Below are positions 1 through 64,000 of a DNA stretch of 64,000 nucleotides, piece by piece; within the stretch, counting starts at the first letter, position 1, and each line of letters starts with the position of its first letter. Where the stretch lies: NCBI GenBank assembly GCA_022821905.1, contig JAJECS010000015.1, positions 4,867 through 68,866 of the forward strand, read 5' to 3'. The position numbers and the translations under genes are program-made. This DNA comes from Chloroflexota bacterium (GTDB lineage: Bacteria > Chloroflexota > UBA11872). The notes under the pieces are model-generated. The model was not told where the DNA came from and did no database searches. It worked only from the letters and a program-made list of their open reading frames with translations.

Positions 1-1386
1 GTTCAGCCGGGCGCCCTCGACGAGCACTCGGATGTCCCGCCGGAGGCCCAGTCCGCCGCGGAACTTGCCGGCCCCGCCCGTGCCCGGCAGAAGCGAATAG
101 TGCTCGACGCGCAGGCGGGGATTCGACTCGACGACCTCGATCGGCGTCGTGGCCAGGTTGTGGACGTGGGCGCTGTAGGCATCCAGTCCATCCGACGTCG
201 GTCGGGCGCCCCAGCCTCCAACCTCGATCTCAAAATGGACCCAGGGCGCGCCGGTGTCCGGGTCGAATCCGCCGATGTTGCAGATGTTGCTCGCGCCGTA
301 ATAGCCGGCGGTGACCCGGTCGGGAATCGCCTGCACCAGCGCCTGCATCATGGCGTCGACGATCCGGTGGCAGGTGGTGACGCGGCTGGCCACGGGCGCC
401 GGCGGCCCCGCGTTGACCAGCGAGCGCTCCGGCGCCCGGACCGTGATCGCGCGGCGCCAGGCGTCGTTCTTGGGAATGTCGTGGCCGATGGTCGCCATGG
501 CGACGTACATGACGCTGCTGCGCGTCATCTCCATGGTGGCGCTCACCGGGCCGGCGGGCTGGGGCGAGGTGCCGGCAAAGTCCACCTCCAACGCGTCGCC
601 GCGGCGCGTGACGGTGGCTTCGATGCACAGCGGATCGTCGGTGATGCCGTCGTCGTCGACATGGTCGACGCCGCGATAGGCGCCTTCGGGGATGAGCGCC
701 AGCCGCTGCCGCACTTGGCGCTCGGTGCTATCGAGGATCTCGGCCATGGCGGTTCGGGCCGTCGCGAGGCCGTATTCGTCGGCCAGCGCATGCAGCGTCG
801 CCTCTCCGAGCGAGGTGCAGGCCCACATGGCCGTCAGGTCGCCGCGCAGTTTCTCGGGCTCCCGCACGTTCAGCAGGACGAGCCGGAGCAGTTCCTCATT
901 GACTTCCCCACCGCGAATGATCTTGCTGGGCGGAATGCGCAAGCCTTCGTGATAGATCTCGGTGGCGGAGGCCAGGTAGCCTCCGGCCGCCCCGCCGCCC
1001 GTATCCAACATGTGGCCGATGGCACCGGCAAACCCGATCAACTCGCCGTTGCTGAACGCCGGTCGAAACACGATGTAATCCGGCAGGTGCTGGGCCTCGC
1101 AGGCATAGGGGTCGTTCAGCAGCACGACGTCGCCGGGCTGCCAGTCGTAGCCGGTGCGGATGAGATATCCCATGGGCGCGGACATGGTCATCATCTGGAA
1201 CGGAATCTGCGACGACTGGGCCACCATGCGGCCTTCGGCGTCGAAGATCGCCGTCGAGTAGTCCAGGACCTCGCGGATCACCGTCGAAAACGAGCTCTTC
1301 CAGAGCGTGACGGCCATTTGCTCCGCGCCGGCCACCAGCCGGTTGCGGATCAACGCAAGAGTGATCGGGTCTACGGCGCGGCTCAT
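1..1386 (-). CDS. hyuB: Hydantoinase B / N-methylhydantoinase B / oxoprolinase-subunit family protein, C-terminal part cut by window edge
   Basis: Reverse-strand translation from ATG (complement of 1384-1386) gives MSRAVDPITLALIRNRL... with hydantoinase_B-like sequence throughout; its start overlaps the hyuA stop by 4 bp (ATGA). The ORF runs past position 1, which would explain its absence from the ORF track. The 100..1818 + ORF is antisense junk. Confidence 0.8.
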   Translation of the reverse strand, partial: MSRAVDPITLALIRNRLVAGAEQMAVTLWKSSFSTVIREVLDYSTAIFDAEGRMVAQSSQIPFQMMTMSAPMGYLIRTGYDWQPGDVVLLNDPYACEAQHLPDYIVFRPAFSNGELIGFAGAIGHMLDTGGGAAGGYLASATEIYHEGLRIPPSKIIRGGEVNEELLRLVLLNVREPEKLRGDLTAMWACTSLGEATLHALADEYGLATARTAMAEILDSTERQVRQRLALIPEGAYRGVDHVDDDGITDDPLCIEATVTRRGDALEVDFAGTSPQPAGPVSATMEMTRSSVMYVAMATIGHDIPKNDAWRRAITVRAPERSLVNAGPPAPVASRVTTCHRIVDAMMQALVQAIPDRVTAGYYGASNICNIGGFDPDTGAPWVHFEIEVGGWGARPTSDGLDAYSAHVHNLATTPIEVVESNPRLRVEHYSLLPGTGGAGKFRGGLGLRRDIRVLVEGARLN

Positions 1387-3467
1387 GCCGGTGAAATCTC
1401 CAGCACGATGTCGCCGGTCGCGTGCACGTGGGCCGACGTGGCGGGCGGCACCACCAGCGTCGTCTGGTCCTGGATGACCAGCGCCGGGCCTTCGATATGG
1501 TCGTCGCGGCCCAGGCGTTCTCGCGCGTACACCGGCGCGTCGTGGGTCTCCCCGGCCCAGATCATTGGCTGGACGCCCAGCCGACGCTGGGCTACCGGCT
1601 CGTCTGGGAACGCAAGCTCGGTTGAGCCGGGCCGGACCGTCCGGGCCGTGACGCTGGCCCGCAGCGTGACCCACTCGATCGCGGCCTCTTCATCACGATG
1701 CCCGTGCAACCGCGCGTGCGCCTGGTGGAACTCGCGGCTCACCTGGCGCCGCAGCTCGCCGTCGAATGTCGCCGGCTCTCCGATCCACACGGGAACTTCG
1801 TATGCCTGGCCGGTGTAGCGGACATCGACGCCGAGACGCACGCTGATTGCCTCATCGCTGAAGCCGGCATCGCGCAGCTCGCGCGCACCCTGATCGCGCA
1901 TGTTGGCGAAGCGTCGCTCCACCTCGGCAAGATCGAGATCCGTTTCGGCGCTGAGCATGGCCGTGGAGAAGTCGCGTCGAGCTTCGGCCACGAGCAGGCC
2001 GCGCGCTGATTGAACCCCGGCCTCCGGCGGAATCACTACCCGCCCGCAGCCGAGTTCGCGCGCAAGGTCCGCCGCGTGCATGGGGCCGGCCCCGCCGAAC
2101 GCCACCATCACGAACTCGCGCGGATCGTGACCGCGCGCCACGGAGACAAGCTCTAGCGCCCGACCCATTTTCGCTCCGGCGAGCGCAAGGATGCCCTCCG
2201 CCGCGACCTCGACGCTCATGCTCAGCGGGTCGGCGACATGTTCGGCCACCGCCCGCCGCGCGGCGCCTACGTCCAACTGGATATGACCGCCGGCGAACCG
2301 ATCAGGCCGCAGGCGACCGAGCACGGCGTTGGCGTCGGTGGTCGTGGGTCGCGTACCGCCGCGGCCATAGCAGGCCGGCCCCGGCTCCGCGCCGGCGCTG
2401 GCCGGACCCACGTAGAGCGAGCCGCCCGCATCGACGCCGGCGATCGAGCCGCCGCCGGTGCCAATCTCGACAAGGTCGATTACCGGGGTGCGAAGCGGAT
2501 AGCCCGTGCCGAAGCCGCCGTGAACTCCCCCGCCGATCTCGTAGTCGTTGTTGATGGAGACGTGACCATCACGAATCAGGGTGGCCTTGGTGCTGGTGCC
2601 GCCCATGTCGAATGAGATGACATTGGACGCCCCCAACCGCCTTCCGACCTCCGCGGCGGCGATCACCCCCGCTGCCGGTCCCGATTCGACGATCGAGGCG
2701 GGCTCGCGGGCGACCGTGGCGGCGGGCGCCATGCCGCCGCTCGATTGCATGACCGAGAGCGGTGCCTTGATACCACGTGTCGTGAGCCGGGACCCGATTT
2801 CCTGGATGTATGTCGCGACTCGCGGCAGCACCGCCGCATGCACCGCCGCCGTGCTGAAGCGCTCGTATTCGCGATACTCGCGGCACACGGCGTGACTGGC
2901 GACCACCGGCAGGCGCGTCTCGTCCGCGATGACGGCGGCGGCTTCGCGCTCATGCTGTGGGTAGCCGTAGCTGTGCAGAAACGCCACCACGATCGCCTCT
3001 GCCCCGAGGTCCTTCAGCTGATGGGCGGCGCGCACCACGTCGGCCACGCGCAGGGGTTCGACGATCGAGCCGTCGGCGCCGATGCGTTCGAGCACCTCCA
3101 GCCGCCGCTCGCGCGGAATCAGCACTGGCGGCTTTTCCAGGAATAGGTTGTAGAGGTCGCGCCGCTGGTGACGCCCAATTTCCAGCACGTCGCGAAACCC
3201 TCGGGTCGTCACCAGGCCCAGTCGCGCGGTGGTTCCCTCCAGCACGGCGTTGGTGGCGACGGTGGTGGCGTGGACGATCTCGCGGACTTCCTGCTGGCCG
3301 GAGGCGGTCTGCCACCGGTCGAGCACGTCCAGGAGACCCTCAGCCGGATTGGCCGGCGTGGTCAGGACTTTCGCCGACCAGGTGCGCCCGTCGTCCGCCA
3401 CGGCAAACAGGTCCGTGAACGTGCCGCCGATGTCGATGCCAACGCGCGTCAAGCCGATGCCCGCCAT
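1383..3467 (-). CDS. hyuA: Hydantoinase A / N-methylhydantoinase A / 5-oxoprolinase family protein
   Basis: 706-aa ORF; the canonical N-terminus MAGIGLTRVGIDIGGTFTD begins at an internal ATG (3467); hydantoinase_A-like GGTSTK and glycine-rich motifs; an in-frame GTG at 3503 is an alternative start. Confidence 0.85.
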   Translation of the reverse strand: MAGIGLTRVGIDIGGTFTDLFAVADDGRTWSAKVLTTPANPAEGLLDVLDRWQTASGQQEVREIVHATTVATNAVLEGTTARLGLVTTRGFRDVLEIGRHQRRDLYNLFLEKPPVLIPRERRLEVLERIGADGSIVEPLRVADVVRAAHQLKDLGAEAIVVAFLHSYGYPQHEREAAAVIADETRLPVVASHAVCREYREYERFSTAAVHAAVLPRVATYIQEIGSRLTTRGIKAPLSVMQSSGGMAPAATVAREPASIVESGPAAGVIAAAEVGRRLGASNVISFDMGGTSTKATLIRDGHVSINNDYEIGGGVHGGFGTGYPLRTPVIDLVEIGTGGGSIAGVDAGGSLYVGPASAGAEPGPACYGRGGTRPTTTDANAVLGRLRPDRFAGGHIQLDVGAARRAVAEHVADPLSMSVEVAAEGILALAGAKMGRALELVSVARGHDPREFVMVAFGGAGPMHAADLARELGCGRVVIPPEAGVQSARGLLVAEARRDFSTAMLSAETDLDLAEVERRFANMRDQGARELRDAGFSDEAISVRLGVDVRYTGQAYEVPVWIGEPATFDGELRRQVSREFHQAHARLHGHRDEEAAIEWVTLRASVTARTVRPGSTELAFPDEPVAQRRLGVQPMIWAGETHDAPVYARERLGRDDHIEGPALVIQDQTTLVVPPATSAHVHATGDIVLEISPA

Positions 3468-3553
3468 GCAATCTGATGAGGTGCGATTGTAGTGGCGGTG
3501 CACATCGCCGATCGCCGCCTATACTCGACACGTCTGACTCTCGGAGACCGCGT

Positions 3554-4654
3554 GTGATCGAAGTCATCGAGTCCGGTCTCGTCTACCGCAGCCCGGAGTC
3601 GCAGTCGCCGCCGTTGCACACGTGGCACCCGACGGCTGTCCTGCTCGATTCCGGCGAGCTGATCGCCGCTTTCGATATTGCCGATCATGCCGAGAGCCTG
3701 GACTACGCGACCTATATCGCCCGTTCGACCGATGAGGGGCGCACGTGGTCGGCGCCGACGCGCATGTTCCACGACTCCGTCCAGGGCCGGGTGACCAGCT
3801 TCGCGCGCATTGCCCGCGTGGGGCCGGGCGAGCTGATCGCGACCGGCGCCCGCGCCTACCGCCAGCCCGACGACGACAGCCTGGTCAATCGCGACACGTT
3901 GGGCTTTGTGCCGGTCGACCTGATCGTGCTGCGCAGCGCCGACGGCGGGCAAACATGGAGCGGCCCGGAGACCATCAAGCCGCCCCTGGAGGGGCCTTCA
4001 TTCGAGATCTGCCACACGGTGATCGTGCTGCGCGACGGACGCTGGCTGTGGCCGACGGCCACCTGGAAGGGCTGGGACGGCGACGCGCCAAACGGCATGA
4101 AGGCCATCGCGCTCGTCTCGTTCGACCGCGGTGCGTCGTGGCCAACCTATCTCGATGTCTTGGATCAATACGACCGCCACGTGCTCTCGTGGGAACAATC
4201 CGTCGTGGAGCTTCCCGACGCCCGTCTCTTGCAGGTCGCATGGGCATACGACGAAACCTCGGGACACAGCGAACCGACGCCGTACGTCATCTCGTCCGAC
4301 GGCTGGAAGTTCTCGGAGCCACGGGCCACGGGCTTGCGGGGGCAAACCACCAAATTGCACGTGTTGGCGGACGGCACGGTGCTGGTGCTCTACCGGCGCG
4401 ACAACCGTCCCGGGCTTTGGGCCCAGCGGGTTCGTATCGATGGCGAAATGTGGACCAACCTGGAAGACCTGGCCGTTTGGCAAGGCGCACCGTCGGGGAT
4501 GGCGGGCGAGGGCGCCGGCGCGGACGAGTTGGTGGACCTGCAGTTCGGCTTTCCACAGATGCTCTCGTTGCCGAACGGCGACGTGTTCGCGCTCTTCTGG
4601 TGCCAGGAAGACGGCATCCGCAACATCCGCTGGTTCCGCCTTCGGGTCACCTAG
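3554..4654 (+). CDS. BNR/Asp-box repeat sialidase-fold beta-propeller protein, subfamily A paralog 1
   Basis: Asp-box motifs STDEGRTWS, SADGGQTWS, SFDRGASW; GTG start at 3554 with GGAGA 6 nt upstream; paralog of 52143..53246 (shared C-terminus NIRWFRLRVT / NIRWYRLRVS); no canonical sialidase RIP motif. Confidence 0.75.
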   Translation: MIEVIESGLVYRSPESQSPPLHTWHPTAVLLDSGELIAAFDIADHAESLDYATYIARSTDEGRTWSAPTRMFHDSVQGRVTSFARIARVGPGELIATGARAYRQPDDDSLVNRDTLGFVPVDLIVLRSADGGQTWSGPETIKPPLEGPSFEICHTVIVLRDGRWLWPTATWKGWDGDAPNGMKAIALVSFDRGASWPTYLDVLDQYDRHVLSWEQSVVELPDARLLQVAWAYDETSGHSEPTPYVISSDGWKFSEPRATGLRGQTTKLHVLADGTVLVLYRRDNRPGLWAQRVRIDGEMWTNLEDLAVWQGAPSGMAGEGAGADELVDLQFGFPQMLSLPNGDVFALFWCQEDGIRNIRWFRLRVT

Positions 4655-4738
4655 TCCAGGCCCGCAGTCGGCTTACGGCTTTGGCCGATTAGGCCATCCC
4701 AGCAAACCCGCTGGTGCCGGCAACCGCGCGGTCAATCG

Positions 4739-6835
4739 TCACGCCAGGTGCACCACTGCGTGCTTCCAGGCCGGGATCGTGATCTCGAACGCGCCGTCGG
4801 TGAGCGGAAGCTCAGCCTTTGTGAGCAAGTTGCGCGCGGAATTGGGGAAGCGCCTGGGGCGAACGGTGACAGTGGCGGTGGCGCGCTCGAGGTTGAAGAG
4901 AAACGCCACCTCTCCGTCCTTTGCCGATCCGCGCACCACCGGCACGACGCCCGAGCCATCGATCGTCAACGGCGATTCGATGGAAGCTGCCCGGACGGGT
5001 GGGAGCACCAGGTCCGGGTGGCCGGCGTCGCCGAAGCCGGCTGACAGCGACAGCCCCCACCAGGTGAACCGACCGTCGGCGCTGCGCACGGCCACCGTTT
5101 CGCCCTCGAGCGAGGCAATGGCGGTTGCGCCGTTCTTGGGCTCGAGGACGGCGTAGCCGCAGGGAGTGCTGATCGGAATGGCCCCGGCAGGCGCCTGGAG
5201 CACGTTGCGGCCATCCGCAATGTCGCCCTCGGTGATGGCGTTGAAGTCCGCCACTCGCACGCCAAACCGCTCGGAGAACCCCTCCGGCGGGCCGTAGGAC
5301 GATTGCCCGTCGGCTGAATACAACCCAAAGCTCCCATCCGCCACCAATTGCACATCCGGATTTGCGTCGAGCGTTTTCTCGATGCGTTGGCGCAGCTCAT
5401 CGGTCATGAGCGCCGCGTTGGTCAGGAAGATCAGGCGGTAGGGGGACCAGTCCATGCCGGGCGACACGATGTCGACCGGAATGCCGTTGGCCCAGAGCGC
5501 GCGATGGACGCCGCGCAGGTCGTCCAGATAGCGGTCGTCCTCGTCGTTATAGCTGAATAGCTCCTGGGACTCGGACTGATAGACGACGGCCACGTCAGCG
5601 GTGTCGCACGTGAGCGGCAGGTGGTCCTCCATGCCGGCCATCTGGCACAGCGCCTCGATGGTGGATTGCCAGCGGGCGGTGGGCTGCCCGTCCAGGGCGA
5701 TCAGGTTGTAGCCCGGAGACTCGAAGCTGAAGTACTCGGGGCGATACTGCCAATACATGGCGCCCGCGCCGCCCGCGGCCAGGCACATCCACAGCAGCAT
5801 GGTGGGTTCCTCGGGCGCCGACTGCTTGCGCCAGGTGACGCCGCCGCCTGACATGCCCGAGTAGATTTCTTCGTTCCACCAGCGACCGTTCTTGCCGATG
5901 CTGCGTGACCAGTCGTAGCCGAAGGCCCGCTCTGACAGCTTGTAGGGGTCTTCGGAGGTCAGGAGGTTGTTGGACGACATGGACATGCCCCAGCTGTCGG
6001 CGACCGGCGCGCAGGCGGTGTCCTGCGGGCGTGGATACCAGGCGCCGTGTGAGCGCTTCTCGTGCACCGGATCCACGTCATTGGCGATGTCCATGACCCA
6101 CTGGAGATGGCCGGCCAGGTTCTCGTAGTGGAACTGCTTGTACAGCAGCATCTCCACGACGTTTTGGTTGGAGCGCGGCGGCTGCACATCTTCCCAGCGG
6201 CGATAGCGACGGTGCACACGCGCGTTCAGCTCGTCGAGCGTGAAGCGCTCTTTCAGCCAGGCGTCGTAGCGCGCGAGGGTGCTCGGGCAGTAGCAAGGCA
6301 GGCCATCGGAGGTCTTGCTCCAGGCGGCCGATAACGCGATGCCGTCCCAAAGGCCCCACACCAGCAGGGCCGGATGGTCCTTGTAACGCCCGATCATGTG
6401 ACGCAGGAGCTTCTCACCATATTCGCGCCACGCCGGATGGTCGTAGCAGTGAATCTGGCTGCCCTGCGGGTAGGCGGGGCTGGCGCTGGTGAGGGAGACG
6501 TGGTTGCGGTAGCTGACCACGCGCATGTCGGGATGCTCGCGCGTCAGCCACTCCGGGCAGGCGCCGTGCGTGGCCAGCGGCAGGTCGAGCCACATCCGCA
6601 AGTCGTGCTTGTGCGCCAGATCGAAGAGCAGGTCGACGTCGTCGGTCTCGTAGATGCCCGGGCGCGGCTCGAGATGGTTCCAATAGTTGAACGTGCGAAT
6701 GATGCGCATGCCACCGGCACGGATGCGGGCGAAGTCCTCGTCCCACAGCTCCGGCTTGGGAACCGGCGCACGGTAGTACTCCACGCCTACCGGAAACGGA
6801 ACGCCGGGGATGCCGAATTGGTTATTGCTAGACAC
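4739..6835 (-). CDS. Glycoside hydrolase family 42-like (beta-galactosidase-like), paralog 1
   Basis: 698 aa; N-terminal TIM-barrel segment YYRAPVPKPELWDEDFARIRAGGMRIIR...NYWNHLEPRPGIYE; CxC cluster (LPCYCPSTLARY) like the GH42 zinc site; GTG start with AGGGGG SD. Confidence 0.8.
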   Translation of the reverse strand: MSSNNQFGIPGVPFPVGVEYYRAPVPKPELWDEDFARIRAGGMRIIRTFNYWNHLEPRPGIYETDDVDLLFDLAHKHDLRMWLDLPLATHGACPEWLTREHPDMRVVSYRNHVSLTSASPAYPQGSQIHCYDHPAWREYGEKLLRHMIGRYKDHPALLVWGLWDGIALSAAWSKTSDGLPCYCPSTLARYDAWLKERFTLDELNARVHRRYRRWEDVQPPRSNQNVVEMLLYKQFHYENLAGHLQWVMDIANDVDPVHEKRSHGAWYPRPQDTACAPVADSWGMSMSSNNLLTSEDPYKLSERAFGYDWSRSIGKNGRWWNEEIYSGMSGGGVTWRKQSAPEEPTMLLWMCLAAGGAGAMYWQYRPEYFSFESPGYNLIALDGQPTARWQSTIEALCQMAGMEDHLPLTCDTADVAVVYQSESQELFSYNDEDDRYLDDLRGVHRALWANGIPVDIVSPGMDWSPYRLIFLTNAALMTDELRQRIEKTLDANPDVQLVADGSFGLYSADGQSSYGPPEGFSERFGVRVADFNAITEGDIADGRNVLQAPAGAIPISTPCGYAVLEPKNGATAIASLEGETVAVRSADGRFTWWGLSLSAGFGDAGHPDLVLPPVRAASIESPLTIDGSGVVPVVRGSAKDGEVAFLFNLERATATVTVRPRRFPNSARNLLTKAELPLTDGAFEITIPAWKHAVVHLA

Positions 6836-7065
6836 GTCAACCCCCTGCTGGACGGCGCGTTCGCCGATGGGTCGGCGAGGCGTTTCGCCGCGCGCTTGGC
6901 ATGGTGAGGCGGCCGGCGCGGGCCGTCAAGGCGCGAGCCATTCGCCCGGCTCACGCCGTGCACAAACCGCCATTGGTTGACATAAATCAGGCATAGATCA
7001 AGTCATGCATCCGCAACCGACACGGGGTTTACGTTTTGCGCGGGCTACCCGCGGATGACGCAGCG

Positions 7066-7524
7066 CTAGCGCTTGAGTTGAAACACCGCCTCGACGGACA
7101 GCGGAACGTTGCGCGGCATCGTGCCCACGCCCACCGCCGAGCGAACGCCCCGGCCGTCGGGACCAAACACATCGAGCATGAGCTCCGAGCATCCGTTGAC
7201 GACCTCGCTGGCCTGGTCCATGCCCGGCGCGGCGTTCACGTGACCCAGCATGCGAACGACGCGTTCGATGCGATCGAGCGAGCCGACCACGGAGCGTGCG
7301 GCGGTCAGGAGTCCGATTCCCGCCGCCCGCGCCGCCTGCTTGGCTTCCGCAACGGTGTAGTCCGTGCCTACCTGTCCCGGACGCCAGGCCCCTCCCGGTG
7401 AGTGGCCCGAGACCCAGACCAGGTCGCCGGTGATGACGGCCGGGATGTAGGGCGCGTCCGGAAGCGGCGGCGGCACGTCGGGCAAGTCGATTCCCAAGGC
7501 GGTGAGGCGGTCTTCGGGCGACAT
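7066..7524 (-). CDS. RidA/YjgF/L-PSP family protein
   Basis: 152 aa; Rid-family size and sequence (…LVWVSGHSP…GVGTMPRNVPLSVEAVFQLK). Confidence 0.75.
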   Translation of the reverse strand: MSPEDRLTALGIDLPDVPPPLPDAPYIPAVITGDLVWVSGHSPGGAWRPGQVGTDYTVAEAKQAARAAGIGLLTAARSVVGSLDRIERVVRMLGHVNAAPGMDQASEVVNGCSELMLDVFGPDGRGVRSAVGVGTMPRNVPLSVEAVFQLKR

Positions 7525-7695
7525 GGCGAGGTCTCCAGTGCGTCGGCGGCTGCGAGGAGTCTAACGGCGTCGCGCGGCCCAATTCCGAGATTGCCGTATA
7601 CAGTGGCAAGCATTCGGCCCACCTGATCGGCGTGGGAATCTGTCGTCCCAGTCAATCAGCGCACATGCGACATGACGCCCAGGGAGAGTGTTGAG

Positions 7696-8259
7696 ATGCA
7701 ATCAGCCCCGTTCGACCAATCTGGAGCAACCGGCAAGACGCTCCGCGACGCCGAATTCGACCGTGGGGTCATTGCCTACTACCGGGTGCTGATCTCCATT
7801 TACCTGGCCATCACCGTTGTCGGGATTCCGCTGATCCCGTTCTGGCTGATCTTCAGTCTCTGGTACGCGCCGGAATACTACCGGCGCTTGTCCGCCCGGC
7901 TGACCTCGCAGGCTATCGAGCTTCGCAAGGGCGTCTTCAACCGTCGCGAATCCACCATCCCGCTCAACCGGGTCACCGACCTGCGCCTGCACGACGGACC
8001 GATCATGCGTCACTTCAAGGTACGTGGCTTGCTGGTGGAGACCGCCGGCCAGTCGGGACAGCACGCCAGCAGCGAGGGCGACCTGATCGGGGTGGTGGAC
8101 GCGGAGGAGTTTCGCAACGCCATCCTCATGCAGCGGCAACGCGTATTGGGCGCCGAGCCCGATGAAGACGCTCCCAAGCCAGCCGCGGCCGGTGGCGACG
8201 CCACCGAGTTGCTCGCCGAGATCCGCGACATTCTGGCGCGGATGGAGGCCAAGGAGTAG
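7696..8259 (+). CDS. Bacterial PH-domain (bPH_2 / YdbS-like) membrane protein
   Basis: Two predicted TM helices followed by a PH-like segment; start chosen at the second ATG (7696), which has GGGAGAG SD 8 nt upstream. Confidence 0.6.
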   Translation: MQSAPFDQSGATGKTLRDAEFDRGVIAYYRVLISIYLAITVVGIPLIPFWLIFSLWYAPEYYRRLSARLTSQAIELRKGVFNRRESTIPLNRVTDLRLHDGPIMRHFKVRGLLVETAGQSGQHASSEGDLIGVVDAEEFRNAILMQRQRVLGAEPDEDAPKPAAAGGDATELLAEIRDILARMEAKE

Positions 8260-8395
8260 CGGCCTCACCAGCGGGCGCTGATTCTGACTATCCGGCGAAG
8301 GTGCTTTGGGTTGGAGGCGTGCCGGCAGAGGTCTGGCCGACCGAATACTGAATACCTTGGACACAGTGAAGTTCAGCGAAGTCTAGGATGGTTGA

Positions 8396-8656
8396 ATGAG
8401 CGTTAGGACGGTCCGGCTCGACGATGAGGCTGAGCGCACCTTGGCCGCCGTGCGCCAGCGAACCGGGCTGACAATCTCGGAAGTTCTCAGGCGCGGTCTA
8501 GATGCCTATGCGGCTGCGTCGATTGACGATGCCGCGGCCAGGCCCTATGAGGTATATCGGCGGCTTGATCTTGGGCCTGGTGGGTATGCAATCGTCGCAG
8601 CACGAGAGGCAAAAGCCGCAGTCGCCGAGGCGGTTGCTACGAAGAATCGGCGCTGA
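8396..8656 (+). CDS. Ribbon-helix-helix (CopG/antitoxin-like) DNA-binding protein, no cognate toxin adjacent
   Basis: 86 aa; N-terminal RHH pattern VRLDDEAERTLAAVRQRTGLTISEVLRRGLDAY; no toxin-like ORF downstream. Confidence 0.55.
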   Translation: MSVRTVRLDDEAERTLAAVRQRTGLTISEVLRRGLDAYAAASIDDAAARPYEVYRRLDLGPGGYAIVAAREAKAAVAEAVATKNRR

Positions 8657-8938
8657 TCCCCTTTTTGTTGGAAGACGTGGTTGCCTCGTGCGCCCTTCGA
8701 CTAGCTGTACTGACCACAGAGGTGTGAGACACGGCTGACGGGCGGGAGGCTGATCAGTCCTATGAATGTCTGCATCGAGCGCGTCTCCAATCCGAGCATT
8801 CCCCAACGAGTCGATTTTGGCGCCGGCGTATCTGGCTTCTGGACCAGGTGACCGGCTGGCGGAAGGACGGCGTGCTGTCGGCGGCTGCCCGATTCGAGCA
8901 ACGTGCATGCGCGATTCGCGCCGCATACATTGGCGTCC

Positions 8939-10216
8939 ATGCGGCGGCCAAACATCCTGATCGTCACTACTCACGATACGGGTCGGTTCATCGAGCCCTA
9001 CGGCGTTGCCACCGTCGAGACGCCGAACTTGAGTCGTCTGGCAGCTGAAGGCATTCGGTTCAACGCCTACACCACGGCGCCGCAGTGCTCGCCGAGCCGG
9101 GCGAGCCTGACGACCGGCCGCTATCCGCACGCCAACGGCGTCATGGGGCTCACCCACGGAGAGCATCGCTGGGACCTGCATCCCAATGAGCGCACCATTC
9201 CGCAGACTCTGCGCACGGCCGGCTATCGCAGCGGCCACTGGGGAGTGGAGCACGCCGCGCGCGATCCCCAGCGCATCGGCAACGACTGCTACGACAACGT
9301 TTGTGATATCGAATCGATGGTTGCCGGTGTTTCCGCGTTCATCGAAGCCGAACCCGACCAGCCCTTCGTGGTCCAGATTGGCCTCACCGAGACTCACCGT
9401 GTGAGCGATCACGGCTTTGGCGGCTCGCCGTTCGATGCCAGGGGGATCACCGTGCCCGCCTATCTGCCGGATGCGCCAGACACGCGTGCCGACCTGGCCG
9501 ACTTTCAGGGGTGCGTCAATCGAGCCGACGCGTATGTCGGCCGGTTCGTCAGGGTGCTGGAAGAGCGCGAGTTGCTGGATGAGACGCTGGTGCTCTTCGT
9601 GAGCGACCACGGCATCGCCTTTCCCCGTGCCAAGTGCACCCTCTACGACCCGGGCGTCGAAATCTCGCTGATCGCGCGGCTGCCGGGGTCTCCGCTGAGC
9701 GGTGGGGCTGCTCCACCGGGCATGGCCGGCATCATGGACATCGTGCCAACGCTGATCGATCTGACGGGCGCCGAGGCCCCCGCCGGTCTGCACGGCGCCT
9801 CATTGCTGCCGCTGGCCGCGGGCGCGTCGCCGGGTCACGCCGAGATGTTTGTCGAGAAGACTTATCACAGCTACTACGACCCCATGCGCGGCATTCGAAC
9901 CGACGACTGGAAGTACATCCGCAATTTCGAGGCCGGGCTGGGTGTGGAGGTGCCGGCTGACGTTGCGGGAGGTGGCGCCTATCGCGATCTGGCTGGCCGG
10001 CTGGAACCGGCGGTGCACGCGCCTGCCGAGCTGTACGACTTGCGGTCCGATCCTGGTGAATGGACCAACCTGGCCGGCCGCCCGGAGTATGCAAGCGTTG
10101 AGTCCGAGCTGGAGGCCAAGCTGGCGAAATGGATGCGCGAGACTGGCGATCCACTGCTGGACGGGCCGGTGGCGTCGCCCTTCTATCGCAGGGCGATGCA
10201 CGGACTGTTGCAGTAG
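8939..10216 (+). CDS. Sulfatase (formylglycine-dependent arylsulfatase family)
   Basis: Signature C-x-P-S-R (CSPSRASLTTGRYPH) and sulfatase N-terminal block ILIVTTHD; start at internal ATG 8939. Confidence 0.85.
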   Translation: MRRPNILIVTTHDTGRFIEPYGVATVETPNLSRLAAEGIRFNAYTTAPQCSPSRASLTTGRYPHANGVMGLTHGEHRWDLHPNERTIPQTLRTAGYRSGHWGVEHAARDPQRIGNDCYDNVCDIESMVAGVSAFIEAEPDQPFVVQIGLTETHRVSDHGFGGSPFDARGITVPAYLPDAPDTRADLADFQGCVNRADAYVGRFVRVLEERELLDETLVLFVSDHGIAFPRAKCTLYDPGVEISLIARLPGSPLSGGAAPPGMAGIMDIVPTLIDLTGAEAPAGLHGASLLPLAAGASPGHAEMFVEKTYHSYYDPMRGIRTDDWKYIRNFEAGLGVEVPADVAGGGAYRDLAGRLEPAVHAPAELYDLRSDPGEWTNLAGRPEYASVESELEAKLAKWMRETGDPLLDGPVASPFYRRAMHGLLQ

Positions 10217-10266
10217 GCGTGTCACCATGTCGGTGACGCCGGTAGCGATTGAGGACGTCGCCGCTC

Positions 10267-10983
10267 GTGTGCGCGAGATATAGCCGCCACTCGGACCCAC
10301 AAGTCCTCGCGGACTTCTTCAAGTCCGCGCCGCTCGAGCCGGCTGTCGCGCCGCCGCCGAACTTCAACGTTGCGCCCACCCAGCAATCGCTGGTGGTGCT
10401 GGACGACCCTCGGCGCCTGGAAGTCATGCGCTGGGGGCTGATTCCCGCCTGGGCCAAGGACGCCAGGTTTGGCGCGCGCACCATCAATGCGCGCGCCGAG
10501 ACCGTGGCCGACAAGCCAGCCTTCCGGGCCGCGTTTCGCACGCGTCGCTGCCTGGTGCCGGCTGACGGTTTCTACGAGTGGACCGGGCCACGCAAGAAGC
10601 GTCAGCCGCTCTACATTCACCGCACCGACGGCCAGCCACTGGCATTGGCCGGTTTGTGGGAATGGCACGGCGAGTTTGGTTGCACGTTCACGATCATCAC
10701 CACGACGCCGAGCGACTGGATGTCGGCTATCCACAGCCGCATGCCGGCGATCCTCGAGCCGAACGACTGGGACGCCTGGCTCTCAGCCGGCGATGACGAC
10801 CCGGGGTGGCAAGCGGCCCTCTTGCGGCCGGCGGCGGAGCACTTGCTAAGGCGGCATCCGGTCAGCCGCGACGTCAACGCCGTCGCGAACAGCGGACCTG
10901 ACCTGATCCAGCCTGTCGCCACACCGGATTCGCAGCCAGCACAAGTTTGGGATTCGCAGCCGCCCCTCTTCGGAGATCAATGA
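10267..10983 (+). CDS. SOS-response-associated peptidase (SRAP / YedK / HMCES family)
   Basis: GTG start placing Cys at position 2 (CARYS…), then …LEVMRWGLIPAWAKD…FYEW, a typical SRAP core. Confidence 0.75.
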   Translation: MCARYSRHSDPQVLADFFKSAPLEPAVAPPPNFNVAPTQQSLVVLDDPRRLEVMRWGLIPAWAKDARFGARTINARAETVADKPAFRAAFRTRRCLVPADGFYEWTGPRKKRQPLYIHRTDGQPLALAGLWEWHGEFGCTFTIITTTPSDWMSAIHSRMPAILEPNDWDAWLSAGDDDPGWQAALLRPAAEHLLRRHPVSRDVNAVANSGPDLIQPVATPDSQPAQVWDSQPPLFGDQ

Positions 10984-11052
10984 CTGCATTGACCGACCAC
11001 CGGGTCGAGGCAGCGACTTGGCAGGTGGGCTCGGTGAGGCGCCATTCAGGGC

Positions 11053-12249
11053 ATGAAGGCCAGGCAAATGCCTGACCTCCGGTCCGAGCTTGCCGAGCAG
11101 GGGTACGTGATCATCAGGCGGACGATTCCGCCTGAGCGACTGGACGGGCTCCGGGAAACTTTCGAGGTCCTGGTCGGGCGGCAATTTGACCGATGGCGGC
11201 GCGAACGTGACGCGGCCGGCCAGTGGCCGGACAGCTACTTTGCCCGTCAGCCGCGAGTCCTGATTCAACGCGTGGTCGACGCGTCAACCGCCGAGGCGGT
11301 GGAATTCTGCCTGGAGAAGGGCACGCTGGGTGTGAGCCGCCGGCTGATGCAGGCGCCGCACGCCGCGCCGACGCTAATGTCGCTGATGTGCAACCCCTCG
11401 GAGGACCACGGGCCGGACCGCTGGCACCGGGACATTCGACCGGCGGCGCTGGCCCCGCTTGCCGGGTTGCAGCACGACGCGCGAGCCAATGGCCCGGCTT
11501 ACGTGCAGTGGAACATTCCGCTCTACGACGACGCGGTGCTATGGGTGGTGCCCGGCAGTCACTGGCGCGTGAACACGGACGAGGAAAACCGAGTCCTTGG
11601 CCGGAACCCCTCGTTGCCCCTGCCTGGCGGCATCCCCGTGGAGCTGAACGCGGGCGATGCCGTGGTGTATCTCAACACGATGCTGCACTGGGGCAGCGAC
11701 TACAGCGCCAAGCTGCGCCGTACGATTCATCTCGGCTACCGGGCGTTTGGCGCGGCCATCTATCCGCACGCCCACGCGTTCAATTGGGACCTGGGCTTCA
11801 CGAGCCGACTTTCGGCCGACACGCGCCGCCAGTTTGAGTCATTCTTCGAGCTGCACGCCAAGGAACGGCGGGTGATCGAAGCGGCGCTTCGAGCGGCGCT
11901 CGAGCGGGACGCCGACGAATTCCAGCGTCAGCTAGCGATTCTTCATCCCGGCGCCGAGGGACGCATGGTGGCCCTGGTGCTGCTGTCCAAGCTCGTCCGG
12001 CGACTACCGCAGCTTGCCGAGACCGATGCCCCGGGATTCGAACTCCGAAAGGACATTGCCGACGCGTTCAGCGCCGGCGAGATCGAGTCGATTGGGTGCC
12101 GGTTCGCCGCACTCGATGCCGCGCTGCGCGCACCGGCCGACCACTTCGTGCCGGGCTTTCAGGACGGCCCGGCAGGCTATGCCTTCGAAAACATGCCAGC
12201 GGGATTTGGCGTCGACGAGTTCATCGGCAGCTGGAGCGTGTCAGCTTAG
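11053..12249 (+). CDS. Phytanoyl-CoA dioxygenase (PhyH) family Fe(II)/2-oxoglutarate oxygenase
   Basis: HxD (WHRDI) and distal His (HWGS) in PhyH-like spacing; start may be the internal ATG at 11068. Confidence 0.7.
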   Translation: MKARQMPDLRSELAEQGYVIIRRTIPPERLDGLRETFEVLVGRQFDRWRRERDAAGQWPDSYFARQPRVLIQRVVDASTAEAVEFCLEKGTLGVSRRLMQAPHAAPTLMSLMCNPSEDHGPDRWHRDIRPAALAPLAGLQHDARANGPAYVQWNIPLYDDAVLWVVPGSHWRVNTDEENRVLGRNPSLPLPGGIPVELNAGDAVVYLNTMLHWGSDYSAKLRRTIHLGYRAFGAAIYPHAHAFNWDLGFTSRLSADTRRQFESFFELHAKERRVIEAALRAALERDADEFQRQLAILHPGAEGRMVALVLLSKLVRRLPQLAETDAPGFELRKDIADAFSAGEIESIGCRFAALDAALRAPADHFVPGFQDGPAGYAFENMPAGFGVDEFIGSWSVSA

Positions 12250-12288
12250 CCGTTTGGTCCGGGCCCGATGTGCAGCGCCGGCGGTGCC

Positions 12289-13194
12289 CTACATGCCGGG
12301 GGCCGCGGCCTCGTCCTCGCCTTGCTGCGTAGCGAATAGGGATTGATAGCCGCCTGACCAGTCCGGCGGGATTTGGCACGGCCGTGGGTCGTGGTGGGCG
12401 TGGCGTGCGGGCTGGCCGCGCACGATGGCGCCGTAGAAACTCGACATAATCGGGTTGTACGTGTAGGTGAACGCATCGGCCGAGGAGTAGGCATAGAGCA
12501 ACAGCGGGCGCCCGGTGTCCGACTGGTTCGGCGGCGATCCGTGGACGGTGCGGCAGTTGTGGATGGTCAATGAGCCTGCCGGTCCGGTCATGTACTCGAC
12601 GTTCTCGAGGTCCAGGGAGGCCGCGTCGGCGTCGGACAGCGCGCCATTCCATGTTCCGTCGTCGTTATAGAGGTCGTAGAGCGGGCCATTCTGGCTGCCT
12701 GGAAGGCCACCCAGCGGTCCCTGATCCGGACCGCAGTCGTAGAGCAAGGTGCCAATCGTCGCCGGCGAGTAGTTCGTGTGCGGCCAGAACTGAATGTCCT
12801 GGTGCCACTTCACCTCTTCGCCGCCTTCCGCCCACTTGAAATTCAGCTTCGAGTGGTGAAACTTCACGTTGGGCCCGACAACGTCTGCCGCCACGTCCGC
12901 CACGATGGAGTCTGACGCGAACTCCCAATACGCGGGGTGCTGCTCGACGGGGCTTGTCAGGCGGCGCAGCCGTGGATTGTCCGCGGAGTGGTCGGGCTCG
13001 AGGTCCCACACGGCGTCGGACTCCGTGATGTCCCGACTCCGCTCGACGAACTCGTTGGTGACTTCGCGCAGTCGCTCGATCCACTCATCGGGCACGACGT
13101 TTTCGACGAGGACATAGCCCTTCTCGAAGTACGACTCGCGCTGAGCTTGGGTCAGCACGCGCGGCGGATGGGAGAGGATTTGCTCTGGCGTCAT
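12289..13194 (-). CDS. PhyH family Fe(II)/2OG oxygenase
   Basis: WHQDIQFWP (HxD) … HGSPPN; PhyH-like length and pattern. Confidence 0.7.
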   Translation of the reverse strand: MTPEQILSHPPRVLTQAQRESYFEKGYVLVENVVPDEWIERLREVTNEFVERSRDITESDAVWDLEPDHSADNPRLRRLTSPVEQHPAYWEFASDSIVADVAADVVGPNVKFHHSKLNFKWAEGGEEVKWHQDIQFWPHTNYSPATIGTLLYDCGPDQGPLGGLPGSQNGPLYDLYNDDGTWNGALSDADAASLDLENVEYMTGPAGSLTIHNCRTVHGSPPNQSDTGRPLLLYAYSSADAFTYTYNPIMSSFYGAIVRGQPARHAHHDPRPCQIPPDWSGGYQSLFATQQGEDEAAAPGM

Positions 13195-13339
13195 GGCGTA
13201 GTCTCCGAGGCGTTCACGGACCCGTCGCCATCAGCGTATCCGAGAATTGCCGGATTCGCTCACCGTGCTGGCGCCGGATGCATTCTGTGCGATCATCCCT
13301 TGCGCGTTCCGGCATTCAGCCGAATCGCCTGAAATCCGA

Positions 13340-13819
13340 ATGACAACGAACGGCTCAACGACCAGCGACATCACGCTCCAGCACGTCTCTTCGCAGCCCA
13401 CGCTTGTCGTGCGTTTCAACTTCGGTGGGCGCGACGTGGGCGAGTTGATGGGCCACGCCCTGGATGCGGTGCAGGAGTATCTGACACGAGCTCAGATGAG
13501 CCCCGTCGGCCCACCCTTCACGCGTTACCTGGCGATGACCGACGAGGTCAAGCGCGCCGAAACGGGATTCCCGGTGGAGTGGGCGATCGAAGGCGGTGAC
13601 CTGGTTGTGGCCAGTCAGCTTCCGGCTGGACGGGTGGCCCGCATGGTGCACACGGGGCCATACGACAACCTGATGGACGCGCACAACACGATGGTGGATT
13701 GGATTCGGGATCGCGGCCTCACGCCGGCGGGCGGTCCCATCGAGATCTACCTCAACGATCCCTTCGACGTGAAAGATCCGTCGGAGTATCAGACCGAGAT
13801 CATCTGGCCCATCGAGTAG
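13340..13819 (+). CDS. GyrI-like small-molecule-binding domain protein
   Basis: About 160 aa from ATG 13340; GyrI-like / AraC-effector-domain-like sequence; no DNA-binding domain. Confidence 0.55.
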   Translation: MTTNGSTTSDITLQHVSSQPTLVVRFNFGGRDVGELMGHALDAVQEYLTRAQMSPVGPPFTRYLAMTDEVKRAETGFPVEWAIEGGDLVVASQLPAGRVARMVHTGPYDNLMDAHNTMVDWIRDRGLTPAGGPIEIYLNDPFDVKDPSEYQTEIIWPIE

Positions 13820-13878
13820 CGCACGGCGCGTGAAGGCCTTCCGCCGCACGCTTCGCTGATGCCCGTGGGGCCGCGGCG

Positions 13879-14970
13879 CTAGACGGCGGGCACCACCACG
13901 GGTTCGACCTGGCCGGATTCGATTGAGCGATTCATGGCCAGCACCACGGCCAGAGTGCGCATGCCGTCGGCATACGTGCTCAGGATGCCCGACGTGTCGC
14001 CGGTGCGAACCGCATCGAGGAACGTGACCATCTCCTGGTAGTGCATGAAGTCAGGCGGCGCGTCGAGTGGCGCGTCGGGCTTTCGCGAGCCGTCGCGGCC
14101 CAAGCTTGCGGCACGGGGAAACGCATCGTGGACGACCGTTCCTTCACCCTTCGGATCGCCGATGGTGCCGAACACACCCGGTGTGTCTCCCGCGGGTTCC
14201 AGCGCCAGGTGGAAGTCCGGGCCATTGAGCTCGAACTTCGTGTACCCCCACGGCGTCGCCCACGAATGCACATGGTGGCCCACCGCGCCGGATTCGAACT
14301 GGATCGTACTGACTGCGGTGTCTTCGATCGTAAAGCCAGGACCCTTGGGACGCGCCACATTGCTGCCGAACGCGTGGACACTCGTGATCTCACCGACGAA
14401 ATAGCGCATGAGGTCGACGTAGTGGATGGCTTGGTCGAGCAAGGGGCCGCCAGAGCGGGCTTTCTCAAAAAACCACGGGCGGAACCCGCCCGTGAGTGCC
14501 GGGGCGCTGAGATAGGTGCACAACGCAAGGTTTATCGTCCGTCCGGCAATCAGCTCGCGCATACGCTGGACCGGCGGCAGATAGCGCATATTGAACCCGG
14601 CCATGCACAGGATGCCGCTGTCGCGCACGATGCGGGCCACGGCCTGCGCGTGCTCGAGCGAGTCCGCCGGCGGCTTCTCACAGAACACGGCCACGTCGCG
14701 TTCCGCCGCGCGCTCGAACACTTGACGTCGAATGCCGGGCGGCACGCAGATGAGCACGGCGTCCAGCCCGGACTCGGCGTCGAACATGGCGTCGACCGAC
14801 GGATAGGTCTGGGCGCCGGCGCGGCTCGCCAGCTTGGAGGCCTGGGCATCGTCCGCGTCGCACACGGCGACGACGCGATTGCCGGGAATGAACTCCAGAT
14901 TTGAATAGTGGCGCGTGCCGATGCTGCCAGCGCCGATGATGGCGACTGCGAGTTCGTCGGATGGCGTCAT
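13879..14970 (-). CDS. Gfo/Idh/MocA family NAD(P)-dependent oxidoreductase
   Basis: N-terminal Rossmann AVAIIGAGSIGTRH, then the EKP motif (VFCEKPPA) and a GFNxRY-like block. Confidence 0.8.
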   Translation of the reverse strand: MTPSDELAVAIIGAGSIGTRHYSNLEFIPGNRVVAVCDADDAQASKLASRAGAQTYPSVDAMFDAESGLDAVLICVPPGIRRQVFERAAERDVAVFCEKPPADSLEHAQAVARIVRDSGILCMAGFNMRYLPPVQRMRELIAGRTINLALCTYLSAPALTGGFRPWFFEKARSGGPLLDQAIHYVDLMRYFVGEITSVHAFGSNVARPKGPGFTIEDTAVSTIQFESGAVGHHVHSWATPWGYTKFELNGPDFHLALEPAGDTPGVFGTIGDPKGEGTVVHDAFPRAASLGRDGSRKPDAPLDAPPDFMHYQEMVTFLDAVRTGDTSGILSTYADGMRTLAVVLAMNRSIESGQVEPVVVPAV

Positions 14971-14979
14971 GTTCTGCTC

Positions 14980-15828
14980 CTAACCACGCGGCACGCCGGC
15001 TTCGCGGAATGCGCCGTCCAAGGTTGCATAGGCGAATTCGGCGGCGGCCACCGGGAGGTAGGCCGGCTTGTTCCATACCATCCCACTCACTTCAAGGGTG
15101 ATGAAGTCGTCCCAGCCGGCCTCATGCATAGCCCGCACATACCCGACTGTGTCCAGCTCGCCTTGGCCGAGCAGCAGCAGATCAAGGCTGCCGTCGTCGT
15201 GGACGCGGGCGTCCGTGACGTGGGTGTGACCGGTGATCGGCACCAGCGCCGGCACCGCCTCTTCGGCCGTCTCGCCGGCGAGAAAGAAGTGCACCATGTC
15301 AAAGTGCAGTTTCACGCGGTCGTTGCCGATTTGATCGATCAGCCAGAGCGCCCGGCTCGTTCGATCGACGGCTGCGCCGGAGTGGGCCTCGATCGCGAGG
15401 CGGAACCCCTCACGCTCGGCGAGCTCGCCGTACTCCCGGCCCGCCGCGGCCAGCGAGTCGCGGATCTTGAGCCATTCGTAGTCCCTCCCGCCGATGCCAA
15501 ATGCCAGCACCGGCTCGCGGTCGGGAACGAAGTCTCGGACCATGCCATTGAGCTCGCGTGCGAATTCGAAGTTCTCCGCGTGCTTGCCATCCTCTGTCTC
15601 ATGCACGTGAAGGGCCGTGGCGAACGTGGCCGGCACGCCCATGTCGTGATCGGCGAGCAACGACCGTATGGCAGCGCGTCGGCTCGGCGTCATGGCGTCC
15701 GGCAGCGAACCGACGTGGCGCGGCCCAGTGCAGATTTCGACGCCGTCGTAGCCGATGTTCGCCAGGATCGGGATGGCGTCCTCAAGCGTGTGCTTCGGCA
15801 TGGCGTAGGTTCCGTAGGCGATCTTCAT
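14980..15828 (-). CDS. Sugar phosphate isomerase/epimerase (xylose isomerase-like TIM barrel)
   Basis: AP-endonuclease-2 / xylose-isomerase-like TIM barrel sequence; co-operonic with the ABC importer. Confidence 0.75.
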   Translation of the reverse strand: MKIAYGTYAMPKHTLEDAIPILANIGYDGVEICTGPRHVGSLPDAMTPSRRAAIRSLLADHDMGVPATFATALHVHETEDGKHAENFEFARELNGMVRDFVPDREPVLAFGIGGRDYEWLKIRDSLAAAGREYGELAEREGFRLAIEAHSGAAVDRTSRALWLIDQIGNDRVKLHFDMVHFFLAGETAEEAVPALVPITGHTHVTDARVHDDGSLDLLLLGQGELDTVGYVRAMHEAGWDDFITLEVSGMVWNKPAYLPVAAAEFAYATLDGAFREAGVPRG

Positions 15829-15940
15829 GCGCTAGAGCTCCATTTGACTGGGCAGGTGGCCCGGCGGCTGTCAACGCTTTCGAGACGAAGGTAGGGACGT
15901 TGGCAGGTAATCTTCCGGATTGACGGCGGCCGTGCTCGCA

Positions 15941-16378
15941 TCAGGACGACGAGTGGTTGTTGAGCGGCCGGCGCGCTGCGTCCACGAACTCGCGCCAGCC
16001 GCTGTCTTCCCACTCGCGTCGGCGCTCATTGATTCCCTCGATGAGGGTCTCGCGCGTGAATTCGTCGGCGACCAGGCGTGTGGATTCGATATAGCGCACG
16101 AGGCGGTCGAGCTCGCGGCCGACAGATGTACGGGCCAGATCCGTCGCAGCCTCGATTTCAACCCGCGCGTCAGGCGCTTGCCGCAGCTTTTCCGCGCGCT
16201 TGCGGTACTTCTCAATCCACGGGAGCGGCACTTCACCCTCGTTGACGATGAGCTCGGCGAAACGGTGCCGCTCTTCGATTTGGCTTGCCGCCCGCCGAAT
16301 CATCCACAGGGCCCATAGGACCACTCCCGTGCAAACAAGGGCAATGAGCAAGGTAAGCGGGATTATCAGCTGAAGCAT
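15941..16378 (-). CDS. Hypothetical membrane-anchored, highly charged helical protein
   Basis: N-terminal TM (LQLIIPLTLLIALVCTGVVLWALWMI), then a charged helical region; protein-like composition; lies between the ABC ATPase and the isomerase in the same operon. Confidence 0.5.
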   Translation of the reverse strand: MLQLIIPLTLLIALVCTGVVLWALWMIRRAASQIEERHRFAELIVNEGEVPLPWIEKYRKRAEKLRQAPDARVEIEAATDLARTSVGRELDRLVRYIESTRLVADEFTRETLIEGINERRREWEDSGWREFVDAARRPLNNHSSS

Positions 16379-16452
16379 TGATGCCGACTAAGCCTGCCGC
16401 CTGCCTACTACCCCCTGCCGACCCTGCGTGCCGGGTGGCCGGGCAGGCAGAC

Positions 16453-17529
16453 TCAAGCGGTTACGCCGTGAAGATCAAGCTCCTCGGCAAAGTGGCAGGC
16501 GGCTTCGTGCCCTTCGCCAACCACGCGCAATTCCGGAGTTTCCTCGCGGCAGCGGTCCTGGGCATAGCGGCAGCGCGGGTGGAAATAGCATCCGCTCGGC
16601 GGGTCCGCCGGGTCGGCGACCTCGCCCTCGAGCGTGATCTCCTCGAGCTTCCGCTTGGGGTCGGGCAACGGCACCGCGGACATCAGAGCCTCGGTGTACG
16701 GGTGCTTCGGGTTGCTGAAGAGCTCCTCGGTTGAAGCGTGCTCAACGACCTTGCCGACGTACATCACCGCCACTTCGTCGGAGATGTGCTCGACGACGCT
16801 CAGGTCGTGCGCGATGAACAGGTAGGCGATGCCGAACTCTTCCTGCAACTCTTCCAACAGGTTGATGATCTGCGCCTGCACCGAGACGTCGAGCGCCGAG
16901 ACGGCTTCGTCGCAGATGATGACCTTCGGGTTCAAGGCCAGGGCGCGAGCAATGCCGATGCGCTGGCGTTGTCCGCCACTGAACGCGTGCGGGTATCGCT
17001 TGAGATAGCGAATGTCCAGGCCCACAACCTCAAGCAACTCGCTCACGCGAGTCTCGAGCTCTCGCCCGCGCGCCACGTTGTGAATCCGCAGCGGCTCGCC
17101 GACGATGTCCAGCACTGTCTTGCGAGGGTCGAGGCTGGAATACGGGTCCTGGAACACCATTTGCAGGTTGCGCCGGTATTCGCGCAACTCGCGGGAGCCA
17201 AGCTCCGTCAGCTCAGTATCTTCGTTGTCGACGTGCATACGCACGCTGCCGTCGGTGGGCTCGATCGCGCGCACGACGCAGCGGCCAAGGGTAGTCTTTC
17301 CGCACCCCGATTCGCCCACGAGCCCGAGGGTCTTGCCTTCGGCGATCGACAGGCTGACGTCGTCAACCGCTCGCACGTAACCAACGACCCGCCGAAGCAA
17401 ACCCTTCTCGATGGGGAAGTATTTCTTGAGTCCCTCGATCTCGAGAATGGTGTTGCCGGCCTGCCCGTTGGCTGCCTCGACAGTCTCGGGTTGGGGCGCG
17501 TCGTCTTGCATGCCTTGCTCGCTACTCAT
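16453..17529 (-). CDS. ABC transporter ATP-binding protein (OppF/DppF-like)
   Basis: Walker [13 protein letters not shown] signature and Walker B; C-terminal oligopeptide-ABC extension. Confidence 0.85.
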
Positions 17530-18559
17530 AGAGCACACACCGTACGTGGTGGCCCGGCGACGTTTCGATCATCTTCGGCACGTCGGCGTCGCATCGGCCG
17601 GGGATGAACTTTGGACAGCGAGACGAGAAGCCGCACTCGGCCGGCGGATTGAGTGGCACGGGCACGGTACCGGCGATCGAGGTGAGGCGTTCGCCTCGCG
17701 TCAAACCGATCCGCGGAATCGATTGCATGAGCGCCTGGGTGTACGGGTGCTGGGGCTCACCGAAGATGGCTTCGACCGAGCCCTGCTCGACCACCCGGCC
17801 GAGGTACATGACGACCATTTGATCGGCCATGTTCGCAATCACGCCCAGGTTGTGCGTGATGAACATGATCGACATGCCCATTTCCTTTTGCAGGTCCTGC
17901 ATCAGCCGCAGAATCTGGGCCTGGATCGTCACGTCCAGAGCGGTCGTGGGCTCGTCGGCGATGAGCAGCTTGGGCCGCAGCACCAGCGCCATGGCGATCA
18001 TGGCGCGCTGCCGCATTCCGCCGGACAGCTCGTGCGGCAGCGCGTCGACGCGTCGCTCGGCCTCCGGAATGCCCACCTGGCTCAAGACTTCAATGGCGCG
18101 CTCACGGGCGGCCTGCTTCGGAACGTTCTCATGCACCAGGATGGCTTCCATGATCTGGTTGCCAACGCTGTGCACCGGCGAGAACGCCGTCATCGGCTCC
18201 TGGAAGATCATCGCGATGTCTCGCCCGCGGACGTCGCGGATTTCCCGGCCGGACGGATGGAGCGACGCGAGATCAACGGTTTCGCCGTTTCGCCGCAGCC
18301 AAATGTTGCCCTGCGTGTCGCCTGGCTTCGGCACGATGCGGAGAATCGACTGGCCGGTGACGCTCTTGCCGCAGCCGGACTCGCCGACGATCCCGAGCGT
18401 TTCATTGCGCCGAATGTTGAAGGACACGCCGTCGACGGCCTTCAGCGTCCCCTCCTCCAGCTCGAAGTAGGTTCGGACGTCGTTCAACTCGAGAATGACG
18501 TCCTCGTCCGTGGGCGCCGTTGATTCGGGCGCGGCGACAGTTGCTTGTTCTTCTGTCAT
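17522..18559 (-). CDS. ABC transporter ATP-binding protein (OppD/DppD-like)
   Basis: Walker [17 protein letters not shown] signature; overlaps the downstream ATPase. Confidence 0.85.
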
Positions 18560-18566
18560 GGCTTGC

Positions 18567-19706
18567 CTATCGATACGGGTCCGCGGCGTCCCGCAGACCG
18601 TCACCCAGGAAGTTGAAGAGCATCACGGCGATGATCACGAAGAGCCCCGGAATCATGAGCCAGGGGAAGACCGCGATCACGCTCACGTTTTGAGCGTCCT
18701 GCATGAGCGTGCCCCAGCTCACGGCGGGAGCGCGGATGCCCAGGCGCAGGAAGCTCAACGTCGTTTCGGCCAGGATCATGCTCGGCACCTGCAGTGTCAG
18801 GTGGACGATCAGGTAACTCATGAAGCCGGGCACGAGGTGGTCGAACAGCACGCGCATGTTGCCGGCGCCGGCCACTCGGGCCGCCATCACATAGTCGTTT
18901 TCGCGCAGCTCGAGGATCTTGCCGCGCACGACGCGCGCCAGGCCGGCCCAGCCGACCACCGAGAGCACGATGGTAATGGCGAAGTAGGTCTGCAACGGCG
19001 ACCAGGTGATGGGCACCGCGGCGCTCAGCGACATCCACAGCGGAATGGTGGGGACCGAGATCACGAACTCGATGAACCGCTGAATCAACAGGTCAACCGT
19101 GCCGCCGAAGTATCCGGAGATTCCTCCGATGATCACGCCCAGCACAAAGCTGAGGATCACACCAACCAGACCGATTGAGAGGCTGATGCGGGCCGCGGAA
19201 AGGGTGCGCGAGAACACATCGCGTCCCAGCTCATCGGTGCCGAAGAGGTGGATCGTGGCGCCCTCGACGCCGAAGAAATGCCGATCCCACTCGAAGAGGC
19301 CCCAGAACTTGTACGGAGCGCTCTGCGTGAAGAGGCCGATGGGATGAATCCGCTCCGGATCCTCAACAAAGGTTCGTTTGAACGACTGCGGATCGACGAT
19401 GGATTGCGTGCCATAGATGAAAGGCATCTGCCACGTGCCGCTCGCGTCGATCACATGAATGCGAGTCGGCGGCGAGGAAAGCTTGTCGTGCCGATCCGTG
19501 AAGTCGTAGGGGATCCAGAAGTCATAGGTGATGGCGAAGAAGTAGCCGAGGAGCAACAGAATGCCGCTGGCGTAGCCCAGGCGGTGGCGGCGGAACTTCC
19601 GCCACATGAGCTGCCACTGCGAAGCGACGTAATACTGCTCTTCTTCGGTGAACTCTCGGACTGATACGCCCGATCCTGTCGTCGGTTCGAGTGAAGTTGT
19701 AGCCAT
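18567..19706 (-). CDS. ABC transporter permease (OppC/DppC-like)
   Basis: Multi-TM BPD-transport permease; EAA-like loop. Confidence 0.8.
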   Translation of the reverse strand: MATTSLEPTTGSGVSVREFTEEEQYYVASQWQLMWRKFRRHRLGYASGILLLLGYFFAITYDFWIPYDFTDRHDKLSSPPTRIHVIDASGTWQMPFIYGTQSIVDPQSFKRTFVEDPERIHPIGLFTQSAPYKFWGLFEWDRHFFGVEGATIHLFGTDELGRDVFSRTLSAARISLSIGLVGVILSFVLGVIIGGISGYFGGTVDLLIQRFIEFVISVPTIPLWMSLSAAVPITWSPLQTYFAITIVLSVVGWAGLARVVRGKILELRENDYVMAARVAGAGNMRVLFDHLVPGFMSYLIVHLTLQVPSMILAETTLSFLRLGIRAPAVSWGTLMQDAQNVSVIAVFPWLMIPGLFVIIAVMLFNFLGDGLRDAADPYR

Positions 19707-19709
19707 GAG

Positions 19710-20720
19710 CTAGGCCGCCGCGGCGCGTTCTTGGCGAATCCGCGGATCCACCAGCGCCAATAGGATGTCGGAAAGGAACGTTCCGAAGATGACGAGCGCG
19801 CCTTCAACCATGACGATACTCCCGGCGAGGAACATGTCCTGAGCCCGGAGGGCCGTCAGCAAGACGGGTCCGGTCATCGGCAGACTGAGAACGATGGCGA
19901 CAATGGCGTTGCCGCCGAAGATGCCCGGCAGGATGTAGGCCGTGCTGCTCACGATCGGGTTGAGCGCCAGCCGCACCGGGTACTTGAACAGCAGCTTGCG
20001 CTCGGATACGCCGCGCGCACGGGCTGTGATCACGTATTGCTTGCCGAGCTCGTCGAGCAGCACCCCGCGCATCACCCGCATGGTCCCCGCCGTGCCGGCG
20101 GTGCCTAGCACCACGACGGGCACGATGAGGTGTTGCAACATGTCAATCACTTTTTCAATCGACCAGTCGGCAAGCGCGTATTCGGGCGAGAACAGCCCTC
20201 CAGCCGTGATGTCGAAGTATTTGAACAGCATGTACATCAAGAGCAATGCCAGCATGAAGTTTGGAACCGCCAACCCGATGAAGCCCACGGCGGTAAAGAA
20301 GTAGTCGCCGGGCCGATACTGATGGGTGGCGGAGTAAATGCCGATCGGGATGGCCACCGCAAAGGTGAATATGAGCGCCAATGTCGACAGAATGATCGTG
20401 AAGGGCAGAACCTCGGCGAGGATCTTGGTGACCGGCTGCTCGGCGGAGCGCCAGCTGCCGAATGACCGACCCAGGTCACCGACCACGAAACGTCCAGCCC
20501 AGTAGAAGTATTGCTCGATGGGCGTTCGGTCGAGGCCGTAATAGAGCTTGAGAGATTCAATCTCTTCGCGCTCGAGGAAGGTCCCGGCCTGCTCCTGGCC
20601 GGCGATGTAGTTGGTGAGGAAGTCGCCAGGCGGGAGCTGGATGACGATGAAAACGACCACGCTCAGCAGCCACCATCCGACGACCATGAATAGGAACCGT
20701 CGGACCAGATATGCCCTCAT
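19710..20720 (-). CDS. ABC transporter permease (OppB/DppB-like)
   Basis: Typical OppB N-terminus MRAYLVRRFLFMVV… and BPD permease pattern. Confidence 0.8.
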   Translation of the reverse strand: MRAYLVRRFLFMVVGWWLLSVVVFIVIQLPPGDFLTNYIAGQEQAGTFLEREEIESLKLYYGLDRTPIEQYFYWAGRFVVGDLGRSFGSWRSAEQPVTKILAEVLPFTIILSTLALIFTFAVAIPIGIYSATHQYRPGDYFFTAVGFIGLAVPNFMLALLLMYMLFKYFDITAGGLFSPEYALADWSIEKVIDMLQHLIVPVVVLGTAGTAGTMRVMRGVLLDELGKQYVITARARGVSERKLLFKYPVRLALNPIVSSTAYILPGIFGGNAIVAIVLSLPMTGPVLLTALRAQDMFLAGSIVMVEGALVIFGTFLSDILLALVDPRIRQERAAAA

Positions 20721-20878
20721 GCCTTGCGTCCCTCTCTGACGCCCAACCTCAACTCGCCAGCGTGGTCATCCGTCCGGTCAGGTCGTGGTGCCCGCTACCG
20801 TAGCGCAAACCCCACGACCGTTGCCACCGGGAGCCGCCGACCGGTTGGCCGGCGGCTCCCGGCGACCTTAGGTCGCGA

Positions 20879-23002
20879 CTATGCGTCCGGGATGAACCAC
20901 TGGAACGCGCGGTAGGGCTTCGTGAAGTTGGCCCCAGCGCCGAACCACAGGTTCTCCTCGTCGTCCGGGAAGTTCTTCACCCGGTTGTTGATGATCACCG
21001 GCTGCGGGGCAAGCCCCACGGTGCCGATCACCGTCAACTGCTCCGCCTGCCACCCGAAGTACTGCCGACCGAGGTCGTCGTACTCGTCGGTGCCGGGCGC
21101 TGCCAGCTGCCAGGCGAACTTCAACTCGGCGTTGGCCTTGATCTCGGCCGGCGGCTCGGCGCCCTCGGCGCCGTCGGTGGCGAACCACCGGGTCCAACCG
21201 CCCGCCCAGACGGCGCGCTTGCCCTTGTAGCCCCAGACCCACGGGACCCAGCGGGTGAAGTACCCGGCGGCTTCCGTGTGCTCGGTACCGATCATGATCT
21301 CGGTGAGCTGGTCCAAGCGCTCCTCGTACAGCGGGCGCTCCATCTGGTTCCACTGCGTGTCGAGACCGACGTCACGCCAGTTCTCGGCCACCAGCTCGGC
21401 GATCGCGTCCTTCGGGCCTTCCTGGTCACCGATCTCGAAGATCAGCGTCAGGCGCTCGCCGTCCGGTCGCAGGCGCCAGCCTTCGCCGTCGCGCTGGTCG
21501 AGGCCGATGCCGTCGAGCAGCTCGTTGGCCTTGGCCGGGTCGAACTCGGTGTGGATCGTGCCCCAGTGGTCCTCGTAGAACGTGTAGCTCGGGAGGATCG
21601 TGCCCTGGAAGGGCGTCGCCAGACCGAAGAACACGGCATCGTTGATGGCGTCACGGTCGATGGCCACTGACAGCGCGATACGGAAGTCGAGCTCCTGGAA
21701 GATCTCGGCGACCGCCGCGTCCTTGTACGTCCAGTTGGGCTGGAGCGCCAAGGCCGAGCTTCGGAGCGCCTTGCTGATCAGCGTCCGGTAGTTGCCCGAG
21801 GCCTCGTTGTCGCGGTACAGCGGCATGTTGTTGAAGTCGAGCTCGAACTGCCCGAAGTCCAACGATCCCGCCGTGATGCGGATCTGGTAGACCTCTTTGT
21901 CCGACAGCAACTCGTAGTCGAGACCGTCCACGTAGGGAAGCTGGTGCCCCTCGGTGTCGACGATGTGGTAGTACGGGTTGCGTTCGAGCGCGGCGCGGTC
22001 CGCCGAGTGAGCCGTCAACGTCCACGGCGCCAGCACCGGACGGTTCACCGCATGCTCGGTAAACCAGGTCTGGTGCGCGCCCCAGCGCATCTTGGCCTTG
22101 AAGAGCTGCGTCCAGTCGTCGAATCCCTCGTCGGTCGCCATCTTCGGGGCGTCCGCGTTGAAGTCGGCGTGGTACTGCTCCATGTAGTGCGACGACAGGT
22201 AGAACCCGCGCTCGCTACCACCACGGCCAAGCCGGTCCAGCAGGATCGGCACTGGGTCCGGGTAGGAAATCTCAACCGTCAACTCGTCCGGAGTCTCGAC
22301 CTTCGGCGGCTTGCCGTTGATCTTCGGCCCCGGCCCGGACGGCGACAACTCCTCGTTGACCATGTAGTTGTCGTAGTGCCACTGGAAGTTCGCGGACGTG
22401 AACGGAGCCCCGTCCGACCACTTGTGGCCCTTGCGCAACTCGTAGACAACGGTGGTGCCGTCGGAACTCACGTAGTGGTTCTTGACGGCGTCGTTGACGA
22501 GCGCGGTGCCCTCCATGTTGTAGGCCACGGCGTCGGTGCGGTTGGCGTTGCCGATGTCCACCGAAATCGCCACGCTGGCCCAGTTCGTGCGGCCACCGTA
22601 GTTGCCGATCGCTTCCCACGGCTGCCAGACCAGCGGCTCGTCGGGTAGACGCTCTTCAACTGGCGGAAGCTCACCCGCGGCAACCATGTCGGCCAGCGCC
22701 GGCGCTTCCTTGTAGTCCTTGCCGAGGTCATAGGTCATGCCCGTGTTGCGGTCGTGCTCGGGCATCATGTCGCCGGGCGCTTCCGTCATCGCCGCAGTCG
22801 GAGCAGCCGTCGGCGCCGCTGTCGGAGCGGCGGTCGGTGCGGCCGTCGGCGCCGCCGTCGGCGCTTCCGTCATCGCCGCAGCCGGAGTCGCCTCTGCGAC
22901 TTCGTCTTCAGCTTCACCACAGGCGGCCAGCACGCCAACGGCGGCAGCCCCCGCGGTCACGGCGAGCATTCGCCGTCTACTAAGCAACAGGTCCTTCGTC
23001 AT
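20879..23002 (-). CDS. ABC transporter substrate-binding protein family 5 (Opp/Dpp-type), Tat-exported lipoprotein, unusually large (~707 aa)
   Basis: Twin-arginine signal SRRRML + lipobox LAAC; SBP_bac_5-like core; start taken at the internal ATG (MTKDLL…) at 23002. Confidence 0.8.
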   Translation of the reverse strand: MTKDLLLSRRRMLAVTAGAAAVGVLAACGEAEDEVAEATPAAAMTEAPTAAPTAAPTAAPTAAPTAAPTAAMTEAPGDMMPEHDRNTGMTYDLGKDYKEAPALADMVAAGELPPVEERLPDEPLVWQPWEAIGNYGGRTNWASVAISVDIGNANRTDAVAYNMEGTALVNDAVKNHYVSSDGTTVVYELRKGHKWSDGAPFTSANFQWHYDNYMVNEELSPSGPGPKINGKPPKVETPDELTVEISYPDPVPILLDRLGRGGSERGFYLSSHYMEQYHADFNADAPKMATDEGFDDWTQLFKAKMRWGAHQTWFTEHAVNRPVLAPWTLTAHSADRAALERNPYYHIVDTEGHQLPYVDGLDYELLSDKEVYQIRITAGSLDFGQFELDFNNMPLYRDNEASGNYRTLISKALRSSALALQPNWTYKDAAVAEIFQELDFRIALSVAIDRDAINDAVFFGLATPFQGTILPSYTFYEDHWGTIHTEFDPAKANELLDGIGLDQRDGEGWRLRPDGERLTLIFEIGDQEGPKDAIAELVAENWRDVGLDTQWNQMERPLYEERLDQLTEIMIGTEHTEAAGYFTRWVPWVWGYKGKRAVWAGGWTRWFATDGAEGAEPPAEIKANAELKFAWQLAAPGTDEYDDLGRQYFGWQAEQLTVIGTVGLAPQPVIINNRVKNFPDDEENLWFGAGANFTKPYRAFQWFIPDA
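22794..22866. repeat. Tandem 12-bp repeat (x5-6) encoding a (PTAA)n linker after the lipobox of the SBP
   Basis: gccgtcggcgcc-type units visible on the + strand; protein repeat APTAAPTAAPTAAPTAAPTAA. Confidence 0.7.
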
Positions 23003-23491
23003 CCTCTCCCCCTTCTGGTCTCTACGGTCCCTTGGCGACACTCCGGCCGCCGATTCGGCGCTCAGCGTGGCGCCAACGAACGACTGACGCACGCATGTCC
23101 TCTGCTCCCACGCGCGCCGAATCTAGAGATACGCGAACTTGCCACAGTTTGAATGGATGGCGTCGCGAACGTCACGCCGAATATTGCCATAAGCATCCGG
23201 CGCTGTCTGCCTCCCACCCGTGCGACCGAGTTCACGAGCGCATTCCCGTCGAACTCCACCTGCTGGAAAGCCTCCCTAGCGTGCACAGCAGATGCTGCGT
23301 ACGCAGCGGCCCAACCTGCCCAAAGGCGGTTCGGGTGCCGACAATACCCGTTGGCGAATTCGCATGTCAACGCGGCGGGATGCCGCGCAACGAATCTGCC
23401 AGTCCGCAGCCTCGCTCCGGCTGTAGGCGCCCTGCTAGCACTCGCGCTGCCGGGCATTGACGAGTAGCATGCCGCGGTACCGCCTGCCCCC

Positions 23492-23512
23492 ACATTGTGG
23501 CCTGCCACATGT
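23492..23512. promoter_or_regulatory. Palindrome TGTGGC-CT-GCCACA overlapping the GH42 paralog-2 start codon
   Basis: 6-2-6 perfect inverted repeat, flanked by ACAT/ATGT, immediately 5' of and overlapping ATG 23509. Confidence 0.3.
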
Positions 23513-25614
23513 CTGAGCCAGCCTTCGTCGGCATTCCCGACCACCCGTTTCCCGTCGGCACGGAGCACTACCGCGGACCGATTCCCAAGCTCGACGTGTG
23601 GGACGGCGACTACGCGCGCATCCGGGCGTCCGGCATGCGCATCGTTCGCAGTCACTCCTATTGGAACCACATGGAGCCCCGGCCGGGGCAATACGAGCTG
23701 GACGACTTCGACCTCATGTTCGACCTGGGGGAGAAGCACGGCCTCTATGTCTGGCTCGACATCATGCTGGGCACCCACGGTGCGTGCCCCGAGTGGCTGA
23801 CCCGCGAACACCCGGACATGCGAGTGGTCAACTATCTGGGGCAAACGGTGTCGTCGCATGCGAGCGGGGCCTATCCGCAGGGCGGCGTGATCCACTGCTA
23901 CGACCATCCGGCCTGGCGCGAATACGGCGGCGGCCTGCTGCGGCATGTCGTCAATAGATATAAGGACAGGCCGAGCCTGCTGATCTGGGGACTCTGGGAC
24001 GGCGTCAACTACTCCGCCGCCTGGAGTCCGCAAGGCGGCGGCTACCCGTGCTACTGCGAGCACACCCTCGCCAAATACAAGGCCTGGTTGCGCGAGCGAT
24101 ACACCTTGGACGAGTTGAACGAACGCTTTCTGCGCCGCTATCGGCGCTGGGAAGACGTCCAGCCGCCACGCTCCCACAACAATGTCGTCGAGATGCTGGT
24201 CTACCGCCGATTCCACTACGAAAACCTGGCCGACCACTTGAAGTGGATGGTGGACACGGCAAACGCCATCGATCCCCACCACGAGAAGCGGGCGCACGGC
24301 GCGTGGTTCCCGCGTCCGTGGGATGAGATCTGCGCTCCCTACGCGGATAGCTGGGGCATGTCGATGCCGTCCAACAACCTGCTCACCTCGGACGATCCCT
24401 ACAAGATTGCGGAGCGGGCGTTCGCGTTCGATTGGTCGCGCAGCGTCGGCAAGAGCGGCCGCTGGTGGAACGAGGAGATCTACGCCGGGATGTCGCCGGG
24501 CGGGGTGACCTGGACCAAGCAATCCGACCCGCAGGAGACAACCACGCTCCTCTGGATGACCCTGGCCCACGGCGCCGCCGGCGCGATGTTCTGGCAGTAC
24601 CGCCCCGAATACCTGAGCTTCGAGTCGCCCGGGTACAGCCTGACGGCGCTGGACGGTCGCGACACGCCGCGGCTCACCTCCGCGGAGGAGGCCATCGGTC
24701 AGATCCAGGGTCTCCGGGAGCACCTGCCGCTGGAGTGTCCGCCGGCCGACGTGGCCGTGATCTACCACCCGGAGTCGCAGGAGCTGTTCAACTACAACGA
24801 GCACGGCGACCGGTTCACGGCCGACGTGCGCGGCACGTATCGCACCTTGTGGGCCAACGGCATCCCGGCCGACGTGCTCTCCCCGAACATGGACTGGTCC
24901 GGCTACAAGCTGGTGATCATGCCCAACGCGGCGCTCATGACCGACGCGCTGCAGCGCCGGATCGAGGAGACGCTCGAAAACTCGCCCGAGACCCGGATCG
25001 TCGCCGAGGGCAGTTTCGGCATGTACTCTGCGGACGGCCAATCGAGCTACGCGCCCCCGCAGGGGTTTGCCGAGCGGTTCGGCGTGCGCGTGGCCGACTT
25101 TTCCGGAGTTTCCGAATTCGACATCCGCGAAGGCCGCAATCAACTGACCACGGCCTACGGCGACCTGGCGATTTCCAGTCCTTGCGGCTATGCCGTGCTC
25201 GAACCTCTGGGTTCGACCAAGTCGGTGGCGACGCTCGACGGAGCGACGGTGGCGGTGCAGACGGAGGACGAGCGATTCACCTGGTTCGGCTTCACCATGT
25301 CGGCGGGGTTTGGCGACGTGGGCGTGCCGGACATCGTGCTGGGACTGGCGCGGGACGCCGGCGTGACCGCACCGATCGAGGTCGCGGGCGATCGGGTGGT
25401 GCCGGTGGTGCGGCGTTCGAGCCTCGGAGGACGGCTGCTCTTCGTGTTTAACGTCGAGCGCACAGCGGCCCGGTGTCGGCTGCGTCCGCGCGAAACCGCC
25501 GCGGCGGCCCGCGATCTGCTCACGCACACAGACCTTGCGGTGACCGACGGCTCGTTCGAACTGGAGATCGAGCCGTGGGGCCGCGCGGTCATTCATCTGC
25601 CGGATCCCGCGTGA
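23509..25614 (+). CDS. GH42-like glycoside hydrolase, paralog 2
   Basis: N-terminus MSEPAFVGIPDHPFPVG aligns with paralog 1 MSSNNQFGIPGVPFPVG; the same CYC motif (YPCYCEHTLAKY); divergent from the SBP operon. Confidence 0.8.
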   Translation: MSEPAFVGIPDHPFPVGTEHYRGPIPKLDVWDGDYARIRASGMRIVRSHSYWNHMEPRPGQYELDDFDLMFDLGEKHGLYVWLDIMLGTHGACPEWLTREHPDMRVVNYLGQTVSSHASGAYPQGGVIHCYDHPAWREYGGGLLRHVVNRYKDRPSLLIWGLWDGVNYSAAWSPQGGGYPCYCEHTLAKYKAWLRERYTLDELNERFLRRYRRWEDVQPPRSHNNVVEMLVYRRFHYENLADHLKWMVDTANAIDPHHEKRAHGAWFPRPWDEICAPYADSWGMSMPSNNLLTSDDPYKIAERAFAFDWSRSVGKSGRWWNEEIYAGMSPGGVTWTKQSDPQETTTLLWMTLAHGAAGAMFWQYRPEYLSFESPGYSLTALDGRDTPRLTSAEEAIGQIQGLREHLPLECPPADVAVIYHPESQELFNYNEHGDRFTADVRGTYRTLWANGIPADVLSPNMDWSGYKLVIMPNAALMTDALQRRIEETLENSPETRIVAEGSFGMYSADGQSSYAPPQGFAERFGVRVADFSGVSEFDIREGRNQLTTAYGDLAISSPCGYAVLEPLGSTKSVATLDGATVAVQTEDERFTWFGFTMSAGFGDVGVPDIVLGLARDAGVTAPIEVAGDRVVPVVRRSSLGGRLLFVFNVERTAARCRLRPRETAAAARDLLTHTDLAVTDGSFELEIEPWGRAVIHLPDPA

Positions 25615-25673
25615 CGCAGCCAGTGAATCTGCCCGACATGGCCTGCCGGGCCGTCGGCTAGCGCGACCTCCTG

Positions 25674-27617
25674 ATGGCTGCACCTCGACGACGCCCCGTC
25701 TGGTCACGGCTCCGCGAAGGCAGCGGCGGCACGGTCACGTGCCTGGCGGCCGCGCCGATTGGATCGGGGTCGTCGGCCGTGCTCGCGGGAACGTTGAGCG
25801 GGCTGTTCCTATCGCCCGACGGTGGACAGAACTGGGTGCGCGCGGCCGGCGGCATCGGCGCGCCCTACGTGCAATCCGCGGCGGTTTCACCGACGTTTGC
25901 CACGGACCACACGCTGTTGGTTGGCACCGTCGACGCGTCGGCGTTCGTGTCCATCGACGGCGGGGCGACCTGGCGCGACACGTTCTTCTGGGGCGCCACG
26001 GCCAGTGTCACGTCCGCCGCCTTCTCGCCGCAGTACGCCCAGGACCGGCTGGCGATCGTGGGCACGGCGGACAGCGGCGTATACGTGTCCGCCAACCTCG
26101 GTCGAACGTGGAATGCGCAAAACGACGGCCTGGACGACCAGCAGGTCCTCGCCGTGGCCGTGTCGCCGGGCCCCCCGCACCAGGAGCGCGTGCTGGCCGG
26201 CACCGAGAGCGGCCTGTACATGCGCGCCCGAGGCGCGAGCGCCTGGCGCCTGGCCGACGATTGCGCCAAGGGTCATCCCATCCAGGCGCTCGAGTTCGTG
26301 GCGCATCCGGATGCCTACACGGCCTATGCCGCCACCGAGGGCGCCGGTCTCTACCGCACCACGACCAACGGGCTCACCTGGCAGCAGGTGCCCGAGGTCG
26401 GCGACGCGACGACCGTGAACGCGCTGGCGATCTCTCCCAACTACGGCCAAGACGGCATGGTCTTCATCGCAACCGCCGAGCGCGGCTTGCTGCGGACGAG
26501 CGACCGGGGCGAGACCTGGGAGAAAGTCGGCGACATTGACGGCCGCGCGATCCTGACCCTGACCTTGGCTGAAACCGGCACCGGCTGGTCGCTGCTCGCC
26601 GGCCTTTACGAAGGCGGCGTGTGGCGATCCGACGACCATGGCGAGACGTGGCGGCGCAGTGACGATGGCCTTGCCAGCCGTCCGCTGCTATCGCTGGCCG
26701 CGTCCCCGGCCTTCGCGGACGACGGCACCCTCATCGCCGGCACCGCCGACGAAGGGTTGTTGTGCTCGCACGACGCCGGTCGCACGTGGTCGCCACCGGC
26801 TGCCGCGCCCGACGCGCCCACGATTCCCGCCCTCGCCATGTCGCCGGAATTCGGAAACGACAAGCGTGTGCTCGCCATCGCCGGGTCGGACGTTCAGCAA
26901 AGCACCGACGGCGGCAAACACTGGGATCAGATGGCCGGTCTGCCCGAAAATCTTGCCCCCGCGAGCCTGACGATCGGGTCCGGGGGGCGTCTGGCCCTGG
27001 GCGGCGCGGCCGGCGAGCTTCAGCTTTCCGACGACGGCGGATCGACCTGGCGCCAGGTTGCCGAACGGTTTGGCAACGGACGCTTGGTGGCGATTGCCTT
27101 CTCGCCGCGGGTGGCCAGCGATGGAACGATCTTCGTCACCTCGATTGCGGATGGGCGCATCCGCCTCTATCACACGCGCGACGCCGGGGTGACCTGGGTG
27201 CGGGTATTCGAGCAGGGCGCGCGCGGGCAACTGGCTCCGATCGCCGTGCCGTCCAACTACCGCGACGCGAAGGCGTTCGTGGGCGTGGTTGCCGGTCGCG
27301 ATGTCTTCACGCCCAACGGCCCACGCATGGCGTCGTGGGTCGAAGGCCGGGTGAGCGTGGATCGGCAAGCCGCGGTCACGAGCCTGGTGGTATCGCCAAA
27401 CTTCGGGCGCACGGGCCGGTTCTACGCCGGCACCGGCCTGGGGCTGTTCCACTCGCGGGATCGTGGACACACATGGAGCCCCGCCGGCGGCCGCAACGCC
27501 CCCGCGAACGTGACCTGCGTCACCGCGGCCATCGAAGCCTCGGGCGCCGAGGCGGTGTTCGCGGGCACGCTGGACGGGGATGTCTGGCGCCGAGGTCCGC
27601 GCGAGACGACCGACTAA
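25674..27617 (+). CDS. Multi-Asp-box (about 11 copies of S/T-x-D-x-G-x-T-W) beta-propeller protein (GH74-/Ycf48-like architecture)
   Basis: Repeated SPDGGQNW, SIDGGATW, TSDRGETW, SDDHGETW, STDGGKHW, SDDGGSTW, TRDAGVTW, SRDRGHTW and others. Confidence 0.7.
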   Translation: MAAPRRRPVWSRLREGSGGTVTCLAAAPIGSGSSAVLAGTLSGLFLSPDGGQNWVRAAGGIGAPYVQSAAVSPTFATDHTLLVGTVDASAFVSIDGGATWRDTFFWGATASVTSAAFSPQYAQDRLAIVGTADSGVYVSANLGRTWNAQNDGLDDQQVLAVAVSPGPPHQERVLAGTESGLYMRARGASAWRLADDCAKGHPIQALEFVAHPDAYTAYAATEGAGLYRTTTNGLTWQQVPEVGDATTVNALAISPNYGQDGMVFIATAERGLLRTSDRGETWEKVGDIDGRAILTLTLAETGTGWSLLAGLYEGGVWRSDDHGETWRRSDDGLASRPLLSLAASPAFADDGTLIAGTADEGLLCSHDAGRTWSPPAAAPDAPTIPALAMSPEFGNDKRVLAIAGSDVQQSTDGGKHWDQMAGLPENLAPASLTIGSGGRLALGGAAGELQLSDDGGSTWRQVAERFGNGRLVAIAFSPRVASDGTIFVTSIADGRIRLYHTRDAGVTWVRVFEQGARGQLAPIAVPSNYRDAKAFVGVVAGRDVFTPNGPRMASWVEGRVSVDRQAAVTSLVVSPNFGRTGRFYAGTGLGLFHSRDRGHTWSPAGGRNAPANVTCVTAAIEASGAEAVFAGTLDGDVWRRGPRETTD

Positions 27618-27632
27618 CGCGGTCGGCGCACC

Positions 27633-29408
27633 CTAGCCGGGCGTGTCGTAGGAGAAGTCCCAGTCTCCAAGCGTCGTGAGCGTACGCTGCGGCGCTGAAA
27701 GATCCGGTTGCCCGGCTTGGTGCCAGGCCTCGATGTTCTCGCGATGCCCCAGCGAACGCAGTCCCTTAAAGGAATCGTGCGCCGTGGTGCAGTCCCAGAA
27801 GAACAGCCGCTCGACGCCCGTGCGATAGATGCGGGCGGCTGCGTGCTGGTACTCCTCCGGGGTCATGGACCGCGGCAGCACGCTTGCGGCCAGCTCGACC
27901 GGCGTATCCCGAACAAGGTCGAGGAAGAACTCCAGCTGGCGCTCGGGTTCGTCCCAGGCGGGCACCCGGCTGTTGAGCTCCGGCGCCGACGTGTAGGGAA
28001 TGATCGTGTCGATCAATCCTTCGGCCACCCACGCCCGCAGATCCAGCGCCCGGTGCAAGTTCTCGGCCTCGTCCTTCATTACGATGGCCGAGACGTGGAT
28101 CGGCTTGTCCCGCCCAGTGGCCGCCGCCACTTCCGCCAGCCCGGCCCGCAGCTCGCGCATGAAATCGGTCATCACGCGCGCCCTGAACCGCAGCCAGTCC
28201 GGATCGTGCTCGTCGAGCTGGTGGGGATCCTGGCCGGACGCGGCCTTGAACGCTTCGACGATATGCGGCTCGTACTCGGTGAACGGCGGGCGGCGGTTAT
28301 AGAGCAAGCACACGCCGTCCACACCCTTTTCGGCCATCTCACGCAGCAGCGAGACGGCAAACGCGCGGAAGCCCGGATAGGCGTACGACAGCCGTGGGGT
28401 GATCCGCCCGTCGCGATCGATACTGCGCCACTCGGGATGCGCGCCGAAGACGCCCGCTCCGGAGTTGAAGTGGTCGTTGGGCGGCGGGTAGTGGAAGCCG
28501 GTCACACGCCAGGAGGCGTGCATCTCCAAGCCCATGTCGTGCACGTGCTCGATGGCGACGTCGTAGGGGTCGACGCCCAGGTCGCGGAAGATCCGCCAGG
28601 ACTCCGACTGGACGCGGTAGCCGACGTGCGAAAAGTCATCGTGGGCGTCCAGCGTGTGGTCGCGCGCAATCTTGGTGAAGTAGTTGAGGAGGTCGCCGCC
28701 GCCGGACTCCAGGTAAATCCGCGCGAAGTCGGTGTTGCGATATGGCTCGAGGTGGCCCTGAATGTCCTCCGGCGTGGTTGGGCGGGAGTGCCCCATCCAA
28801 CCGTGGTTGTCGTCGTGGGCGAAGAGTCGCTTGGTATCAGTCCGGGCGCGGTCGGCGTGCAGCGCCTCGACCTCGCCATCGGTAAGGGGCACCAGCTTGA
28901 TGTAGGCCGGGCGGGCCGGCTTGCAGTCGCAAATCCCATCCGGCTGCGTCACGTCGGCCGAAACCGCGATCTGCTTCAACTGCACGTCCTGGCCGGTGAG
29001 GTCGGCGATCTTGAAGAAGGTCTCCGTCAGTTGCACGCCACCGCCGGGCTGGGGGTTGATGCGCGGCGGGAGATGCAGCTGGGAAAAACCACGCTCGCCG
29101 CTCAGCTTCGCCAGCAGATCGCCGCTCCACTCGTACAGCTCGTGGTCGTGCACCAACTGGCCAATCGAGACCGCGTGCCAGCCGCTCACGCCAAGCGGAA
29201 GCGTCACCTCCGGCGCCGCCGTGTTGTCGCCGGCGTAAAGCAGCGTGCCGTTGAAGTCCGCGGTGGAGTAGGCGAACGCGCGCCAGCGGCCGGTTCTGGC
29301 TTCCGACGATAAGGCCTCCGCCGGCTGGCAGCGGTCGAGATTCGTGAGATAGATCGGCGGCTGGGACAGACCGAGATCGCCGATGTGCGCGGTGCCTGCT
29401 GTGGACAT
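27633..29408 (-). CDS. Hypothetical protein, putative glycoside-hydrolase-like TIM-barrel (GHL/DUF-type) with an N-terminal beta-rich domain
   Basis: Protein-like 592-aa ORF from ATG 29408 (MSTAGTAHIGDL…); family assignment uncertain. Confidence 0.5.
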   Translation of the reverse strand: MSTAGTAHIGDLGLSQPPIYLTNLDRCQPAEALSSEARTGRWRAFAYSTADFNGTLLYAGDNTAAPEVTLPLGVSGWHAVSIGQLVHDHELYEWSGDLLAKLSGERGFSQLHLPPRINPQPGGGVQLTETFFKIADLTGQDVQLKQIAVSADVTQPDGICDCKPARPAYIKLVPLTDGEVEALHADRARTDTKRLFAHDDNHGWMGHSRPTTPEDIQGHLEPYRNTDFARIYLESGGGDLLNYFTKIARDHTLDAHDDFSHVGYRVQSESWRIFRDLGVDPYDVAIEHVHDMGLEMHASWRVTGFHYPPPNDHFNSGAGVFGAHPEWRSIDRDGRITPRLSYAYPGFRAFAVSLLREMAEKGVDGVCLLYNRRPPFTEYEPHIVEAFKAASGQDPHQLDEHDPDWLRFRARVMTDFMRELRAGLAEVAAATGRDKPIHVSAIVMKDEAENLHRALDLRAWVAEGLIDTIIPYTSAPELNSRVPAWDEPERQLEFFLDLVRDTPVELAASVLPRSMTPEEYQHAAARIYRTGVERLFFWDCTTAHDSFKGLRSLGHRENIEAWHQAGQPDLSAPQRTLTTLGDWDFSYDTPG

Positions 29409-29451
29409 TCGAAACCACCTTTGCGGCAAGCGGGCGGGACTTCCGGCCGCG

Positions 29452-30270
29452 GTGGGCGGCCGCCACGGTGCCGCAGTATGCTCCGGTCGGCACGGCCTCG
29501 ACAAAGCGAACGCGGTTATCTTCCCTAATCCGGTCAAAGAGAAGCTCGCGCGGGGCGAGGTGTCGATCGGCTCCTGGCTCAACTTGGCCTCGCCGCTGGC
29601 GGCGGAAGTGCTGGCCGAGGCCGGCTATGAATGGCTGGCCATCGACACCGAGCACACGGCCTGGGACGTGGCCGAGATCACACACGCCGTGCGGGCCATC
29701 GAGGCGCGAGGCGCGGTGCCGATGGCTCGCGCCTGGTCGCACGAGCCGGAAGGTCTCGGACGCATCCTGGACACTGGCGTGATGGGCCTTATCGTCCCGC
29801 ACGTGAGCACGGTGGATCAGGCCGAGGCCATTGCCGACGCCGTGCGCTACGCGCCGCGCGGCCATCGGTCGGGCGGCAACTCACGCGCCGCCATCTCCGC
29901 CGACTACGTGTCACACGTCAACGACAACCTGCTGGTGTGCCCGCAGATCGAAGACCGCGAGGGCGTCGAGAACATCGCCGAGATCATGGCGGTGGACGGC
30001 ATGGACGTCGCATTCATCGGTCCGAACGATCTCGTCGTGGCGCTGGGCTATGCGCGTGCCGAGGTCTATCGCGCGCCGGAGCACCTGGAAGCCATGGCCC
30101 GGATCCTCGCCGGGGCGCAGGCAAACGGCAAGCCCGCGGGAACGCCCGCCCCGACGGTCGCGCACGCGCGGCAATTCATTGCCCAAGGATTCACGTTCAT
30201 CGATGTCTCCAGCGATCTGCGCATGCTGGCCCAGGTCGCGTCGCAGGAACTGCAGGCGGTCCGCGCCTGA
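29452..30270 (+). CDS. HpcH/HpaI family 2-keto-3-deoxy-acid aldolase
   Basis: …GSWLNLASPLAAEVLAEAGYEWLAIDTEHTAWD… matches the HpcH core; start uncertain (no in-frame ATG near the conserved N-terminus; in-frame GTG 29452 proposed; the ORF-track ATG 29383 would overlap the divergent gene). Confidence 0.65.
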   Translation: MGGRHGAAVCSGRHGLDKANAVIFPNPVKEKLARGEVSIGSWLNLASPLAAEVLAEAGYEWLAIDTEHTAWDVAEITHAVRAIEARGAVPMARAWSHEPEGLGRILDTGVMGLIVPHVSTVDQAEAIADAVRYAPRGHRSGGNSRAAISADYVSHVNDNLLVCPQIEDREGVENIAEIMAVDGMDVAFIGPNDLVVALGYARAEVYRAPEHLEAMARILAGAQANGKPAGTPAPTVAHARQFIAQGFTFIDVSSDLRMLAQVASQELQAVRA

Positions 30271-30286
30271 GCTGAAAGGACGACCC

Positions 30287-31624
30287 ATGGCTCCCGCATC
30301 GACCGCCGCCGATCGTTGGGCCGACGCCCACGTGAGCGATCCGGACTTTGTGGTCTACATCCCGCAGGACGGCGACACGCCGGCGCACCGCGCGGCATCC
30401 GAGAACGGGCCGTGGGACGCGGGCAACGTGCACTTCGTGGTCACCCCCACGACGACCGGCGCGCTGCTGGGCACCTGGACCCAGGCGGACGGCAATAGCT
30501 TCCACGGCCCCAACGCACGCGTGGTGGTGGCGCGCAGCGAGGACCGGGGCCGCACGTGGAGCCGGCCGACGGTGCTCGACGCTCCGCCGGAAGGCACGGA
30601 GCAGACGGCGGTGTGGTCAGTGCCCGTGGTCGTGCCGCACTCAGGCCGCGTGTGGATCTTCTATCACCGCAACACCGGCCCGGTGGACTTCGATCGCGGC
30701 ATGACGGGCGTGCTGTCGTGGCGCGTGTCGGACGACGACGGCCATACCTGGGGCGAACGGCACGACACTCCGATCGGCCGCGGGGCCATCGACGATCCCG
30801 ATCCGGCGATGCTCAGCAGTTGGGTCACCTCCGGCTGGCAGGCGCCCATCGTCACGCGGCGCGGCAGCGTGCTGTGTCCGATTACGCGCTGGGCGGGAAA
30901 TGCATTCCAGGGCCAATTCGAGACCGTGACGCCCGAGATCGGCTTCAACCAGCGGCACCACGAGGCGTGGTTCTTGCGCTTCGACAACGTGATGACGGTT
31001 GACGACCCGGCCGATCTGACGGTGTCGACCTGGCCCGACGCCGACCACGGCATCCGCGTGCCCCAGCTGCGCGACCCGCGCATGAGCACGGCGATGGAAC
31101 CGAGCATTCAACCGCTGAGCGACGGGCGCATCGTCTGCGTGCTGCGGACCATGACCGGGTACATCTGGTATTCGGTGTCGAGCGACGACGGGCAGTCGTG
31201 GTCCGAAGCGGAAATGCTGCGCTTCCAGCCCGGCGGCCCGCCGATTCCTCACCCGTCGGCCCCGTGTCCGCTCTACAAGCTGCGGGACGGCCGCTATCTG
31301 CTGTTCTTCCACAACAACGACGGCACCGCCAACGGCGGTAGCGGACCCGGCAGCGGCGAGTCGCGGCGGCCGATATTCGTCAGCGTCGGGCGCGAGATCG
31401 ACAATCCCGGCGGCCAGCCGCTGGTCTTCGGGCGGCCGCATCTCATTGTCGATAACGCCTGGGCAACCTCGGTGACTCGTGGGCGTCCGGGCGGCATTGC
31501 CGCCTACGGCAGCCTCACCGACTTCGCCGACGAGGTCATCCTCTGGTACGGCGACCGTATGCAATACCTGCTCGGGAAGCGCCTGACCGACGTGATGCTC
31601 GACGACACCTGGCTCCCGCGGTGA
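30287..31624 (+). CDS. BNR/Asp-box sialidase-fold beta-propeller protein, subfamily B paralog 1
   Basis: Asp-boxes SEDRGRTWS, SDDDGHTWG, SSDDGQSWS; ATG at 30287 (the upstream in-frame extension overlaps the aldolase and is rejected); paralog of 38359..39651. Confidence 0.75.
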   Translation: MAPASTAADRWADAHVSDPDFVVYIPQDGDTPAHRAASENGPWDAGNVHFVVTPTTTGALLGTWTQADGNSFHGPNARVVVARSEDRGRTWSRPTVLDAPPEGTEQTAVWSVPVVVPHSGRVWIFYHRNTGPVDFDRGMTGVLSWRVSDDDGHTWGERHDTPIGRGAIDDPDPAMLSSWVTSGWQAPIVTRRGSVLCPITRWAGNAFQGQFETVTPEIGFNQRHHEAWFLRFDNVMTVDDPADLTVSTWPDADHGIRVPQLRDPRMSTAMEPSIQPLSDGRIVCVLRTMTGYIWYSVSSDDGQSWSEAEMLRFQPGGPPIPHPSAPCPLYKLRDGRYLLFFHNNDGTANGGSGPGSGESRRPIFVSVGREIDNPGGQPLVFGRPHLIVDNAWATSVTRGRPGGIAAYGSLTDFADEVILWYGDRMQYLLGKRLTDVMLDDTWLPR

Positions 31625-32604
31625 GCAATCGCGCGTGGCAGCCGCGGTTTTCGGATGGCCTCTACCGGCACTTTCCGACGCGGCACGTCGACGGGCCGTC
31701 CAACGCGGAAATCGACGCTGCCTTCCGGCACATGGACGGCGTGCCGGACGTCGAGGGCGTAGAGTGCTTCAGCCGCACGACGGTGACGCTTGAGAACGCG
31801 GCGCACGTCAAGCGGCGACTCGATGAGCGCGGTTTGGTCTGCGCCATGGTGTCGCACGGCGAGACGGTCGCGCGGGGATTTCCCAAAGCGCTTTGGACCT
31901 CGCCCGAAGCCGCCGACCGGCGCGAAGCCATCGACATGGCGGTGTATTCGATCGAGGTCGCGCGGGCGCTCGATGCGCGGGGCATCTATCTGTTCACCGC
32001 CCTGGACGGACCCGACTATCCGTTCCAGCAGGACTTCCGTCGCGCGCGGCGCTTCACCGTGGAAGCTCTACGAGAGATATGCGACGCCGCCGGCGACCTG
32101 CTCGTAGCGCTCGAATACCGCATTCACACGCCCAAAGGCTGGTCCAACATCGGCTCGATGGCGGCCACGCTCGATCTCGCCAACGAGGTCGGGCGACCGA
32201 ATCTCGGCGCGCAGCTCGAGGTGGCGCATACCTTGCTCAGCCACGAGAACCTCGGCCAGGCCGCGTGGGACGCCGCACGCCTGGGGCGGCTTCACCATCT
32301 GCACCTGAACGACACGCAGCTGCCGATCGACATCGGCACGATATTCGCCAGCCACCACTTCTGGGAATGCCTGGAGCTGCTCTACTGGCTGCGCGAGGCC
32401 GACTACGCCGGCTTCCTGGGGATCGACTGCTTCTGGTGGCAGGTCGACTCGGCGCTAAACGCCGCCCAGCAGGTCCACAACATCCACTTCATGCTGCGGG
32501 TGCTGGATGCCCTGGACGACTCGGCCTTCCGCGAGGCGATGGGCGAACAGGACATTCTCGCGACCCAGCGCATGCTGTGGGAAGCGCTGCGCCGGGCGAG
32601 CTAG
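31621..32604 (+). CDS. Sugar phosphate isomerase/epimerase (xylose isomerase-like TIM barrel)
   Basis: GTG start overlapping the upstream stop (GTGA); TIM-barrel family sequence. Confidence 0.7.
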   Translation: MSNRAWQPRFSDGLYRHFPTRHVDGPSNAEIDAAFRHMDGVPDVEGVECFSRTTVTLENAAHVKRRLDERGLVCAMVSHGETVARGFPKALWTSPEAADRREAIDMAVYSIEVARALDARGIYLFTALDGPDYPFQQDFRRARRFTVEALREICDAAGDLLVALEYRIHTPKGWSNIGSMAATLDLANEVGRPNLGAQLEVAHTLLSHENLGQAAWDAARLGRLHHLHLNDTQLPIDIGTIFASHHFWECLELLYWLREADYAGFLGIDCFWWQVDSALNAAQQVHNIHFMLRVLDALDDSAFREAMGEQDILATQRMLWEALRRAS

Positions 32605-32639
32605 CGACGGCTTTACCCTTTTACTCGAAACCTGGCCAA

Positions 32640-32678
32640 GACCCGTTCGTGGTGAGCTTGTCGAACCATGAACGGGTC
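32640..32678. repeat. Intergenic element, copy 1; the exact 26-nt core CCGTTCGTGGTGAGCTTGTCGAACCA (32643..32668) is shared with 50733..50758
   Basis: GACCCGTTC…GAACGGGTC 9-bp inverted repeat around the shared core; nested GTTCG/CGAAC and GTGGT/ACCA(C) inverted repeats. Confidence 0.5.
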
Positions 32679-32748
32679 GCATGGCTCAGACCGAATGCGG
32701 CCCACGCTGCACGCAGCGCGGGCCACCGGACACAGGATTGGATGTTGC

Positions 32749-32771
32749 AGGGGCAGCCTCAGTGGCTGCCC
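32749..32771. terminator. GC-rich hairpin GGGCAGCC-TCAGT-GGCTGCCC between convergent genes
   Basis: Perfect 8-bp stem; no U-tract; could act as a bidirectional terminator. Confidence 0.25.
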
Positions 32772-32779
32772 GGAATTGC

Positions 32780-33247
32780 CTAGCCGTCCCCCGGATGCCG
32801 CACGTCGGGCAGCCGCTCGTTGAACTCCACCACGTTCCCTTCCGGGTCCTTGGCATAGAGCACTCGGCGCCAGAGACGGGGCCAGTCCACCGGCCCGCCC
32901 CACACGTCCAGGCCCTCCGCGCGCAATGCGTCGACGATTGGGTCGAGCTCATCGACCACGAACTGCACGTGATTCGGACCTCTGCCCGAAGGTCCGCGCG
33001 CGGTGCTCGGATCCGGGTGATGGTGATACTTGAGAAGCTCCAGGGCTTCGGGGCGATCCTCGGTGCCCAGGAACACGGCTTCGAGCTTGACGTCGGTAAG
33101 CCCGGTCAGCTCGTCGATGTGCGGCCCCTCGATCATCGCGGCGCGGGTCTGACGCAACCCGACCACGCGGACGTAGAAGTCGCGCATGGCGTCCATGTCC
33201 TGAACCACCAGGCCAACGTGGCCGACGGTGGGCGCGGTGCGGGACAT
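32780..33247 (-). CDS. VOC (glyoxalase/bleomycin-resistance/dioxygenase) family protein
   Basis: MSRTAPTVGHVGLVVQDMDAMRDFY… VOC N-terminal pattern; start at internal ATG 33247. Confidence 0.7.
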   Translation of the reverse strand: MSRTAPTVGHVGLVVQDMDAMRDFYVRVVGLRQTRAAMIEGPHIDELTGLTDVKLEAVFLGTEDRPEALELLKYHHHPDPSTARGPSGRGPNHVQFVVDELDPIVDALRAEGLDVWGGPVDWPRLWRRVLYAKDPEGNVVEFNERLPDVRHPGDG

Positions 33248-33347
33248 TGGCGGCCTCGAGAATTCGGGGCGGCATTCTTGCATGCGGGGACGTCCGGATT
33301 GCGAGACTGAGTACGCTGAGGATGGCGAATCACGACGAGCGTCGGTC

Positions 33348-34586
33348 ATGAGCTACGACCTAGCCGAGAATTACGACCTCACCGACCGGCTGAGGGGCTG
33401 GCCGGGGTTCCGAATCGGCGCCGTGGCCGGGATCGTGATCGCCTTTGCATGGATCCATCAGGTCGACCTGGTGGCGGCCGTGCTCGCGGGTGACACCTTT
33501 GCGCTGGGCATCGGCCTTCAGACCATCGTGTTTGGGCTGCTCTTCGCGGGCTGGATCTGGGGATTGCTCTTTCGCATGCGCGCCGGCATTTCCTGGGCGG
33601 CCGGGCTGGCGGTGGCGCTTGGGTGCGTGACCGGGCTCATCGCGTGGCTCGATGCTTTCATGGGCTGGGGGCTGGATTGGCAGATCGGGGACCGTGCCCT
33701 GCTGGTGCCCGGAGAGGTGAGTTCGCAGGGCTTCGGACTGGCCATGCTGGCTGGCGTGCTGTGGGCCGTCAGCACCGCCGCGTTCACCGTGGTGTTTGCG
33801 ATGGCCTCGGCTCTGATCGGCGCGACCGCATTGCGGCGCGTGACTGAGCCCTGGGCCGGGCGTGTGTTCCCTCGAATCGTGGATGGGCTGCCTGCGTTCT
33901 GGCACGAATTCCTCAACCCTCGCCGACGCGCCGAGCCGCCTCGGCGAGACGGCGCGACGGTGCGCGCCCGGCGTCGCCTTCCCGAAGTGGCACGGGCCTG
34001 GCAGACGGTCTATGGACGCGCGGTGCTGATCCTTGCGTACGGCGGGGCCGTGCTGGCGCAACTCTGGATCGATCTGCCCGAGCGTGCCGACGCCGCGTTC
34101 ATGTTCGGCATGTTCGCGCTGGCCGACGGTGCGCTGCTGCTGGTGCTCGCCGACAAGAGCCGCGCCTTCGCGCCCGCGCGTCGCCAACTGCGCCTCGAAG
34201 CGGCTGCATCGATCGTGATCGGGCTCATCGCTGCCGTCATCGCGTTTGGCCTGGGCCGCCCCATGCCGCTCGAGCTGTTTTACGGGCTGGTTGCCGTCTG
34301 GGCGCTGCTCACGGCCGGGGCGCAGTTTGCGGTGGCCTTCGCCATGCGGCACGGCGATTCGGCGCACCTGGTGATTCTCTACACGATTCTTATCGCCGTG
34401 ACCCGGCTCGTCTACGGTGTCGAGGCCGCCGCCGCCCCCGAAGTCGTGCGCCTGGCCTACGCGCAGAGCGTGATTCTCATGGCGGTCGTGGTGCTGACGG
34501 CCATGCTCTACGTGCTGTTGGGGAACGTGTTGCGCGAGTGGCCGAAATCCGAGTTCGAAGCCGCGGGGCGCTCCGCGCGCACCTGA
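33348..34586 (+). CDS. Polytopic membrane protein, DUF308/HdeD-like (tentative)
   Basis: Many predicted TM helices; shares the motif FGxFALADGAL-LLV with 37513..38253. Confidence 0.55.
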   Translation: MSYDLAENYDLTDRLRGWPGFRIGAVAGIVIAFAWIHQVDLVAAVLAGDTFALGIGLQTIVFGLLFAGWIWGLLFRMRAGISWAAGLAVALGCVTGLIAWLDAFMGWGLDWQIGDRALLVPGEVSSQGFGLAMLAGVLWAVSTAAFTVVFAMASALIGATALRRVTEPWAGRVFPRIVDGLPAFWHEFLNPRRRAEPPRRDGATVRARRRLPEVARAWQTVYGRAVLILAYGGAVLAQLWIDLPERADAAFMFGMFALADGALLLVLADKSRAFAPARRQLRLEAAASIVIGLIAAVIAFGLGRPMPLELFYGLVAVWALLTAGAQFAVAFAMRHGDSAHLVILYTILIAVTRLVYGVEAAAAPEVVRLAYAQSVILMAVVVLTAMLYVLLGNVLREWPKSEFEAAGRSART

Positions 34587-34659
34587 GGTCATTGGTCGGG
34601 GCGGCATGCCGGTGTCACACTGCGCGCCGGATGTCGCGTCAAGGTTATCGGGGGCAGGC

Positions 34660-35571
34660 ATGAGTCGCGGACAGGACGTGCTCGCGCGGATGAAGGGCCC
34701 GGTCGTTCCAATCAACTTGTGCTTCAACTTCGACGGCACCCCGGACTATCCGTCGATTGCACGCTATGTGGATTGGCTCGCGGACGAGGGCACGCCGATC
34801 CTCATGCTCACTGCAGGCAGCAGCGAGTTCGCCAGCCTGAGCGACGACGAGATCTGGCGCCTCACCGCCGTGGTGGCCGAGGCCAACAACGGACGCGCGG
34901 TGTTCATCGCCTCGTCGGGACTGTGGAAGCCGTCCGTCACGCGCGAGTTTCTGGTCCACGCCGACCGCGTGGGCGCCGATGCCGTCAAGCTCCAGTTCAG
35001 CAGCTGGCTCACGCTGAGCCGCGAGGTCGTGGTGCGCTATTTCGACCTGGTGCAGGACGCCGCGGACGTGCCGCTGCTGCTGCTGTCCGGTCCCAACTTC
35101 CCGCTGGATGGGGCCGTCGAGCTTGCCTCGCGGCCCAACATGATCGGCATCAAGAACGACGGCCACCCGTTCTACGACTACTACGAGCTGATGCGCGGTA
35201 CGGCGGATGAGGACTTTGGCGTCATCAGCGGCGGGCAGATGCGCAACTTCATGTTCGGGTACCCGCTTGGTTCACCCGCCTATCTCTGCCCCATCGCGCC
35301 GCTTCGACCGCGCCTGGCCAACGAGTTCTACGACCACGTGGCGGCGGGACGAACCGGCGAGGCCTGGGAGTTCATCTTCAAATACGAGGACCCGTGGCTC
35401 CACTGGGCCGCAAGCCAGAACTGGCTGGCGTCGATCAAGGCGGCGATCCACCTGCAGGGGCTCTATCCGAATAACCTGCTGGGGCACGCCTACCCGCGCC
35501 CGGAACCCGACGTGGTCGACAAGGTGCGGGACAAGCTGGTTGAGGTGTTCGGGAGCGCGACGGTCGAGTAG
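34660..35571 (+). CDS. DapA/NanA family class I aldolase-like protein (dihydrodipicolinate synthase / N-acetylneuraminate lyase family)
   Basis: 303 aa; family size and N-terminal block (…MLTAGSSEFASLSDDE…) consistent with the DapA family; divergent member. Confidence 0.6.
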   Translation: MSRGQDVLARMKGPVVPINLCFNFDGTPDYPSIARYVDWLADEGTPILMLTAGSSEFASLSDDEIWRLTAVVAEANNGRAVFIASSGLWKPSVTREFLVHADRVGADAVKLQFSSWLTLSREVVVRYFDLVQDAADVPLLLLSGPNFPLDGAVELASRPNMIGIKNDGHPFYDYYELMRGTADEDFGVISGGQMRNFMFGYPLGSPAYLCPIAPLRPRLANEFYDHVAAGRTGEAWEFIFKYEDPWLHWAASQNWLASIKAAIHLQGLYPNNLLGHAYPRPEPDVVDKVRDKLVEVFGSATVE

Positions 35572-35603
35572 GAAGGTCCCGAGCCTATGAGAGGGCGCTA
35601 GTC

Positions 35604-36569
35604 ATGGCCGCCGATTCGACTTTGCTCGCCTATCTGGTTCCACGGGTTACACACAGCACCGAGAACACCGCGATCGAGGCCCTCGGATACATCTTGTCCC
35701 AGTCGGCGGCGTGCAGAGGCGCCCTGCGGGATGTGCTCCGGTCCGGCGGCTCTGAAATCGGTCCGATCGCGCGGGTGGCGACCGAGGTCAGCGGCGAGAA
35801 GGGGGGTCGCCCGGACCTCGCCGGCTTCGATGAGCACGGCAGGGAGCGCATGCTCATCGAGGTGAAGTTCTGGGCTGGACTCCAGCCCGGGCAGCCGAAT
35901 GCGTACCTCGAGCGATTGATCCAGAGCAATGCGACCGGCCCCTCGGCGCTGCTGTTCGTCGCCCCCGCGGCTCGGCTCGAGACGCTCTGGGCCGAGGTGC
36001 AACGGCGGGCAGAGGCGATGGAAGTCGAGTCGTCAGGGGCGTCGGATCTCAAGAGCGCCGTCGTTGGCGGCGGTGATTGCCGACTGATGCTTACCAGTTG
36101 GGCGGCGCTGCTCGGCCGGATGGCCGCCCGGGCGGCCGAAGCCGGCGAGTCGGCCGTGGAATCGGACATTCGCCAGCTGCGCGGGCTCGCCAACCGGATG
36201 GACGAAGACGCGTTCCTGCCGCTGCAGTCCGAAGAGTTCGCGCCCGAATTCCCACGCCGGATGCGCGGCTTGCGGCGTCTGATTGACGACGCGACCTACC
36301 GGGGACGCAAATCTGGGTGGATTAGCACGAGCGGCCTGATGGTCACACCGCGGCGATCCGGCTACGGACGGTACCTTCGATTGTTCGGCAGCGCTGGTGC
36401 GTGGTTTGGCGTCGACTTCAATCGTTGGGCCGAGCGCGGAGATACGCCTCTGTGGGTGATCTTCAATAAGAAGCAGTCGGTAGTCAGCCTCGGTGACATA
36501 CGCCGCGCGCTGCAGCTGTCCAGTAGTGATCGGCACGTTGCGATTCACCTGCCGGTGGGTGTCGAGTAA
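35604..36569 (+). CDS. Hypothetical protein with N-terminal PD-(D/E)xK nuclease-fold motifs
   Basis: Helix TENTAIEALGYIL, then RPDLAGFDE (D), then LIEVKF (E-x-K) in restriction-endonuclease-fold spacing; a C-terminal ~200 aa of unknown function; the 29 codons after its TAA stop are in frame and protein-like. Confidence 0.5.
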   Translation: MAADSTLLAYLVPRVTHSTENTAIEALGYILSQSAACRGALRDVLRSGGSEIGPIARVATEVSGEKGGRPDLAGFDEHGRERMLIEVKFWAGLQPGQPNAYLERLIQSNATGPSALLFVAPAARLETLWAEVQRRAEAMEVESSGASDLKSAVVGGGDCRLMLTSWAALLGRMAARAAEAGESAVESDIRQLRGLANRMDEDAFLPLQSEEFAPEFPRRMRGLRRLIDDATYRGRKSGWISTSGLMVTPRRSGYGRYLRLFGSAGAWFGVDFNRWAERGDTPLWVIFNKKQSVVSLGDIRRALQLSSSDRHVAIHLPVGVE

Positions 36570-36691
36570 GACGCGGTGCTGAAGGACGTGGTCGACCAGT
36601 TGGAGGAAATCGGGCGGACGATAAACCCTGAGTTTAAGCCACCCGAAACGCCCTAATTCGTGCCCTGCGGCCCGGGGTCCAGCCGAAACCG

Positions 36692-37474
36692 CTACGCGAA
36701 CGCCAGGTTGCGCTTCTTGCCTCGCACGATCAGGCCGTTGACGCCGGTGTTGTGCCCGCCGGTTTGGACGTTCTGCGGGTCGCGGTAGCCGGTGCGAACC
36801 AGGCGCCGCCACCCATTGGTGCGGTTCGGGTCCGAGCCGTGGATCGTCAGGTAGCTCATGAAGACCACGTCGCCGGCGTTGGCCGGCACGGGGGTGGCGT
36901 CCGCCAGCCGGTATTCGTCCACCGGCAGGTGCGGGCGGGTGTCCTTGGAGTCAACCCGCCCGATGTGCTGCAGCGGTCCGAGCTTGTGGCTGCCAGGCAG
37001 AAATTTCAGGCAGCCGTTGGCCTCGGTGGCGTCGTCGATATGGAGCAGCGCGTCGATGTACGCCGGCCCCTCGTGCGCGTAGAAGGGATAGTCCTGGTGC
37101 ATCGGAAACGGCGTGCCCATCTCCGGTCCCTTGGCGTGCAGCATGGTGTGGTGGTACTCCACGCTGGTGCCCAGCAGGTCCGCCACCGCGCCCACGAGCT
37201 TGTCGTCGGTGACGGCGCGGAAGAACTCCGCGGAATATCCGGGAAGATCGCCGAGAATGTCTAATCTCGCACGTTGGTCTTCCTCGGCCGTCATGTAGGC
37301 TTGCCGCCATGGCCCTTTCCACCCCGGACCCTGCGTGGCCCACTCTTGCATGAGCCGCTCCAACTCCTCCGACTGGCGGGCGACGGTTTCGGCATCAAAG
37401 ACGTTCTCCAACCGCAAGTAGCCCAACTCGTTGAAGGCGTCGACCTGATCCTGCGTCAGCGTTTCCATGCGCAT
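36692..37474 (-). CDS. PhyH family Fe(II)/2OG oxygenase
   Basis: MHQDYPFY (HxD) … HGSDPN. Confidence 0.7.
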   Translation of the reverse strand: MRMETLTQDQVDAFNELGYLRLENVFDAETVARQSEELERLMQEWATQGPGWKGPWRQAYMTAEEDQRARLDILGDLPGYSAEFFRAVTDDKLVGAVADLLGTSVEYHHTMLHAKGPEMGTPFPMHQDYPFYAHEGPAYIDALLHIDDATEANGCLKFLPGSHKLGPLQHIGRVDSKDTRPHLPVDEYRLADATPVPANAGDVVFMSYLTIHGSDPNRTNGWRRLVRTGYRDPQNVQTGGHNTGVNGLIVRGKKRNLAFA

Positions 37475-37512
37475 ACCTCTGGCCGCGACCCCAGAGTCTA
37501 CCGCCCATTAAC

Positions 37513-38253
37513 TTGCCGGCGTCCCCGATGACGGCTGAAGCGCCCGCCACCGCGGTGCGAACGGTCGCGGTTCCACGATCCCGGTGGTGGCTGCTCCTGG
37601 TGCGGGCCGTGGTGCCGCTGCTCTACGCCAACGTGCAGATCGGACTGCTGTGGCCCGAGGATCTGAAGGCGCCGCCGGCCATCGTGTTCGGCGTCTTTGC
37701 GCTGGCGGACGGCGCGCTGGCGTTGCTCGTGGCGCTGCGTGTGCGTGAGTTTCGCCCGGCGCGTGGCTTGATCCTGGCGGACGCCGCGCTGGGGGCCGCC
37801 GCGGGCATTGCCGGTTTCCTGCTGTGGCTGGTGGTGTGGTCCGAGTCCGTGGTCCCCGCCGCGGCATACGTGGGGCTCGCGGGGACCTGGGCCTTCCTGA
37901 GCGGCCTGCTGCACGCCGCCGTCGCCATTCCGCTGCGGCGAATCGAAGGCGCGCAGATGCCGCTGCTGTTCATCATCGTGAGCGGCCTGGTGCGGATGGC
38001 CTACGGGGTGCCCACGGGCCTGTCGGCCCTCGTCGTGCTCAATTTCACCGGATTTCGCCGGTTCCTCTCGGTGCAGCAGTGGTTTGTGCTGCTCCACGGA
38101 ATCACCTATCTGTTGTTCTACGGCGGGCTCGCCGAAGTCTGGCGGGCGCGGCGGCAGGCCGAGGTGGCGACGCAGGAACGGATCGCGCGCAAGGACTTGC
38201 AGGTGCGGCAGGCGCGCGAGCGCCGCGCCGGGCGCGCACTCCACACGGCCTGA
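37513..38253 (+). CDS. Membrane protein, DUF308/HdeD-like paralog (tentative)
   Basis: 6+ TM helices; FGVFALADGALALLVAL motif shared with 33348..34586. Confidence 0.5.
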   Translation: MPASPMTAEAPATAVRTVAVPRSRWWLLLVRAVVPLLYANVQIGLLWPEDLKAPPAIVFGVFALADGALALLVALRVREFRPARGLILADAALGAAAGIAGFLLWLVVWSESVVPAAAYVGLAGTWAFLSGLLHAAVAIPLRRIEGAQMPLLFIIVSGLVRMAYGVPTGLSALVVLNFTGFRRFLSVQQWFVLLHGITYLLFYGGLAEVWRARRQAEVATQERIARKDLQVRQARERRAGRALHTA

Positions 38254-38358
38254 CGGCGAGGCGGCCGCGGGCGTGGGCTATGATCCCGCACTCGCCGCTG
38301 GACCGGAGCGCTACCTCAAATGTCGGGGACGGCGCCCGGACAAAGGAGGCGCGCGGTG

Positions 38359-39651
38359 ATGATTGACGAGAGCCAGCACCAGACTTATTCCGACGACTGG
38401 CGGCGCACCAACCCCGATCTGGTGTTCTTCCTGCCGCCGGCGCCGCCGGAGTGGCAGGAGTCGGTGGATCACGTGCTGGTCAGCCTCACGCGCGAGGGCG
38501 CGCTGCTGGCCATCTGGACCTACTGCACCCAGGAGCACGCCGCCGACGAGTCGATCATGGTGCGTCGCAGCGAGGACGGCGGGCGCACCTGGACCGGCCC
38601 CGACGTGCTGGCGGGACCCGGGCGCTACCCCGGCCAGGTCGCGTCGTTTGGCTTCCCCGTCATGAGCCAGAACGGGCGCATCTATTGCTTCTACAACCGC
38701 AGCACGGGCCTGGGCGACGCCTACACCAACGCGTTCCTCGAGTGCAAGGTGTCGGACGATGACGGCCGCACCTGGGTGGACGGCGGCGTGCAAATCCCCT
38801 TCCGCCACACCCGTTTCGACCTGCCCGATCCCAAGGCCGGTCCTTCGTGCATCGTCTGGCAGAAGCCGATTCGCGATCGCAACAACAAGCACATTGTCGG
38901 CATCACCCGCTGGACCTCGGAGCGCGTGAGACGCCGCACGCCGGCCAGCGCCCGCGCGCCGCGCGGCGTCGGCGACTGCCATGTCGAGTTCCTGCGCTTC
39001 GAGAACATCGACGACGAGCCGGACCCGCGCGACCTGGAGCTCACCTGGCTGCCCGACAGCGACGATCTCGTCTCCTCACCGGTGATGTTCGATACCGAAT
39101 ACACCGCCGGCTACTCCTTCTGCCAGGAGCCCGGCCTGGTGCTGCTGCCGGACGGTCGCCTGTTCGCCAGCATGCGCACGCCCAACGGGCAGATCTGGTA
39201 CACGGTGTCAGCCGACGACGGCCACTCGTGGCGGCCGAGCGAGATGCTGCGCTTTCGCGACGGCGGCGCGCCGATGGAGAACCCGGTCTCGCCCACGCCG
39301 CTCTATCGGCTGCACGATGGGCGCTACATCCAACTGCTCCAGAACCACGACGGCTGGGGCTACAACGGCTTCGGCCCGCTCAACAGCGACAGCCGCCGGC
39401 CGCAGTTCCTCGCGGTCGGCGAGTTCCGACCGAACGCGCACCAGCCCCTCTGGTTCAGCGAGCCGCTGCTGCTGTTCGACACCGACGGCGTGGGAATAGC
39501 CCCGCACTATCGGCCCTGGCTGTCGATGTATTCCAGCCTCACCGAGCGCGAGGGCAAGCGCATCCTCTGGTACTCCGACCGCAAGCTGTTCGGCCTTGGT
39601 CGCTACATCACCGACGAGATGCTGGAGCCGTTGACCGTGCCCGAGGCGTAG
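38359..39651 (+). CDS. BNR/Asp-box sialidase-fold beta-propeller protein, subfamily B paralog 2
   Basis: SEDGGRTWT, SDDDGRTWV, SADDGHSWR; strong SD AAAGGAGG 9 nt upstream of ATG 38359. Confidence 0.75.
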   Translation: MIDESQHQTYSDDWRRTNPDLVFFLPPAPPEWQESVDHVLVSLTREGALLAIWTYCTQEHAADESIMVRRSEDGGRTWTGPDVLAGPGRYPGQVASFGFPVMSQNGRIYCFYNRSTGLGDAYTNAFLECKVSDDDGRTWVDGGVQIPFRHTRFDLPDPKAGPSCIVWQKPIRDRNNKHIVGITRWTSERVRRRTPASARAPRGVGDCHVEFLRFENIDDEPDPRDLELTWLPDSDDLVSSPVMFDTEYTAGYSFCQEPGLVLLPDGRLFASMRTPNGQIWYTVSADDGHSWRPSEMLRFRDGGAPMENPVSPTPLYRLHDGRYIQLLQNHDGWGYNGFGPLNSDSRRPQFLAVGEFRPNAHQPLWFSEPLLLFDTDGVGIAPHYRPWLSMYSSLTEREGKRILWYSDRKLFGLGRYITDEMLEPLTVPEA

Positions 39652-39683
39652 ACAGGAAGCGTCGTTGGCGTTATCCTGATCTC

Positions 39684-39708
39684 AATCGATGTCATTGACA
39701 TTGATTGT
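39684..39708. promoter_or_regulatory. Palindromic operator candidate upstream of the TA operon
   Basis: CAATCGATGTCA-T-TGACATTGATTG (11/12 inverted repeat) in a locally AT-richer stretch, ~40 bp upstream of the RHH gene. Confidence 0.5.
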
Positions 39709-39746
39709 AGCTAAACGCCATTGCGCCTTCACCCAGGAGATGTGCC

Positions 39747-39968
39747 ATGACCCAGATCACCGCGCGTGTGCCGGACGAGCTGGCGGAATCGCTGGACGCG
39801 GCGGCGGCAGTGCTCAATCGCAGCCGCGCTGCGGTAGTCCGCCAGGCGCTGGAGCAATACCTGGAGGACTTCGACGACCTGTCCGTCGCGCTGGATCGCC
39901 TGCGGGATCCCGCGGACCCAGTGCTGGACTGGGACGTGGTCAGGCGTGAGCTACTCGGTTCGGATTAA
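39747..39968 (+). CDS. Type II antitoxin, ribbon-helix-helix (RelB/ParD/CopG-like)
   Basis: 73 aa; MTQITARVPDELAESLDAAAAVLNRSRAAVVRQALEQYL; overlaps the toxin gene. Confidence 0.7.
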   Translation: MTQITARVPDELAESLDAAAAVLNRSRAAVVRQALEQYLEDFDDLSVALDRLRDPADPVLDWDVVRRELLGSD

Positions 39969-40206
39969 GCGCAGCGCAGCACGAGATCTGGCCCGTATTC
40001 CCCAGCCGACAAGGGCGCGCTTGGCCCGGGCAATCGACGGCCTGGGCGAACGACCCTTGGCGGGCGTGGCCCTCAAGGGCGGGATGCGTGGATTACGCCG
40101 CCTGCGGGTTGGCGCCTACCGCATCGTGTATGAGCTGCTCGACGACGAACTGGTAGTCCTAGTCGTTCGCGTTGCTCACCGAGCCGGTGTCTACCGCCCT
40201 GTGTGA
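39946..40206 (+). CDS. Type II toxin, RelE/ParE family
   Basis: 86 aa; RelE/ParE-like pattern …RLRVGAYRIVYELLDDELVVLVVRVAHR; GTG start overlapping the antitoxin by 23 bp. Confidence 0.7.
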   Translation: MSYSVRIKRSAARDLARIPQPTRARLARAIDGLGERPLAGVALKGGMRGLRRLRVGAYRIVYELLDDELVVLVVRVAHRAGVYRPV

Positions 40207-40335
40207 GCTATCGGATACTCCCCCACCGCGCGCGCCCTCCCCACGGCCAGGCCGAGCGTCCGCGGTTCCAGGATTCGCCAGGCCGCATAGACTGTCGGCG
40301 TGCATGCCGGGTTCGCCTATTGAAGGGATAGCTCT

Positions 40336-41349
40336 TTGGCCACCGTTGCGTTCATCACCGAGTCCGAAGCCAAGCATCGAATGCCGTACGCCGAGGCCAT
40401 TCGGGACGTGTCGCGGATCGAGGCCGCGCACGTGGTCGACGACGGCGACGACGGCCTGCTCGGCGTCGTCGGCTCGAAGCTGGTGGGCCGTCACGAAACC
40501 GTCGAAGGGTTGCTTGCGGCCGTGCGCCCGGACATGGCGATTGTGTCGCTGGTGGCGTCCAACTCGCCGCCCGCGATCGAGGCGCTGCTCAACGCCGGCG
40601 TTCCGATCATGGCGGAGAAGCCGGCCTGCGTGGATCCCGAAGACTTTGCTCCCCTGGCGCGGCTGGCGGACGAGAAGGGTGTGCCGCTGATGCTGGCGCT
40701 GGCGAACCGGATGCGCCCCGACATGGGCGACGCCCGGCGCATCATCGCCGAGGGTGGCATCGGCGAGCTTTACGCCGTGCGGGCCGTGCAGGTGGCGGAC
40801 CAGACCCGAATCCAGGAGCTCACCGAGCCCGATTGGACGTTCCAGCGCGCCAGGGGCGGCGGCGGACATCTGGTCTGGCTGGGGATTCACTTCGTCGACC
40901 TGATCCGCTATGTCACCGGCTGTGACATCGCGCAGGTGCAGGCGCTGACGGGCGTCGTGGGCGGCGCGCCGATCGACGTCGAGGATCTGGCCCTCGTCAG
41001 CATGCGACTGTCCGGCGGCGCGTTGGTGTCGTTGTTTTCCGGCTATCTCATGGAGGAAAACGGGCATCAGGGTCTGACGATCTACGGATCGCGGGGCTGG
41101 CTCCAAACCGATGCCGCCGCGTCGCCGAAGCTCATGTGGTGCTCGGGCCGCGGCGACGACGCCAAGGTGCGTCGCACGCTCTACGAGGATCGCGGCGCGC
41201 CTTACACCGGCTGGGTAGCCGAGACGCTGCGCGCCTGTCTTGGTGAGATCGAGCCGCCGCTCTCGGCCGCCGACGGCCTGGCGGCGCTGCGCGCGGTGCA
41301 CGCGGCGTATGCTTCAGCCGCGCACGGCCGACCGGAGTCGGTGGCGTAG
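40336..41349 (+). CDS. Gfo/Idh/MocA-like oxidoreductase (divergent N-terminus)
   Basis: EKP-type motif (IMAEKPACVDP) and C-terminal Gfo/Idh/MocA alpha/beta domain similarity. Confidence 0.55.
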   Translation: MATVAFITESEAKHRMPYAEAIRDVSRIEAAHVVDDGDDGLLGVVGSKLVGRHETVEGLLAAVRPDMAIVSLVASNSPPAIEALLNAGVPIMAEKPACVDPEDFAPLARLADEKGVPLMLALANRMRPDMGDARRIIAEGGIGELYAVRAVQVADQTRIQELTEPDWTFQRARGGGGHLVWLGIHFVDLIRYVTGCDIAQVQALTGVVGGAPIDVEDLALVSMRLSGGALVSLFSGYLMEENGHQGLTIYGSRGWLQTDAAASPKLMWCSGRGDDAKVRRTLYEDRGAPYTGWVAETLRACLGEIEPPLSAADGLAALRAVHAAYASAAHGRPESVA

Positions 41350-41458
41350 ATCGTCCACATTCAAGCGCCAATAACGCGAGTTCGGGCGTTCTGCGGCATG
41401 CTTGGCGTCGCGCTCGGCGGATGAATCGGTGCACCTTGCGGCAAAGGACCGGTAAGCC

Positions 41459-43786
41459 ATGAAGATCGTCGGCTATTGCGATCCCCTGCACGTCGCGCCC
41501 GGCGACACGGTGCGCTTCATGGTCAGCAGCGCGCACTCCAGCTACCGCGCCGACCTCGTCCGAGTGGTGCACTGCGACAACAATCCTCGCGGGCCCGGAT
41601 TCAAGGCCCCGATGGTCGAATCCGCGATCAGCGGCGACTACACGGGGCGCGAGCAGGCCATCCGCACCGGCTCCAGCGTGCAGATCCCGTACGCCGACGT
41701 GCTGGGCCGGCTCGACAGCTTCACGGCCACGGCCTGGATCATGCCGACGATGCCCGAACGGGAAGAGGCGCAGGCCATCGTCACGCACGGCCTCGAATCC
41801 CCAGACAGCGCCGGCTTCGGACTGTTCGTGGGCGCCGGCGGCCATCTGGTCGGTCAGCTTGGGGACGGCGCGGGAGGCATGACGGTCGCGGGTCCCGCCA
41901 CGCCGTTAGCCGAACATCAGTGGACCTTCGCCGCCATGACCTATGACGCCGCTTCGCAACGGCTCGCGGTCTACCAACTCCCCAAGCACCCGTGGCCGGT
42001 CGAGCGCGGACGCGGCGTCGCGGTGACATCAGCGCCAGGCTCCCGGCCGCCAGACGGCGCGCCGCTGGTGATGGCCGCCGCGGTCGAGTCCCGCGAAGGC
42101 GACACGGTGCTCACGCACTCACATTTCAACGGAAAGATCGACGCGCCGCGCATCTACGACCGCGCGCTTTCAAGCGATGAGATCGAGGCCCTGGCGCGCG
42201 GCGGGGACTCGCTGGCCGCCGAGGGACTGGTCGCCGCCTGGGACTTCAGCCAGGACATCAGCACCGTCCACGTGACCGACGTGGGGCCGCACGGCCTCCA
42301 CGGACGCGCGGTGCAGATGCCCACGCGCGGCGTCACTGGGCACAACTACACCGGGCGCGAGACGAGCTTCCGGCTCGCTCAAGACGAATATGGCGCCATC
42401 CATTTCCACGACGACGACCTCGAGGATGCCGGCTGGGAGGTCGATTTCGAGCTGACGGTGCCGGACGACCTGCGCAGTGGCGTCTATGCCGCCTGGGTGC
42501 GCTCGGGCGACGACGAGGACTACATCACCTTCTTCGTGCGGCCCGCCGACGATGCTGAAACCGCGCCGATCGGCGTGTTGATGTCGACTGTCTCGTACGT
42601 CACCTACGCCAACTTCCGCGACGTCGACGGCGGATTCTGGAGTCCCGAGCGGGTCCCGAACGCGGATCCCAGTCTGAACCCGGCGGCGCACGACTTTCTG
42701 CGGGCGAACCCGATGCCGGGGCTGTACGACTTCCACACCGACGGGACCGGCGCGGCGCTTTGCTCTTGGAAGCGGCCGATCCTGAACATGCGACCCACCT
42801 ATCGCTACCGCGTCTGGTCGGCGCCGTCGCGGTTCCCGGCCGACCCCTACGTGATCGATTGGCTCGAGGCTCGCGGCCTGGAATACGACGTCATCACCGA
42901 CCACGACGTCCACGCGCAGGGCGCGGAGCTGCTCAAGCGGCACCGCGTCATCATTTCGAGCTCGCATCCGGAGTACTGGACCTCGCCGATGATCGAGGGG
43001 CTCGGGACTTATCTAAACGACGGCGGGCGCCTGATGTACCTGGGCGGCAACGGATTCTTCGGCGTCACCGCCGTCGACCCGAATCGACCTCACGTGGTGG
43101 AGGTGCGGCGCTGGGGCACGAGCTGGCCCTTCGAGCATCCGCCCGCCGAGCGGGTTCTGGCGACAACCGGCGAGATGGGCGGCGCCTGGCGCAACCGCGG
43201 CCGTCCGCCGCAGGCCCTGGTGGGCATCGGCTGCGGCTCGGCGGGGTTCGACAAGGGGTCGCCCTACATCCGACAGCCGGACAGCCACGATCCGCGCGCG
43301 GCCTTCATTTTCGAGGGCATCGGCCACGACGAGCCCATCGGCGACATCCCGTCGCTGGTCGTCAATCACGGCGCCGCCGGCTACGAAATGGATCGGCTCG
43401 ACTTTAGCCTCGGTACGCCGCCGCACACGCTGTTGCTGGCCTCGTCGCTCGGGCATTCCGACAAGTACGTCGGGCTGGCCGACGAGGCGCTCTGGTACAC
43501 CCGCGGCATCGACGGCGTGTCGGTTGGAGATCCAACGACCCCCGGCGAGTACCACCCGTTCATTCGCGCCGACATGACCTATTTCGAGACGCCCAACGGC
43601 GGCGGCGTGTTCTCGGTGGGCTCCATCGCCTGGCGCTCGTGCCTGTCCTACAACGACTACGACAACACGGTTTCACGCGTGACCGAGAACGTCGTGCGGC
43701 GGTTTGCGTCGCCGGAGCCCCTGGCCGAGCCATCGGCCAATCCGGGCGTCATCTCGATGGCCGGCGAGTCTCGCCGGAAGGAGTAG
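41459..43786 (+). CDS. N,N-dimethylformamidase large (beta) subunit-like protein
   Basis: ~775 aa; N-terminal pattern MKIVGYCDPLHVAPGDTVRFMVSS… typical of proteins annotated DMFase large subunit; no small-subunit gene nearby. Confidence 0.6.
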   Translation: MKIVGYCDPLHVAPGDTVRFMVSSAHSSYRADLVRVVHCDNNPRGPGFKAPMVESAISGDYTGREQAIRTGSSVQIPYADVLGRLDSFTATAWIMPTMPEREEAQAIVTHGLESPDSAGFGLFVGAGGHLVGQLGDGAGGMTVAGPATPLAEHQWTFAAMTYDAASQRLAVYQLPKHPWPVERGRGVAVTSAPGSRPPDGAPLVMAAAVESREGDTVLTHSHFNGKIDAPRIYDRALSSDEIEALARGGDSLAAEGLVAAWDFSQDISTVHVTDVGPHGLHGRAVQMPTRGVTGHNYTGRETSFRLAQDEYGAIHFHDDDLEDAGWEVDFELTVPDDLRSGVYAAWVRSGDDEDYITFFVRPADDAETAPIGVLMSTVSYVTYANFRDVDGGFWSPERVPNADPSLNPAAHDFLRANPMPGLYDFHTDGTGAALCSWKRPILNMRPTYRYRVWSAPSRFPADPYVIDWLEARGLEYDVITDHDVHAQGAELLKRHRVIISSSHPEYWTSPMIEGLGTYLNDGGRLMYLGGNGFFGVTAVDPNRPHVVEVRRWGTSWPFEHPPAERVLATTGEMGGAWRNRGRPPQALVGIGCGSAGFDKGSPYIRQPDSHDPRAAFIFEGIGHDEPIGDIPSLVVNHGAAGYEMDRLDFSLGTPPHTLLLASSLGHSDKYVGLADEALWYTRGIDGVSVGDPTTPGEYHPFIRADMTYFETPNGGGVFSVGSIAWRSCLSYNDYDNTVSRVTENVVRRFASPEPLAEPSANPGVISMAGESRRKE

Positions 43787-43789
43787 CCC

Positions 43790-45011
43790 CGTGGCCCAGG
43801 AGTTCGAGCGACACACGCCTCACGACCCGCTGCCCATGCCGCCGCCGATGGATTTTCCGGAGGAAGGCGCGGACGAGTCCGAGGTCTTGAGCGACGTACA
43901 CGCGCGGATTGCGGAGGATCCGTTCTCGGTCGAGCGAAACTTCGGCATCACCTACGTCGGCCCGCCGCATCCCATGGCGGAGCGCGTGGCGACGCTGACC
44001 CGGGGCACCTACTTCGTGGAGTGGGCGCGGCAGATGAACCCCGGCGCCTATGCCTTCGAGAAGGAGGCCATACGCATGATGGCCAGCCTGCTCGGACGGC
44101 CCGAGGCCACGGGCTTCATCACTAGCGGCGGCACCGAGTCCAACATGTCGGCCATGCGGCTGGCGCGCAATCTGGGCGGCAAGTCGGACCCGGAAATCGT
44201 GATGCCGACCTCGGCGCACTACAGCTTCCGGCTGGGCGCGGAGTTGTTGGGAATCGACCTGATCGAAACGCCGGTCGACGAGCAGATGGCTCCCGACATG
44301 GACGCCGTCATGCGCGCCATCACGCCCAACACCGTGGGGTTGATCTGCTCCGCGCCCGAGGGGAATTTCGGTCAACTCGATCCGATCCCCGAGTTCGCCA
44401 AGCTGGCGCTGGAGCACGATTTGTACCTGCACGTCGACGGCGCGTTTGGCGGCTTCATCCTGCCGTTCATGCGCGAGCTGGGCCATGACCTCTGCGATTT
44501 CGATCTCAGCGTGCCCGGCGTCAGCTCGTTCATGACCGACGGACACAAGCTGGGCCAGCTGCCGGTGGCGACCGGATTCTTCCTGATCCGCGACGCGAGC
44601 CTGCTGGAGGCGGTGCCGCTGGATTGGACCTTCATCCACACGCTCACCGCCACCAAGCCGGGCGATCACGCGGCGACCGCCTGGGCCGTGATGCGGCACC
44701 TGGGACGCGCCGGCTACCGGGCGTCCACCGCGCGGCTGCTGGAGTCGGTGCGCATCGTCGTCGAGGGCATCGAGTCCATCGACGAACTGCGGCTGATGGT
44801 GAAACCGCTCATCAGCGTCATCAACTTCACCTCGGACACGGTGGACATGGAGCAGGTGTTCAACGAGCTTTCAGCGCGCGGCTGGGGCAGCACCTTCGGC
44901 CACATGAACGGCCACGCCCGCATCCGCCTGTCGCTCCACCCCTACCGCGACGCCGACCACGCCCACGGGTTTGTGGAAGCGCTGAGGGAGTCGGTTCAGG
45001 CCGCGGGGTAG
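43790..45011 (+). CDS. PLP-dependent group II decarboxylase family protein
   Basis: …GFITSGGTESNMSAMRLAR… and PLP-lysine context SFMTDGHKLG; GTG start 3 nt after the upstream stop. Confidence 0.7.
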
Positions 45012-45029
45012 ACGCTTCCTCGGCAGCAA

Positions 45030-45132
45030 AGGTCCGTCATTCCGGCGAAAGCCGGAATCCAGAATGCCTTATCGGCTGCTACTTGGATTCGGGAGCGAGT
45101 GGCGGCAGGAATGGAGTTTCCGAGCGCAAGTG
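45030..45132. repeat. REP/MITE-like palindromic element, copy 3 (opposite orientation to copies 1-2)
   Basis: GTCATTCCGGC-GAAA-GCCGGAATC perfect hairpin with a GNRA loop, then GGAATGGAGTTTCCGAGCGCAAG; fills the convergent intergenic region. Confidence 0.5.
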
Positions 45133-45137
45133 GGTTG

Positions 45138-48107
45138 TCAGAAGGGCAGATCGTCGGCCGATAGGAGGTCATCGTCCGTTGAGTACTCGTCGAAGGGTCT
45201 GGAATCCTCGGTTGCCCGTGTATCGATAACGTCCACGCGGTTACGCGCGGTGGGGTTGTACTCGTCGAGCAGCTCGTTGACGAATGCGGAGGGCTGCTCG
45301 GCATCCGCAATCAGCCAAGCGCCGCGCTTACCCCGCGTGAGCGCGACGTAGAACACCCGCCGCTCCTCGGCGTGGAGAAACGGCTCCGTTGGTGGTGCCA
45401 CCAAGTCCAAGAGCGGATCATCCTCGACCCGCGAAGGGAAGCCACGCCTCTTGTCGATCAAATCGAGTACAACCACGCAATCAGCCTCCAAGCCCTTTGC
45501 ACTGTGCACCGTGCGGAATCGCACGCGGCCAGAAAGCGCTGAAGGCACCCAGGTTTCCTGTAATACCTTGCGGCTATCTCTGTAACGCCCCAGCACCAGC
45601 ACTGAGGGTGCTTGCGGGTCTCGTGCCGACAACTTCGCGATCTCGCGCAGCGCCTGCTCCAGGCCAACAGCGGGCGATCCAGCCTTGATTACTGTGATAG
45701 TGCCCGCCGGCGGCAGGTGTTTGGCTGGCCGGAGATTGCGCTGCGTCTGCGCCGGATTACGGCGGATAAAGGCGGTCGAGGGCTCCGACACGCCTGGCCC
45801 GAAGCGGAATGTCTGCGTCAACGCTCGTTCCCGCACGTGACCGAGGTGCTTCCCGCAGTCCCGCACGAGTCCCACATCGCTGCCGGTGAAGCGGTAGATC
45901 GACTGCCAGTCATCGCCGACCAGGAAGAACGCCGTGTCTGGCCCGCGCAACGCAGAAAGCAGTTTCATTCGCTCGGCCGAGATGTCCTGGAATTCGTCGA
46001 CCAGCACGTAGCGGTAGGGAGATTGCCAGCGTCCGTCGAGAATGCGCTCGGTGGCTCCGTGAATTTGGTCGTGGAAATCGATTTTCCCCTCGCCCGCCAG
46101 TTGCCGCTCATAGCGCTGCCTCAACTCTTCGAACACTTCCAGGAAAACGCCAGCACGAGTCGGTTCGGCGGAGTCTGCGGCGCGCTGGCGCAATTCGTCG
46201 GCCGTCAACTTGCTCGATCGAACGTGTCGCAGGAATGCATCAAGCACGTATGCCAGCCGCGAAATCACGTATTCGTCGCGCAGCTTCTTGATCACCTGCG
46301 ATGGCGGTAGCGGTTGAAACGTGATCCCATGGATTTCAAGTATCTGCCTGAGCCGCTGCAGCAGCGTGCCTTCCCCGTGCTCCCAGCTATAGGTTTCAAT
46401 CAGGATGGTGCCGTTCCCGCGATGGATGCGCCGTTTCCAGCGGACGCCCTCGGCGTAGCCGGGCCATGGGGCGCTGTCGTCGCGGTCCAGCGCCAAGTGC
46501 TCGAGATAGACGCCTCCGCCATCTGGCAGCGGCACATAGAAGTCGGGGCGGTAGAGGCTTTGGGTGTAGGGATAGTCCCGCTCGTAGTAGAACCGCACAC
46601 TATTGAGTGTGAGGAAATTGGCGACGATCAACTCCTCAAAGCTCTTGACAAGGTCTCCGCTCAGCGCCCGCAACTCGACCCCGCGCACGTAGCTGTCGTA
46701 CTCCTCCTCGGTATCGAAGTCGAAAGGCGAGCGATAGGGGTACAGATGGCTAGTGATGAAGTCGTGCATCGGCCGTGCCAAGCTGGAATCTAGAAGCAAC
46801 GCCTCGAGCTGCCGTTGGATGAACCGCTGCCGACTCGGACCGTCCGAAGCCAATTCCGATACAGGCTTGTCGCGTCCCAGTACACGATTGCCAAAGCTGT
46901 GAAAGGTGCTGGCATCAGCCGCCATCGAAGAGGGCAAGCGTTTGCGGATTTGCTCCGCTGCGTCTGAGTTGAAAGCCAGCACGAGGACTCGGCCAGGGCG
47001 CACGCCGCGGTCGCGCACCAGGTGGGCAACCTTGCCGGTGACTACTGCCGTCTTGCCGGTGCCAGCGCCAGCCAGCACCAGCGTGACGTCTTCGTCGGTG
47101 GCAATTGCCTCAGCCTGCTCGTCAGTCAGGATCGTGTCTTTACTGCCAAGGGTCTTTTGCATGCTTGCGGCAGTTATCTGTACATACTTCGCGTTGGCCT
47201 TCTCGCGGTGGCGCTCGAAGTTCTTTGTCGAGGAGATTTTCGCCAGCCGGTTTAGCAAGGGGCGTTTGTTCTCCGGCAGCCACTTGCGCACTGACTTCCC
47301 TTGCTCGACGGCAACGGCGATGCGCTCGCGAAGCGCCTGCGGTGCACCCGGATGACGGACATAGCGTTCACCTTGAATTAACGCGCTGGCCTCGCAGTCC
47401 AGCGCTGCTAGCTCTGGTGCTAGCCGGGTGGCCTGCTTCTTCCGCGTCTCGGCAGCCTCAAACCTCCGATTAGCCTGCTCGCAGCGGCGCTTGAAGCCGT
47501 CTTTCGAGGAGAGTGGCCGCAGCCGGTTCAGAAACTCAGACTCGCGCTCTGGCAGCAATTCTTGCACCGCCCGAGCTTGCTCTACAGCGGCGGCGATGCG
47601 CTCACGTAGCCCGTTCGCTGCCCAGTGACGGACGTACTGGTTCCCGTCAAAGAAAGCGCTGACTTCCTGATCCAGCGTCGCGAGCCGCGCCGCTAGCCGG
47701 GCGGCCTGCTTCTTCCCCGCCTCTCTAGCCGCATACCGTCGGTTGGCCTGCTCGCAACGACGCTTGAAGCCATCTTTCGAAGCGAGTGGTCGCAGCCGGT
47801 CCAGCAGCCTGCGCTCATTATCTGGCAGCCACTTCCGCAACGCCTCGGCCTCCTTGACGACTCTAGCGATTTGCTCACGCAGCCCGGTCGCGGCTGCCGC
47901 TACTTGACGGACGTGACGCGTGCCGTCGAAGAGCCTTCTAGCCTCAAGGTCCCGCGCCGAAAGTCGCGCTGCAAGCTGAGCGATTTGGCGCTGTCGCCGA
48001 CGCTTGGCACGGTAGGAGACGAGGAGGATCGCTAGGACGAGGACAACCAGCAATCCAAGAGCGACGAGCACCGCGTCGATCATGGCGATCACCGCTTCAG
48101 TGCTCAC
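45138..48107 (-). CDS. Membrane-anchored UvrD/Rep-like superfamily 1 helicase with N-terminal tandem repeats and SSB-tail-like C-terminus
   Basis: Walker A LAGAGTGKT, motif II VLVDEFQD, III FLVGDDWQSIYRFTGS, V TVHSAKGLEADCVVV, VI YVALTRGKR; N-terminal TM helix; ends …SADDLPF; codon usage visibly more A/T-rich than the flanks. Confidence 0.8.
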   Translation of the reverse strand: MSTEAVIAMIDAVLVALGLLVVLVLAILLVSYRAKRRRQRQIAQLAARLSARDLEARRLFDGTRHVRQVAAAATGLREQIARVVKEAEALRKWLPDNERRLLDRLRPLASKDGFKRRCEQANRRYAAREAGKKQAARLAARLATLDQEVSAFFDGNQYVRHWAANGLRERIAAAVEQARAVQELLPERESEFLNRLRPLSSKDGFKRRCEQANRRFEAAETRKKQATRLAPELAALDCEASALIQGERYVRHPGAPQALRERIAVAVEQGKSVRKWLPENKRPLLNRLAKISSTKNFERHREKANAKYVQITAASMQKTLGSKDTILTDEQAEAIATDEDVTLVLAGAGTGKTAVVTGKVAHLVRDRGVRPGRVLVLAFNSDAAEQIRKRLPSSMAADASTFHSFGNRVLGRDKPVSELASDGPSRQRFIQRQLEALLLDSSLARPMHDFITSHLYPYRSPFDFDTEEEYDSYVRGVELRALSGDLVKSFEELIVANFLTLNSVRFYYERDYPYTQSLYRPDFYVPLPDGGGVYLEHLALDRDDSAPWPGYAEGVRWKRRIHRGNGTILIETYSWEHGEGTLLQRLRQILEIHGITFQPLPPSQVIKKLRDEYVISRLAYVLDAFLRHVRSSKLTADELRQRAADSAEPTRAGVFLEVFEELRQRYERQLAGEGKIDFHDQIHGATERILDGRWQSPYRYVLVDEFQDISAERMKLLSALRGPDTAFFLVGDDWQSIYRFTGSDVGLVRDCGKHLGHVRERALTQTFRFGPGVSEPSTAFIRRNPAQTQRNLRPAKHLPPAGTITVIKAGSPAVGLEQALREIAKLSARDPQAPSVLVLGRYRDSRKVLQETWVPSALSGRVRFRTVHSAKGLEADCVVVLDLIDKRRGFPSRVEDDPLLDLVAPPTEPFLHAEERRVFYVALTRGKRGAWLIADAEQPSAFVNELLDEYNPTARNRVDVIDTRATEDSRPFDEYSTDDDLLSADDLPF
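47148..47987 (-). repeat. Three tandem ~275-bp (about 92-aa) repeats inside the helicase gene
   Basis: Repeat units (L/F)FDGxxYVRH…LRExIAxAVEQ…LPxxE…LxRLRPLxSKDGFKRRCEQANRR…KKQAxRLAxxLAxLD; the third copy is degenerate. Confidence 0.7.
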
Positions 48108-48261
48108 ATCGCAACCTCGTCGTGCCGGCCGCCAAACTCCGGCCGTCGCGCGAATCCAGACTCGAGACAGAACAAGAAGTCGTCAGCGCACCTGAAGTTG
48201 AAGGTGGCAGGTGCGGTTCGCGAACCACTCTCCCTATTCTCTACTGCGGCGCCTACCGACA

Positions 48262-48345
48262 CACTCTTTAGATTCTTCGCTTCGCTCAGAATGACAAAGG
48301 AGTCGCCCGGAATGACAGGGAAGTCGTTTGGGATGACAGAAGTAT
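48262..48345. repeat. REP/MITE-like element, copy 1, with three TGTCATYCY direct repeats at ~21-bp spacing (read on - strand)
   Basis: On the - strand: CTGTCATCCC…CTGTCATTCC…TTTGTCATTCTGAGCGAAGCGAAGAATCTAAAG; lies in the 5' region of the helicase gene; creates the spurious ORF 48198..48404. Confidence 0.55.
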
Positions 48346-48375
48346 CGGCCGCATTGTCCCGAAACTGTCACATGG

Positions 48376-49467
48376 TCAAGCCCACGGATCGAGCGCGACT
48401 TTGACCACGCCGTCAGAAGCACCGGCTGCGCGGACCAGCTCGATGCCCTCGCCGGCCTGGGCCAGTGGCAGGCGGTGCGTGAGCATGCGCTCCAACGGAT
48501 AGCGACCCGCTTCGGCCAACTGGACGGCGGCGCGGACGGCCTGCGTCTCGTGGCTGTTGACGCCAAGTACGCGGACCTCGCCGGCCACGAGCTTGTCCCA
48601 GGGCAGTTCGACCGGCGCGCCGCCCTTGGACCCGGCCATGACGAAGGTGCCGAGCGGCCGCACGACCGAGGCCGCTTGTCCGGCCGCCCCGGGACTGGCC
48701 GTCACGTCGATGGCGACGTCGGCCATGCGGCCTTCCGTGAGCTCGGCAATGTCGGTCACGGTTGAGTCCGACGCGATGAGTGCGTCAGTGGCGCCAAACT
48801 CCCGGGCGAGATCAAGGCGCGCGCAATCGCGGGCCAGGCCGACCACGATGACCCGGCTCGCTCCGGCGGCGTGCGCCGCGATGGTGCAGGCCAATCCCTG
48901 CGGTCCGGGTCCGAAGACGACGACCGTGTCGCCAATGCCGGCGTTGCCCAATGTGCGAACCCAGCGGATGCCGTTGGCCAGCACGGCGCCGATCACGACG
49001 CCGACCTCCGGCGTGATGCGCTCGGAGACGCGGTGCACGCGGGCGCGCGGCGGCAGGTAGAGAAACTGGCCGTAGGCGCCCCACAGGTGGGGCGGGTCGG
49101 CGGCGGATAGTCGCCCGCCGTAGCCCTGGTCGTCGGCGCACATCTGGTAGGAGCCTCGCCGGCACCACTCGCAGCGGCCGCAACCGAAGCTCGCCTCCAC
49201 GATGACGCGGTCGCCGACGGCTGCCTGCCAGCGTTCGGCGGCGGACGCGCCGATCCGCTCGATGCGCCCCACGATTTCGTGGCCAAGCAGGGCCGGGACA
49301 TTGCGGATCACGGCCGAGTGGCCGTCCCAGTGGTGGATGTCGCTGCCGCAGATGCCGGCCAGCTCGACGCGCAGCAGGCCGTCGTGGTCACCGATGGCGG
49401 GCAGCGGGAAGTCGCGCGGCTCGATGCGGTGGGGCGCGACGAGGACGGCGCCTCGGCTTGCTGTCAC
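48376..49467 (-). CDS. Zinc-dependent alcohol dehydrogenase (MDR) family
   Basis: GICGSDIHHWDGH…GHEIVG…C-x2-C-x2-C-x7-C structural zinc site (CGRCEWCRRGSYQMC); Rossmann GPGPQG. Confidence 0.8.
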   Translation of the reverse strand: MTASRGAVLVAPHRIEPRDFPLPAIGDHDGLLRVELAGICGSDIHHWDGHSAVIRNVPALLGHEIVGRIERIGASAAERWQAAVGDRVIVEASFGCGRCEWCRRGSYQMCADDQGYGGRLSAADPPHLWGAYGQFLYLPPRARVHRVSERITPEVGVVIGAVLANGIRWVRTLGNAGIGDTVVVFGPGPQGLACTIAAHAAGASRVIVVGLARDCARLDLAREFGATDALIASDSTVTDIAELTEGRMADVAIDVTASPGAAGQAASVVRPLGTFVMAGSKGGAPVELPWDKLVAGEVRVLGVNSHETQAVRAAVQLAEAGRYPLERMLTHRLPLAQAGEGIELVRAAGASDGVVKVALDPWA

Positions 49468-49579
49468 GTGGATTCGTCGGAATGGATTCCCGCCCCGTAT
49501 CGAGTACGGGGCAGGCTCTTCGCGGAAATGACGGATCGGGCGGCGGCCGCGGGGAACTCACAGGCGCTGTGCCCAATCG

Positions 49580-49645
49580 TTAGCCCCTTAGATTCCTCGC
49601 CTGTGGCTCGGAATGACAAATGGGGGTGGCTCGGTATGACGGATG
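49580..49645. repeat. REP/MITE-like element, copy 2
   Basis: On the - strand: CCGTCATACCGAGCCAC…TTTGTCATTCCGAGCCACAGGCGAGGAATCTAAGG; lies in the 5' region of the ADH gene. Confidence 0.55.
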
Positions 49646-49669
49646 GGGTGGACTCGCCAGGGGAGGCGA

Positions 49670-50710
49670 TCATGCCCGACTTGCCAGGCAGCCGATGATG
49701 GTGTCCACGTGGGCCGCGAACTCGGCCGTCAGCTCGATGGATTCGCCGAGCGTGGCCTCTGGGTCCCAGGACCATGAGCCGTTCGGCTGCTGCGTCTCGA
49801 CGAACCAGTCGGCCACTCGCACCGTCCAGTCGCGGTAGATGGCATCTCCGGTGACCTGATAGAGCAGCGCCGAGCCCCAACCGCTCTTGCAGACCTGCGC
49901 GTAGTCGAATTGCCGCGGCGTGCATTGCATCGAGAAGGCCATGTAGTCCCGCGCGAGCGCCAGATAGCCCGGCTGCGGGTAGACCATGTGCAGCCGGCAG
50001 AGGAACGCCGCGGCAATGCCGCCCACCGTCCAGCGCTGTTTGCGGGCGGCCTGGGCCTCGACTGTGAACCAGGATTCCTCGCCGGCCTCTGGGGTGACGA
50101 GCGCCTGCCGCTCGCGCGACCAGGCGTAGTGCAGCCGCTCGGGCAACTCGCGCTGCGCCCGCCAGATTCTCTCCAGGAAGGCATGCACCGCCCGCGCTTC
50201 GTCCATGCGACCAAGCGCAATGCAGGCCAGGCCGCAGCCACAGGCGTAGGGAACGTCCATCACGTCGCTCGGCGTGCCGTCGGCATTCAGGTCGTTGGTG
50301 AACCCGCCAGATTGCCGGTCCTGCATGGTGAGGACGAAGTCGAGGCCGCGGCTGCTGAGGTCGAACTGCCGCGCCATGTGCGCACCGTAGACGAGCGTGG
50401 CGTTGCGATAGGCGTAGGCGTCGGTCAGCACCCGACGCCCGCGGTCGAAATCCCCCTCGGGTGTGAACATGTGGCGGCGAATCCAACCGCACAGCGCCGT
50501 GGCCGCCGCGGTCTCGCCGGCGACGGTGAACGTCCACGGCACGCGATAGAACCGGAAGCCATGCGACGGGTCGCCGATCGAGCCGTCGGGATGCGTGTGC
50601 CGCAGCAGCCAATCGACACCGCGTCGCTTGGCGGCGGCGTACGACTCCAAGCGTAGGCGCATATTGATCGGCAGCTTCTTCACCTGGTCTGTGGCACGGA
50701 GTCCGCTCAC
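49670..50710 (-). CDS. Hypothetical alpha/alpha-toroid protein (prenyltransferase / squalene-oxidase-repeat-like)
   Basis: QW-like repeats (ETQQPNGSWSW, DRQSGGFTN, HTHPDGSIGD); low-confidence family call. Confidence 0.45.
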   Translation of the reverse strand: MSGLRATDQVKKLPINMRLRLESYAAAKRRGVDWLLRHTHPDGSIGDPSHGFRFYRVPWTFTVAGETAAATALCGWIRRHMFTPEGDFDRGRRVLTDAYAYRNATLVYGAHMARQFDLSSRGLDFVLTMQDRQSGGFTNDLNADGTPSDVMDVPYACGCGLACIALGRMDEARAVHAFLERIWRAQRELPERLHYAWSRERQALVTPEAGEESWFTVEAQAARKQRWTVGGIAAAFLCRLHMVYPQPGYLALARDYMAFSMQCTPRQFDYAQVCKSGWGSALLYQVTGDAIYRDWTVRVADWFVETQQPNGSWSWDPEATLGESIELTAEFAAHVDTIIGCLASRA

Positions 50711-50723
50711 GATCCCAAATCGC

Positions 50724-50778
50724 CAGAATTCTCCGTTCGTGGTGAGCTTGTCGAACCACGTCCCATGAGAATTGACCG
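50724..50778. repeat. Intergenic element, copy 2; contains the same exact 26-nt core as copy 1 at 32640..32678
   Basis: CAGAATTCTC-CGTTCGTGGTGAGCTTGTCGAACCACG-…-GAGAATTGAC outer inverted repeat; the core lies 23 nt upstream of the - strand gene start at 50710 and the element spans the divergent region up to ~155 nt upstream of the LLM gene at 50933. Confidence 0.5.
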
Positions 50779-50932
50779 GAGGCGCCCTTCGACAGGCTCA
50801 GGGCGAACGGGGCAATTGCCGGCCAGCTTAGCCCCAGGCTCGGCGCGTCGACAGCGGCCGGCCGGTCGCGCTACGGTCCCAAGGTCGACAGGCTCGAAAC
50901 GAGAGCCGCTCACGGATGTGCAAGGGAGCCGA

Positions 50933-52114
50933 ATGACGCTGGCCATCGACGCCTTCTACGGCGGCCATGTCGAGATGCCGAATCCGGGATTTCGGGGGCC
51001 GCCGGCGCACACGCGGCGGATGAGCGACGCGCACCTGGCCACGGTTTACGACGAGGCCCAGCGCTTCGCCGAGCTGATGGAGCGCACCGGCTACGACACG
51101 CTCTGGCTGGCCGAGCACCACTTTCAGCGCGAGGGCTACGGGTGCATCGGCAACGTGCCGCTGCTGAGTCTGCACCTGGCGCACCTCACCGAGCGGCTCA
51201 AGTTCGGCGCGTTCTTCAACACGGTCACCGCCTGGCACCCGCTGCGGTTGGCCGAGGACTACGCCATGGTGGACGTGCTGACCGGCGGGCGGCTGCGCTT
51301 CGGCATCGGACGCGGCTACGTGGCCCGCGAGGTGGAGACCCTGGGCGGACCGCTGCTCGACGACGCGGCCAACCGCGACCTGTTCGAGGAGCAAGTGGAA
51401 ATCATGCTGAAGGCGTGGCATCAGCCGGAGTTCGCCCACGCGGGCGCAGCCTATCGGGTGCCCGCCGAGGTGCCGCACATGTTCGACGACCTTGTTGACA
51501 TAACGCTCGTACCGCGGCCCGCGCACTTGCCGGTTGAGATCTGGCAACCCATCACCAGCACGAAGCGGCGCGGCCTGGATTTCATGGCGCGGCATGGCAT
51601 CAAGGGCGTGATCGCGGGCGGCACGGCGCCGGGCGGTCGAGCCGAGCAAGCCGCGGCGGTCTATCGCGATGCGCTAGCGCGGGCCGGCCGAGAGACGGAG
51701 CTTGGCGAGGACCTGGCGGTCGGATTCCAGATACACATTGCCGACAGCCGCGAATGCGCGCTGCGCGAAGCGACCCCGTGGTGCGAGGAGCACCTCAAGG
51801 GGCTGGCACCGCTGGGCCGTTATCCGCAGCTCAGCGAGTCCCAGATTCGGGCCACGGCCGAGGGAGAGGCGGCCTATGACGCGGGACTGCCTACCATTCA
51901 CGACCTGGACGCCGAGGGAACCTGGGTGTGCGGGACGTCCGGCCACGTGCGCGACCATCTGAGCGGCTTGCGCGAGCGCCTGCCCGGCCTGAGCCGAGTG
52001 TTCATCCAAACCGGGTCCCTGGGCGTGCCGCCGTCGGCCATGCGCGCCGACATCGAGTGGTTCGCGCAGGACGTGATGCCCGAATTCGCGGACGCGCCGA
52101 CAACCGCCGGGTAG
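50933..52114 (+). CDS. LLM-class (luciferase-like) flavin-dependent oxidoreductase
   Basis: …DTLWLAEHHF…GRLRFGIGRGY… LLM pattern; AGGGAG SD upstream of ATG 50933. Confidence 0.75.
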   Translation: MTLAIDAFYGGHVEMPNPGFRGPPAHTRRMSDAHLATVYDEAQRFAELMERTGYDTLWLAEHHFQREGYGCIGNVPLLSLHLAHLTERLKFGAFFNTVTAWHPLRLAEDYAMVDVLTGGRLRFGIGRGYVAREVETLGGPLLDDAANRDLFEEQVEIMLKAWHQPEFAHAGAAYRVPAEVPHMFDDLVDITLVPRPAHLPVEIWQPITSTKRRGLDFMARHGIKGVIAGGTAPGGRAEQAAAVYRDALARAGRETELGEDLAVGFQIHIADSRECALREATPWCEEHLKGLAPLGRYPQLSESQIRATAEGEAAYDAGLPTIHDLDAEGTWVCGTSGHVRDHLSGLRERLPGLSRVFIQTGSLGVPPSAMRADIEWFAQDVMPEFADAPTTAG

Positions 52115-52142
52115 CCCCACCCGCTCCCCGGTCAGACGGCGC

Positions 52143-53246
52143 TCAGGAGACTCGCAGGCGGTACCAGCGGATGTTGTAGACCTCGCCCTCTTCGCACCAG
52201 AACGCCACATACACGTCGCCGTCGGGAAGCAGCGCCAGGCTCGGGAATCCGAACGGCAGGTCGACCAGCTCCTGCCCGCTGCTCTCCGTGGCGCCGGTCA
52301 TGCTGGACGATGCGCCTTCCCAGAGCGGCGCCTCGGCCAGATTGACCCAGTCGTCGCCGTCAAGGCGCGACAGGTTGGCCCAGAGGCCGGGCCGCCGGTC
52401 GTGACGGTAGACGAACAGGATGCGGTCGTCGGGGAGCACGAGCAGCTTGCCGGTCTGGCCGTGGATGCCGGTGGACCGCGGCTCGGAGAACGTATGACCA
52501 TCGGTTGAGATCGCATACGGATTGGGCTCCGTGAGCCCGGTGGCGGAGTCGAACGCCCAGGCGGTAGCCAGCAGCCGTCCGTCGCTCAGCTGCCGCAGCG
52601 AGACCTCCCACGAGAAGACGCCGCGGTAGGTCTCGTCGATCAGCACCAGGTGCTCGGGCCAGGTCCGGCCGCGGTCGTGGGACACGAATGCCAGCGCCAT
52701 GGCCCCGATCGGCTCCTCGCCGTCCCAGCCGCGCCAGGGGGCCATGGGCGCCAGCCAGCGCCCGTCGGCCAGCTCCACGATGTGGTGACAGACCTCCCAC
52801 GCCGGACTCCACACCGGGGCATCGAGGACCTCCGGCTTGCTCCAGGTGTGGCCGCGGTCGGAGCTGTGCGCGGTGACGATGTCCATCGGCGCATGACCGA
52901 GGTTCTCGCGATTGACGACCTGCCCGCCGTGGACGTCGCGGTAGGTGCGTCCACCGATGCCGACCAGGGTGCCGTCGCGCAGCGGGCTCACGCGGATGCC
53001 GCCGGTCGTCGGTCGGGTCGTGGAGGTTTCAACCAGCAGCTCGGGCGCCGACCAGGTCACGCCGCCGTCGGACGAGCGGGCCTTGTAGGTCTGATAGTCG
53101 AGTGCTTCCACGCCCGAGGCGAGATCGAAGCTGGCGAACAGCTCGCCGTCGTCGAGCACGACGATCGAGGGATGCCAGGCGTGGACGGCGCGACGCTCCG
53201 GTTCCGGATTTCGATAGACCAGGCCGGTGCCCAGCACGTCAATCAC
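52143..53246 (-). CDS. BNR/Asp-box sialidase-fold beta-propeller protein, subfamily A paralog 2
   Basis: SSDGGVTWS, SSDRGHTWS, SHDRGRTW; GTG start at 53246 aligned with the paralog-1 start (VIDVLGTGLVYRNP vs VIEVIESGLVYRSP). Confidence 0.75.
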   Translation of the reverse strand: MIDVLGTGLVYRNPEPERRAVHAWHPSIVVLDDGELFASFDLASGVEALDYQTYKARSSDGGVTWSAPELLVETSTTRPTTGGIRVSPLRDGTLVGIGGRTYRDVHGGQVVNRENLGHAPMDIVTAHSSDRGHTWSKPEVLDAPVWSPAWEVCHHIVELADGRWLAPMAPWRGWDGEEPIGAMALAFVSHDRGRTWPEHLVLIDETYRGVFSWEVSLRQLSDGRLLATAWAFDSATGLTEPNPYAISTDGHTFSEPRSTGIHGQTGKLLVLPDDRILFVYRHDRRPGLWANLSRLDGDDWVNLAEAPLWEGASSSMTGATESSGQELVDLPFGFPSLALLPDGDVYVAFWCEEGEVYNIRWYRLRVS

Positions 53247-53340
53247 GGGCAAGCTCCGGCTGCCATAATCCGGGCTGATTCGCGGTCGGATCGCCCGACG
53301 CGTGATTCGAGACCGCCCGACGGTGCTGAGGGAGCATGCG

Positions 53341-54684
53341 ATGCCTCCGGTCGAAGCCCTGGTGGATGCCCGCCGCAGCATAGAAGCCCGCTATCGCGCG
53401 CGCACGCCCGAATCGCGGGCGTTGCACGAGCGAGCGCTGCAGTCGCTGCCCGGCGGCGAGTCGCGCACCGCCACCTGGTTTGCGCCCTACCCGACCTATA
53501 TCGCCTCGGGCCTCGGTTCGACACTGACGGACGTTGACGGCAATCGGCTGGTGGACTTCACCTACAACTCCACTTCGGTCATCCATGGTCACGCCCATCC
53601 CGACATCGTGGCGGCCGTGCAGCGCCGCGTGGCCGAGGGCACCGCGTGGAACGCTCCGAATGCGGGCCAGGTCGAGCTGGCAGAACTCCTCTGCGCACGG
53701 GTGCCGTCGCTCGATCAGGTGCGCTTCAGCGCATCCGGCACTGAGGCGAACATGCATGCGATCAAGGCCGCGCGGGCATTCACCGATCGCGACCTGATCA
53801 TCAAGATGGACCTGGCCTATCACGGCACCTATGAGGGCGTGGAGATCCACCAGGGGGCGGATGGTTGGGGCGGTCCGGGATCGCCGGTGTCGCGGGGCGT
53901 GCCCAGCAACGCCGTCGACAACGTGCTAATCGCGCCATTCGACGACGCGGAGATCGTGGAGTGGCTGCTCGAAACCCACCCCGGGCAAGTTGCCGCCATC
54001 GTGGTCAACCCGGCCCAGACCCAGGGCGGACTGCGCGCGCCGTCGCCGGGCTATCTGAAGGCCCTGCGAGACGCCGCGGACGCACACGGCACGCTGCTGG
54101 TGTTCGACGAAGTCATCACCCTGCGCCTGGCGCGCGGCGGCGGCCAGGAATTGTTCGGCGTCCTGCCGGACCTGACGGCGATGGGCAAAATCATTGGCGG
54201 AGGACTGCCCGTTGGCGGCTTCGGCGGTCGGGCGGATGTGATGGACATCTTCGCCGACCGGCAGCCGCCGGTGCTGCCGCACGCGGGTACCTTCAACGGC
54301 AACCCGGCCACCATGGCCGCGGGCCTCGCGGCCATGCAGCTGCTCGATGCGCCGGCGTTCGAGCTTCTGGCAGAGCGTGGCGAGGCGCTTGGCAGGGGTT
54401 TGGTCGACGCATCGCACCGGGCCGGTGTCGCGCTGGATGTGACGCAAATCGAATCGGTGATCGGCGTCGACGTTCCGCTGGCCGGCGCGTCCGCGGGGGA
54501 GATCATTGATCTGATCGTCCTCGAGCTGCTGAACCGTGGCTTCAAGGCGGCATCCATGATGACGGTGTCTACGGCCACGACCAACGATGAGATTCAGGCG
54601 CTGGCCGAAGCGCTGGTGGAGGTGCTACGGCAGCTGCGCCCCGCCATTGCCGAGTCCGCGCCCGCGGCAGCGCCGACCACGTAG
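53341..54684 (+). CDS. Class III (omega-type) aminotransferase, GSA-aminomutase-like
   Basis: …FDEVITLRLARGG…MGKIIGGGLPVGGFGGRADVM… typical class III AT; GAGGGAG SD. Confidence 0.8.
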   Translation: MPPVEALVDARRSIEARYRARTPESRALHERALQSLPGGESRTATWFAPYPTYIASGLGSTLTDVDGNRLVDFTYNSTSVIHGHAHPDIVAAVQRRVAEGTAWNAPNAGQVELAELLCARVPSLDQVRFSASGTEANMHAIKAARAFTDRDLIIKMDLAYHGTYEGVEIHQGADGWGGPGSPVSRGVPSNAVDNVLIAPFDDAEIVEWLLETHPGQVAAIVVNPAQTQGGLRAPSPGYLKALRDAADAHGTLLVFDEVITLRLARGGGQELFGVLPDLTAMGKIIGGGLPVGGFGGRADVMDIFADRQPPVLPHAGTFNGNPATMAAGLAAMQLLDAPAFELLAERGEALGRGLVDASHRAGVALDVTQIESVIGVDVPLAGASAGEIIDLIVLELLNRGFKAASMMTVSTATTNDEIQALAEALVEVLRQLRPAIAESAPAAAPTT

Positions 54685-54828
54685 GCGCCGGACGGCGCCC
54701 GGGCGGTAGCGTTGATCACTTGACCGACGTGACGGCGGCCGTCACGATAGGTGGCTAGTCGAGCCGGTCAGCGGCGCGCCGCCGCCGGGCTCGCCAAGCG
54801 TCGTTAGCAGGAATAGGAGCCGCGCGCC

Positions 54829-56088
54829 GTGGCTGCCATCGCAACCAACGTTCGTCGTATACCCGGCCCGATTCAGGCCCTTATCGCGTCCCTCATTTTC
54901 GTTGCCCTGGGTCTGTTGATTCTTCGTGTCACGCTCAACCCGACCGAGGAAGCGATGCGGGCCAGCGCCGAGGCGGCGCGGCCTCAGCGTGAGGCGGTCC
55001 AGGTTCGCACCCGGGCGCCGACGGATGCTTCGACGACCACGGAGACGACGTCGGCGGGGACTGCGGAAAGCGATCTGCCGGGCGTTGGCGACACCCTGGT
55101 ATCGACGGACGAGTTGTCGGTCACGCTGCTCGGGGTTGAAGATCTGTCGGAGTTGCCGCAGCTCGTGGGCGACCCGGTCGATCCCCGTAAGAGCTACTTC
55201 CGGATCGTCACGATCGAATTCGAGAACCAGGGCTCCGACCCAACCACCGTGCAGAACACCAACATTTGGCTGGTGAAGGATGACGGCTCCCGCGTCGTCG
55301 TCGATGCGAACTCGCTTGACGCACTCATCAGCGCACCCCCGCTCGCCTTCGAGAGCCGGCCGCTGTTCCTGGCGGAATCGGTGCCGGTTGACAAGTCGAT
55401 CGTGGTGTCGGTGACGTTCGATGTGAGGGAAGAGGAAACCATCACCAAGCTCGACGTCGAGGGTCTTGAATTCGCGATGCCCGCGGTCAATCTCGATGCT
55501 GGCGCGGAGGCGGTAGCGGAGGCCGAGGCCACGGCTGCAGCGACGGCCGAAGCCACGCCGGAGGCCGATACTCGCGACACCCGTGCTGGAAGTTCGCTGG
55601 ACACCGCCGTGAATCGGGGGCGAGCGCGCATTGAGGCCGTCGAGCAAGTCGCCGAGTCTCGCACCGGTCTGCCGACGGTTGGCGATGCGCTGCTTGGAGC
55701 TGACGGGCTCGAGGTCGTCCTGGAATCGGTGCAGCGGTTCGAGCAGCTGACGCAGGTGCACGGCACACCGTTCAGGCCCAAGAACGGCCTGTTCCAGCTC
55801 GTGACGATCACCTTCAACAACACCAACGAGAGCGGAAACATCGTCGTCTCCAAGGCGAACATCTACTTGCTCGAACCGGACGGCAACGAAATCGCCGTGG
55901 ACTCGCCCGGCGTCAATGCGCTGATCGGCATGGCCACGACGGCAACGGAAGGTCGACCGCTGTTCCTGGTCGAGAGCGTGCCGAATGGAAAATCGGCGAC
56001 GGTGGCCGTGGTGTTCGATGTCGATCCGGGTCTGGTTGACCTGCTAATCGATATCGAAGGCTTCCAATTCGAGATCCCGAACCCCTAG
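54829..56088 (+). CDS. Membrane-anchored protein with two tandem DUF4352-like beta-sandwich domains
   Basis: N-terminal TM; two internally repeated ~150-aa domains (…YFRIVTIEFENQGSDP…ESVPVDKSIVVSVTFDV / …LFQLVTITFNNTNESG…ESVPNGKSATVAVVFDV). Confidence 0.55.
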   Translation: MAAIATNVRRIPGPIQALIASLIFVALGLLILRVTLNPTEEAMRASAEAARPQREAVQVRTRAPTDASTTTETTSAGTAESDLPGVGDTLVSTDELSVTLLGVEDLSELPQLVGDPVDPRKSYFRIVTIEFENQGSDPTTVQNTNIWLVKDDGSRVVVDANSLDALISAPPLAFESRPLFLAESVPVDKSIVVSVTFDVREEETITKLDVEGLEFAMPAVNLDAGAEAVAEAEATAAATAEATPEADTRDTRAGSSLDTAVNRGRARIEAVEQVAESRTGLPTVGDALLGADGLEVVLESVQRFEQLTQVHGTPFRPKNGLFQLVTITFNNTNESGNIVVSKANIYLLEPDGNEIAVDSPGVNALIGMATTATEGRPLFLVESVPNGKSATVAVVFDVDPGLVDLLIDIEGFQFEIPNP

Positions 56089-56121
56089 GCTTCGCCGCGT
56101 AGTCAACGGCATATCCAGGGA

Positions 56122-56691
56122 ATGGCCAAGCCGTCGGGCGGGCCCGGATTTCCGCGCACCATCCGCACGCGGCGTCTCACGCTCCGTCCGTTTAGGCTGT
56201 CGGATGTGGACGCCGTTCTGGGATATGAGTCGGACGGGGCCTACGCCGAGTTTCTAGGCCTTCCGCCGACATACCGCCGATCGGACGCCGAGCGCAGCGT
56301 CGCGTCTCGGCTCCTGTGCGACTGGACGCGCTCGGCGATGTGGGCCGTAGACCTATGTGACGACGCCATCGGGCACGTCGGCATGACGCTGTACGCGGGT
56401 CACGGGCGCATCGATCTCTACTACGGCCTCGCGCCGGCGCATTGGGGCAAGGGCTTCATGACGGAGGCCGTCCGTGCCGCCATCGACGCCGCCTTCACGT
56501 CGCACCCGGATGTGAACCGCATTCAGGCCGACGCCAACCCCGAAAACTCGGCGTCGCTGCGGGTTATGGAAAAGGCCGGGATGACCCCCGAGGGCGTGCT
56601 TCGCCAGTATGTGGTCATAGGCCACACGGCGACCGACCAGGTCATGTGCAGCATCCTGCGCCGCGAGTGGGAGGTCGCTCGCAAGACTTAG
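56122..56691 (+). CDS. GNAT family N-acetyltransferase (RimJ/RimL-like)
   Basis: …IRTRRLTLRPFRLSDVDAV… and the acetyl-CoA motif region …WGKGFMTEAVRAAIDAAF. Confidence 0.75.
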   Translation: MAKPSGGPGFPRTIRTRRLTLRPFRLSDVDAVLGYESDGAYAEFLGLPPTYRRSDAERSVASRLLCDWTRSAMWAVDLCDDAIGHVGMTLYAGHGRIDLYYGLAPAHWGKGFMTEAVRAAIDAAFTSHPDVNRIQADANPENSASLRVMEKAGMTPEGVLRQYVVIGHTATDQVMCSILRREWEVARKT

Positions 56692-56743
56692 CCCATCTGA
56701 ATGCTCGCGTCAGACCGATCAGGCCCGAGCGTGCGTGCGATGC

Positions 56744-57157
56744 CTATGGCTGCGAGACCCGACCGCCGATCTGCTCCAGCACGCGCAGGGTGTCGGCCAC
56801 CGCCCAGGTCTCCACGATGCGTCCATCCACGACGCGCCGGATGGCGATCACCTCCCCGCTCACCGTCTCCCCCGTGGCCTGCATGCCCAGGTAAGTCCCG
56901 AGATGCGTTCCGCGCCACGTGGCGTGCGTGATCACGAACTCGCCGTCCTCGAGTTGTCGCTCGATGGTCCAGCGCAGGTCTGGGAACGCCTCCAAGCGGT
57001 CGCGATGCACATCCTTGATCGCGGCGGGCGTCACGCTCTCGCCCGCGCGGTGCACGAGGCCCAACGGGTCGTGCAACTCGTCGAACACGTCCCAGTTCCG
57101 ACCGTTGAACGCCTCATCGGCCAGACGTTGCACGACGGCCGCGTTGCGGCCGGTCAC
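56744..57157 (-). CDS. SnoaL-like / NTF2-like (ester-cyclase-type) protein
   Basis: 137 aa; NTF2-like fold pattern (…VVQRLADEAFNGRNWDVFDEL…). Confidence 0.6.
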   Translation of the reverse strand: MTGRNAAVVQRLADEAFNGRNWDVFDELHDPLGLVHRAGESVTPAAIKDVHRDRLEAFPDLRWTIERQLEDGEFVITHATWRGTHLGTYLGMQATGETVSGEVIAIRRVVDGRIVETWAVADTLRVLEQIGGRVSQP

Positions 57158-57160
57158 CGG

Positions 57161-57931
57161 CTACTCGTCCTCGGGCATGAAACCAGCGTTGATGAAGCCG
57201 CCGTCGATCGTGATGGCCGTGCCGCTGATGTAGGTCGATCCGTCGCCGCAGAGGAATACGGCAAGGTCCGCGATCTCCTCCGGCACGGCTTCGCGCTTCT
57301 TGGGGAAGCGTCGAATGCGCTGGTCGCGCAACTCCGGTCGGCGCCGGTAGATCTCCTGCACCATCGGCGTTTGGGTGACGCCGGGGCAGATCGCGTTGAC
57401 GTTGATGTCGTAGGGCGCCCACTCGATGGAGAGCATCTGGGCCAACGCAATCAACCCGGCCTTGGCGGGACTGTAGGCGCCGCGATCCGGCACGGGCACC
57501 ATGGCGCCCACCGACGAGATCAGCACCACGCGTCCGCCCTCACCCTGCCGAACAAGCTGGCGTCCGATGGCCTGACAGAGCAGAAAGCCGCCGGTGAGAT
57601 GGGTGTCGAGGACCGAGCGCCAGTCCGCCTCGGGCAGCTCGAGCAGCGGGGCAATGGCGGTGTTGCCGGCGCCGTGGACCAGGAAATCGCAGCGGCCAAA
57701 GTGGTCGACGGTCTCATCGACGGCCTGCTGCACCGAGGCGCTGGAGGCGGAATCGAGCGCCACGGGCAGGGCCCGCCCGCCACTCTCGACAATCTCGTCC
57801 GCGAGCGCCTCGCTCCGAGCGCGGTCAATGTCGGCAATCGCAACCGCCGCGCCGTCTTGCACGAAACGCCGGCAGATCGCGGCTCCCAGACCGCCCGCGC
57901 CGCCGCTCACGAATGCCACCTTGCCCGTCAT
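57161..57931 (-). CDS. SDR family oxidoreductase
   Basis: TGKVAFVSGGAGGLGAA (TGxxxGxG), NAICPG, catalytic YSPAK (YxxxK); start at internal ATG 57931. Confidence 0.8.
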   Translation of the reverse strand: MTGKVAFVSGGAGGLGAAICRRFVQDGAAVAIADIDRARSEALADEIVESGGRALPVALDSASSASVQQAVDETVDHFGRCDFLVHGAGNTAIAPLLELPEADWRSVLDTHLTGGFLLCQAIGRQLVRQGEGGRVVLISSVGAMVPVPDRGAYSPAKAGLIALAQMLSIEWAPYDINVNAICPGVTQTPMVQEIYRRRPELRDQRIRRFPKKREAVPEEIADLAVFLCGDGSTYISGTAITIDGGFINAGFMPEDE

Positions 57932-58055
57932 CGCGTTGCCCTTTCCCAGGTTGGCCGCGGCAGTCGACTTGCGGCGCGGCCGGTCAGCCGGAGCTTCGAG
58001 GATTACGTTCGCGCCGCAGCCTATCGCTAAGCGGCGCGCTTGGGCGAAACTCCGA

Positions 58056-58853
58056 TTACGCGTCGCCCGATTGGGACCGCTGCATGAAGTCCGCGATGAG
58101 CCGCGCGACCTCGCGCGGGCACTCGAGCGGCAGCGAGTGCGAAACCCCTGCGAGCCAGCGCAGCTCGATGTTGTCACGCCGCGGGATGTGCAGTTGCTCG
58201 TGCGTCGCCGGCTCGCGCCCCCGGTCGCCGTAGAGTTCGAGGATCGGAAGTTCGGTCTGCTCCAGGACGTCGAAGCCGTCCCAGGTTTTCCAGATGGCGG
58301 CAAAATCGCGCTTCTGCCAGTCGGTCCAGCGGTGCAGGACCTCCTGGCGCAGTTGCTGGCGTCGCGCCACCTGCTCGGCGGACAGCGTGCTCATGGTGTC
58401 GTCGCTGAAGGCGTCGTGCTGGGCGTGGTGATTGGTCCAGCCCTCGATTGAGATCACGCCTTCCACGATCCACGGTCGCACCCGCGCGATCTCAATCGCG
58501 ATCATCCCGCCGATGCTGTGGCCGCCGACGAAGCACGTGCGCAGCCTGAGATGCGCGAGCACCCGCAGCACGTCCCGGGCGAACAGCTCAATGGATCCGT
58601 TCTCGGGCGGCGGCCAGCTGCCACCGTGGCCGCGGAGCTCAATGACCACCACGTGCGATTCCGCGCCAAGGTTGTCGACGATGTCCCCGAGCGCTCCCGC
58701 CGCGTTGAAGCTCCCCGGAATCAGGACCAGCGGCGGCCCGCGTCCGTCGCGGACGTGGAAAGCAATGGTGGCGCCCGGCGCCTGGATCGTGTGCTGGGCA
58801 AATGCCGTCCCCAGTCCCACGTCAGGGTCGCAATGATCGGCGTCAGGCCTCAC
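58056..58853 (-). CDS. Alpha/beta hydrolase fold protein
   Basis: Nucleophile elbow GHSIGG; start ambiguous (GTG 58853, 5 nt after the upstream stop, or ATG 58898 overlapping it). Confidence 0.6.
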   Translation of the reverse strand: MRPDADHCDPDVGLGTAFAQHTIQAPGATIAFHVRDGRGPPLVLIPGSFNAAGALGDIVDNLGAESHVVVIELRGHGGSWPPPENGSIELFARDVLRVLAHLRLRTCFVGGHSIGGMIAIEIARVRPWIVEGVISIEGWTNHHAQHDAFSDDTMSTLSAEQVARRQQLRQEVLHRWTDWQKRDFAAIWKTWDGFDVLEQTELPILELYGDRGREPATHEQLHIPRRDNIELRWLAGVSHSLPLECPREVARLIADFMQRSQSGDA

Positions 58854-60009
58854 GGTCTCGCTCCAGCGGCGGATTGCAGACGTCGTCGAGATCGGCAAGC
58901 CGCACCCGCAGCACCTCCACCGTCTGCTTGCCGCCGGCGAAGGCGATGAAGAGATGGCCGCCGTGCTCGATCACGTGCGGATAGTCCACCCAACGTCCGC
59001 CCACCAGATACGCCATTGTGTGAACCACCAGGCCGTCGTCGCTGATCGAAATCGCCAGCGGGTCGCGCGTGCTGGGGTTGGGGTTCGACACCAGCACGTA
59101 GCGACCGTCGGCCAGCCGCAGCCCGCTGAACTTGGACGTGGCGTCCGGAAAGTTCGTTCGAACCGGCCGTCTCCAGGTGCGCCCGCCGTCCGGCGAAATC
59201 GCGCGATAGAGGAATCCGCTGCGGCGACCGTCCCGAAACAGCGCCGCCAGTCGCCCATCGGGCAGCGTCCACCAATGCGGTTCCTCTGCCGACAGCTCGG
59301 TGTTCGATCCCAGCACGGGAACCGAGCTCCACCGGTCGATCGCCTCCTCGCCGCCCACCAGGAAGTCGACGCCGACCTCGCGGTAGTTGTGGCGGCGCCG
59401 GGACATCATCCATTGGCCGTCAGGCAGACGCTCCGGGGGGAAGTTGTTGATGGCGTCGCAGCAGACGATGCCCGCGGGTTTCCACGACTCGTCTTTCGGG
59501 TCGAGCCGAAACGCATGCAGCGCCAGGCTTGGGCCGAAGAATCCGGCTGCCTCGTCTAGGGACGCCAGGGCCAACAGCTCGCCGTCGCGCCGCCAGAATC
59601 CGCGCGAGATATAGCGCAGGCCTCGATCGGTGCGCTGGCCATACAGCGGCGAAGATGGACCGGATCCGGGCGGCTCCGGCGTGAGGTGCCCAGGGCTCGT
59701 CCATTGCAGTCCATCGGGGCTGGTGGCGAAGCTGACTCGCTGCCCCACGCGGTCCTCGATGCCGGGACCGTCGCTCCACATGAGCCAGAACTTCCCGCCG
59801 TGATGCGCCAGGTAGTTGTGCTGGTTGACACCGCCGCGGTCGCGGTCGAGGTCGCTGCCGTGGCGCGCATCGGCGCGCACGTCGCTGACGATGACGTGCT
59901 CCGACGGCACGCGCGGCAGCGAAGCAAAGTCGATCCGGTGCGAGTCATCGGGCACCCACGGACCCGCCAGCATGAGCGCCGGATCCAGACGCGCCACGTG
60001 CTCAGGCAT
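58843..60009 (-). CDS. BNR/Asp-box sialidase-fold beta-propeller protein, subfamily C
   Basis: SPDGGRTWR, SPDGLQWTS; ATG 60009 (MPEHVARLD…) overlapping the upstream gene stop. Confidence 0.7.
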   Translation of the reverse strand: MPEHVARLDPALMLAGPWVPDDSHRIDFASLPRVPSEHVIVSDVRADARHGSDLDRDRGGVNQHNYLAHHGGKFWLMWSDGPGIEDRVGQRVSFATSPDGLQWTSPGHLTPEPPGSGPSSPLYGQRTDRGLRYISRGFWRRDGELLALASLDEAAGFFGPSLALHAFRLDPKDESWKPAGIVCCDAINNFPPERLPDGQWMMSRRRHNYREVGVDFLVGGEEAIDRWSSVPVLGSNTELSAEEPHWWTLPDGRLAALFRDGRRSGFLYRAISPDGGRTWRRPVRTNFPDATSKFSGLRLADGRYVLVSNPNPSTRDPLAISISDDGLVVHTMAYLVGGRWVDYPHVIEHGGHLFIAFAGGKQTVEVLRVRLADLDDVCNPPLERDREA

Positions 60010-61579
60010 CGGGGACCGTGACGACTTGGCCTTGGGCGACGAGCAGGCGCCGGAGCTCGCCCACCGGCACATGGCGCGGCGTGACGTTGTGCCGCAGCGC
60101 GAGGTGCGCGGCAGCACCGGCCGCCTGTCCCAACGCCATCCAGGTGGGCTCCATGCGGATCGATGAGTACGCCACGTGCGTGGTGGACGCGGCGACCGGG
60201 ACGATGAGGTTCTCGACTTCCACCGGAATCATGATGCGATACGGAATCTCGTAGGGCTGCGTCAGCGCGTCCAGCATGCCCAGATAGCCTTCGAGCACCT
60301 GCGTGTCGCCCGGCTGGCGCTTGCGGCAGGGGAAGCTGTCGATGGGGAATTCGCCCACCGCGATCGCGTCCTCGTGCCGGCGTGCGCCGGTGGTCATGTC
60401 GTGCTCGGTCAGCGTGTACTCGCCGACGAGCCGGCGGCCCTCGCGCACGTAGAGTTGGAAGGGAAAGTGCCCGTTGTCGGTGAACTCGTCGCGCGGCAGG
60501 TGATAGCCGTTGGCGATGCGGCGGTGCTCGGCCGGCGCCTGCTCGTCGCGCTGCAGGAACCACAAGAGTCCCAGTGACAGGTCGCGGTGCCGCCGGCGGA
60601 TGCGCTGCCGGGTCGCGTCGTCACCCTCGATATAGCCCCGGTTCTCCTCGGGGAAAGGGAATCCCAGCGGCCGCGGGTTGATGTTGACGTCGGTCTTCCG
60701 GTTGGGGATCTCGGTCACTGACAGCGCCCGCACCAGCGTGTCGAAGTGGGCCGGGTTGTAGCCGCGCCCCGGCTTGAGCGTCTTGGGCCCGCTGAGCCGT
60801 CCCGCGGCAAGATCGTCGAAGTAGCCGACATACTCGCCGCGGTCGTAGCCCGGCGGCGGCTCGGTGAGCCGGTGGGCGTTGGCCGGGTCCGTGGTCAGGC
60901 ACAACCGATAGGTGTAGGCCGGCAGCCGGTGATCCGCGGCTCCAGTGGTACCGGGGAGGAATCTGCCTTCCTGGTAATCGAAGTAGACCACCCCTGCGTG
61001 CGGCTCGTCGAAGGCGTCGCGCGCCTCCCGTCCAAGCCGAAAGGCAGCGCCCACGGCCGCGTAAAGATCGCCCTCGTAGGTGGCGTCGACGAACTGGCGA
61101 CCGTGGATCGCCGCAGGGCATCCGGTGCTCCGATCGACGATCTCTATCGCGGTCACGGCTGAACCCGACCGCTCGACGGTCGCGAGCCGCGCGCCGAGGC
61201 GCAGTTCAATGCCGGGCTGCTCACCAACCATGCCCCTGAACACCGATTCAGCCACCGACGGCTCGTAGTAGTAGCCGTCGTCGCAGAGGCGCACGTTGTC
61301 CGAGTCCGCGCCATAGCGCGACACGTAGACGGCCAGCACGCGCTCCGTGAATTCCCCAAACAGGCCGCCGACGAGCTCCCGATGCTTGATGTCGCTCTTG
61401 CCCAGCCCGCTGGCCGCCATGCCGCCGATGTGCCGGTGGTATTCGACCAGCACGACCGACTGCCCCAGGCGCGCGGCGGTCACGGCGGCCGCGATGCCGC
61501 CCGGCGTCGCCCCGAGCACGACGACGTCCGCCGCTGCGTGGCCGCCATGGGTCGACTCGCAGTCGGAGTGTGCGGTCAT
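60002..61579 (-). CDS. FAD-dependent oxidoreductase (FAD_oxidored / glucose-inhibited-division-like family)
   Basis: N-terminal dinucleotide-binding ADVVVLGATPGGIAAAVTAARLG. Confidence 0.7.
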   Translation of the reverse strand: MTAHSDCESTHGGHAAADVVVLGATPGGIAAAVTAARLGQSVVLVEYHRHIGGMAASGLGKSDIKHRELVGGLFGEFTERVLAVYVSRYGADSDNVRLCDDGYYYEPSVAESVFRGMVGEQPGIELRLGARLATVERSGSAVTAIEIVDRSTGCPAAIHGRQFVDATYEGDLYAAVGAAFRLGREARDAFDEPHAGVVYFDYQEGRFLPGTTGAADHRLPAYTYRLCLTTDPANAHRLTEPPPGYDRGEYVGYFDDLAAGRLSGPKTLKPGRGYNPAHFDTLVRALSVTEIPNRKTDVNINPRPLGFPFPEENRGYIEGDDATRQRIRRRHRDLSLGLLWFLQRDEQAPAEHRRIANGYHLPRDEFTDNGHFPFQLYVREGRRLVGEYTLTEHDMTTGARRHEDAIAVGEFPIDSFPCRKRQPGDTQVLEGYLGMLDALTQPYEIPYRIMIPVEVENLIVPVAASTTHVAYSSIRMEPTWMALGQAAGAAAHLALRHNVTPRHVPVGELRRLLVAQGQVVTVPDA

Positions 61580-61633
61580 TCCCAAATGGCGGCCCGGCCG
61601 CCTGCGGCGCGTTGGATCTTGGAAGGGTACGCG

Positions 61634-62743
61634 CTAGGCGAGGGAAGCAAGGCGCGCGGCCTGACGGCCTGGTTCGGTGAGATGCAGGCGGTCGGCATCG
61701 CGCGTCACAAGTCCGCGGTCGACCGCTGACTGCATCACGCGTTCGGCGAAGTCGGGCTGCCAACGCATATGCCGCTGCATGTGGTCGATTCGGCTTTCGT
61801 CGTCTGCGGCGGGCGTTCCCTCGTGCGTCGCCAGGTGGATTACGAGCAACTGCCGGGCGAATTCCCACCGCTGGCGCCCGCGACGCCGCGCCGTGACGAG
61901 CAATCCGCGCTCGGGAGCCAGCAGCAGGGCGAGGACGAACATCGCGCCAACGACCGTGGCCATGGCGCCGGCGATATTGGCGTCCAGGGCGCGCGCCAGC
62001 CAGTAGCCGCCGATTGCGCAGACGGCCCCGATGGCCACGCTGAGCCCGAGCAGTCGCGGCAGTCGATCGGTGAGCAGGTAGGCCGCCGCGGGTGGGCCGA
62101 TCATCAGCGCCACCACCAGGATGCTGCCAACGGCGTCGAATGCGCCGACGGCCGTGACCGACACCATTCCCATCAAGCCGTAGTGAATCAACGCGGGCGA
62201 AAACCCGAGAGCCGTCGCCAGTCCGGCGTCAAAGGTGGCCACTTTCAACTCTTTGTAGAACGCACCGCAGATGACCACGTTGATGAGCAGAATGCCGCCC
62301 ATCACCCAGAGCGCCACCGGTCCCAGGTCCAGACCGAACGGCGTGAATCGGTTGAACGGGGCAAACGCCAGCTCTCCAAGCAGGACGGCATCGCTGTCGA
62401 GGTGCACGTCCCCCGCCAGGGCCGAGATTAGAATCACGGCGATGGAGAACAGGGCGGGAAACACCAGCCCAATCGCGGTGTCCTCGCGAACCAGGCCGGT
62501 TCGGTTGACCACCTCCACCAGCGCCACCGTCGCCAGCCCCACGATGGCCGCGCCGGCAATCAGCAGCGGCGACCGCAGATCGGCCACGACGAAGAACGCC
62601 AGCACGATGCCCAACAGGACCGTGTGGCTGATGGCGTCGCTCATCATGGACATCCGTCGCAACATCAGAAAGGCGCCGGGAATCGCGCAGGCGGCGGCCA
62701 CGACGACCGCGACGAGCTGAACCTCGAGCTGCGCGGGCGTCAC
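61634..62743 (-). CDS. ABC-3 family metal (Mn/Zn/Fe) ABC transporter permease with C-terminal DtxR-like winged-helix extension
   Basis: ABC-3 polytopic core (~280 aa) plus a ~90-aa tail containing …GLVTRDADRLHLTEPGRQAA (similar to the DtxR/MntR LTEKGR helix). Confidence 0.7.
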   Translation of the reverse strand: MTPAQLEVQLVAVVVAAACAIPGAFLMLRRMSMMSDAISHTVLLGIVLAFFVVADLRSPLLIAGAAIVGLATVALVEVVNRTGLVREDTAIGLVFPALFSIAVILISALAGDVHLDSDAVLLGELAFAPFNRFTPFGLDLGPVALWVMGGILLINVVICGAFYKELKVATFDAGLATALGFSPALIHYGLMGMVSVTAVGAFDAVGSILVVALMIGPPAAAYLLTDRLPRLLGLSVAIGAVCAIGGYWLARALDANIAGAMATVVGAMFVLALLLAPERGLLVTARRRGRQRWEFARQLLVIHLATHEGTPAADDESRIDHMQRHMRWQPDFAERVMQSAVDRGLVTRDADRLHLTEPGRQAARLASLA

Positions 62744-63873
62744 GGGGCGCCGGCCTCAGTCGCGCGCAGGCGCGCCGCCCGGGAGGCTCTGTCCCGCCCA
62801 CGGTCGGTCAGCGTCCAGGCGTCGCCGGATGTGCGCCGAGCGAGGCCCTGCGCGGCAAGCTCCGCCAACGCGCGATCGACGACCGCACGACCGCGAATCG
62901 CGTAGAGCGCGGCCACGTGGTGCGCGTGGCCGGGATCCCGGGCGTGCTGCGCCGAAAGCGCCGCCAGATCGCCGAGCACGGCCTCGAAGGCCAGCAGTCG
63001 GCGGCGGCGCCAGGCACGGAACCGCGCCCACGCGACCCCTCGGCGTGGCGCGAACAGCAGTGAGACGGCCACAAACCCCGTCGCGACCAGCACGATCGTC
63101 GGCCCCGTGGCGGTGTGAGCCGTCGTGCTGATGACCGAACCGGCCACACCGGCGGCCGCGCCGAGGACGGCCGACAGGATCACCATCACACCCAGGCGGT
63201 CGGTCCACTGGCGCGCGGCGGCGCCGGGAGCGACCACCATGGCGCTCATCAACACCACGCCGACCGTCTTGAGTCCCACCACGATGGCGATGACCAACAG
63301 ACTCGTCAGCAGCACGTCCAGCCGGCGGACGGGATAGCCCATCGAGGCGGCGAAGTCCGGATTGAAGCTCAGCAGCTTGAACTCCTTCCAGAGCACCAGC
63401 AGGGTCAGCACCGCGACGGCGCCGACGGCGGCCATGGTGATCACGTCGACTTCGAGCAGCGCGGCTGCCTGGCCGAAGAGATATCGATCCAGACCGGCCT
63501 TGCCGGCCGCCGGCTGTCGCTGAATGAACGTGAGGACCACGAGCCCGGCGCCGAAGAACACGCTCAGGATGAGAGCCATGGCCGCGTCGGCCTTGACCCG
63601 CGACGCGCGAACGATCCCGATGACGGCCAACGCCGCCACCCAACCGGCCAGCGCCGCGCCGATCATGAGCACCAGCGGCGTCCGGCTTCCGGTAATGAGA
63701 AACGCCAGCGCAACGCCGGGCAGCGCGGCGTGGGACATGGCGTCGCCCAGCAACGCCTGCCGCCGCAGCACGGCGAATGCGCCCACGGCGCCGCTTACCA
63801 CGCCCAACGCCGCCGAACCCAGCGCCACCGTGCGCAGCGTGTAGTCGAAGATCAGATCGCTGAAGACGTCCAC
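62740..63873 (-). CDS. ABC-3 family metal ABC transporter permease with C-terminal DtxR-like winged-helix extension (second copy)
   Basis: ABC-3 core plus a tail …GLARRTSGDAWTLTDRGRDRA; GTG start; 4-bp overlap with the downstream permease. Confidence 0.7.
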   Translation of the reverse strand: MDVFSDLIFDYTLRTVALGSAALGVVSGAVGAFAVLRRQALLGDAMSHAALPGVALAFLITGSRTPLVLMIGAALAGWVAALAVIGIVRASRVKADAAMALILSVFFGAGLVVLTFIQRQPAAGKAGLDRYLFGQAAALLEVDVITMAAVGAVAVLTLLVLWKEFKLLSFNPDFAASMGYPVRRLDVLLTSLLVIAIVVGLKTVGVVLMSAMVVAPGAAARQWTDRLGVMVILSAVLGAAAGVAGSVISTTAHTATGPTIVLVATGFVAVSLLFAPRRGVAWARFRAWRRRRLLAFEAVLGDLAALSAQHARDPGHAHHVAALYAIRGRAVVDRALAELAAQGLARRTSGDAWTLTDRGRDRASRAARLRATEAGAP

Positions 63874-63907
63874 GGAGACGGCTGTCAGTTCCGCCGATTG
63901 GAAGCGT

Positions 63908-64000
63908 TCACGGCGTCGATTCCGGGCTCGTCCCGTTGGCGTGGCCGCCGGCGATGCCCGAGACGCGCCCGCCGTAGGTCTCCCGCAGGTTCTCTTCGAT
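63908..64000 (-). CDS. C-terminal end of an upstream gene cut by the window edge (possibly the metal ABC transporter ATPase)
   Basis: Open frame on the - strand ending …IEENLRETYGGRVSGIAGGHANGTSPESTP* with stop at 63908; function inferred only from operon context. Confidence 0.3.
   Translation of the reverse strand: MEENLRETYGGRVSGIAGGHANGTSPESTP

Follow-up and report, generated by a model that had tools for sequence, protein, structure and literature searches.

The five BNR_2 proteins encoded in the window, as we call the whole 64,000-nucleotide stretch of DNA that was analysed, belong to three old, widespread families (A, B and C) of the six-bladed sialidase fold, and are intracellular here. 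From sequence and gene context we infer their most likely activity (hydrolase), substrate class and mechanism: in a joint reading, to which we would give an even chance of being right, the five are intracellular exo-acting glycoside hydrolases trimming oligosaccharides imported by Opp-type transporters, with families B and C releasing ulosonic acids.

A Pfam profile search placed all five open reading frames above the gathering score of BNR_2 (PF13088), 31.4 bits, which served as the threshold for the family call (Table 1). The division into three subfamilies proposed in an earlier note on this DNA was confirmed by pairwise BLASTP, with 49.6% identity between A1 and A2 (367 aa, E 2e-133), 36.8% between B1 and B2 (446 aa, E 2e-76), C standing apart, and matches of Asp-box size only in comparisons between families. 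Strict S-x-D-x-G-x-x-W boxes number three each in A1, A2, B1 and B2, and one in C. Homologue lengths in the databases (366, 445 and 374-388 aa) match the start codons first assigned to A, B and C; a Chloroflexi MAG 'sialidase family protein' is 93% identical to A1. At least 91% of family-conserved columns are kept in each window protein (A1 99/100, A2 91/100, B1 39/39, B2 38/39, C 176/178). The AF2 models of A1 (pLDDT 92.5; all-beta, six blades) and B1 (pLDDT 93.1) both had sialidase-type propellers as best fold matches: Foldseek ranked PDB 5hx0 first for A1 (TM 0.76) and a GH33 sialidase second, and GH33 sialidases were the top matches of B1, with TM values of 0.55-0.72 for GH33 sialidases against the two models.

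Table 1 Coordinates of the propeller genes and other features of the window
Feature	Position	Strand	Description and evidence
A1	3554..4654	+	Family A, sialidase-fold, 366 aa; BNR_2 53.4 bits
A2	52143..53246	-	Family A paralogue, 367 aa; BNR_2 61.7 bits
B1	30287..31624	+	Family B, sialidase-fold, 445 aa; BNR_2 77.9 bits
B2	38359..39651	+	Family B paralogue, 430 aa; BNR_2 57.9 bits
C	58843..60009	-	Family C, sialidase-fold, GH143-like, 388 aa; BNR_2 77.0 bits
Hydantoinase/oxoprolinase B (cut by window edge) and A	1..3503	-	Pfam
GH42-like protein	4739..6835	-	Pfam; NCBIfam match not found
Sulfatase	8903..10216	+	PF00884 117 bits; CSPSR formylglycine motif at residue 62; no signal peptide
PhyH-type Fe(II)/2-oxoglutarate dioxygenase	11053-12249	+	Pfam
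PhyH-type Fe(II)/2-oxoglutarate dioxygenase	12289-13194	-	Pfam
GFO/IDH/MocA oxidoreductase	13879-14970	-	Pfam; downstream of Opp operon
TIM barrel	14980-15828	-	Pfam; downstream of Opp operon
Opp-type ABC importer, whole	15941..23092	-	Pfam
Small membrane ORF of Opp group	15941-16387	-	Pfam
Opp ATPases	17522-18604, 16453-17538	-	Pfam
Opp permeases	19710-20720, 18567-19706	-	Pfam
Opp SBP5 lipoprotein	20879-23092	-	Twin-arginine and lipobox N-terminus (Tat-lipoprotein signal)
Second GH42-like protein	23497-25614	+	Pfam
Multi-Asp-box protein, double-propeller type	25674..27617	+	647 aa; directly downstream of second GH42-like protein
GHL10-like protein	27633-29582	-	Pfam
HpcH/HpaI-type class II pyruvate aldolase	29383..30270	+	PF03328 116 bits; 17 bp upstream of B1
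Xylose-isomerase-like TIM barrel (AP_endonuc_2)	31621..32604	+	PF01261 70.9 bits
Divergent DHDPS/NanA-family protein	34606..35571	+	PF00701 56 bits; class I pyruvate lyase or dehydratase type
PhyH-type Fe(II)/2-oxoglutarate dioxygenase near B2	36692..37474	-	Pfam
Second GFO/IDH/MocA oxidoreductase	40336..41349	+	Pfam; downstream of B2
Class III aminotransferase	53302..54684	+	PF00202 192.8 bits
Alpha/beta hydrolase	58056..58898	-	Pfam; downstream of C; start 58853 or 58898
FAD-dependent oxidoreductase	60002..61585	-	PF12831 334.8 bits

A motif search found (F/Y)RIP at the N-terminus of none of the five proteins, in agreement with the earlier view that they lack a canonical sialidase signature; the sole match to [FYWLIV]R[IVL]P was IRVP at residue 256 of B1, far from the N-terminus. 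No Arg occupies the FRIP position in families A, B and C, and family A is also without Arg2 and Tyr as judged by motif and blade position. These features argue against a role as ordinary GH33 exo-sialidases with Neu5Ac-type sialoglycans as substrates, as do the 13-18% identity of A1 and B1 to solved sialidases, the failure of all five proteins to reach any NCBIfam cut-off, the absence of a signal peptide or hydrophobic N-terminus from A1, A2, B1, B2 and C, and the lack of NanE/NanK-type genes in Pfam searches of the window. We consider this explanation very unlikely, despite the database names ('sialidase family protein / exo-alpha-sialidase'), the rank of GH33 sialidases among the fold matches and the presence of a DHDPS/NanA-family gene in the window. 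The reported abundance of GH33 annotations in sponge Chloroflexi (PMC6306507) also counts in its favour. Among homologues, a hydrophobic N-terminus occurs in 87/120 for C and in 23/120 for B, and family A was cytoplasmic in every case.

Families B and C are, on their profiles, sister families (hhalign probability 99%, E 2.8e-17, collinear), and because they are related at this level they do not count as independent. Common to both in the profile alignment are N-Q-H, E271/E243, R287/R259, R360/R315 and Y407/Y343 (B/C numbering). In the alignment of B with NanB at 'TAEAQMVELRDGVIRTFFR', E271 falls on chain position 503 and R287 on 519, which we take to be Glu541 and Arg557; in that of C with NanI, R259 falls on chain position 313 and R315 on 373, presumably Arg555 and Arg615. 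The candidate residues are kept in 113-121 of 121-122 homologues. Taken together, the alignments suggest that B and C keep the sialidase Glu, Arg2 and Arg3 and probably the candidate nucleophile Tyr. Arg1 is replaced in both by an N-x-H motif, and in B the Arg1 position is variable (Q, E, V, T or M). The assignments of R360, Y407 and D423 in B derive from the B/C profile alignment and from blade positions in predicted secondary structure, a PDB sequence match to this C-terminal part not having been found, and no conserved acid/base Asp was identifiable in B. As most of the sialidase catalytic set survives in B and C, the two families would represent a variation on a known kind of enzyme, not a wholly unknown one.

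In family A, Arg1, Arg2 and Tyr of the sialidase set appear to be lost: motif and blade position put Trp in place of both Arg1 and Arg2, and Phe/Tyr in place of Tyr, and only an Arg3-like R282 and the glutamates E151, E214 and E352 are retained. Because of this residue set, the catalytic arrangement and substrate of family A would probably differ from those of B and C; the pathway is probably of the same type, a DHDPS-like lyase being the most informative neighbour of family A. The family alignment contains 58 invariant columns, with Cys, His and Glu residues invariant within the narrow family; when distant relatives are included, the most persistent polar residues are E151 (57/77) and E214 (58/77), and conservation of C153, H154 and C350 is lost.

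The persistence of E151 and E214, together with the absence of Arg1, Arg2 and Tyr equivalents, would suit a family A, and possibly a family B, of neutral-sugar glycosidases with a Glu/Glu pair, the aldolases then serving parallel sugar-acid pathways. GH93 exo-alpha-L-1,5-arabinanase reuses a sialidase-like propeller with a Glu/Glu catalytic pair and is a possible analogy for the two glutamates; the N-terminal profile of B matches GH93 structure 3a71 (E 1.3e-7) in the Asp-box region, and GH78 and GH106 rhamnosidases and other neutral-sugar enzymes lie near some A loci. However, the family A profile matched no GH93 structure at E <= 0.01 and none was among the top 50 Foldseek matches, the close pairing of A with DHDPS genes in several phyla points to a keto-deoxy acid as product, and Arg2, Arg3 and probably Tyr are kept in B and C; we regard neutral-sugar activity as unlikely. 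It is also quite improbable, in our view, that family A is not a glycosidase but a propeller-based lactonase, hydratase, isomerase or lyase serving a non-phosphorylative sugar-acid pathway, perhaps with the help of a metal bound by E151, C153, H154, C350 and E352. Its neighbours do supply most components of an oxidative route for sugars (dehydrogenase, enolase-type dehydratase, aldolase, transporters), and its constant cytoplasmic location, the loss of the sialidase catalytic set and the Cys, His and Glu invariant in the narrow family are consistent with such a role, but C153, H154 and C350 vary in more distant relatives, locus L089 already has a gene for an ordinary SGL-type lactonase close to its family A gene, and sequence and fold put A among glycosidases.

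Several gene arrangements described in the earlier note were reproduced. B1 lies between the HpcH aldolase and the sugar isomerase-like TIM barrel, which it overlaps by 4 bp; A1 is divergent from hyuA (gap ~50 bp) and A2 from the class III aminotransferase (~55 bp). C overlaps the FAD oxidoreductase by 8 bp at its start, as claimed, whereas the 4-bp overlap given for the alpha/beta hydrolase was not recovered and is 11 bp (GTG 58853) or 56 bp (TTG 58898). The nearest NCBIfam models were 2-dehydro-3-deoxyglucarate aldolase (186 bits) and HpaI (175 bits) for the HpcH aldolase, both below their cut-offs, and KdgD, far below cut-off, for the DHDPS/NanA-family protein, whose IGIK motif may hold the active-site lysine. 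The protein described as an 11-Asp-box propeller indeed has 7 strict and 3 looser boxes by regular expression and one more, degenerate, by eye; it scored 98.4 bits with Pfam Sortilin-Vps10 and 64.8 bits with BNR, and 172.6 bits with the NCBIfam F510_1955 glycosylhydrolase model, slightly below the cut-off of 175.

Propellers with BNR/Asp boxes are also known from proteins that are not enzymes, among them Ycf48 and sortilin, and the match of the 11-box protein to those models would agree with a binding or scaffold role for the five proteins as non-catalytic propellers. That role is extremely unlikely, given the many charged residues away from the Asp boxes that do not vary between phyla (58 invariant columns in A), the 66-73% identity of C to more distant homologues from Verrucomicrobiota and other database sequences, the operon-style overlaps with enzyme genes, and the alignment of the B Glu and Arg with sialidase catalytic residues.

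Neighbourhoods were counted at 63 distant loci for family A and at 38 distant metagenome loci for family B. Recurring across phyla were DHDPS-like and HpcH aldolases, GFO/IDH/MocA and SDR dehydrogenases, Opp-type importers and additional A and B copies, which supports the proposed link to acidic-sugar catabolism. A GFO-like cluster, identified by its own sequence and by tblastn with the window GFO proteins, was the commonest neighbour of family A (20/63), with DHDPS-like genes at 10 loci, SDR-like at 9, HpcH-like at 8 and enolase-superfamily-like at 7. A DHDPS gene follows A in L013, L074, L089 and L090, and in L074, a Poribacteria MAG, the gene directly after A encodes a 57%-identical homologue of the window DHDPS/NanA-family protein; DHDPS genes are also near family C in L002 and L003. 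A homologue of the class III aminotransferase lies directly upstream of A in two MAGs labelled Brocadiaceae (L020, L022). The order BNR_2 then AP_endonuc_2 is repeated in L087 (family B) and L090 (family A, 4-bp overlap), and L070 and L095 each have B and then A on a single strand. Opp genes flank family B in 4/38 loci. In L086 the Opp orthologues (38-67% identity) form one operon with the B gene between two ATPase genes, and in L152 and L161 homologues of the small membrane ORF lie between an Opp ATPase and tandem B genes. In L085 the two genes immediately before B are PhyH genes, and a PhyH gene lies two genes downstream of C in L001.

Other partners named earlier fared less well. Linkage of the hyuAB genes to A is confined to the 8 closest Chloroflexota loci (L074 has hyuA by itself), the FAD oxidoreductase adjoins C only in close Chloroflexota relatives and not in L001-L003, the alpha/beta hydrolase beside C is conserved only in close relatives, and the sulfatase occurs near A only in close relatives and beside B in 2/38 loci. 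These genes and GH42, confined as partners to syntenic close Chloroflexota relatives, are absent at distant family C loci and rare at distant B loci (a FAD-oxidoreductase homologue in 1/38); named partners are missing from most loci, and neighbourhoods are heterogeneous. The idea that the whole 56 kb serves one pathway did not hold, as UvrD helicase, SRAP, GNAT, RHH and metal ABC permease genes, unrelated, also lie inside; the window consists of several small modules within a part of the genome given to sugar catabolism, and makes up neither a single operon nor a single pathway. It comes from a Chloroflexota MAG lineage and its synteny is common to relatives, in which the A1 and A2 orthologues are also ~48 kb apart.

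In the joint reading, Opp-type ABC importers would bring oligosaccharides into the cytoplasm, where the five propeller enzymes would trim them. B and C would act as retaining enzymes with a sialidase-like mechanism and set free 2-keto-3-deoxy (ulosonic) acid sugars, with family A acting on a probably different substrate, and the freed acids would pass to HpcH-type and DHDPS-type pyruvate aldolases/lyases and GFO/SDR dehydrogenases.

A characterised close homologue was found for none of the five proteins. The closest solved relative of family A is Dfer_1899 of Dyadobacter fermentans (PDB 5hx0), a structural-genomics protein for which a literature search found no paper; its profile match spans residues 7-306 (E 8.6e-14), but it is only 20% identical, with Phe in place of the His25 that is invariant in family A. 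GH33 sialidases (NanB, NanA, NanI and the M. viridifaciens enzyme) share the six-bladed propeller and Asp boxes with all three families, but the window proteins, besides the residue differences given above, are intracellular and have no sialic-acid kinase or epimerase genes nearby. Sialic-acid utilisation clusters combine a sialidase, NanA lyase, GFO-type NanOx/YjhC oxidoreductase and transporter, and families A and C similarly lie beside a DHDPS-family lyase, GFO/IDH/MocA oxidoreductase and SSS/MFS/ABC transporter; here, however, the propeller is cytoplasmic and non-canonical, the DHDPS member is divergent, and the set also includes HpcH aldolases and TIM-barrel isomerase-like proteins. Clustering with characterised enzymes, which the earlier note named as a refuting outcome, was seen in part: C clusters, distantly, with the GH143 domain of BT1020. 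Family A resembles only 5hx0. The N-terminus of BT1020, a large two-domain enzyme of RG-II degradation, is a GH143 DHA-hydrolase (PMC13501991). C matches this sialidase-type propeller (5mqr_A) in two collinear segments (E 9e-16 and 3e-13) that span only ~160 of its 388 residues, and the window proteins are single-domain; the B profile did not match 5mqr directly, family B being tied to it only through C. Both BT1020 and C are without Arg at the FRIP position (N-H-Q-P and N-Q-H-N, respectively), and the BT1020 Arg in '...EFRWPLAISLS' is aligned to R315 of C.

The five BNR/Asp-box ORFs singled out in the earlier note all exceed the Pfam BNR_2 (PF13088) gathering threshold of 31.4 bits (A1, 53.4; A2, 61.7; B1, 77.9; B2, 57.9; C, 77.0). 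Their division into three subfamilies was also upheld: A1 and A2 share 49.6% identity across the whole protein and B1 and B2 36.8%, and BLASTP between families A, B and C returned only matches the size of an Asp box. S-x-D-x-G boxes are present, the strict form S-x-D-x-G-x-x-W occurring three times each in A1, A2, B1 and B2 and once in C, and a regular expression search found an N-terminal (F/Y)RIP, the canonical FRIP signature, in none of the five (0/5). The protein described as an 11-Asp-box propeller corresponds to a 647-aa product with Sortilin-Vps10 and BNR matches. Gene order was as reported, except that C and the alpha/beta hydrolase gene overlap by 11 or 56 bp rather than 4 bp. The BNR_2 scores, identities, box counts and gene order therefore confirm the observation itself. 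The coordinates of these genes, and of other genes of interest in the window, are collected in the table.

Features of the window discussed in the text
Feature	Position	Strand	Remarks
A1, BNR family A	3554-4654	+	
Sulfatase	8903-10216	+	CSPSR formylglycine motif, no signal peptide
Small ORF, 148 aa	15941-16387	-	membrane helix at the N-terminus; without a Pfam match; immediately downstream of the genes for the Opp ATPases
SBP5 binding protein	20879-23092	-	
GH42-like gene, followed 60 bp on by the gene for the 647-aa multi-Asp-box protein	23497-27617	+	no clear signal peptide on the latter
647-aa multi-Asp-box protein	25674-27617		
B1, BNR family B	30287-31624	+	
Sizeable ORF	33228-34586	+	good third-position G+C
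Sizeable ORF	35604-36569	+	good third-position G+C
Sizeable ORF	37513-38253	+	good third-position G+C
B2, BNR family B	38359-39651	+	
Laminin_G_3 + DMFA2_C (dimethylformamidase-beta-like) protein, 775 aa, and PLP-dependent decarboxylase-like gene	41459-45011	+	the decarboxylase-like gene overlaps the end of the 775-aa protein
UvrD-like helicase, 989 aa	45138-48107	-	about 325 N-terminal residues without a Pfam match
Sizeable ORF	49464-50759	-	good third-position G+C
A2, BNR family A	52143-53246	-	
C, BNR family C	58843-60009	-	

AF2 models A1 (pLDDT 92.5) as an all-beta propeller of six blades; the best fold match is 5hx0, the structure of Dfer_1899, followed by GH33 enzymes. The family A profile matches 5hx0 over 300 residues with an E-value of 8.6e-14 (Foldseek E 2e-17, TM 0.76), and family A is a Dfer_1899-like propeller by full-length homology and shared fold, a placement that is uninformative on function. 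GH33 sialidases are also matched by the profiles of family A (E approximately 1e-9) and family B (approximately 3e-13), and GH33 structures align to the B1 AF2 model (pLDDT 93.1) at TM 0.55-0.61. The six-bladed propeller with Asp boxes that is expected of GH33 is thus present in A1 and B1, the two modelled proteins, which taken together score TM 0.55-0.72 against GH33. GH93 is not closer than GH33: no GH93 chain was found among the family A profile hits at E <= 0.01 or in the Foldseek top 50 for A1 or B1, and the sole GH93 match was of the B N-terminus to 3a71, in the Asp-box region. Profile-profile comparison identified B and C as sister families (probability 99%, E 2.8e-17) and related family A to B (98.7%) but not detectably to C. 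C matches BT1020 (PDB 5mqr) with E-values of 9e-16 as a single sequence and 3e-13 as a profile, in two collinear segments covering approximately 40% of the protein. The family B profile gave no direct hit to BT1020 at E <= 0.01 and is linked to it via C alone, and family A showed no match to the BT1020 N-terminal catalytic domain. Literature searches on Dfer_1899/5HX0, on PF13088/BNR_2 and on sialidase-like proteins in Planctomycetes or Chloroflexi found nothing relevant.

The first arginine of the sialidase triad, expected of a GH33 enzyme, is missing at the FRIP position in all three families. Further into family B, the segment AQEPxIQxLSDGRLxCVMRT aligns with NanB TAEAQMVELRDGVIRTFFRT, placing B1 E271 and R287 on chain positions 503 and 519, which we take, after the construct offset, to be Glu541 and Arg557, the tyrosine-partner glutamate and the second arginine. 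In family C, alignment with NanI puts R259 on chain position 313 and R315 on 373, presumably Arg555 and Arg615. The B/C profile alignment pairs B R360 with C R315, B Y407 with C Y343 and B E271 with C E243, and R360 is assigned as the third arginine of B solely through this alignment. On these alignments the second and third arginines of the triad appear to be present in C and largely so in B; judged by motif register and blade position, the pair appears not to be retained in A. The candidate tyrosine is conserved in 113 of 122 homologues of B (Y407) and in all 121 of C (Y343), in neither case by direct alignment to a sialidase, and the candidate catalytic residues of B and C as a whole are kept in 113-121 of 121-122 homologues. 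In blade 6 of the B1 model, Y407 immediately precedes the first strand and D423 is where the second one ends, which would be the sites where sialidases carry the nucleophile tyrosine and the last glutamate. The C-terminal third of family B gave no hit in the PDB even at an E-value of 10, and a search for a conserved acid/base aspartate in B found none. On the aligned residues, B and C appear to retain the glutamate and two of the three arginines, and probably the tyrosine.

Family A residues were placed by blade counting on the A1 model, by HMMER alignment to a Bacteroides sialidase and by motif register. The conserved E214 is placed on the first strand of blade 4, approximately 7 residues downstream of the column aligned with the sialidase glutamate; W230 is assigned to the position of the second arginine, and R281/R282 are placed near that of the third by motif register and blade position. 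Where sialidases have G-Y-S, family A has F331-G332-(F/Y)333-P334, with E352 at the last glutamate. At the tyrosine position, 85 homologues have F and 36 have Y, and this residue is variable in distant relatives, in which at least 90% conservation is confined to the Asp boxes, W230, W349 and F-G-x-P; R282, E151 and E214 are kept in roughly 75-90% of these relatives. An alternative register from hhalign of A against B, which puts R281 on the second arginine, was set aside because a position one blade earlier is favoured both by counting blades on the predicted secondary structure and by the HMMER alignment with the Bacteroides sialidase. This residue pattern indicates that most of the sialidase machinery has been lost from family A, which may work through two glutamates. 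A lactonase function, with family A supplying the missing lactonase of an oxidative sugar pathway, is a minor rival only, because an SGL lactonase is already present in one of the family A loci (L089) and the Cys and His residues of family A are not conserved more widely.

The closest homologues of the window proteins are from Chloroflexota MAGs, at 93-97% identity. In a scan of one genome per species, family A was present in 284 genomes, every one a MAG, from phyla including Chloroflexota, Planctomycetota, Latescibacterota, Gemmatimonadota, Verrucomicrobiota, Lentisphaeria, Armatimonadota, Poribacteria and Acidobacteriota; an exhaustive profile search gave 212 family A clusters at 50% identity with E <= 1e-30, and 977 with E <= 1e-10. 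Family C is the most conserved of the three, with 66-73% identity to more distant database homologues, Verrucomicrobiota included, and more than 1,700 hits, and family B is the smallest (138 word-indexed hits). Of the columns conserved to at least 95% within a family, each of the five window proteins retains 91-100%, and none looks decayed. A and B are often multiplied in tandem: one Chloroflexota genome, whose A is 66% identical, carries two A genes with DHDPS, an Opp operon in a Chloroflexia genome has three A-like genes next to it, and metagenome contigs hold runs of four to five B genes (tandem multiplication was noted at L013, L054, L152 and L161). Such copies suggest a suite of related specificities directed at a single complex substrate. 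Isolate names such as COS3_bin_17 and RHO3_bin_74 recur among the closest MAGs (L007, L009, L055, L059, L074), and carriers include Poribacteria and Latescibacterota; our guess is that several of the closest MAGs derive from marine-sponge symbiont material.

The genomic context of family A was assessed at 63 loci outside close relatives, with neighbours named from cluster sequences and by tblastn with the window proteins. The neighbours were a GFO/IDH/MocA-like oxidoreductase (20 loci), a DHDPS-like protein (10), an SDR-like protein (9), an HpcH-like aldolase (8), an enolase-superfamily-like dehydratase (7) and a 2-hydroxyacid-dehydrogenase-like protein (6), together with MFS-like or SSS-like transporters. 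A DHDPS gene directly follows A in Chloroflexota, Planctomycetota and Poribacteria, the Poribacteria copy being 57% identical to the window DHDPS-like protein. At one locus (L090) A is followed with a 4-bp overlap by an AP_endonuc_2 TIM barrel, and two MAGs labelled Brocadiaceae carry a class III aminotransferase gene upstream of A. Genes for hyuB, GH42 and sulfatase were found near A in close relatives only. A functional partnership of hyuAB with A1 was rejected: hyuB is confined to the 8 closest Chloroflexota loci, and hyuA to these and one Poribacteria locus (L074), where it lies approximately 5 kb off.

Family B was compared across 38 metagenome loci, none shorter than 6 kb. Tandem B paralogues, up to five copies, occur in 10 of these; an SDR-type gene follows B in 6, Opp genes flank it in 4, and A (2), sulfatase (2), HpcH with GFO (2) and an FAD-oxidoreductase homologue (1) are also found nearby. 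In L086 the B gene separates the two ATPase genes of an Opp operon, which encodes proteins with 38-67% identity to those of the window Opp system, PhyH dioxygenase genes are upstream of B in L085, and in a Paenibacillus genome B is followed by a BNR_2 + Laminin_G_3 protein and an AP_endonuc_2 protein. The order HpcH, B, TIM barrel was rejected as a conserved operon, as HpcH is present in only 2 of the 38 loci, approximately 5 kb away and on the opposite strand. No homologue of the window-type TIM protein was found in B loci by tblastn, yet AP_endonuc_2 follows BNR_2 in L087 and L090. Three distant C loci between them contain DHDPS, enolase-type dehydratase, 2-hydroxyacid dehydrogenase, PhyH, GFO and another BNR_2 gene; the FAD oxidoreductase and alpha/beta hydrolase are missing from all three and were rejected as family C partners.

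The window has a G+C content of approximately 67% throughout and approximately 50 genes by codon-position G+C scan and ORF list; tRNA and Rfam scans gave no matches. A1 and A2 orthologues are approximately 48 kb apart in several Chloroflexota MAGs, as they are here, which indicates that the layout is a lineage-wide synteny block. The proposal that the whole 56 kb serves one pathway was rejected, given the unrelated genes within the span and synteny common to close relatives only. The earlier reading is retained in part: acidic-glycan catabolism by uncharacterised enzymes is plausible, but the unity of the locus and the weight of lineage-specific neighbours were overstated. The window is a sugar-catabolic neighbourhood of separate modules, not one operon, and adds little beyond a clear side-by-side example of all three families.

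Several other window genes were characterised. The HpcH protein at 29383-30270 scores best against 2-dehydro-3-deoxyglucarate aldolase and HpaI, and the DHDPS-like protein at 34606-35571 against 5-dehydro-4-deoxyglucarate dehydratase, both far below equivalog cut-offs. The GH42-like gene and its multi-Asp-box neighbour look like an operon; the 647-aa product scores 172.6 bits against the NCBIfam F510_1955 family glycosylhydrolase, just under the 175-bit cut-off. No formylglycine-generating enzyme or anaerobic sulfatase-maturase domain was found among the window ORFs scanned. The Laminin_G_3/DMFA2_C and decarboxylase-like genes are retained beside A2 orthologues in related MAGs, and elsewhere B genes often precede BNR_2 + Laminin_G_3 proteins (L086, L087). 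None of the four sizeable ORFs in the table has a significant Pfam or NCBIfam match, 35604-36569 having only a sub-threshold match to VRR_NUC; three of them are interspersed with DHDPS-like and PhyH genes in the interval from B1 to B2. The helicase gene is in a stretch of lower G+C (0.63, with approximately 0.68 on either side).

Secretion was assessed with a crude hydrophobicity test on the N-termini of 120 homologues per family, which found a signal-peptide-like or lipoprotein-like start in 87 homologues of C, 23 of B and 2 of A. No such start is present in any of the five window proteins (0/5), and no upstream in-frame start adds one; the GH42-like proteins and the sulfatase also have no signals. 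A twin-arginine leader that includes a lipobox (SRRRMLAVTAGAAAVGVLAAC) is present on the SBP5 binding protein, along with a linker rich in Pro and Thr (Pfam PT repeat), which suggests that it is tethered on a long stalk. The 148-aa ORF may be an unrecognised accessory part of the importer; its homologues lie between Opp ATPase genes and tandem B genes in two metagenome loci (L152, L161). The overall picture would be one of import, then intracellular breakdown, and, judged from their sequences, the five proteins are probably intracellular enzymes of the sialidase fold whose active site is altered.

We propose that the five proteins would act as intracellular exo-hydrolases on oligosaccharides brought in by Opp-type systems, with B and C removing 2-keto-3-deoxy acid sugar residues and pyruvate aldolases or lyases and dehydrogenases taking their products; family A may be part of such a module too, using a different catalytic set. 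A more far-reaching reading, which we consider unlikely, is that families A, B and C, the Opp-type importer, a cytoplasmic sulfatase, PhyH dioxygenases and HpcH/DHDPS-like aldolases would form an undescribed route that imports first and dismantles inside, acting on sulfated, O-methylated polymers rich in 2-keto-sugar acids, with A a new glycoside hydrolase family or a non-hydrolase in which a different catalytic set replaces the arginine triad and tyrosine nucleophile. Should B and C prove to be hydrolases of the Kdo/Dha type, and A a new catalytic variant acting alongside a DHDPS-like lyase, the three families would represent a widespread, unstudied route of acidic-sugar turnover in marine and soil carbon cycling, and would offer new enzyme specificities for glycan analysis.

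All three families are annotated as 'sialidase' or 'exo-alpha-sialidase' in Chloroflexota, Planctomycetota, Verrucomicrobiota, Latescibacterota, Poribacteria and other phyla, so that some of the sialidases counted in uncultured heterotrophs, sponge symbionts among them, may be enzymes unable to bind sialic acid canonically. GH33 and GH74 annotations are abundant in sponge-associated Chloroflexi (PMC6306507), and proteins like A, B and C may account for part of these counts. The BT1020 N-terminal domain is a GH143 Dha-hydrolase of the RG-II degradation system (PMC13501991; 10.64898/2026.03.13.711244). The match of C to this domain, together with the residues retained in B and C, points to 2-keto-3-deoxy acid sugars as what these two families remove. 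At the FRIP position, family A has W24-H25-P26, family B N47-x-H49-F50 and family C N62-Q63-H64-N65, where BT1020 has N-H-Q-P.

What the first reader, a model, noticed from the sequence alone, without database searches (positions are those of the whole stretch)
45011..48376. Lower-GC island encoding a membrane-anchored UvrD-like SF1 helicase of unusual architecture, bounded by inverted copies of a palindromic repeat
The 989-aa ORF at 45138..48107 has all the UvrD/Rep helicase motifs. It is unusual in four ways. It has an N-terminal transmembrane helix. It has three tandem ~92-aa basic coiled-coil repeats before the Walker A. It has about 300 aa inserted between motifs Ic and II where UvrD has an ~100-aa 1B domain. 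That insert contains a restriction-endonuclease-fold-like E…D…E-x-(K->L) pattern (EELIVANFL … YRPDFYVP … VYLEHL). Its codon usage (aaa/gaa/att/cgt) and GC are visibly lower than the surrounding ~70% GC genes, suggesting horizontal acquisition. The gene is monocistronic. It is flanked at 45030-45132 and 48262-48345 by copies of the same GTCATTCYG…GAATC palindromic element in inverted orientation, like a cargo gene between terminal repeats. A RelE/ParE TA module (39.7 kb) and a PD-(D/E)xK protein (35.6 kb) lie nearby. This is my best candidate for an undescribed single-gene defense or mobile-element function (membrane-tethered helicase, possibly helicase-nuclease).
Basis: partly seen in the sequence, partly recalled or inferred. 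Interest (0 to 1): 0.72.

Follow-up and report, generated by a model that had tools for sequence, protein, structure and literature searches.

The report
Membrane-anchored helicase-nuclease in a variable slot
One accessory gene sits in a genomic slot that is empty or holds other cargo in related Chloroflexota; it encodes a membrane-tethered DNA helicase with a built-in nuclease domain, a divergent member of a large, apparently uncharacterised family carried mostly on plasmids, prophages and integrative elements, and is a plausible but untested defence against foreign DNA.

Summary
The 989-aa ORF (45138..48107, minus strand) is an SF1A helicase closest to E. coli helicase IV (HelD). It has a conserved N-terminal TM anchor, three ~92-aa helical repeats, and a ~145-aa domain nested in 1B. 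That domain models confidently as a Vsr-like PD-(D/E)xK nuclease, and its putative catalytic residues are invariant. GC3 is 0.72, against 0.78-0.91 for other genes.

The "terminal inverted repeats" are not supported. They are copies of a dispersed REP-like palindrome that also flanks neighbouring genes in genomes lacking the helicase.

The island idea is nevertheless right. The segment 45012-48375 fills a slot between two convergent metabolic genes. Across 13 informative related loci the slot holds the helicase in 5, is empty in 5 (including outgroups) and holds other cargo in 3. Helicase alleles are far older (dS 0.6) than their flanks (dS 0.05-0.16), and dN/dS is ~0.25.

The nuclease insert is not unique. 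It defines a family of more than 1,000 clusters found on plasmids, prophages and ICE-like elements, always as a lone gene. The TM anchor, the triplicated stalk and an SSB-C-terminus-like tail (…DDLPF) are the clade-specific novelties. A defence role is plausible but untested.

The parts
45012..48375 (.). Variable segment (hotspot occupant) between the stop codons of two convergent conserved genes
   Evidence: In L009/L010/L011 and the outgroups L100/L101 the two stop codons are only ~15-25 nt apart. L006, L008 and L012 carry other cargo at the same junction.
45138..48107 (-). CDS for the 989-aa TM-anchored helicase IV-like helicase-nuclease (GTG start, stop at 45138-45140)
   Evidence: Helicase dN/dS is 0.22-0.31 between orthologs.
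48115..48118 (-). Shine-Dalgarno-like GAGG, 7 nt upstream of the GTG start
   Evidence: It supports the long start that includes the TM helix; the database entry P0001 is annotated 89 aa shorter.
48015..48089 (-). N-terminal transmembrane helix (aa 7-31) followed by a poly-basic stretch (N-out/C-in by the positive-inside rule, an inference)
   Evidence: Conserved in P0003 and in the upstream extensions of L004 and L005.
47160..47993 (-). Three tandem ~92-aa helical repeats (aa 39-316) forming an all-helical stalk. The unit is homologous to the single helical unit that precedes the core in non-TM relatives.
   Evidence: L004 has two units instead of three.
46863..47129 (-). Helicase domain 1A, N-terminal part with Walker A (aa 327-415; AGAGTGKT at 346-353)
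46278..46817 (-). Insertion relative to E. coli HelD (aa 431-610), nested in the helical 1B region
46323..46670 (-). Vsr-like PD-(D/E)xK nuclease core (aa 480-595). Motifs: SFEELxxANFL, YRPDF, YLEH, WKR..H, LIETYS.
45303..46010 (-). Helicase motifs II-VI (aa 700-935; VDEFQD, GDDWQSIY, TVHSAKGLE, VALTRG)
45141..45257 (-). Disordered acidic C-terminal tail (aa 951-989) ending in DDDLLSADDLPF, which resembles the SSB C-terminal tip
45036..45059 (+). Perfect palindrome GTCATTCCGGCGAAAGCCGGAATC (8-bp stem, GAAA loop) between the convergent stop codons. It is a dispersed REP-like element and could act as a terminator hairpin in both directions (inference).
   Evidence: A copy occupies the same position after the PLP-decarboxylase stop in L006, L008 and L012, which carry other cargo.
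48271..48337 (-). Degenerate copy of the same element family plus two further GTCAT(T/C)C half-sites at 21-nt spacing, in the 268-nt region upstream of the helicase
   Evidence: (D20). It folds no better than shuffled sequence.
49591..49617 (-). Sibling copy of the right-hand element in the next intergenic region (upstream of the ADH gene), outside the variable segment
   Evidence: Equivalent copies lie upstream of the ADH gene in the empty-site genome L009.
43791..45011 (+). Left flank: conserved PLP-dependent decarboxylase gene, used as the anchor for locus comparison
48376..49467 (-). Right flank: conserved Zn-dependent alcohol dehydrogenase-family gene

Best explanation
SHOWN.
- The 3.36-kb segment is the occupant of a hypervariable slot between two convergent backbone genes in a Chloroflexota lineage.
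- It carries one gene under purifying selection, whose alleles are exchanged independently of the flanks.
- The product is an SF1A helicase of the helicase IV (HelD) branch, with a Vsr-like PD-(D/E)xK nuclease domain nested in domain 1B.
- That architecture defines a large family found as a lone gene on plasmids, prophages and ICE-like elements.
- In this clade the usual N-terminal beta domain is replaced by a TM anchor plus a triplicated helical unit (a stalk). The usual C-terminal Zn ribbons are replaced by a disordered acidic tail ending in an SSB-C-terminus-like DDLPF.

INFERRED.
- It works as a stand-alone helicase-nuclease directed against foreign DNA (phage, plasmid or incoming ssDNA).
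- The motor translocates 3'->5' on ssDNA, as SF1A enzymes do.
- The nuclease sits in 1B, the domain that in UvrD/PcrA contacts the duplex at the junction (established knowledge of those enzymes, not tested here). From there it would nick or cut the DNA being unwound.
- The N-out/C-in anchor and stalk hold the head at the cytoplasmic face of the membrane, where foreign DNA enters.
- The SSB-like tail either recruits SSB-client proteins or acts as a regulatory or competing mimic.
For: Identity:
- Helicase IV (HelD) is the best NCBIfam hit at 317 bits, against 125 or less for PcrA/UvrD/Rep. Identity to E. coli HelD is 33% over 353 aa.
- The UvrD/PcrA/Rep fold is recovered.
- E491, E492, E536, H537 and K558 are invariant; D522 is conserved in at least 90%. 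The motif persists at ~30% identity.
- The insert alone hits PADLOC PDC-S68, PDC-S69 and HEAT_CxxC_PD-DEXK.

Accessory and exchanged:
- 5 empty, 5 helicase and 3 other-cargo loci among 13 informative ones, and the outgroups are empty.
- Carriers are scattered on the flank tree.
- Helicase dS is 0.60-0.68 against flank dS 0.05-0.16 in L003/L004/L005. Helicase dN/dS is 0.22-0.31.
- GC3 is 0.71-0.75 in all orthologs, against 0.84-0.91 for their neighbours.

Family on mobile elements:
- 88 plasmids; 41 of 80 viral loci; ICE-like contexts L014 and L015.
- 1,668 representative clusters at 50% identity.
- No conserved partner gene. Neighbours include recombinases plus Hhe, HamA, MzaB, PDC-S37, PDC-S06 and methyltransferases. 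Lit, DUF262 and an addiction-module antidote gene lie nearby on plasmids.
- One alternative cargo of the same slot is a ZorD/DpdE-like SNF2 helicase.

Membrane anchoring recurs independently in 4 other family members.
Against: - There is no experimental evidence for defence, for nuclease activity or for helicase polarity.
- The protein belongs to no established defence family. Its GajB and RTasHel hits reflect generic UvrD similarity.
- The defence-gene neighbours were counted without any background rate.
- The flanking genes of this slot are metabolic, and the EEP plus membrane-protein cargo seen in L006/L008 is not a recognised defence system.
- The canonical lysine of the (D/E)xK motif is replaced (E536-H537-L538). 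The domain could therefore be a non-catalytic DNA-binding module.
- Part of the elevated dS could come from weaker codon bias in the helicase.
Confidence: 0.45

Rival explanations
1. It is an accessory DNA repair or recombination helicase that works like E. coli helicase IV (a RecF-pathway partner). The nuclease would process ends or flaps. The low GC3 would reflect low expression rather than foreign origin.
For: - The closest characterised relative is helicase IV, which has been implicated with RecJ in the E. coli RecF pathway (PMC2806897).
- The gene is under purifying selection.
- It has no partner genes.
- An SSB-C-terminus-like tail would fit an enzyme working inside the SSB interactome.
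Against: - The gene shows patchy presence/absence, and the ancestral state of the site is empty.
- Its alleles are much older than their flanks.
- The family is heavily represented on plasmids, prophages and ICE-like elements.
- A membrane anchor is not expected for a chromosome-wide repair enzyme.
- It fails the HelD curated cut-off and lacks the Helicase_IV_N domain.
Confidence: 0.2
2. The family serves the mobile elements that carry it, for example in DNA processing for conjugative transfer, rolling-circle replication, element maintenance or exclusion. The copy in this window would be stranded cargo left in a recombination hotspot.
For: - L014 and L015 place relatives within ~2 kb of Replic_Relax genes. 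L014 also has a TrwB-like coupling protein, and both loci carry large serine recombinases.
- The module occurs on 88 plasmids, 53 of them conjugative or mobilisable.
- A membrane anchor would suit an enzyme acting at a DNA-translocation site.
Against: - No relaxase, coupling-protein or recombinase gene is a consistent neighbour: at most 5 of 104 neighbours match any one family.
- 35 of the 88 plasmids are non-mobilisable.
- The slot in this window and in its four orthologs contains no other mobile-element gene, yet the gene stays under purifying selection.
Confidence: 0.15
3. The nuclease-fold insert is catalytically dead. It would serve as a DNA-structure or mismatch-sensing or protein-docking module of a pure helicase or translocase, much as RAP and other Vsr-like domains act as binding modules.
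For: - The canonical lysine of the (D/E)xK motif is absent (E-H-L/F at aa 536-538).
- The equivalent of the Vsr general base H69 could not be located.
Against: - The acidic residues that bind metal in Vsr-like enzymes (equivalents of E25 and D51) are invariant or nearly so across very distant relatives, together with an extra acid (E536), H537, K558 and H562.
- The EDxHD family also has an acid near this position and is an active nuclease (PMC3239194).
Confidence: 0.15
4. One reading: the helicase is cargo of a small mobile element bounded by inverted terminal copies of a palindromic repeat.
For: - Copies of the GTCATTCY...RGAATC motif lie near both ends in opposite orientation.
- All three full copies in the 64-kb window cluster around this locus.
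Against: - There is no extended inverted repeat.
- The right copy is degenerate and folds poorly, whereas the left copy is a perfect hairpin.
- The same elements flank the ADH gene in empty-site genomes, and follow the decarboxylase stop next to unrelated cargos in L006, L008 and L012.
- There is no target-site duplication at the boundaries when compared with the empty site.
- There is no transposase or integrase in the slot and no tRNA in the window.
Confidence: 0.03

Closest known systems
E. coli DNA helicase IV (HelD, NF008276 / PRK11054)
   Same: It is the best-scoring characterised relative (317 bits). The core is collinear at 33% identity, including the helical 1B elements, a very small 2B region and the linker before Walker A. 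Non-TM relatives of the query retain a weak Helicase_IV_N match.
   Different: The query scores below the curated cut-off of 543 bits. It lacks the Helicase_IV_N domain and instead has a TM helix plus three helical repeats. It carries ~145 extra residues that form a nuclease fold where HelD has ~37 residues. It ends in an acidic SSB-like tail. It is an accessory gene in a variable slot.
Vsr endonuclease and the I-Bth0305I (EDxHD) homing-endonuclease catalytic domain
   Different: Here the domain is nested inside a helicase 1B domain. There is no Zn site and no NUMOD DNA-binding domain. The third strand reads E-H-(F/L), and a Lys and a His on the following helix are invariant. Pfam does not recognise the domain.
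RecB / AddA / AdnB helicase-nucleases
   Same: They also combine an SF1A UvrD-like motor with a PD-(D/E)xK nuclease in one polypeptide, and they are whole-chain structural matches.
   Different: In those enzymes the nuclease is a C-terminal RecB-family domain, and they work in multi-subunit complexes. Here a Vsr-like domain is inserted in 1B and there is no partner gene.
Single-protein helicase-nuclease defence systems: Hhe (PADLOC) and Nhi (descriptions from my own memory, not tested here)
   Same: The concept is the same: one stand-alone protein combines an SF1 helicase with a restriction-endonuclease-fold (for Hhe, Vsr-like) nuclease and is encoded in variable regions.
   Different: The query's insert does not match the Hhe model, and Hhe is not among the top 25 PADLOC hits for the whole protein. 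From memory, those helicases belong to the Upf1/Dna2-like branch and their nuclease is terminal. Neither has a TM anchor.
Gabija GajB
   Same: It is a UvrD-like SF1A helicase, and many GajB models hit the helicase core.
   Different: Gabija needs the adjacent GajA nuclease-ATPase, and no such gene is in the slot. GajB has no nested nuclease and no TM helix.
PADLOC candidates PDC-S68 / PDC-S69
   Same: They share the nuclease module (E 4e-10 and 1e-8 with the insert alone).
   Different: Only profile positions ~1045-1187 of the ~1,200-position PDC-S68 models are matched, and PDC-S69 is a 289-position model. The helicase context is different. No paper naming these candidates was found.
Zorya (membrane ZorAB complex plus soluble ZorC/ZorD)
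   Same: Zorya pairs a membrane-embedded component with soluble subunits, of which ZorD is annotated in PADLOC as a SWI2/SNF2 helicase with an Mrr-like nuclease (PMC11946911 abstract). That parallels the proposed logic of placing a helicase-nuclease at the membrane.
   Different: Zorya is a multi-protein system with a motor-like membrane complex. Here a single TM helix is fused directly to the helicase-nuclease.

Membership tests
SF1A UvrD/Rep-like helicases | Pfam UvrD-helicase and UvrD_C above gathering score, with intact Walker A and motifs II-VI | tested here: met
   PF00580 scores 144 bits against a cut-off of 23, and PF13361 scores 44.6 against 25.6. G347-T353, D704, E705, Q707, D708, G731, D732, R925 and others are invariant in 56 sequences.
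SF1A UvrD/Rep-like helicases | UvrD/PcrA/Rep fold | tested here: met
   Foldseek against the PDB gives UvrD, PcrA and Rep at E 1e-13 to 1e-10, probability 1.0, TM-score (target-normalised) 0.44-0.53.
DNA helicase IV (HelD, NCBIfam NF008276 equivalog) | Score at or above the curated cut-off of 543 bits | tested here: not met
   317.2 bits.
DNA helicase IV (HelD) | N-terminal Helicase_IV_N domain (PF12462) | tested here: not met
   The query has no hit, even at E<=10 on the N-terminal 322 aa. E. coli HelD scores 5.6e-63 and the non-TM relative P0007 scores 7.4e-7.
DNA helicase IV (HelD) | Core closer to HelD than to UvrD, Rep or PcrA | tested here: met
   317 bits for HelD against 125 or less for the pcrA, uvrD and rep models. 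BLASTP to E. coli HelD gives 33% identity over 353 aa.
PD-(D/E)xK (restriction-endonuclease-like) superfamily, Vsr-like branch | Alpha-beta-beta-beta-alpha-beta core fold | tested here: met
PD-(D/E)xK, Vsr-like branch | Conserved metal-binding acids equivalent to Vsr E25 and D51 | tested here: met
   E491 and E492 on the first helix are invariant, and D522 in YRPDF is conserved in at least 90%. The equivalence to Vsr residues is inferred from the motif pattern described in PMC3239194, not from a structural superposition.
PD-(D/E)xK, Vsr-like branch | General base and remaining catalytic residues (Vsr H64, H69, D97, or the canonical Lys of (D/E)xK) | tested here: inconclusive
   E536, H537, K558 and H562 are invariant, but the canonical Lys position is L/F.
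PD-(D/E)xK nucleases | Metal-dependent nuclease activity | not testable with these tools
   This requires biochemistry.
Gabija (GajAB) | Adjacent GajA (OLD-type ATPase plus TOPRIM nuclease) partner gene | tested here: not met
   The slot 45012-48375 holds one gene, and both flanks are metabolic genes. The GajB hits reflect generic UvrD similarity.
DRT (RTasHel) | Reverse-transcriptase domain fused to the helicase or encoded next to it | tested here: not met
   The protein has no RT domain, and the slot has no neighbouring gene.
PADLOC candidate PDC-S68 | Match along the ~1,200-position profile | tested here: not met
   Only profile positions 1045-1156 (model PDLC05066) and 1101-1187 (model PDLC05065) are matched, and only by the insert.
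Hhe (PADLOC) | Match to the Hhe model | tested here: not met
   Hhe is absent from the insert's hits at E<=1 and from the top 25 hits for the whole protein. The model is in the library, because a neighbour protein elsewhere hits it at 1.6e-130.
RNA-polymerase-recycling HelD/HelR (Gram-positive type) | NCBIfam NF041464 or NF041254 above cut-off | tested here: not met
   18 bits against a cut-off of 419, and 29.6 bits against 750. HelD-RNAP structures rank below UvrD.
Transposable element bounded by terminal inverted repeats | Extended terminal inverted repeats, a target-site duplication and a transposase | tested here: not met
   No extended inverted repeat. No duplication when compared with the empty site. 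No transposase ORF. The elements are dispersed.
Variable genomic hotspot / island | Presence/absence polymorphism with alternative cargo at one conserved junction, and a gene history decoupled from the flanks | tested here: met
   5 helicase, 5 empty and 3 other-cargo loci among 13 informative ones. Flank tree. dS contrast between helicase and flanks.
Defence island / defence gene | Enrichment next to known defence genes, and a protective phenotype | tested here: inconclusive
   Defence-type neighbours are seen (Hhe, HamA, MzaB, PDC-S37, PDC-S06 and methyltransferases; Lit and DUF262; a ZorD/DpdE-like SNF2 helicase as alternative cargo). No background rate was computed and no phenotype is known.

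The most novel reading that the evidence does not exclude
The helicase IV-like proteins with a nested Vsr-like nuclease would be a widespread, so far unnamed single-gene immune system of mobile-element origin. The TM clade in this window would be a membrane-tethered sentinel version of it. The stalk would hold the helicase-nuclease head under the membrane to intercept DNA as it enters the cell (phage genome ejection, conjugative ssDNA or transforming DNA). Its SSB-C-terminus mimic would either hijack or compete for the SSB interactome on the invader's ssDNA.
Probability: 0.2. Interest if true: 0.8.

Novelty: new variant of a known kind. Interest (0 to 1): 0.55.

Why it matters
- Helicase-nuclease fusions are recurrent engines of DNA repair and of defence against phages and plasmids. 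This case shows a different construction: a nuclease nested in domain 1B of a HelD-type motor.
- The family is large: about 1,000 clusters at 50% identity at E<=1e-10, and 1,668 at E<=1e-3. It sits on plasmids, prophages and integrative elements. I found no paper or curated model describing it.
- The window's clade adds three features that are unusual for an SF1 helicase: a membrane anchor, a repeat-built stalk whose length varies between orthologs, and an SSB-tail mimic. Each makes a testable prediction about where the enzyme acts and with which partners.
- The locus is also a clean example of a small, integrase-free variable slot between convergent core genes in Chloroflexota. Mobile and defence gene content in that phylum is poorly explored.
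- If a defence role were confirmed, the family would be a compact, single-gene system for experimental study.

Tried and rejected
- A long terminal inverted repeat was looked for and not found.
- A gapped palindrome pattern search gave only a chance-level hit inside the gene.
- The sigma-70 promoter and intrinsic-terminator scans gave nothing above background.
- Pfam on the insert and on the N-terminal region found no family, even at E<=10. PHROGs has no family for the insert.
- The exact database twin P0001 could not be located on a contig.
- The AFDB50 fold library was unavailable. Foldseek against the PDB with the whole chain found no helicase with a nested nuclease.
- An enterobacterial-looking prophage homolog (L020) has no match in complete E. 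coli genomes.
- Literature searches found nothing describing this family. They covered PDC-S68, helicase IV plus nuclease or defence, Hhe/Vsr/PADLOC, helicase IV plus Vsr, and membrane-anchored UvrD. Two large defence-discovery papers also have nothing.
- No tRNA in the window and no Rfam family between 44000 and 50000.
- Membership of Gabija, DRT, Hhe, PDC-S68 and RNAP-recycling HelD was considered and rejected (see the membership tests).
- The ParE/RHH pair and the weak VRR_NUC protein were rejected as evidence of an island. They lie in the conserved backbone, and the latter is sub-threshold.

Full report
**1. What is there**

The ORF at 45138..48107 is real. It lies on the minus strand and encodes 989 aa from a GTG start. 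A GAGG lies 7 nt upstream of that start. The identical database entry P0001 is annotated from an internal Met as 900 aa. The long start is nevertheless supported. The 71%-identical ortholog P0003 begins with the same hydrophobic helix followed by poly-Arg. In L004 and L005 the same helix plus poly-Arg is encoded in frame just upstream of the called starts.

Pfam finds a UvrD-helicase domain split across residues 327-748, plus UvrD_C. NCBIfam places the protein nearest to E. coli DNA helicase IV. The score is 317 bits, below the 543-bit cut-off but far above the pcrA, uvrD and rep models.

**2. The four "unusual" features**

- **TM helix.** Residues ~7-31 have a Kyte-Doolittle mean of 3.4 and are followed by RAKRRRQRQ. 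By the positive-inside rule this predicts an N-out/C-in anchor with a cytoplasmic helicase, which is an inference.
- **Repeats.** Three tandem units are spaced 273/276 nt apart at 64-71% nt identity. They are entirely helical in the full-length AF2 model (pLDDT 81; helices span residues 3-320). The third unit aligns with the single helical unit that precedes the helicase core in non-TM relatives, where Y249, R251, E298, R301 and N305 are nearly invariant. The stalk is therefore a triplication of a native HelD-family element. Ortholog L004 has two units.
- **Insert.** BLASTP against E. coli HelD aligns query residues 285-430 and 611-955. HelD has ~37 residues where the query has ~180.

The I-Bth0305I paper lists the Vsr-like catalytic set as Vsr E25, D51, H64, H69 and D97, with an extra acid at the F62 position in the EDxHD family (PMC3239194). 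The helix Glu and the P-D-F Asp have clear counterparts here. The base and lysine positions could not be assigned without model coordinates.

**3. Composition**

The gene has GC 0.618 and GC3 0.72. All other credible genes in the window have GC3 of 0.78-0.91. The same gap is present in every ortholog, at 0.71-0.75 against 0.84-0.91. Another low-GC stretch at 19-21 kb keeps native GC3 (0.82-0.83), so it is not comparable.

**4. The flanking palindromes**

The two flanks share only the short motif GTCATTCY…RGAATC. No extended inverted repeat exists, and the 8-mer is only mildly over-represented, at 7 occurrences against 2.9 expected.

The left copy (45036-45059) is a perfect 8-bp hairpin with a GAAA loop and is stable on both strands (z about -3.6 to -3.9). 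The right region folds no better than shuffled sequence. A sibling of the right element lies in the next intergenic region at 49591.

Across related loci the same elements sit upstream of the ADH gene even in empty-site genomes (for example L009). They also follow the decarboxylase stop codon next to unrelated cargos in L006, L008 and L012. They are a dispersed REP-like family, not terminal repeats of a helicase-carrying element. There is no target-site duplication, no transposase, no tRNA in the window and no Rfam match between 44000 and 50000.

**5. Is it an island? Yes, but of a different kind**

The four closest orthologs (68-74% identity) lie in the same neighbourhood: ADH | helicase | PLP-decarboxylase | LamG/DMFA2_C | GFO_IDH. 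I used the decarboxylase as an anchor to find related loci. This returned seven loci from species-representative Chloroflexota MAGs and three metagenome contigs. None of them carries the helicase.

| State of the slot | Loci | Detail |
|---|---|---|
| Helicase | window, L002-L005 | The L003 copy is degraded |
| Empty | L009, L010, L011, L100, L101 | The two convergent stop codons are ~15-25 nt apart; L100 and L101 are the more distant relatives (81-83% anchor identity) |
| Other cargo | L006 | EEP-family protein plus a multi-TM protein with an HNH-like motif |
| Other cargo | L008 | That membrane protein only |
| Other cargo | L012 | A small ORF plus a split SNF2 helicase hitting DpdE/ZorD models at 1e-38 |

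Of 13 informative loci, 5 have the helicase, 5 are empty and 3 hold other cargo. The variable segment in the window is exactly 45012-48375.

On a flank-gene tree the carriers fall in three separate places. For L003, L004 and L005 the flank genes have dS of 0.05-0.16, but their helicases have dS of 0.60-0.68. Helicase dN/dS is 0.22-0.31. The gene is therefore functional, and its alleles are much older than the backbone they sit in. This points to exchange or replacement of alleles at the slot, presumably by recombination through the conserved flanks (inference). Weaker codon bias could inflate the helicase dS somewhat, but it is unlikely to account for a 4- to 10-fold difference that appears only in the closest genome pairs.

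**6. The wider family**

The nuclease insert is not peculiar to this protein.

- The core of the insert (aa 462-600) finds 1,668 representative clusters at 50% identity, 977 of them at E<=1e-10. Nearly all are 900-1,000-aa proteins with the module at about residues 330-490.
- tblastn finds the module inside "UvrD-helicase domain-containing proteins" on 88 plasmids. The hosts include Acinetobacter, Rhizobium, Vibrio, Pseudomonas, a Hymenobacter, a Paenisporosarcina and a haloarchaeon.
- It is present in 41 of 80 related IMG/VR contigs, with the motif KSxEE..IANxL / YxPDF / IY(I/L)EHFG / WKR..H / LIETxS intact at ~30% identity.
- Typical members have an N-terminal beta domain plus one helical unit (a weak Helicase_IV_N match) and three C-terminal Topo-I-type Zn ribbons.
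- Contexts include ICE-like regions with large serine recombinases, Replic_Relax and a TrwB-like protein. They also include plasmid accessory regions carrying Lit, DUF262 and an addiction-module antidote gene.

A bulk scan of 104 flanking proteins from 30 non-redundant loci found no conserved partner. The recurrent neighbours were recombinases or integrases and repressors. Scattered among them were known or candidate defence proteins: Hhe, HamA, MzaB, PDC-S37, PDC-S06 and methyltransferases. The insert alone matches PADLOC candidates PDC-S68 and PDC-S69 and a HEAT_CxxC_PD-DEXK model.

**7. What is specific to this clade**

- Among 204 full-length family members, an N-terminal TM helix occurs in five. 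One is P0003, from the query's own clade, and the other four are independent lineages.
- The triplicated stalk was seen only in the query's clade.
- The acidic tail is confined to the query's clade. It ends in DDDLLSADDLPF (or …DDLPY) and is disordered in the model (residues 963-989).
- The tail resembles the SSB C-terminal tip, which is DDDIPF in E. coli and DISDDDLPF in Gram-positive SsbA (PMC5531588).

**8. Mechanism**

*Shown:* a membrane-anchored HelD-type SF1A helicase with a nested, highly conserved Vsr-like nuclease fold, encoded by a lone, selected and horizontally exchanged gene.

*Inferred:* ATP-driven 3'->5' translocation, as in SF1A enzymes. The nuclease would be positioned through domain 1B at the ss/ds junction, where 1B contacts DNA in UvrD/PcrA. 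Action would take place at the inner face of the membrane. The SSB-like tail would mediate protein recruitment or regulation.

The mobile-element association, the patchy distribution, the allele turnover, the lone-gene organisation and the defence-type neighbours make an anti-foreign-DNA role the most likely reading (about 0.45). The rivals are an accessory repair helicase (HelD has been implicated in the RecF pathway; PMC2806897), a mobile-element DNA-processing function, and a non-catalytic nuclease fold.

**9. Comparison with known systems, and novelty**

The protein fails the membership tests for HelD proper, Gabija, DRT, Hhe, PDC-S68 and RNAP-recycling HelD. It works most like the helicase-nuclease fusions (RecB/AddA, and from memory the single-gene Hhe and Nhi systems), but with a different helicase branch and a different placement of the nuclease. 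No solved structure shows a helicase with such an insert. No paper describing the family was found in the searchable library. That does not prove the family is undescribed.

I rate it a new variant of a known kind and of moderate-to-good interest. The family is large and experimentally tractable, and the TM anchor, stalk and SSB-mimic combination is unusual. All functional claims remain inferences.

Noticed in passing
window 45141-45257 (minus strand; aa 951-989): The C-terminal tail ends in DDDLLSADDLPF, which closely resembles the SSB C-terminal interaction tip (DDDIPF in E. coli, DISDDDLPF in Gram-positive SsbA). It is conserved in orthologs P0002 and P0004 and is absent from the 200 or so other family members examined, which usually have Zn ribbons instead.
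   Followed up: partly
L006 12291-13526 (minus) and L008 10916-~12150 (minus): One alternative cargo of the same slot is a ~400-aa protein with a twin-arginine-like signal (RRRFLQLS), an HNH-like motif (WSHF(F/I)PRSQGGG) and several C-terminal TM helices. In L006 it is accompanied by an Exo_endo_phos (EEP) protein at 11387-12211. It has only weak MgtE and PDC-M09B hits, and its function is unknown.
   Followed up: partly
L012 11327-13725: Another cargo of the slot is a 183-aa ORF with no Pfam family match, plus an SNF2-type helicase that is split into two ORFs. The helicase hits DpdE/ZorD models at about 1e-38 and is preceded by a run of short peptide repeats. The adjacent ADH gene is frameshifted in this genome.
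   Followed up: partly
L003 9734-12127: The helicase copy in this 434-kb contig looks degraded. It lacks the TM helix and repeats, the upstream frame is scrambled, and the C-terminus is frameshifted (P0005, 708 aa). This suggests pseudogenisation in one lineage.
   Followed up: partly
window 48282-48337: Upstream of the helicase start, three GTCAT(T/C)C half-sites recur with a 21-nt period. This looks like a small tandem array of the REP-like element. Any role as a promoter, operator or terminator is unknown.
   Followed up: no
window 47838-48107 (the first 89 codons of the ORF): The public database entry for the identical protein (P0001) starts 89 residues downstream. It therefore omits the TM helix and most of the first repeat, so automated annotation hides the membrane anchor.
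   Followed up: yes
P0181, P0193, P0216, P0245 (family members): Four family members outside the query's clade also begin with a TM helix followed by basic residues, with only ~150-180 aa before Walker A. Membrane anchoring therefore appears to have arisen repeatedly in this family.
   Followed up: partly
window 18567-20720: This is a second low-GC stretch (0.605-0.612), but its two genes keep native GC3 (0.82-0.83). The dip therefore reflects amino-acid composition rather than foreign origin. The gene products were not examined.
   Followed up: no
window 39747-40206: An RHH_1 antitoxin and ParE toxin pair. It lies in the conserved backbone, and an RHH gene sits at the same position in L003 and L004.
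   Followed up: yes
window 35604-36569: A 321-aa protein with only a sub-threshold VRR_NUC hit (E 4e-4, 20.8 bits against a 23.8-bit cut-off).
   Followed up: partly
L016 1-3944 (Vibrio parahaemolyticus plasmid P2): Next to the insert-bearing helicase lie a second UvrD-domain protein and an AAA-family ATPase in divergent orientation, as well as a DUF262 protein. This may be a small defence cluster on a mobilisable plasmid.
   Followed up: no
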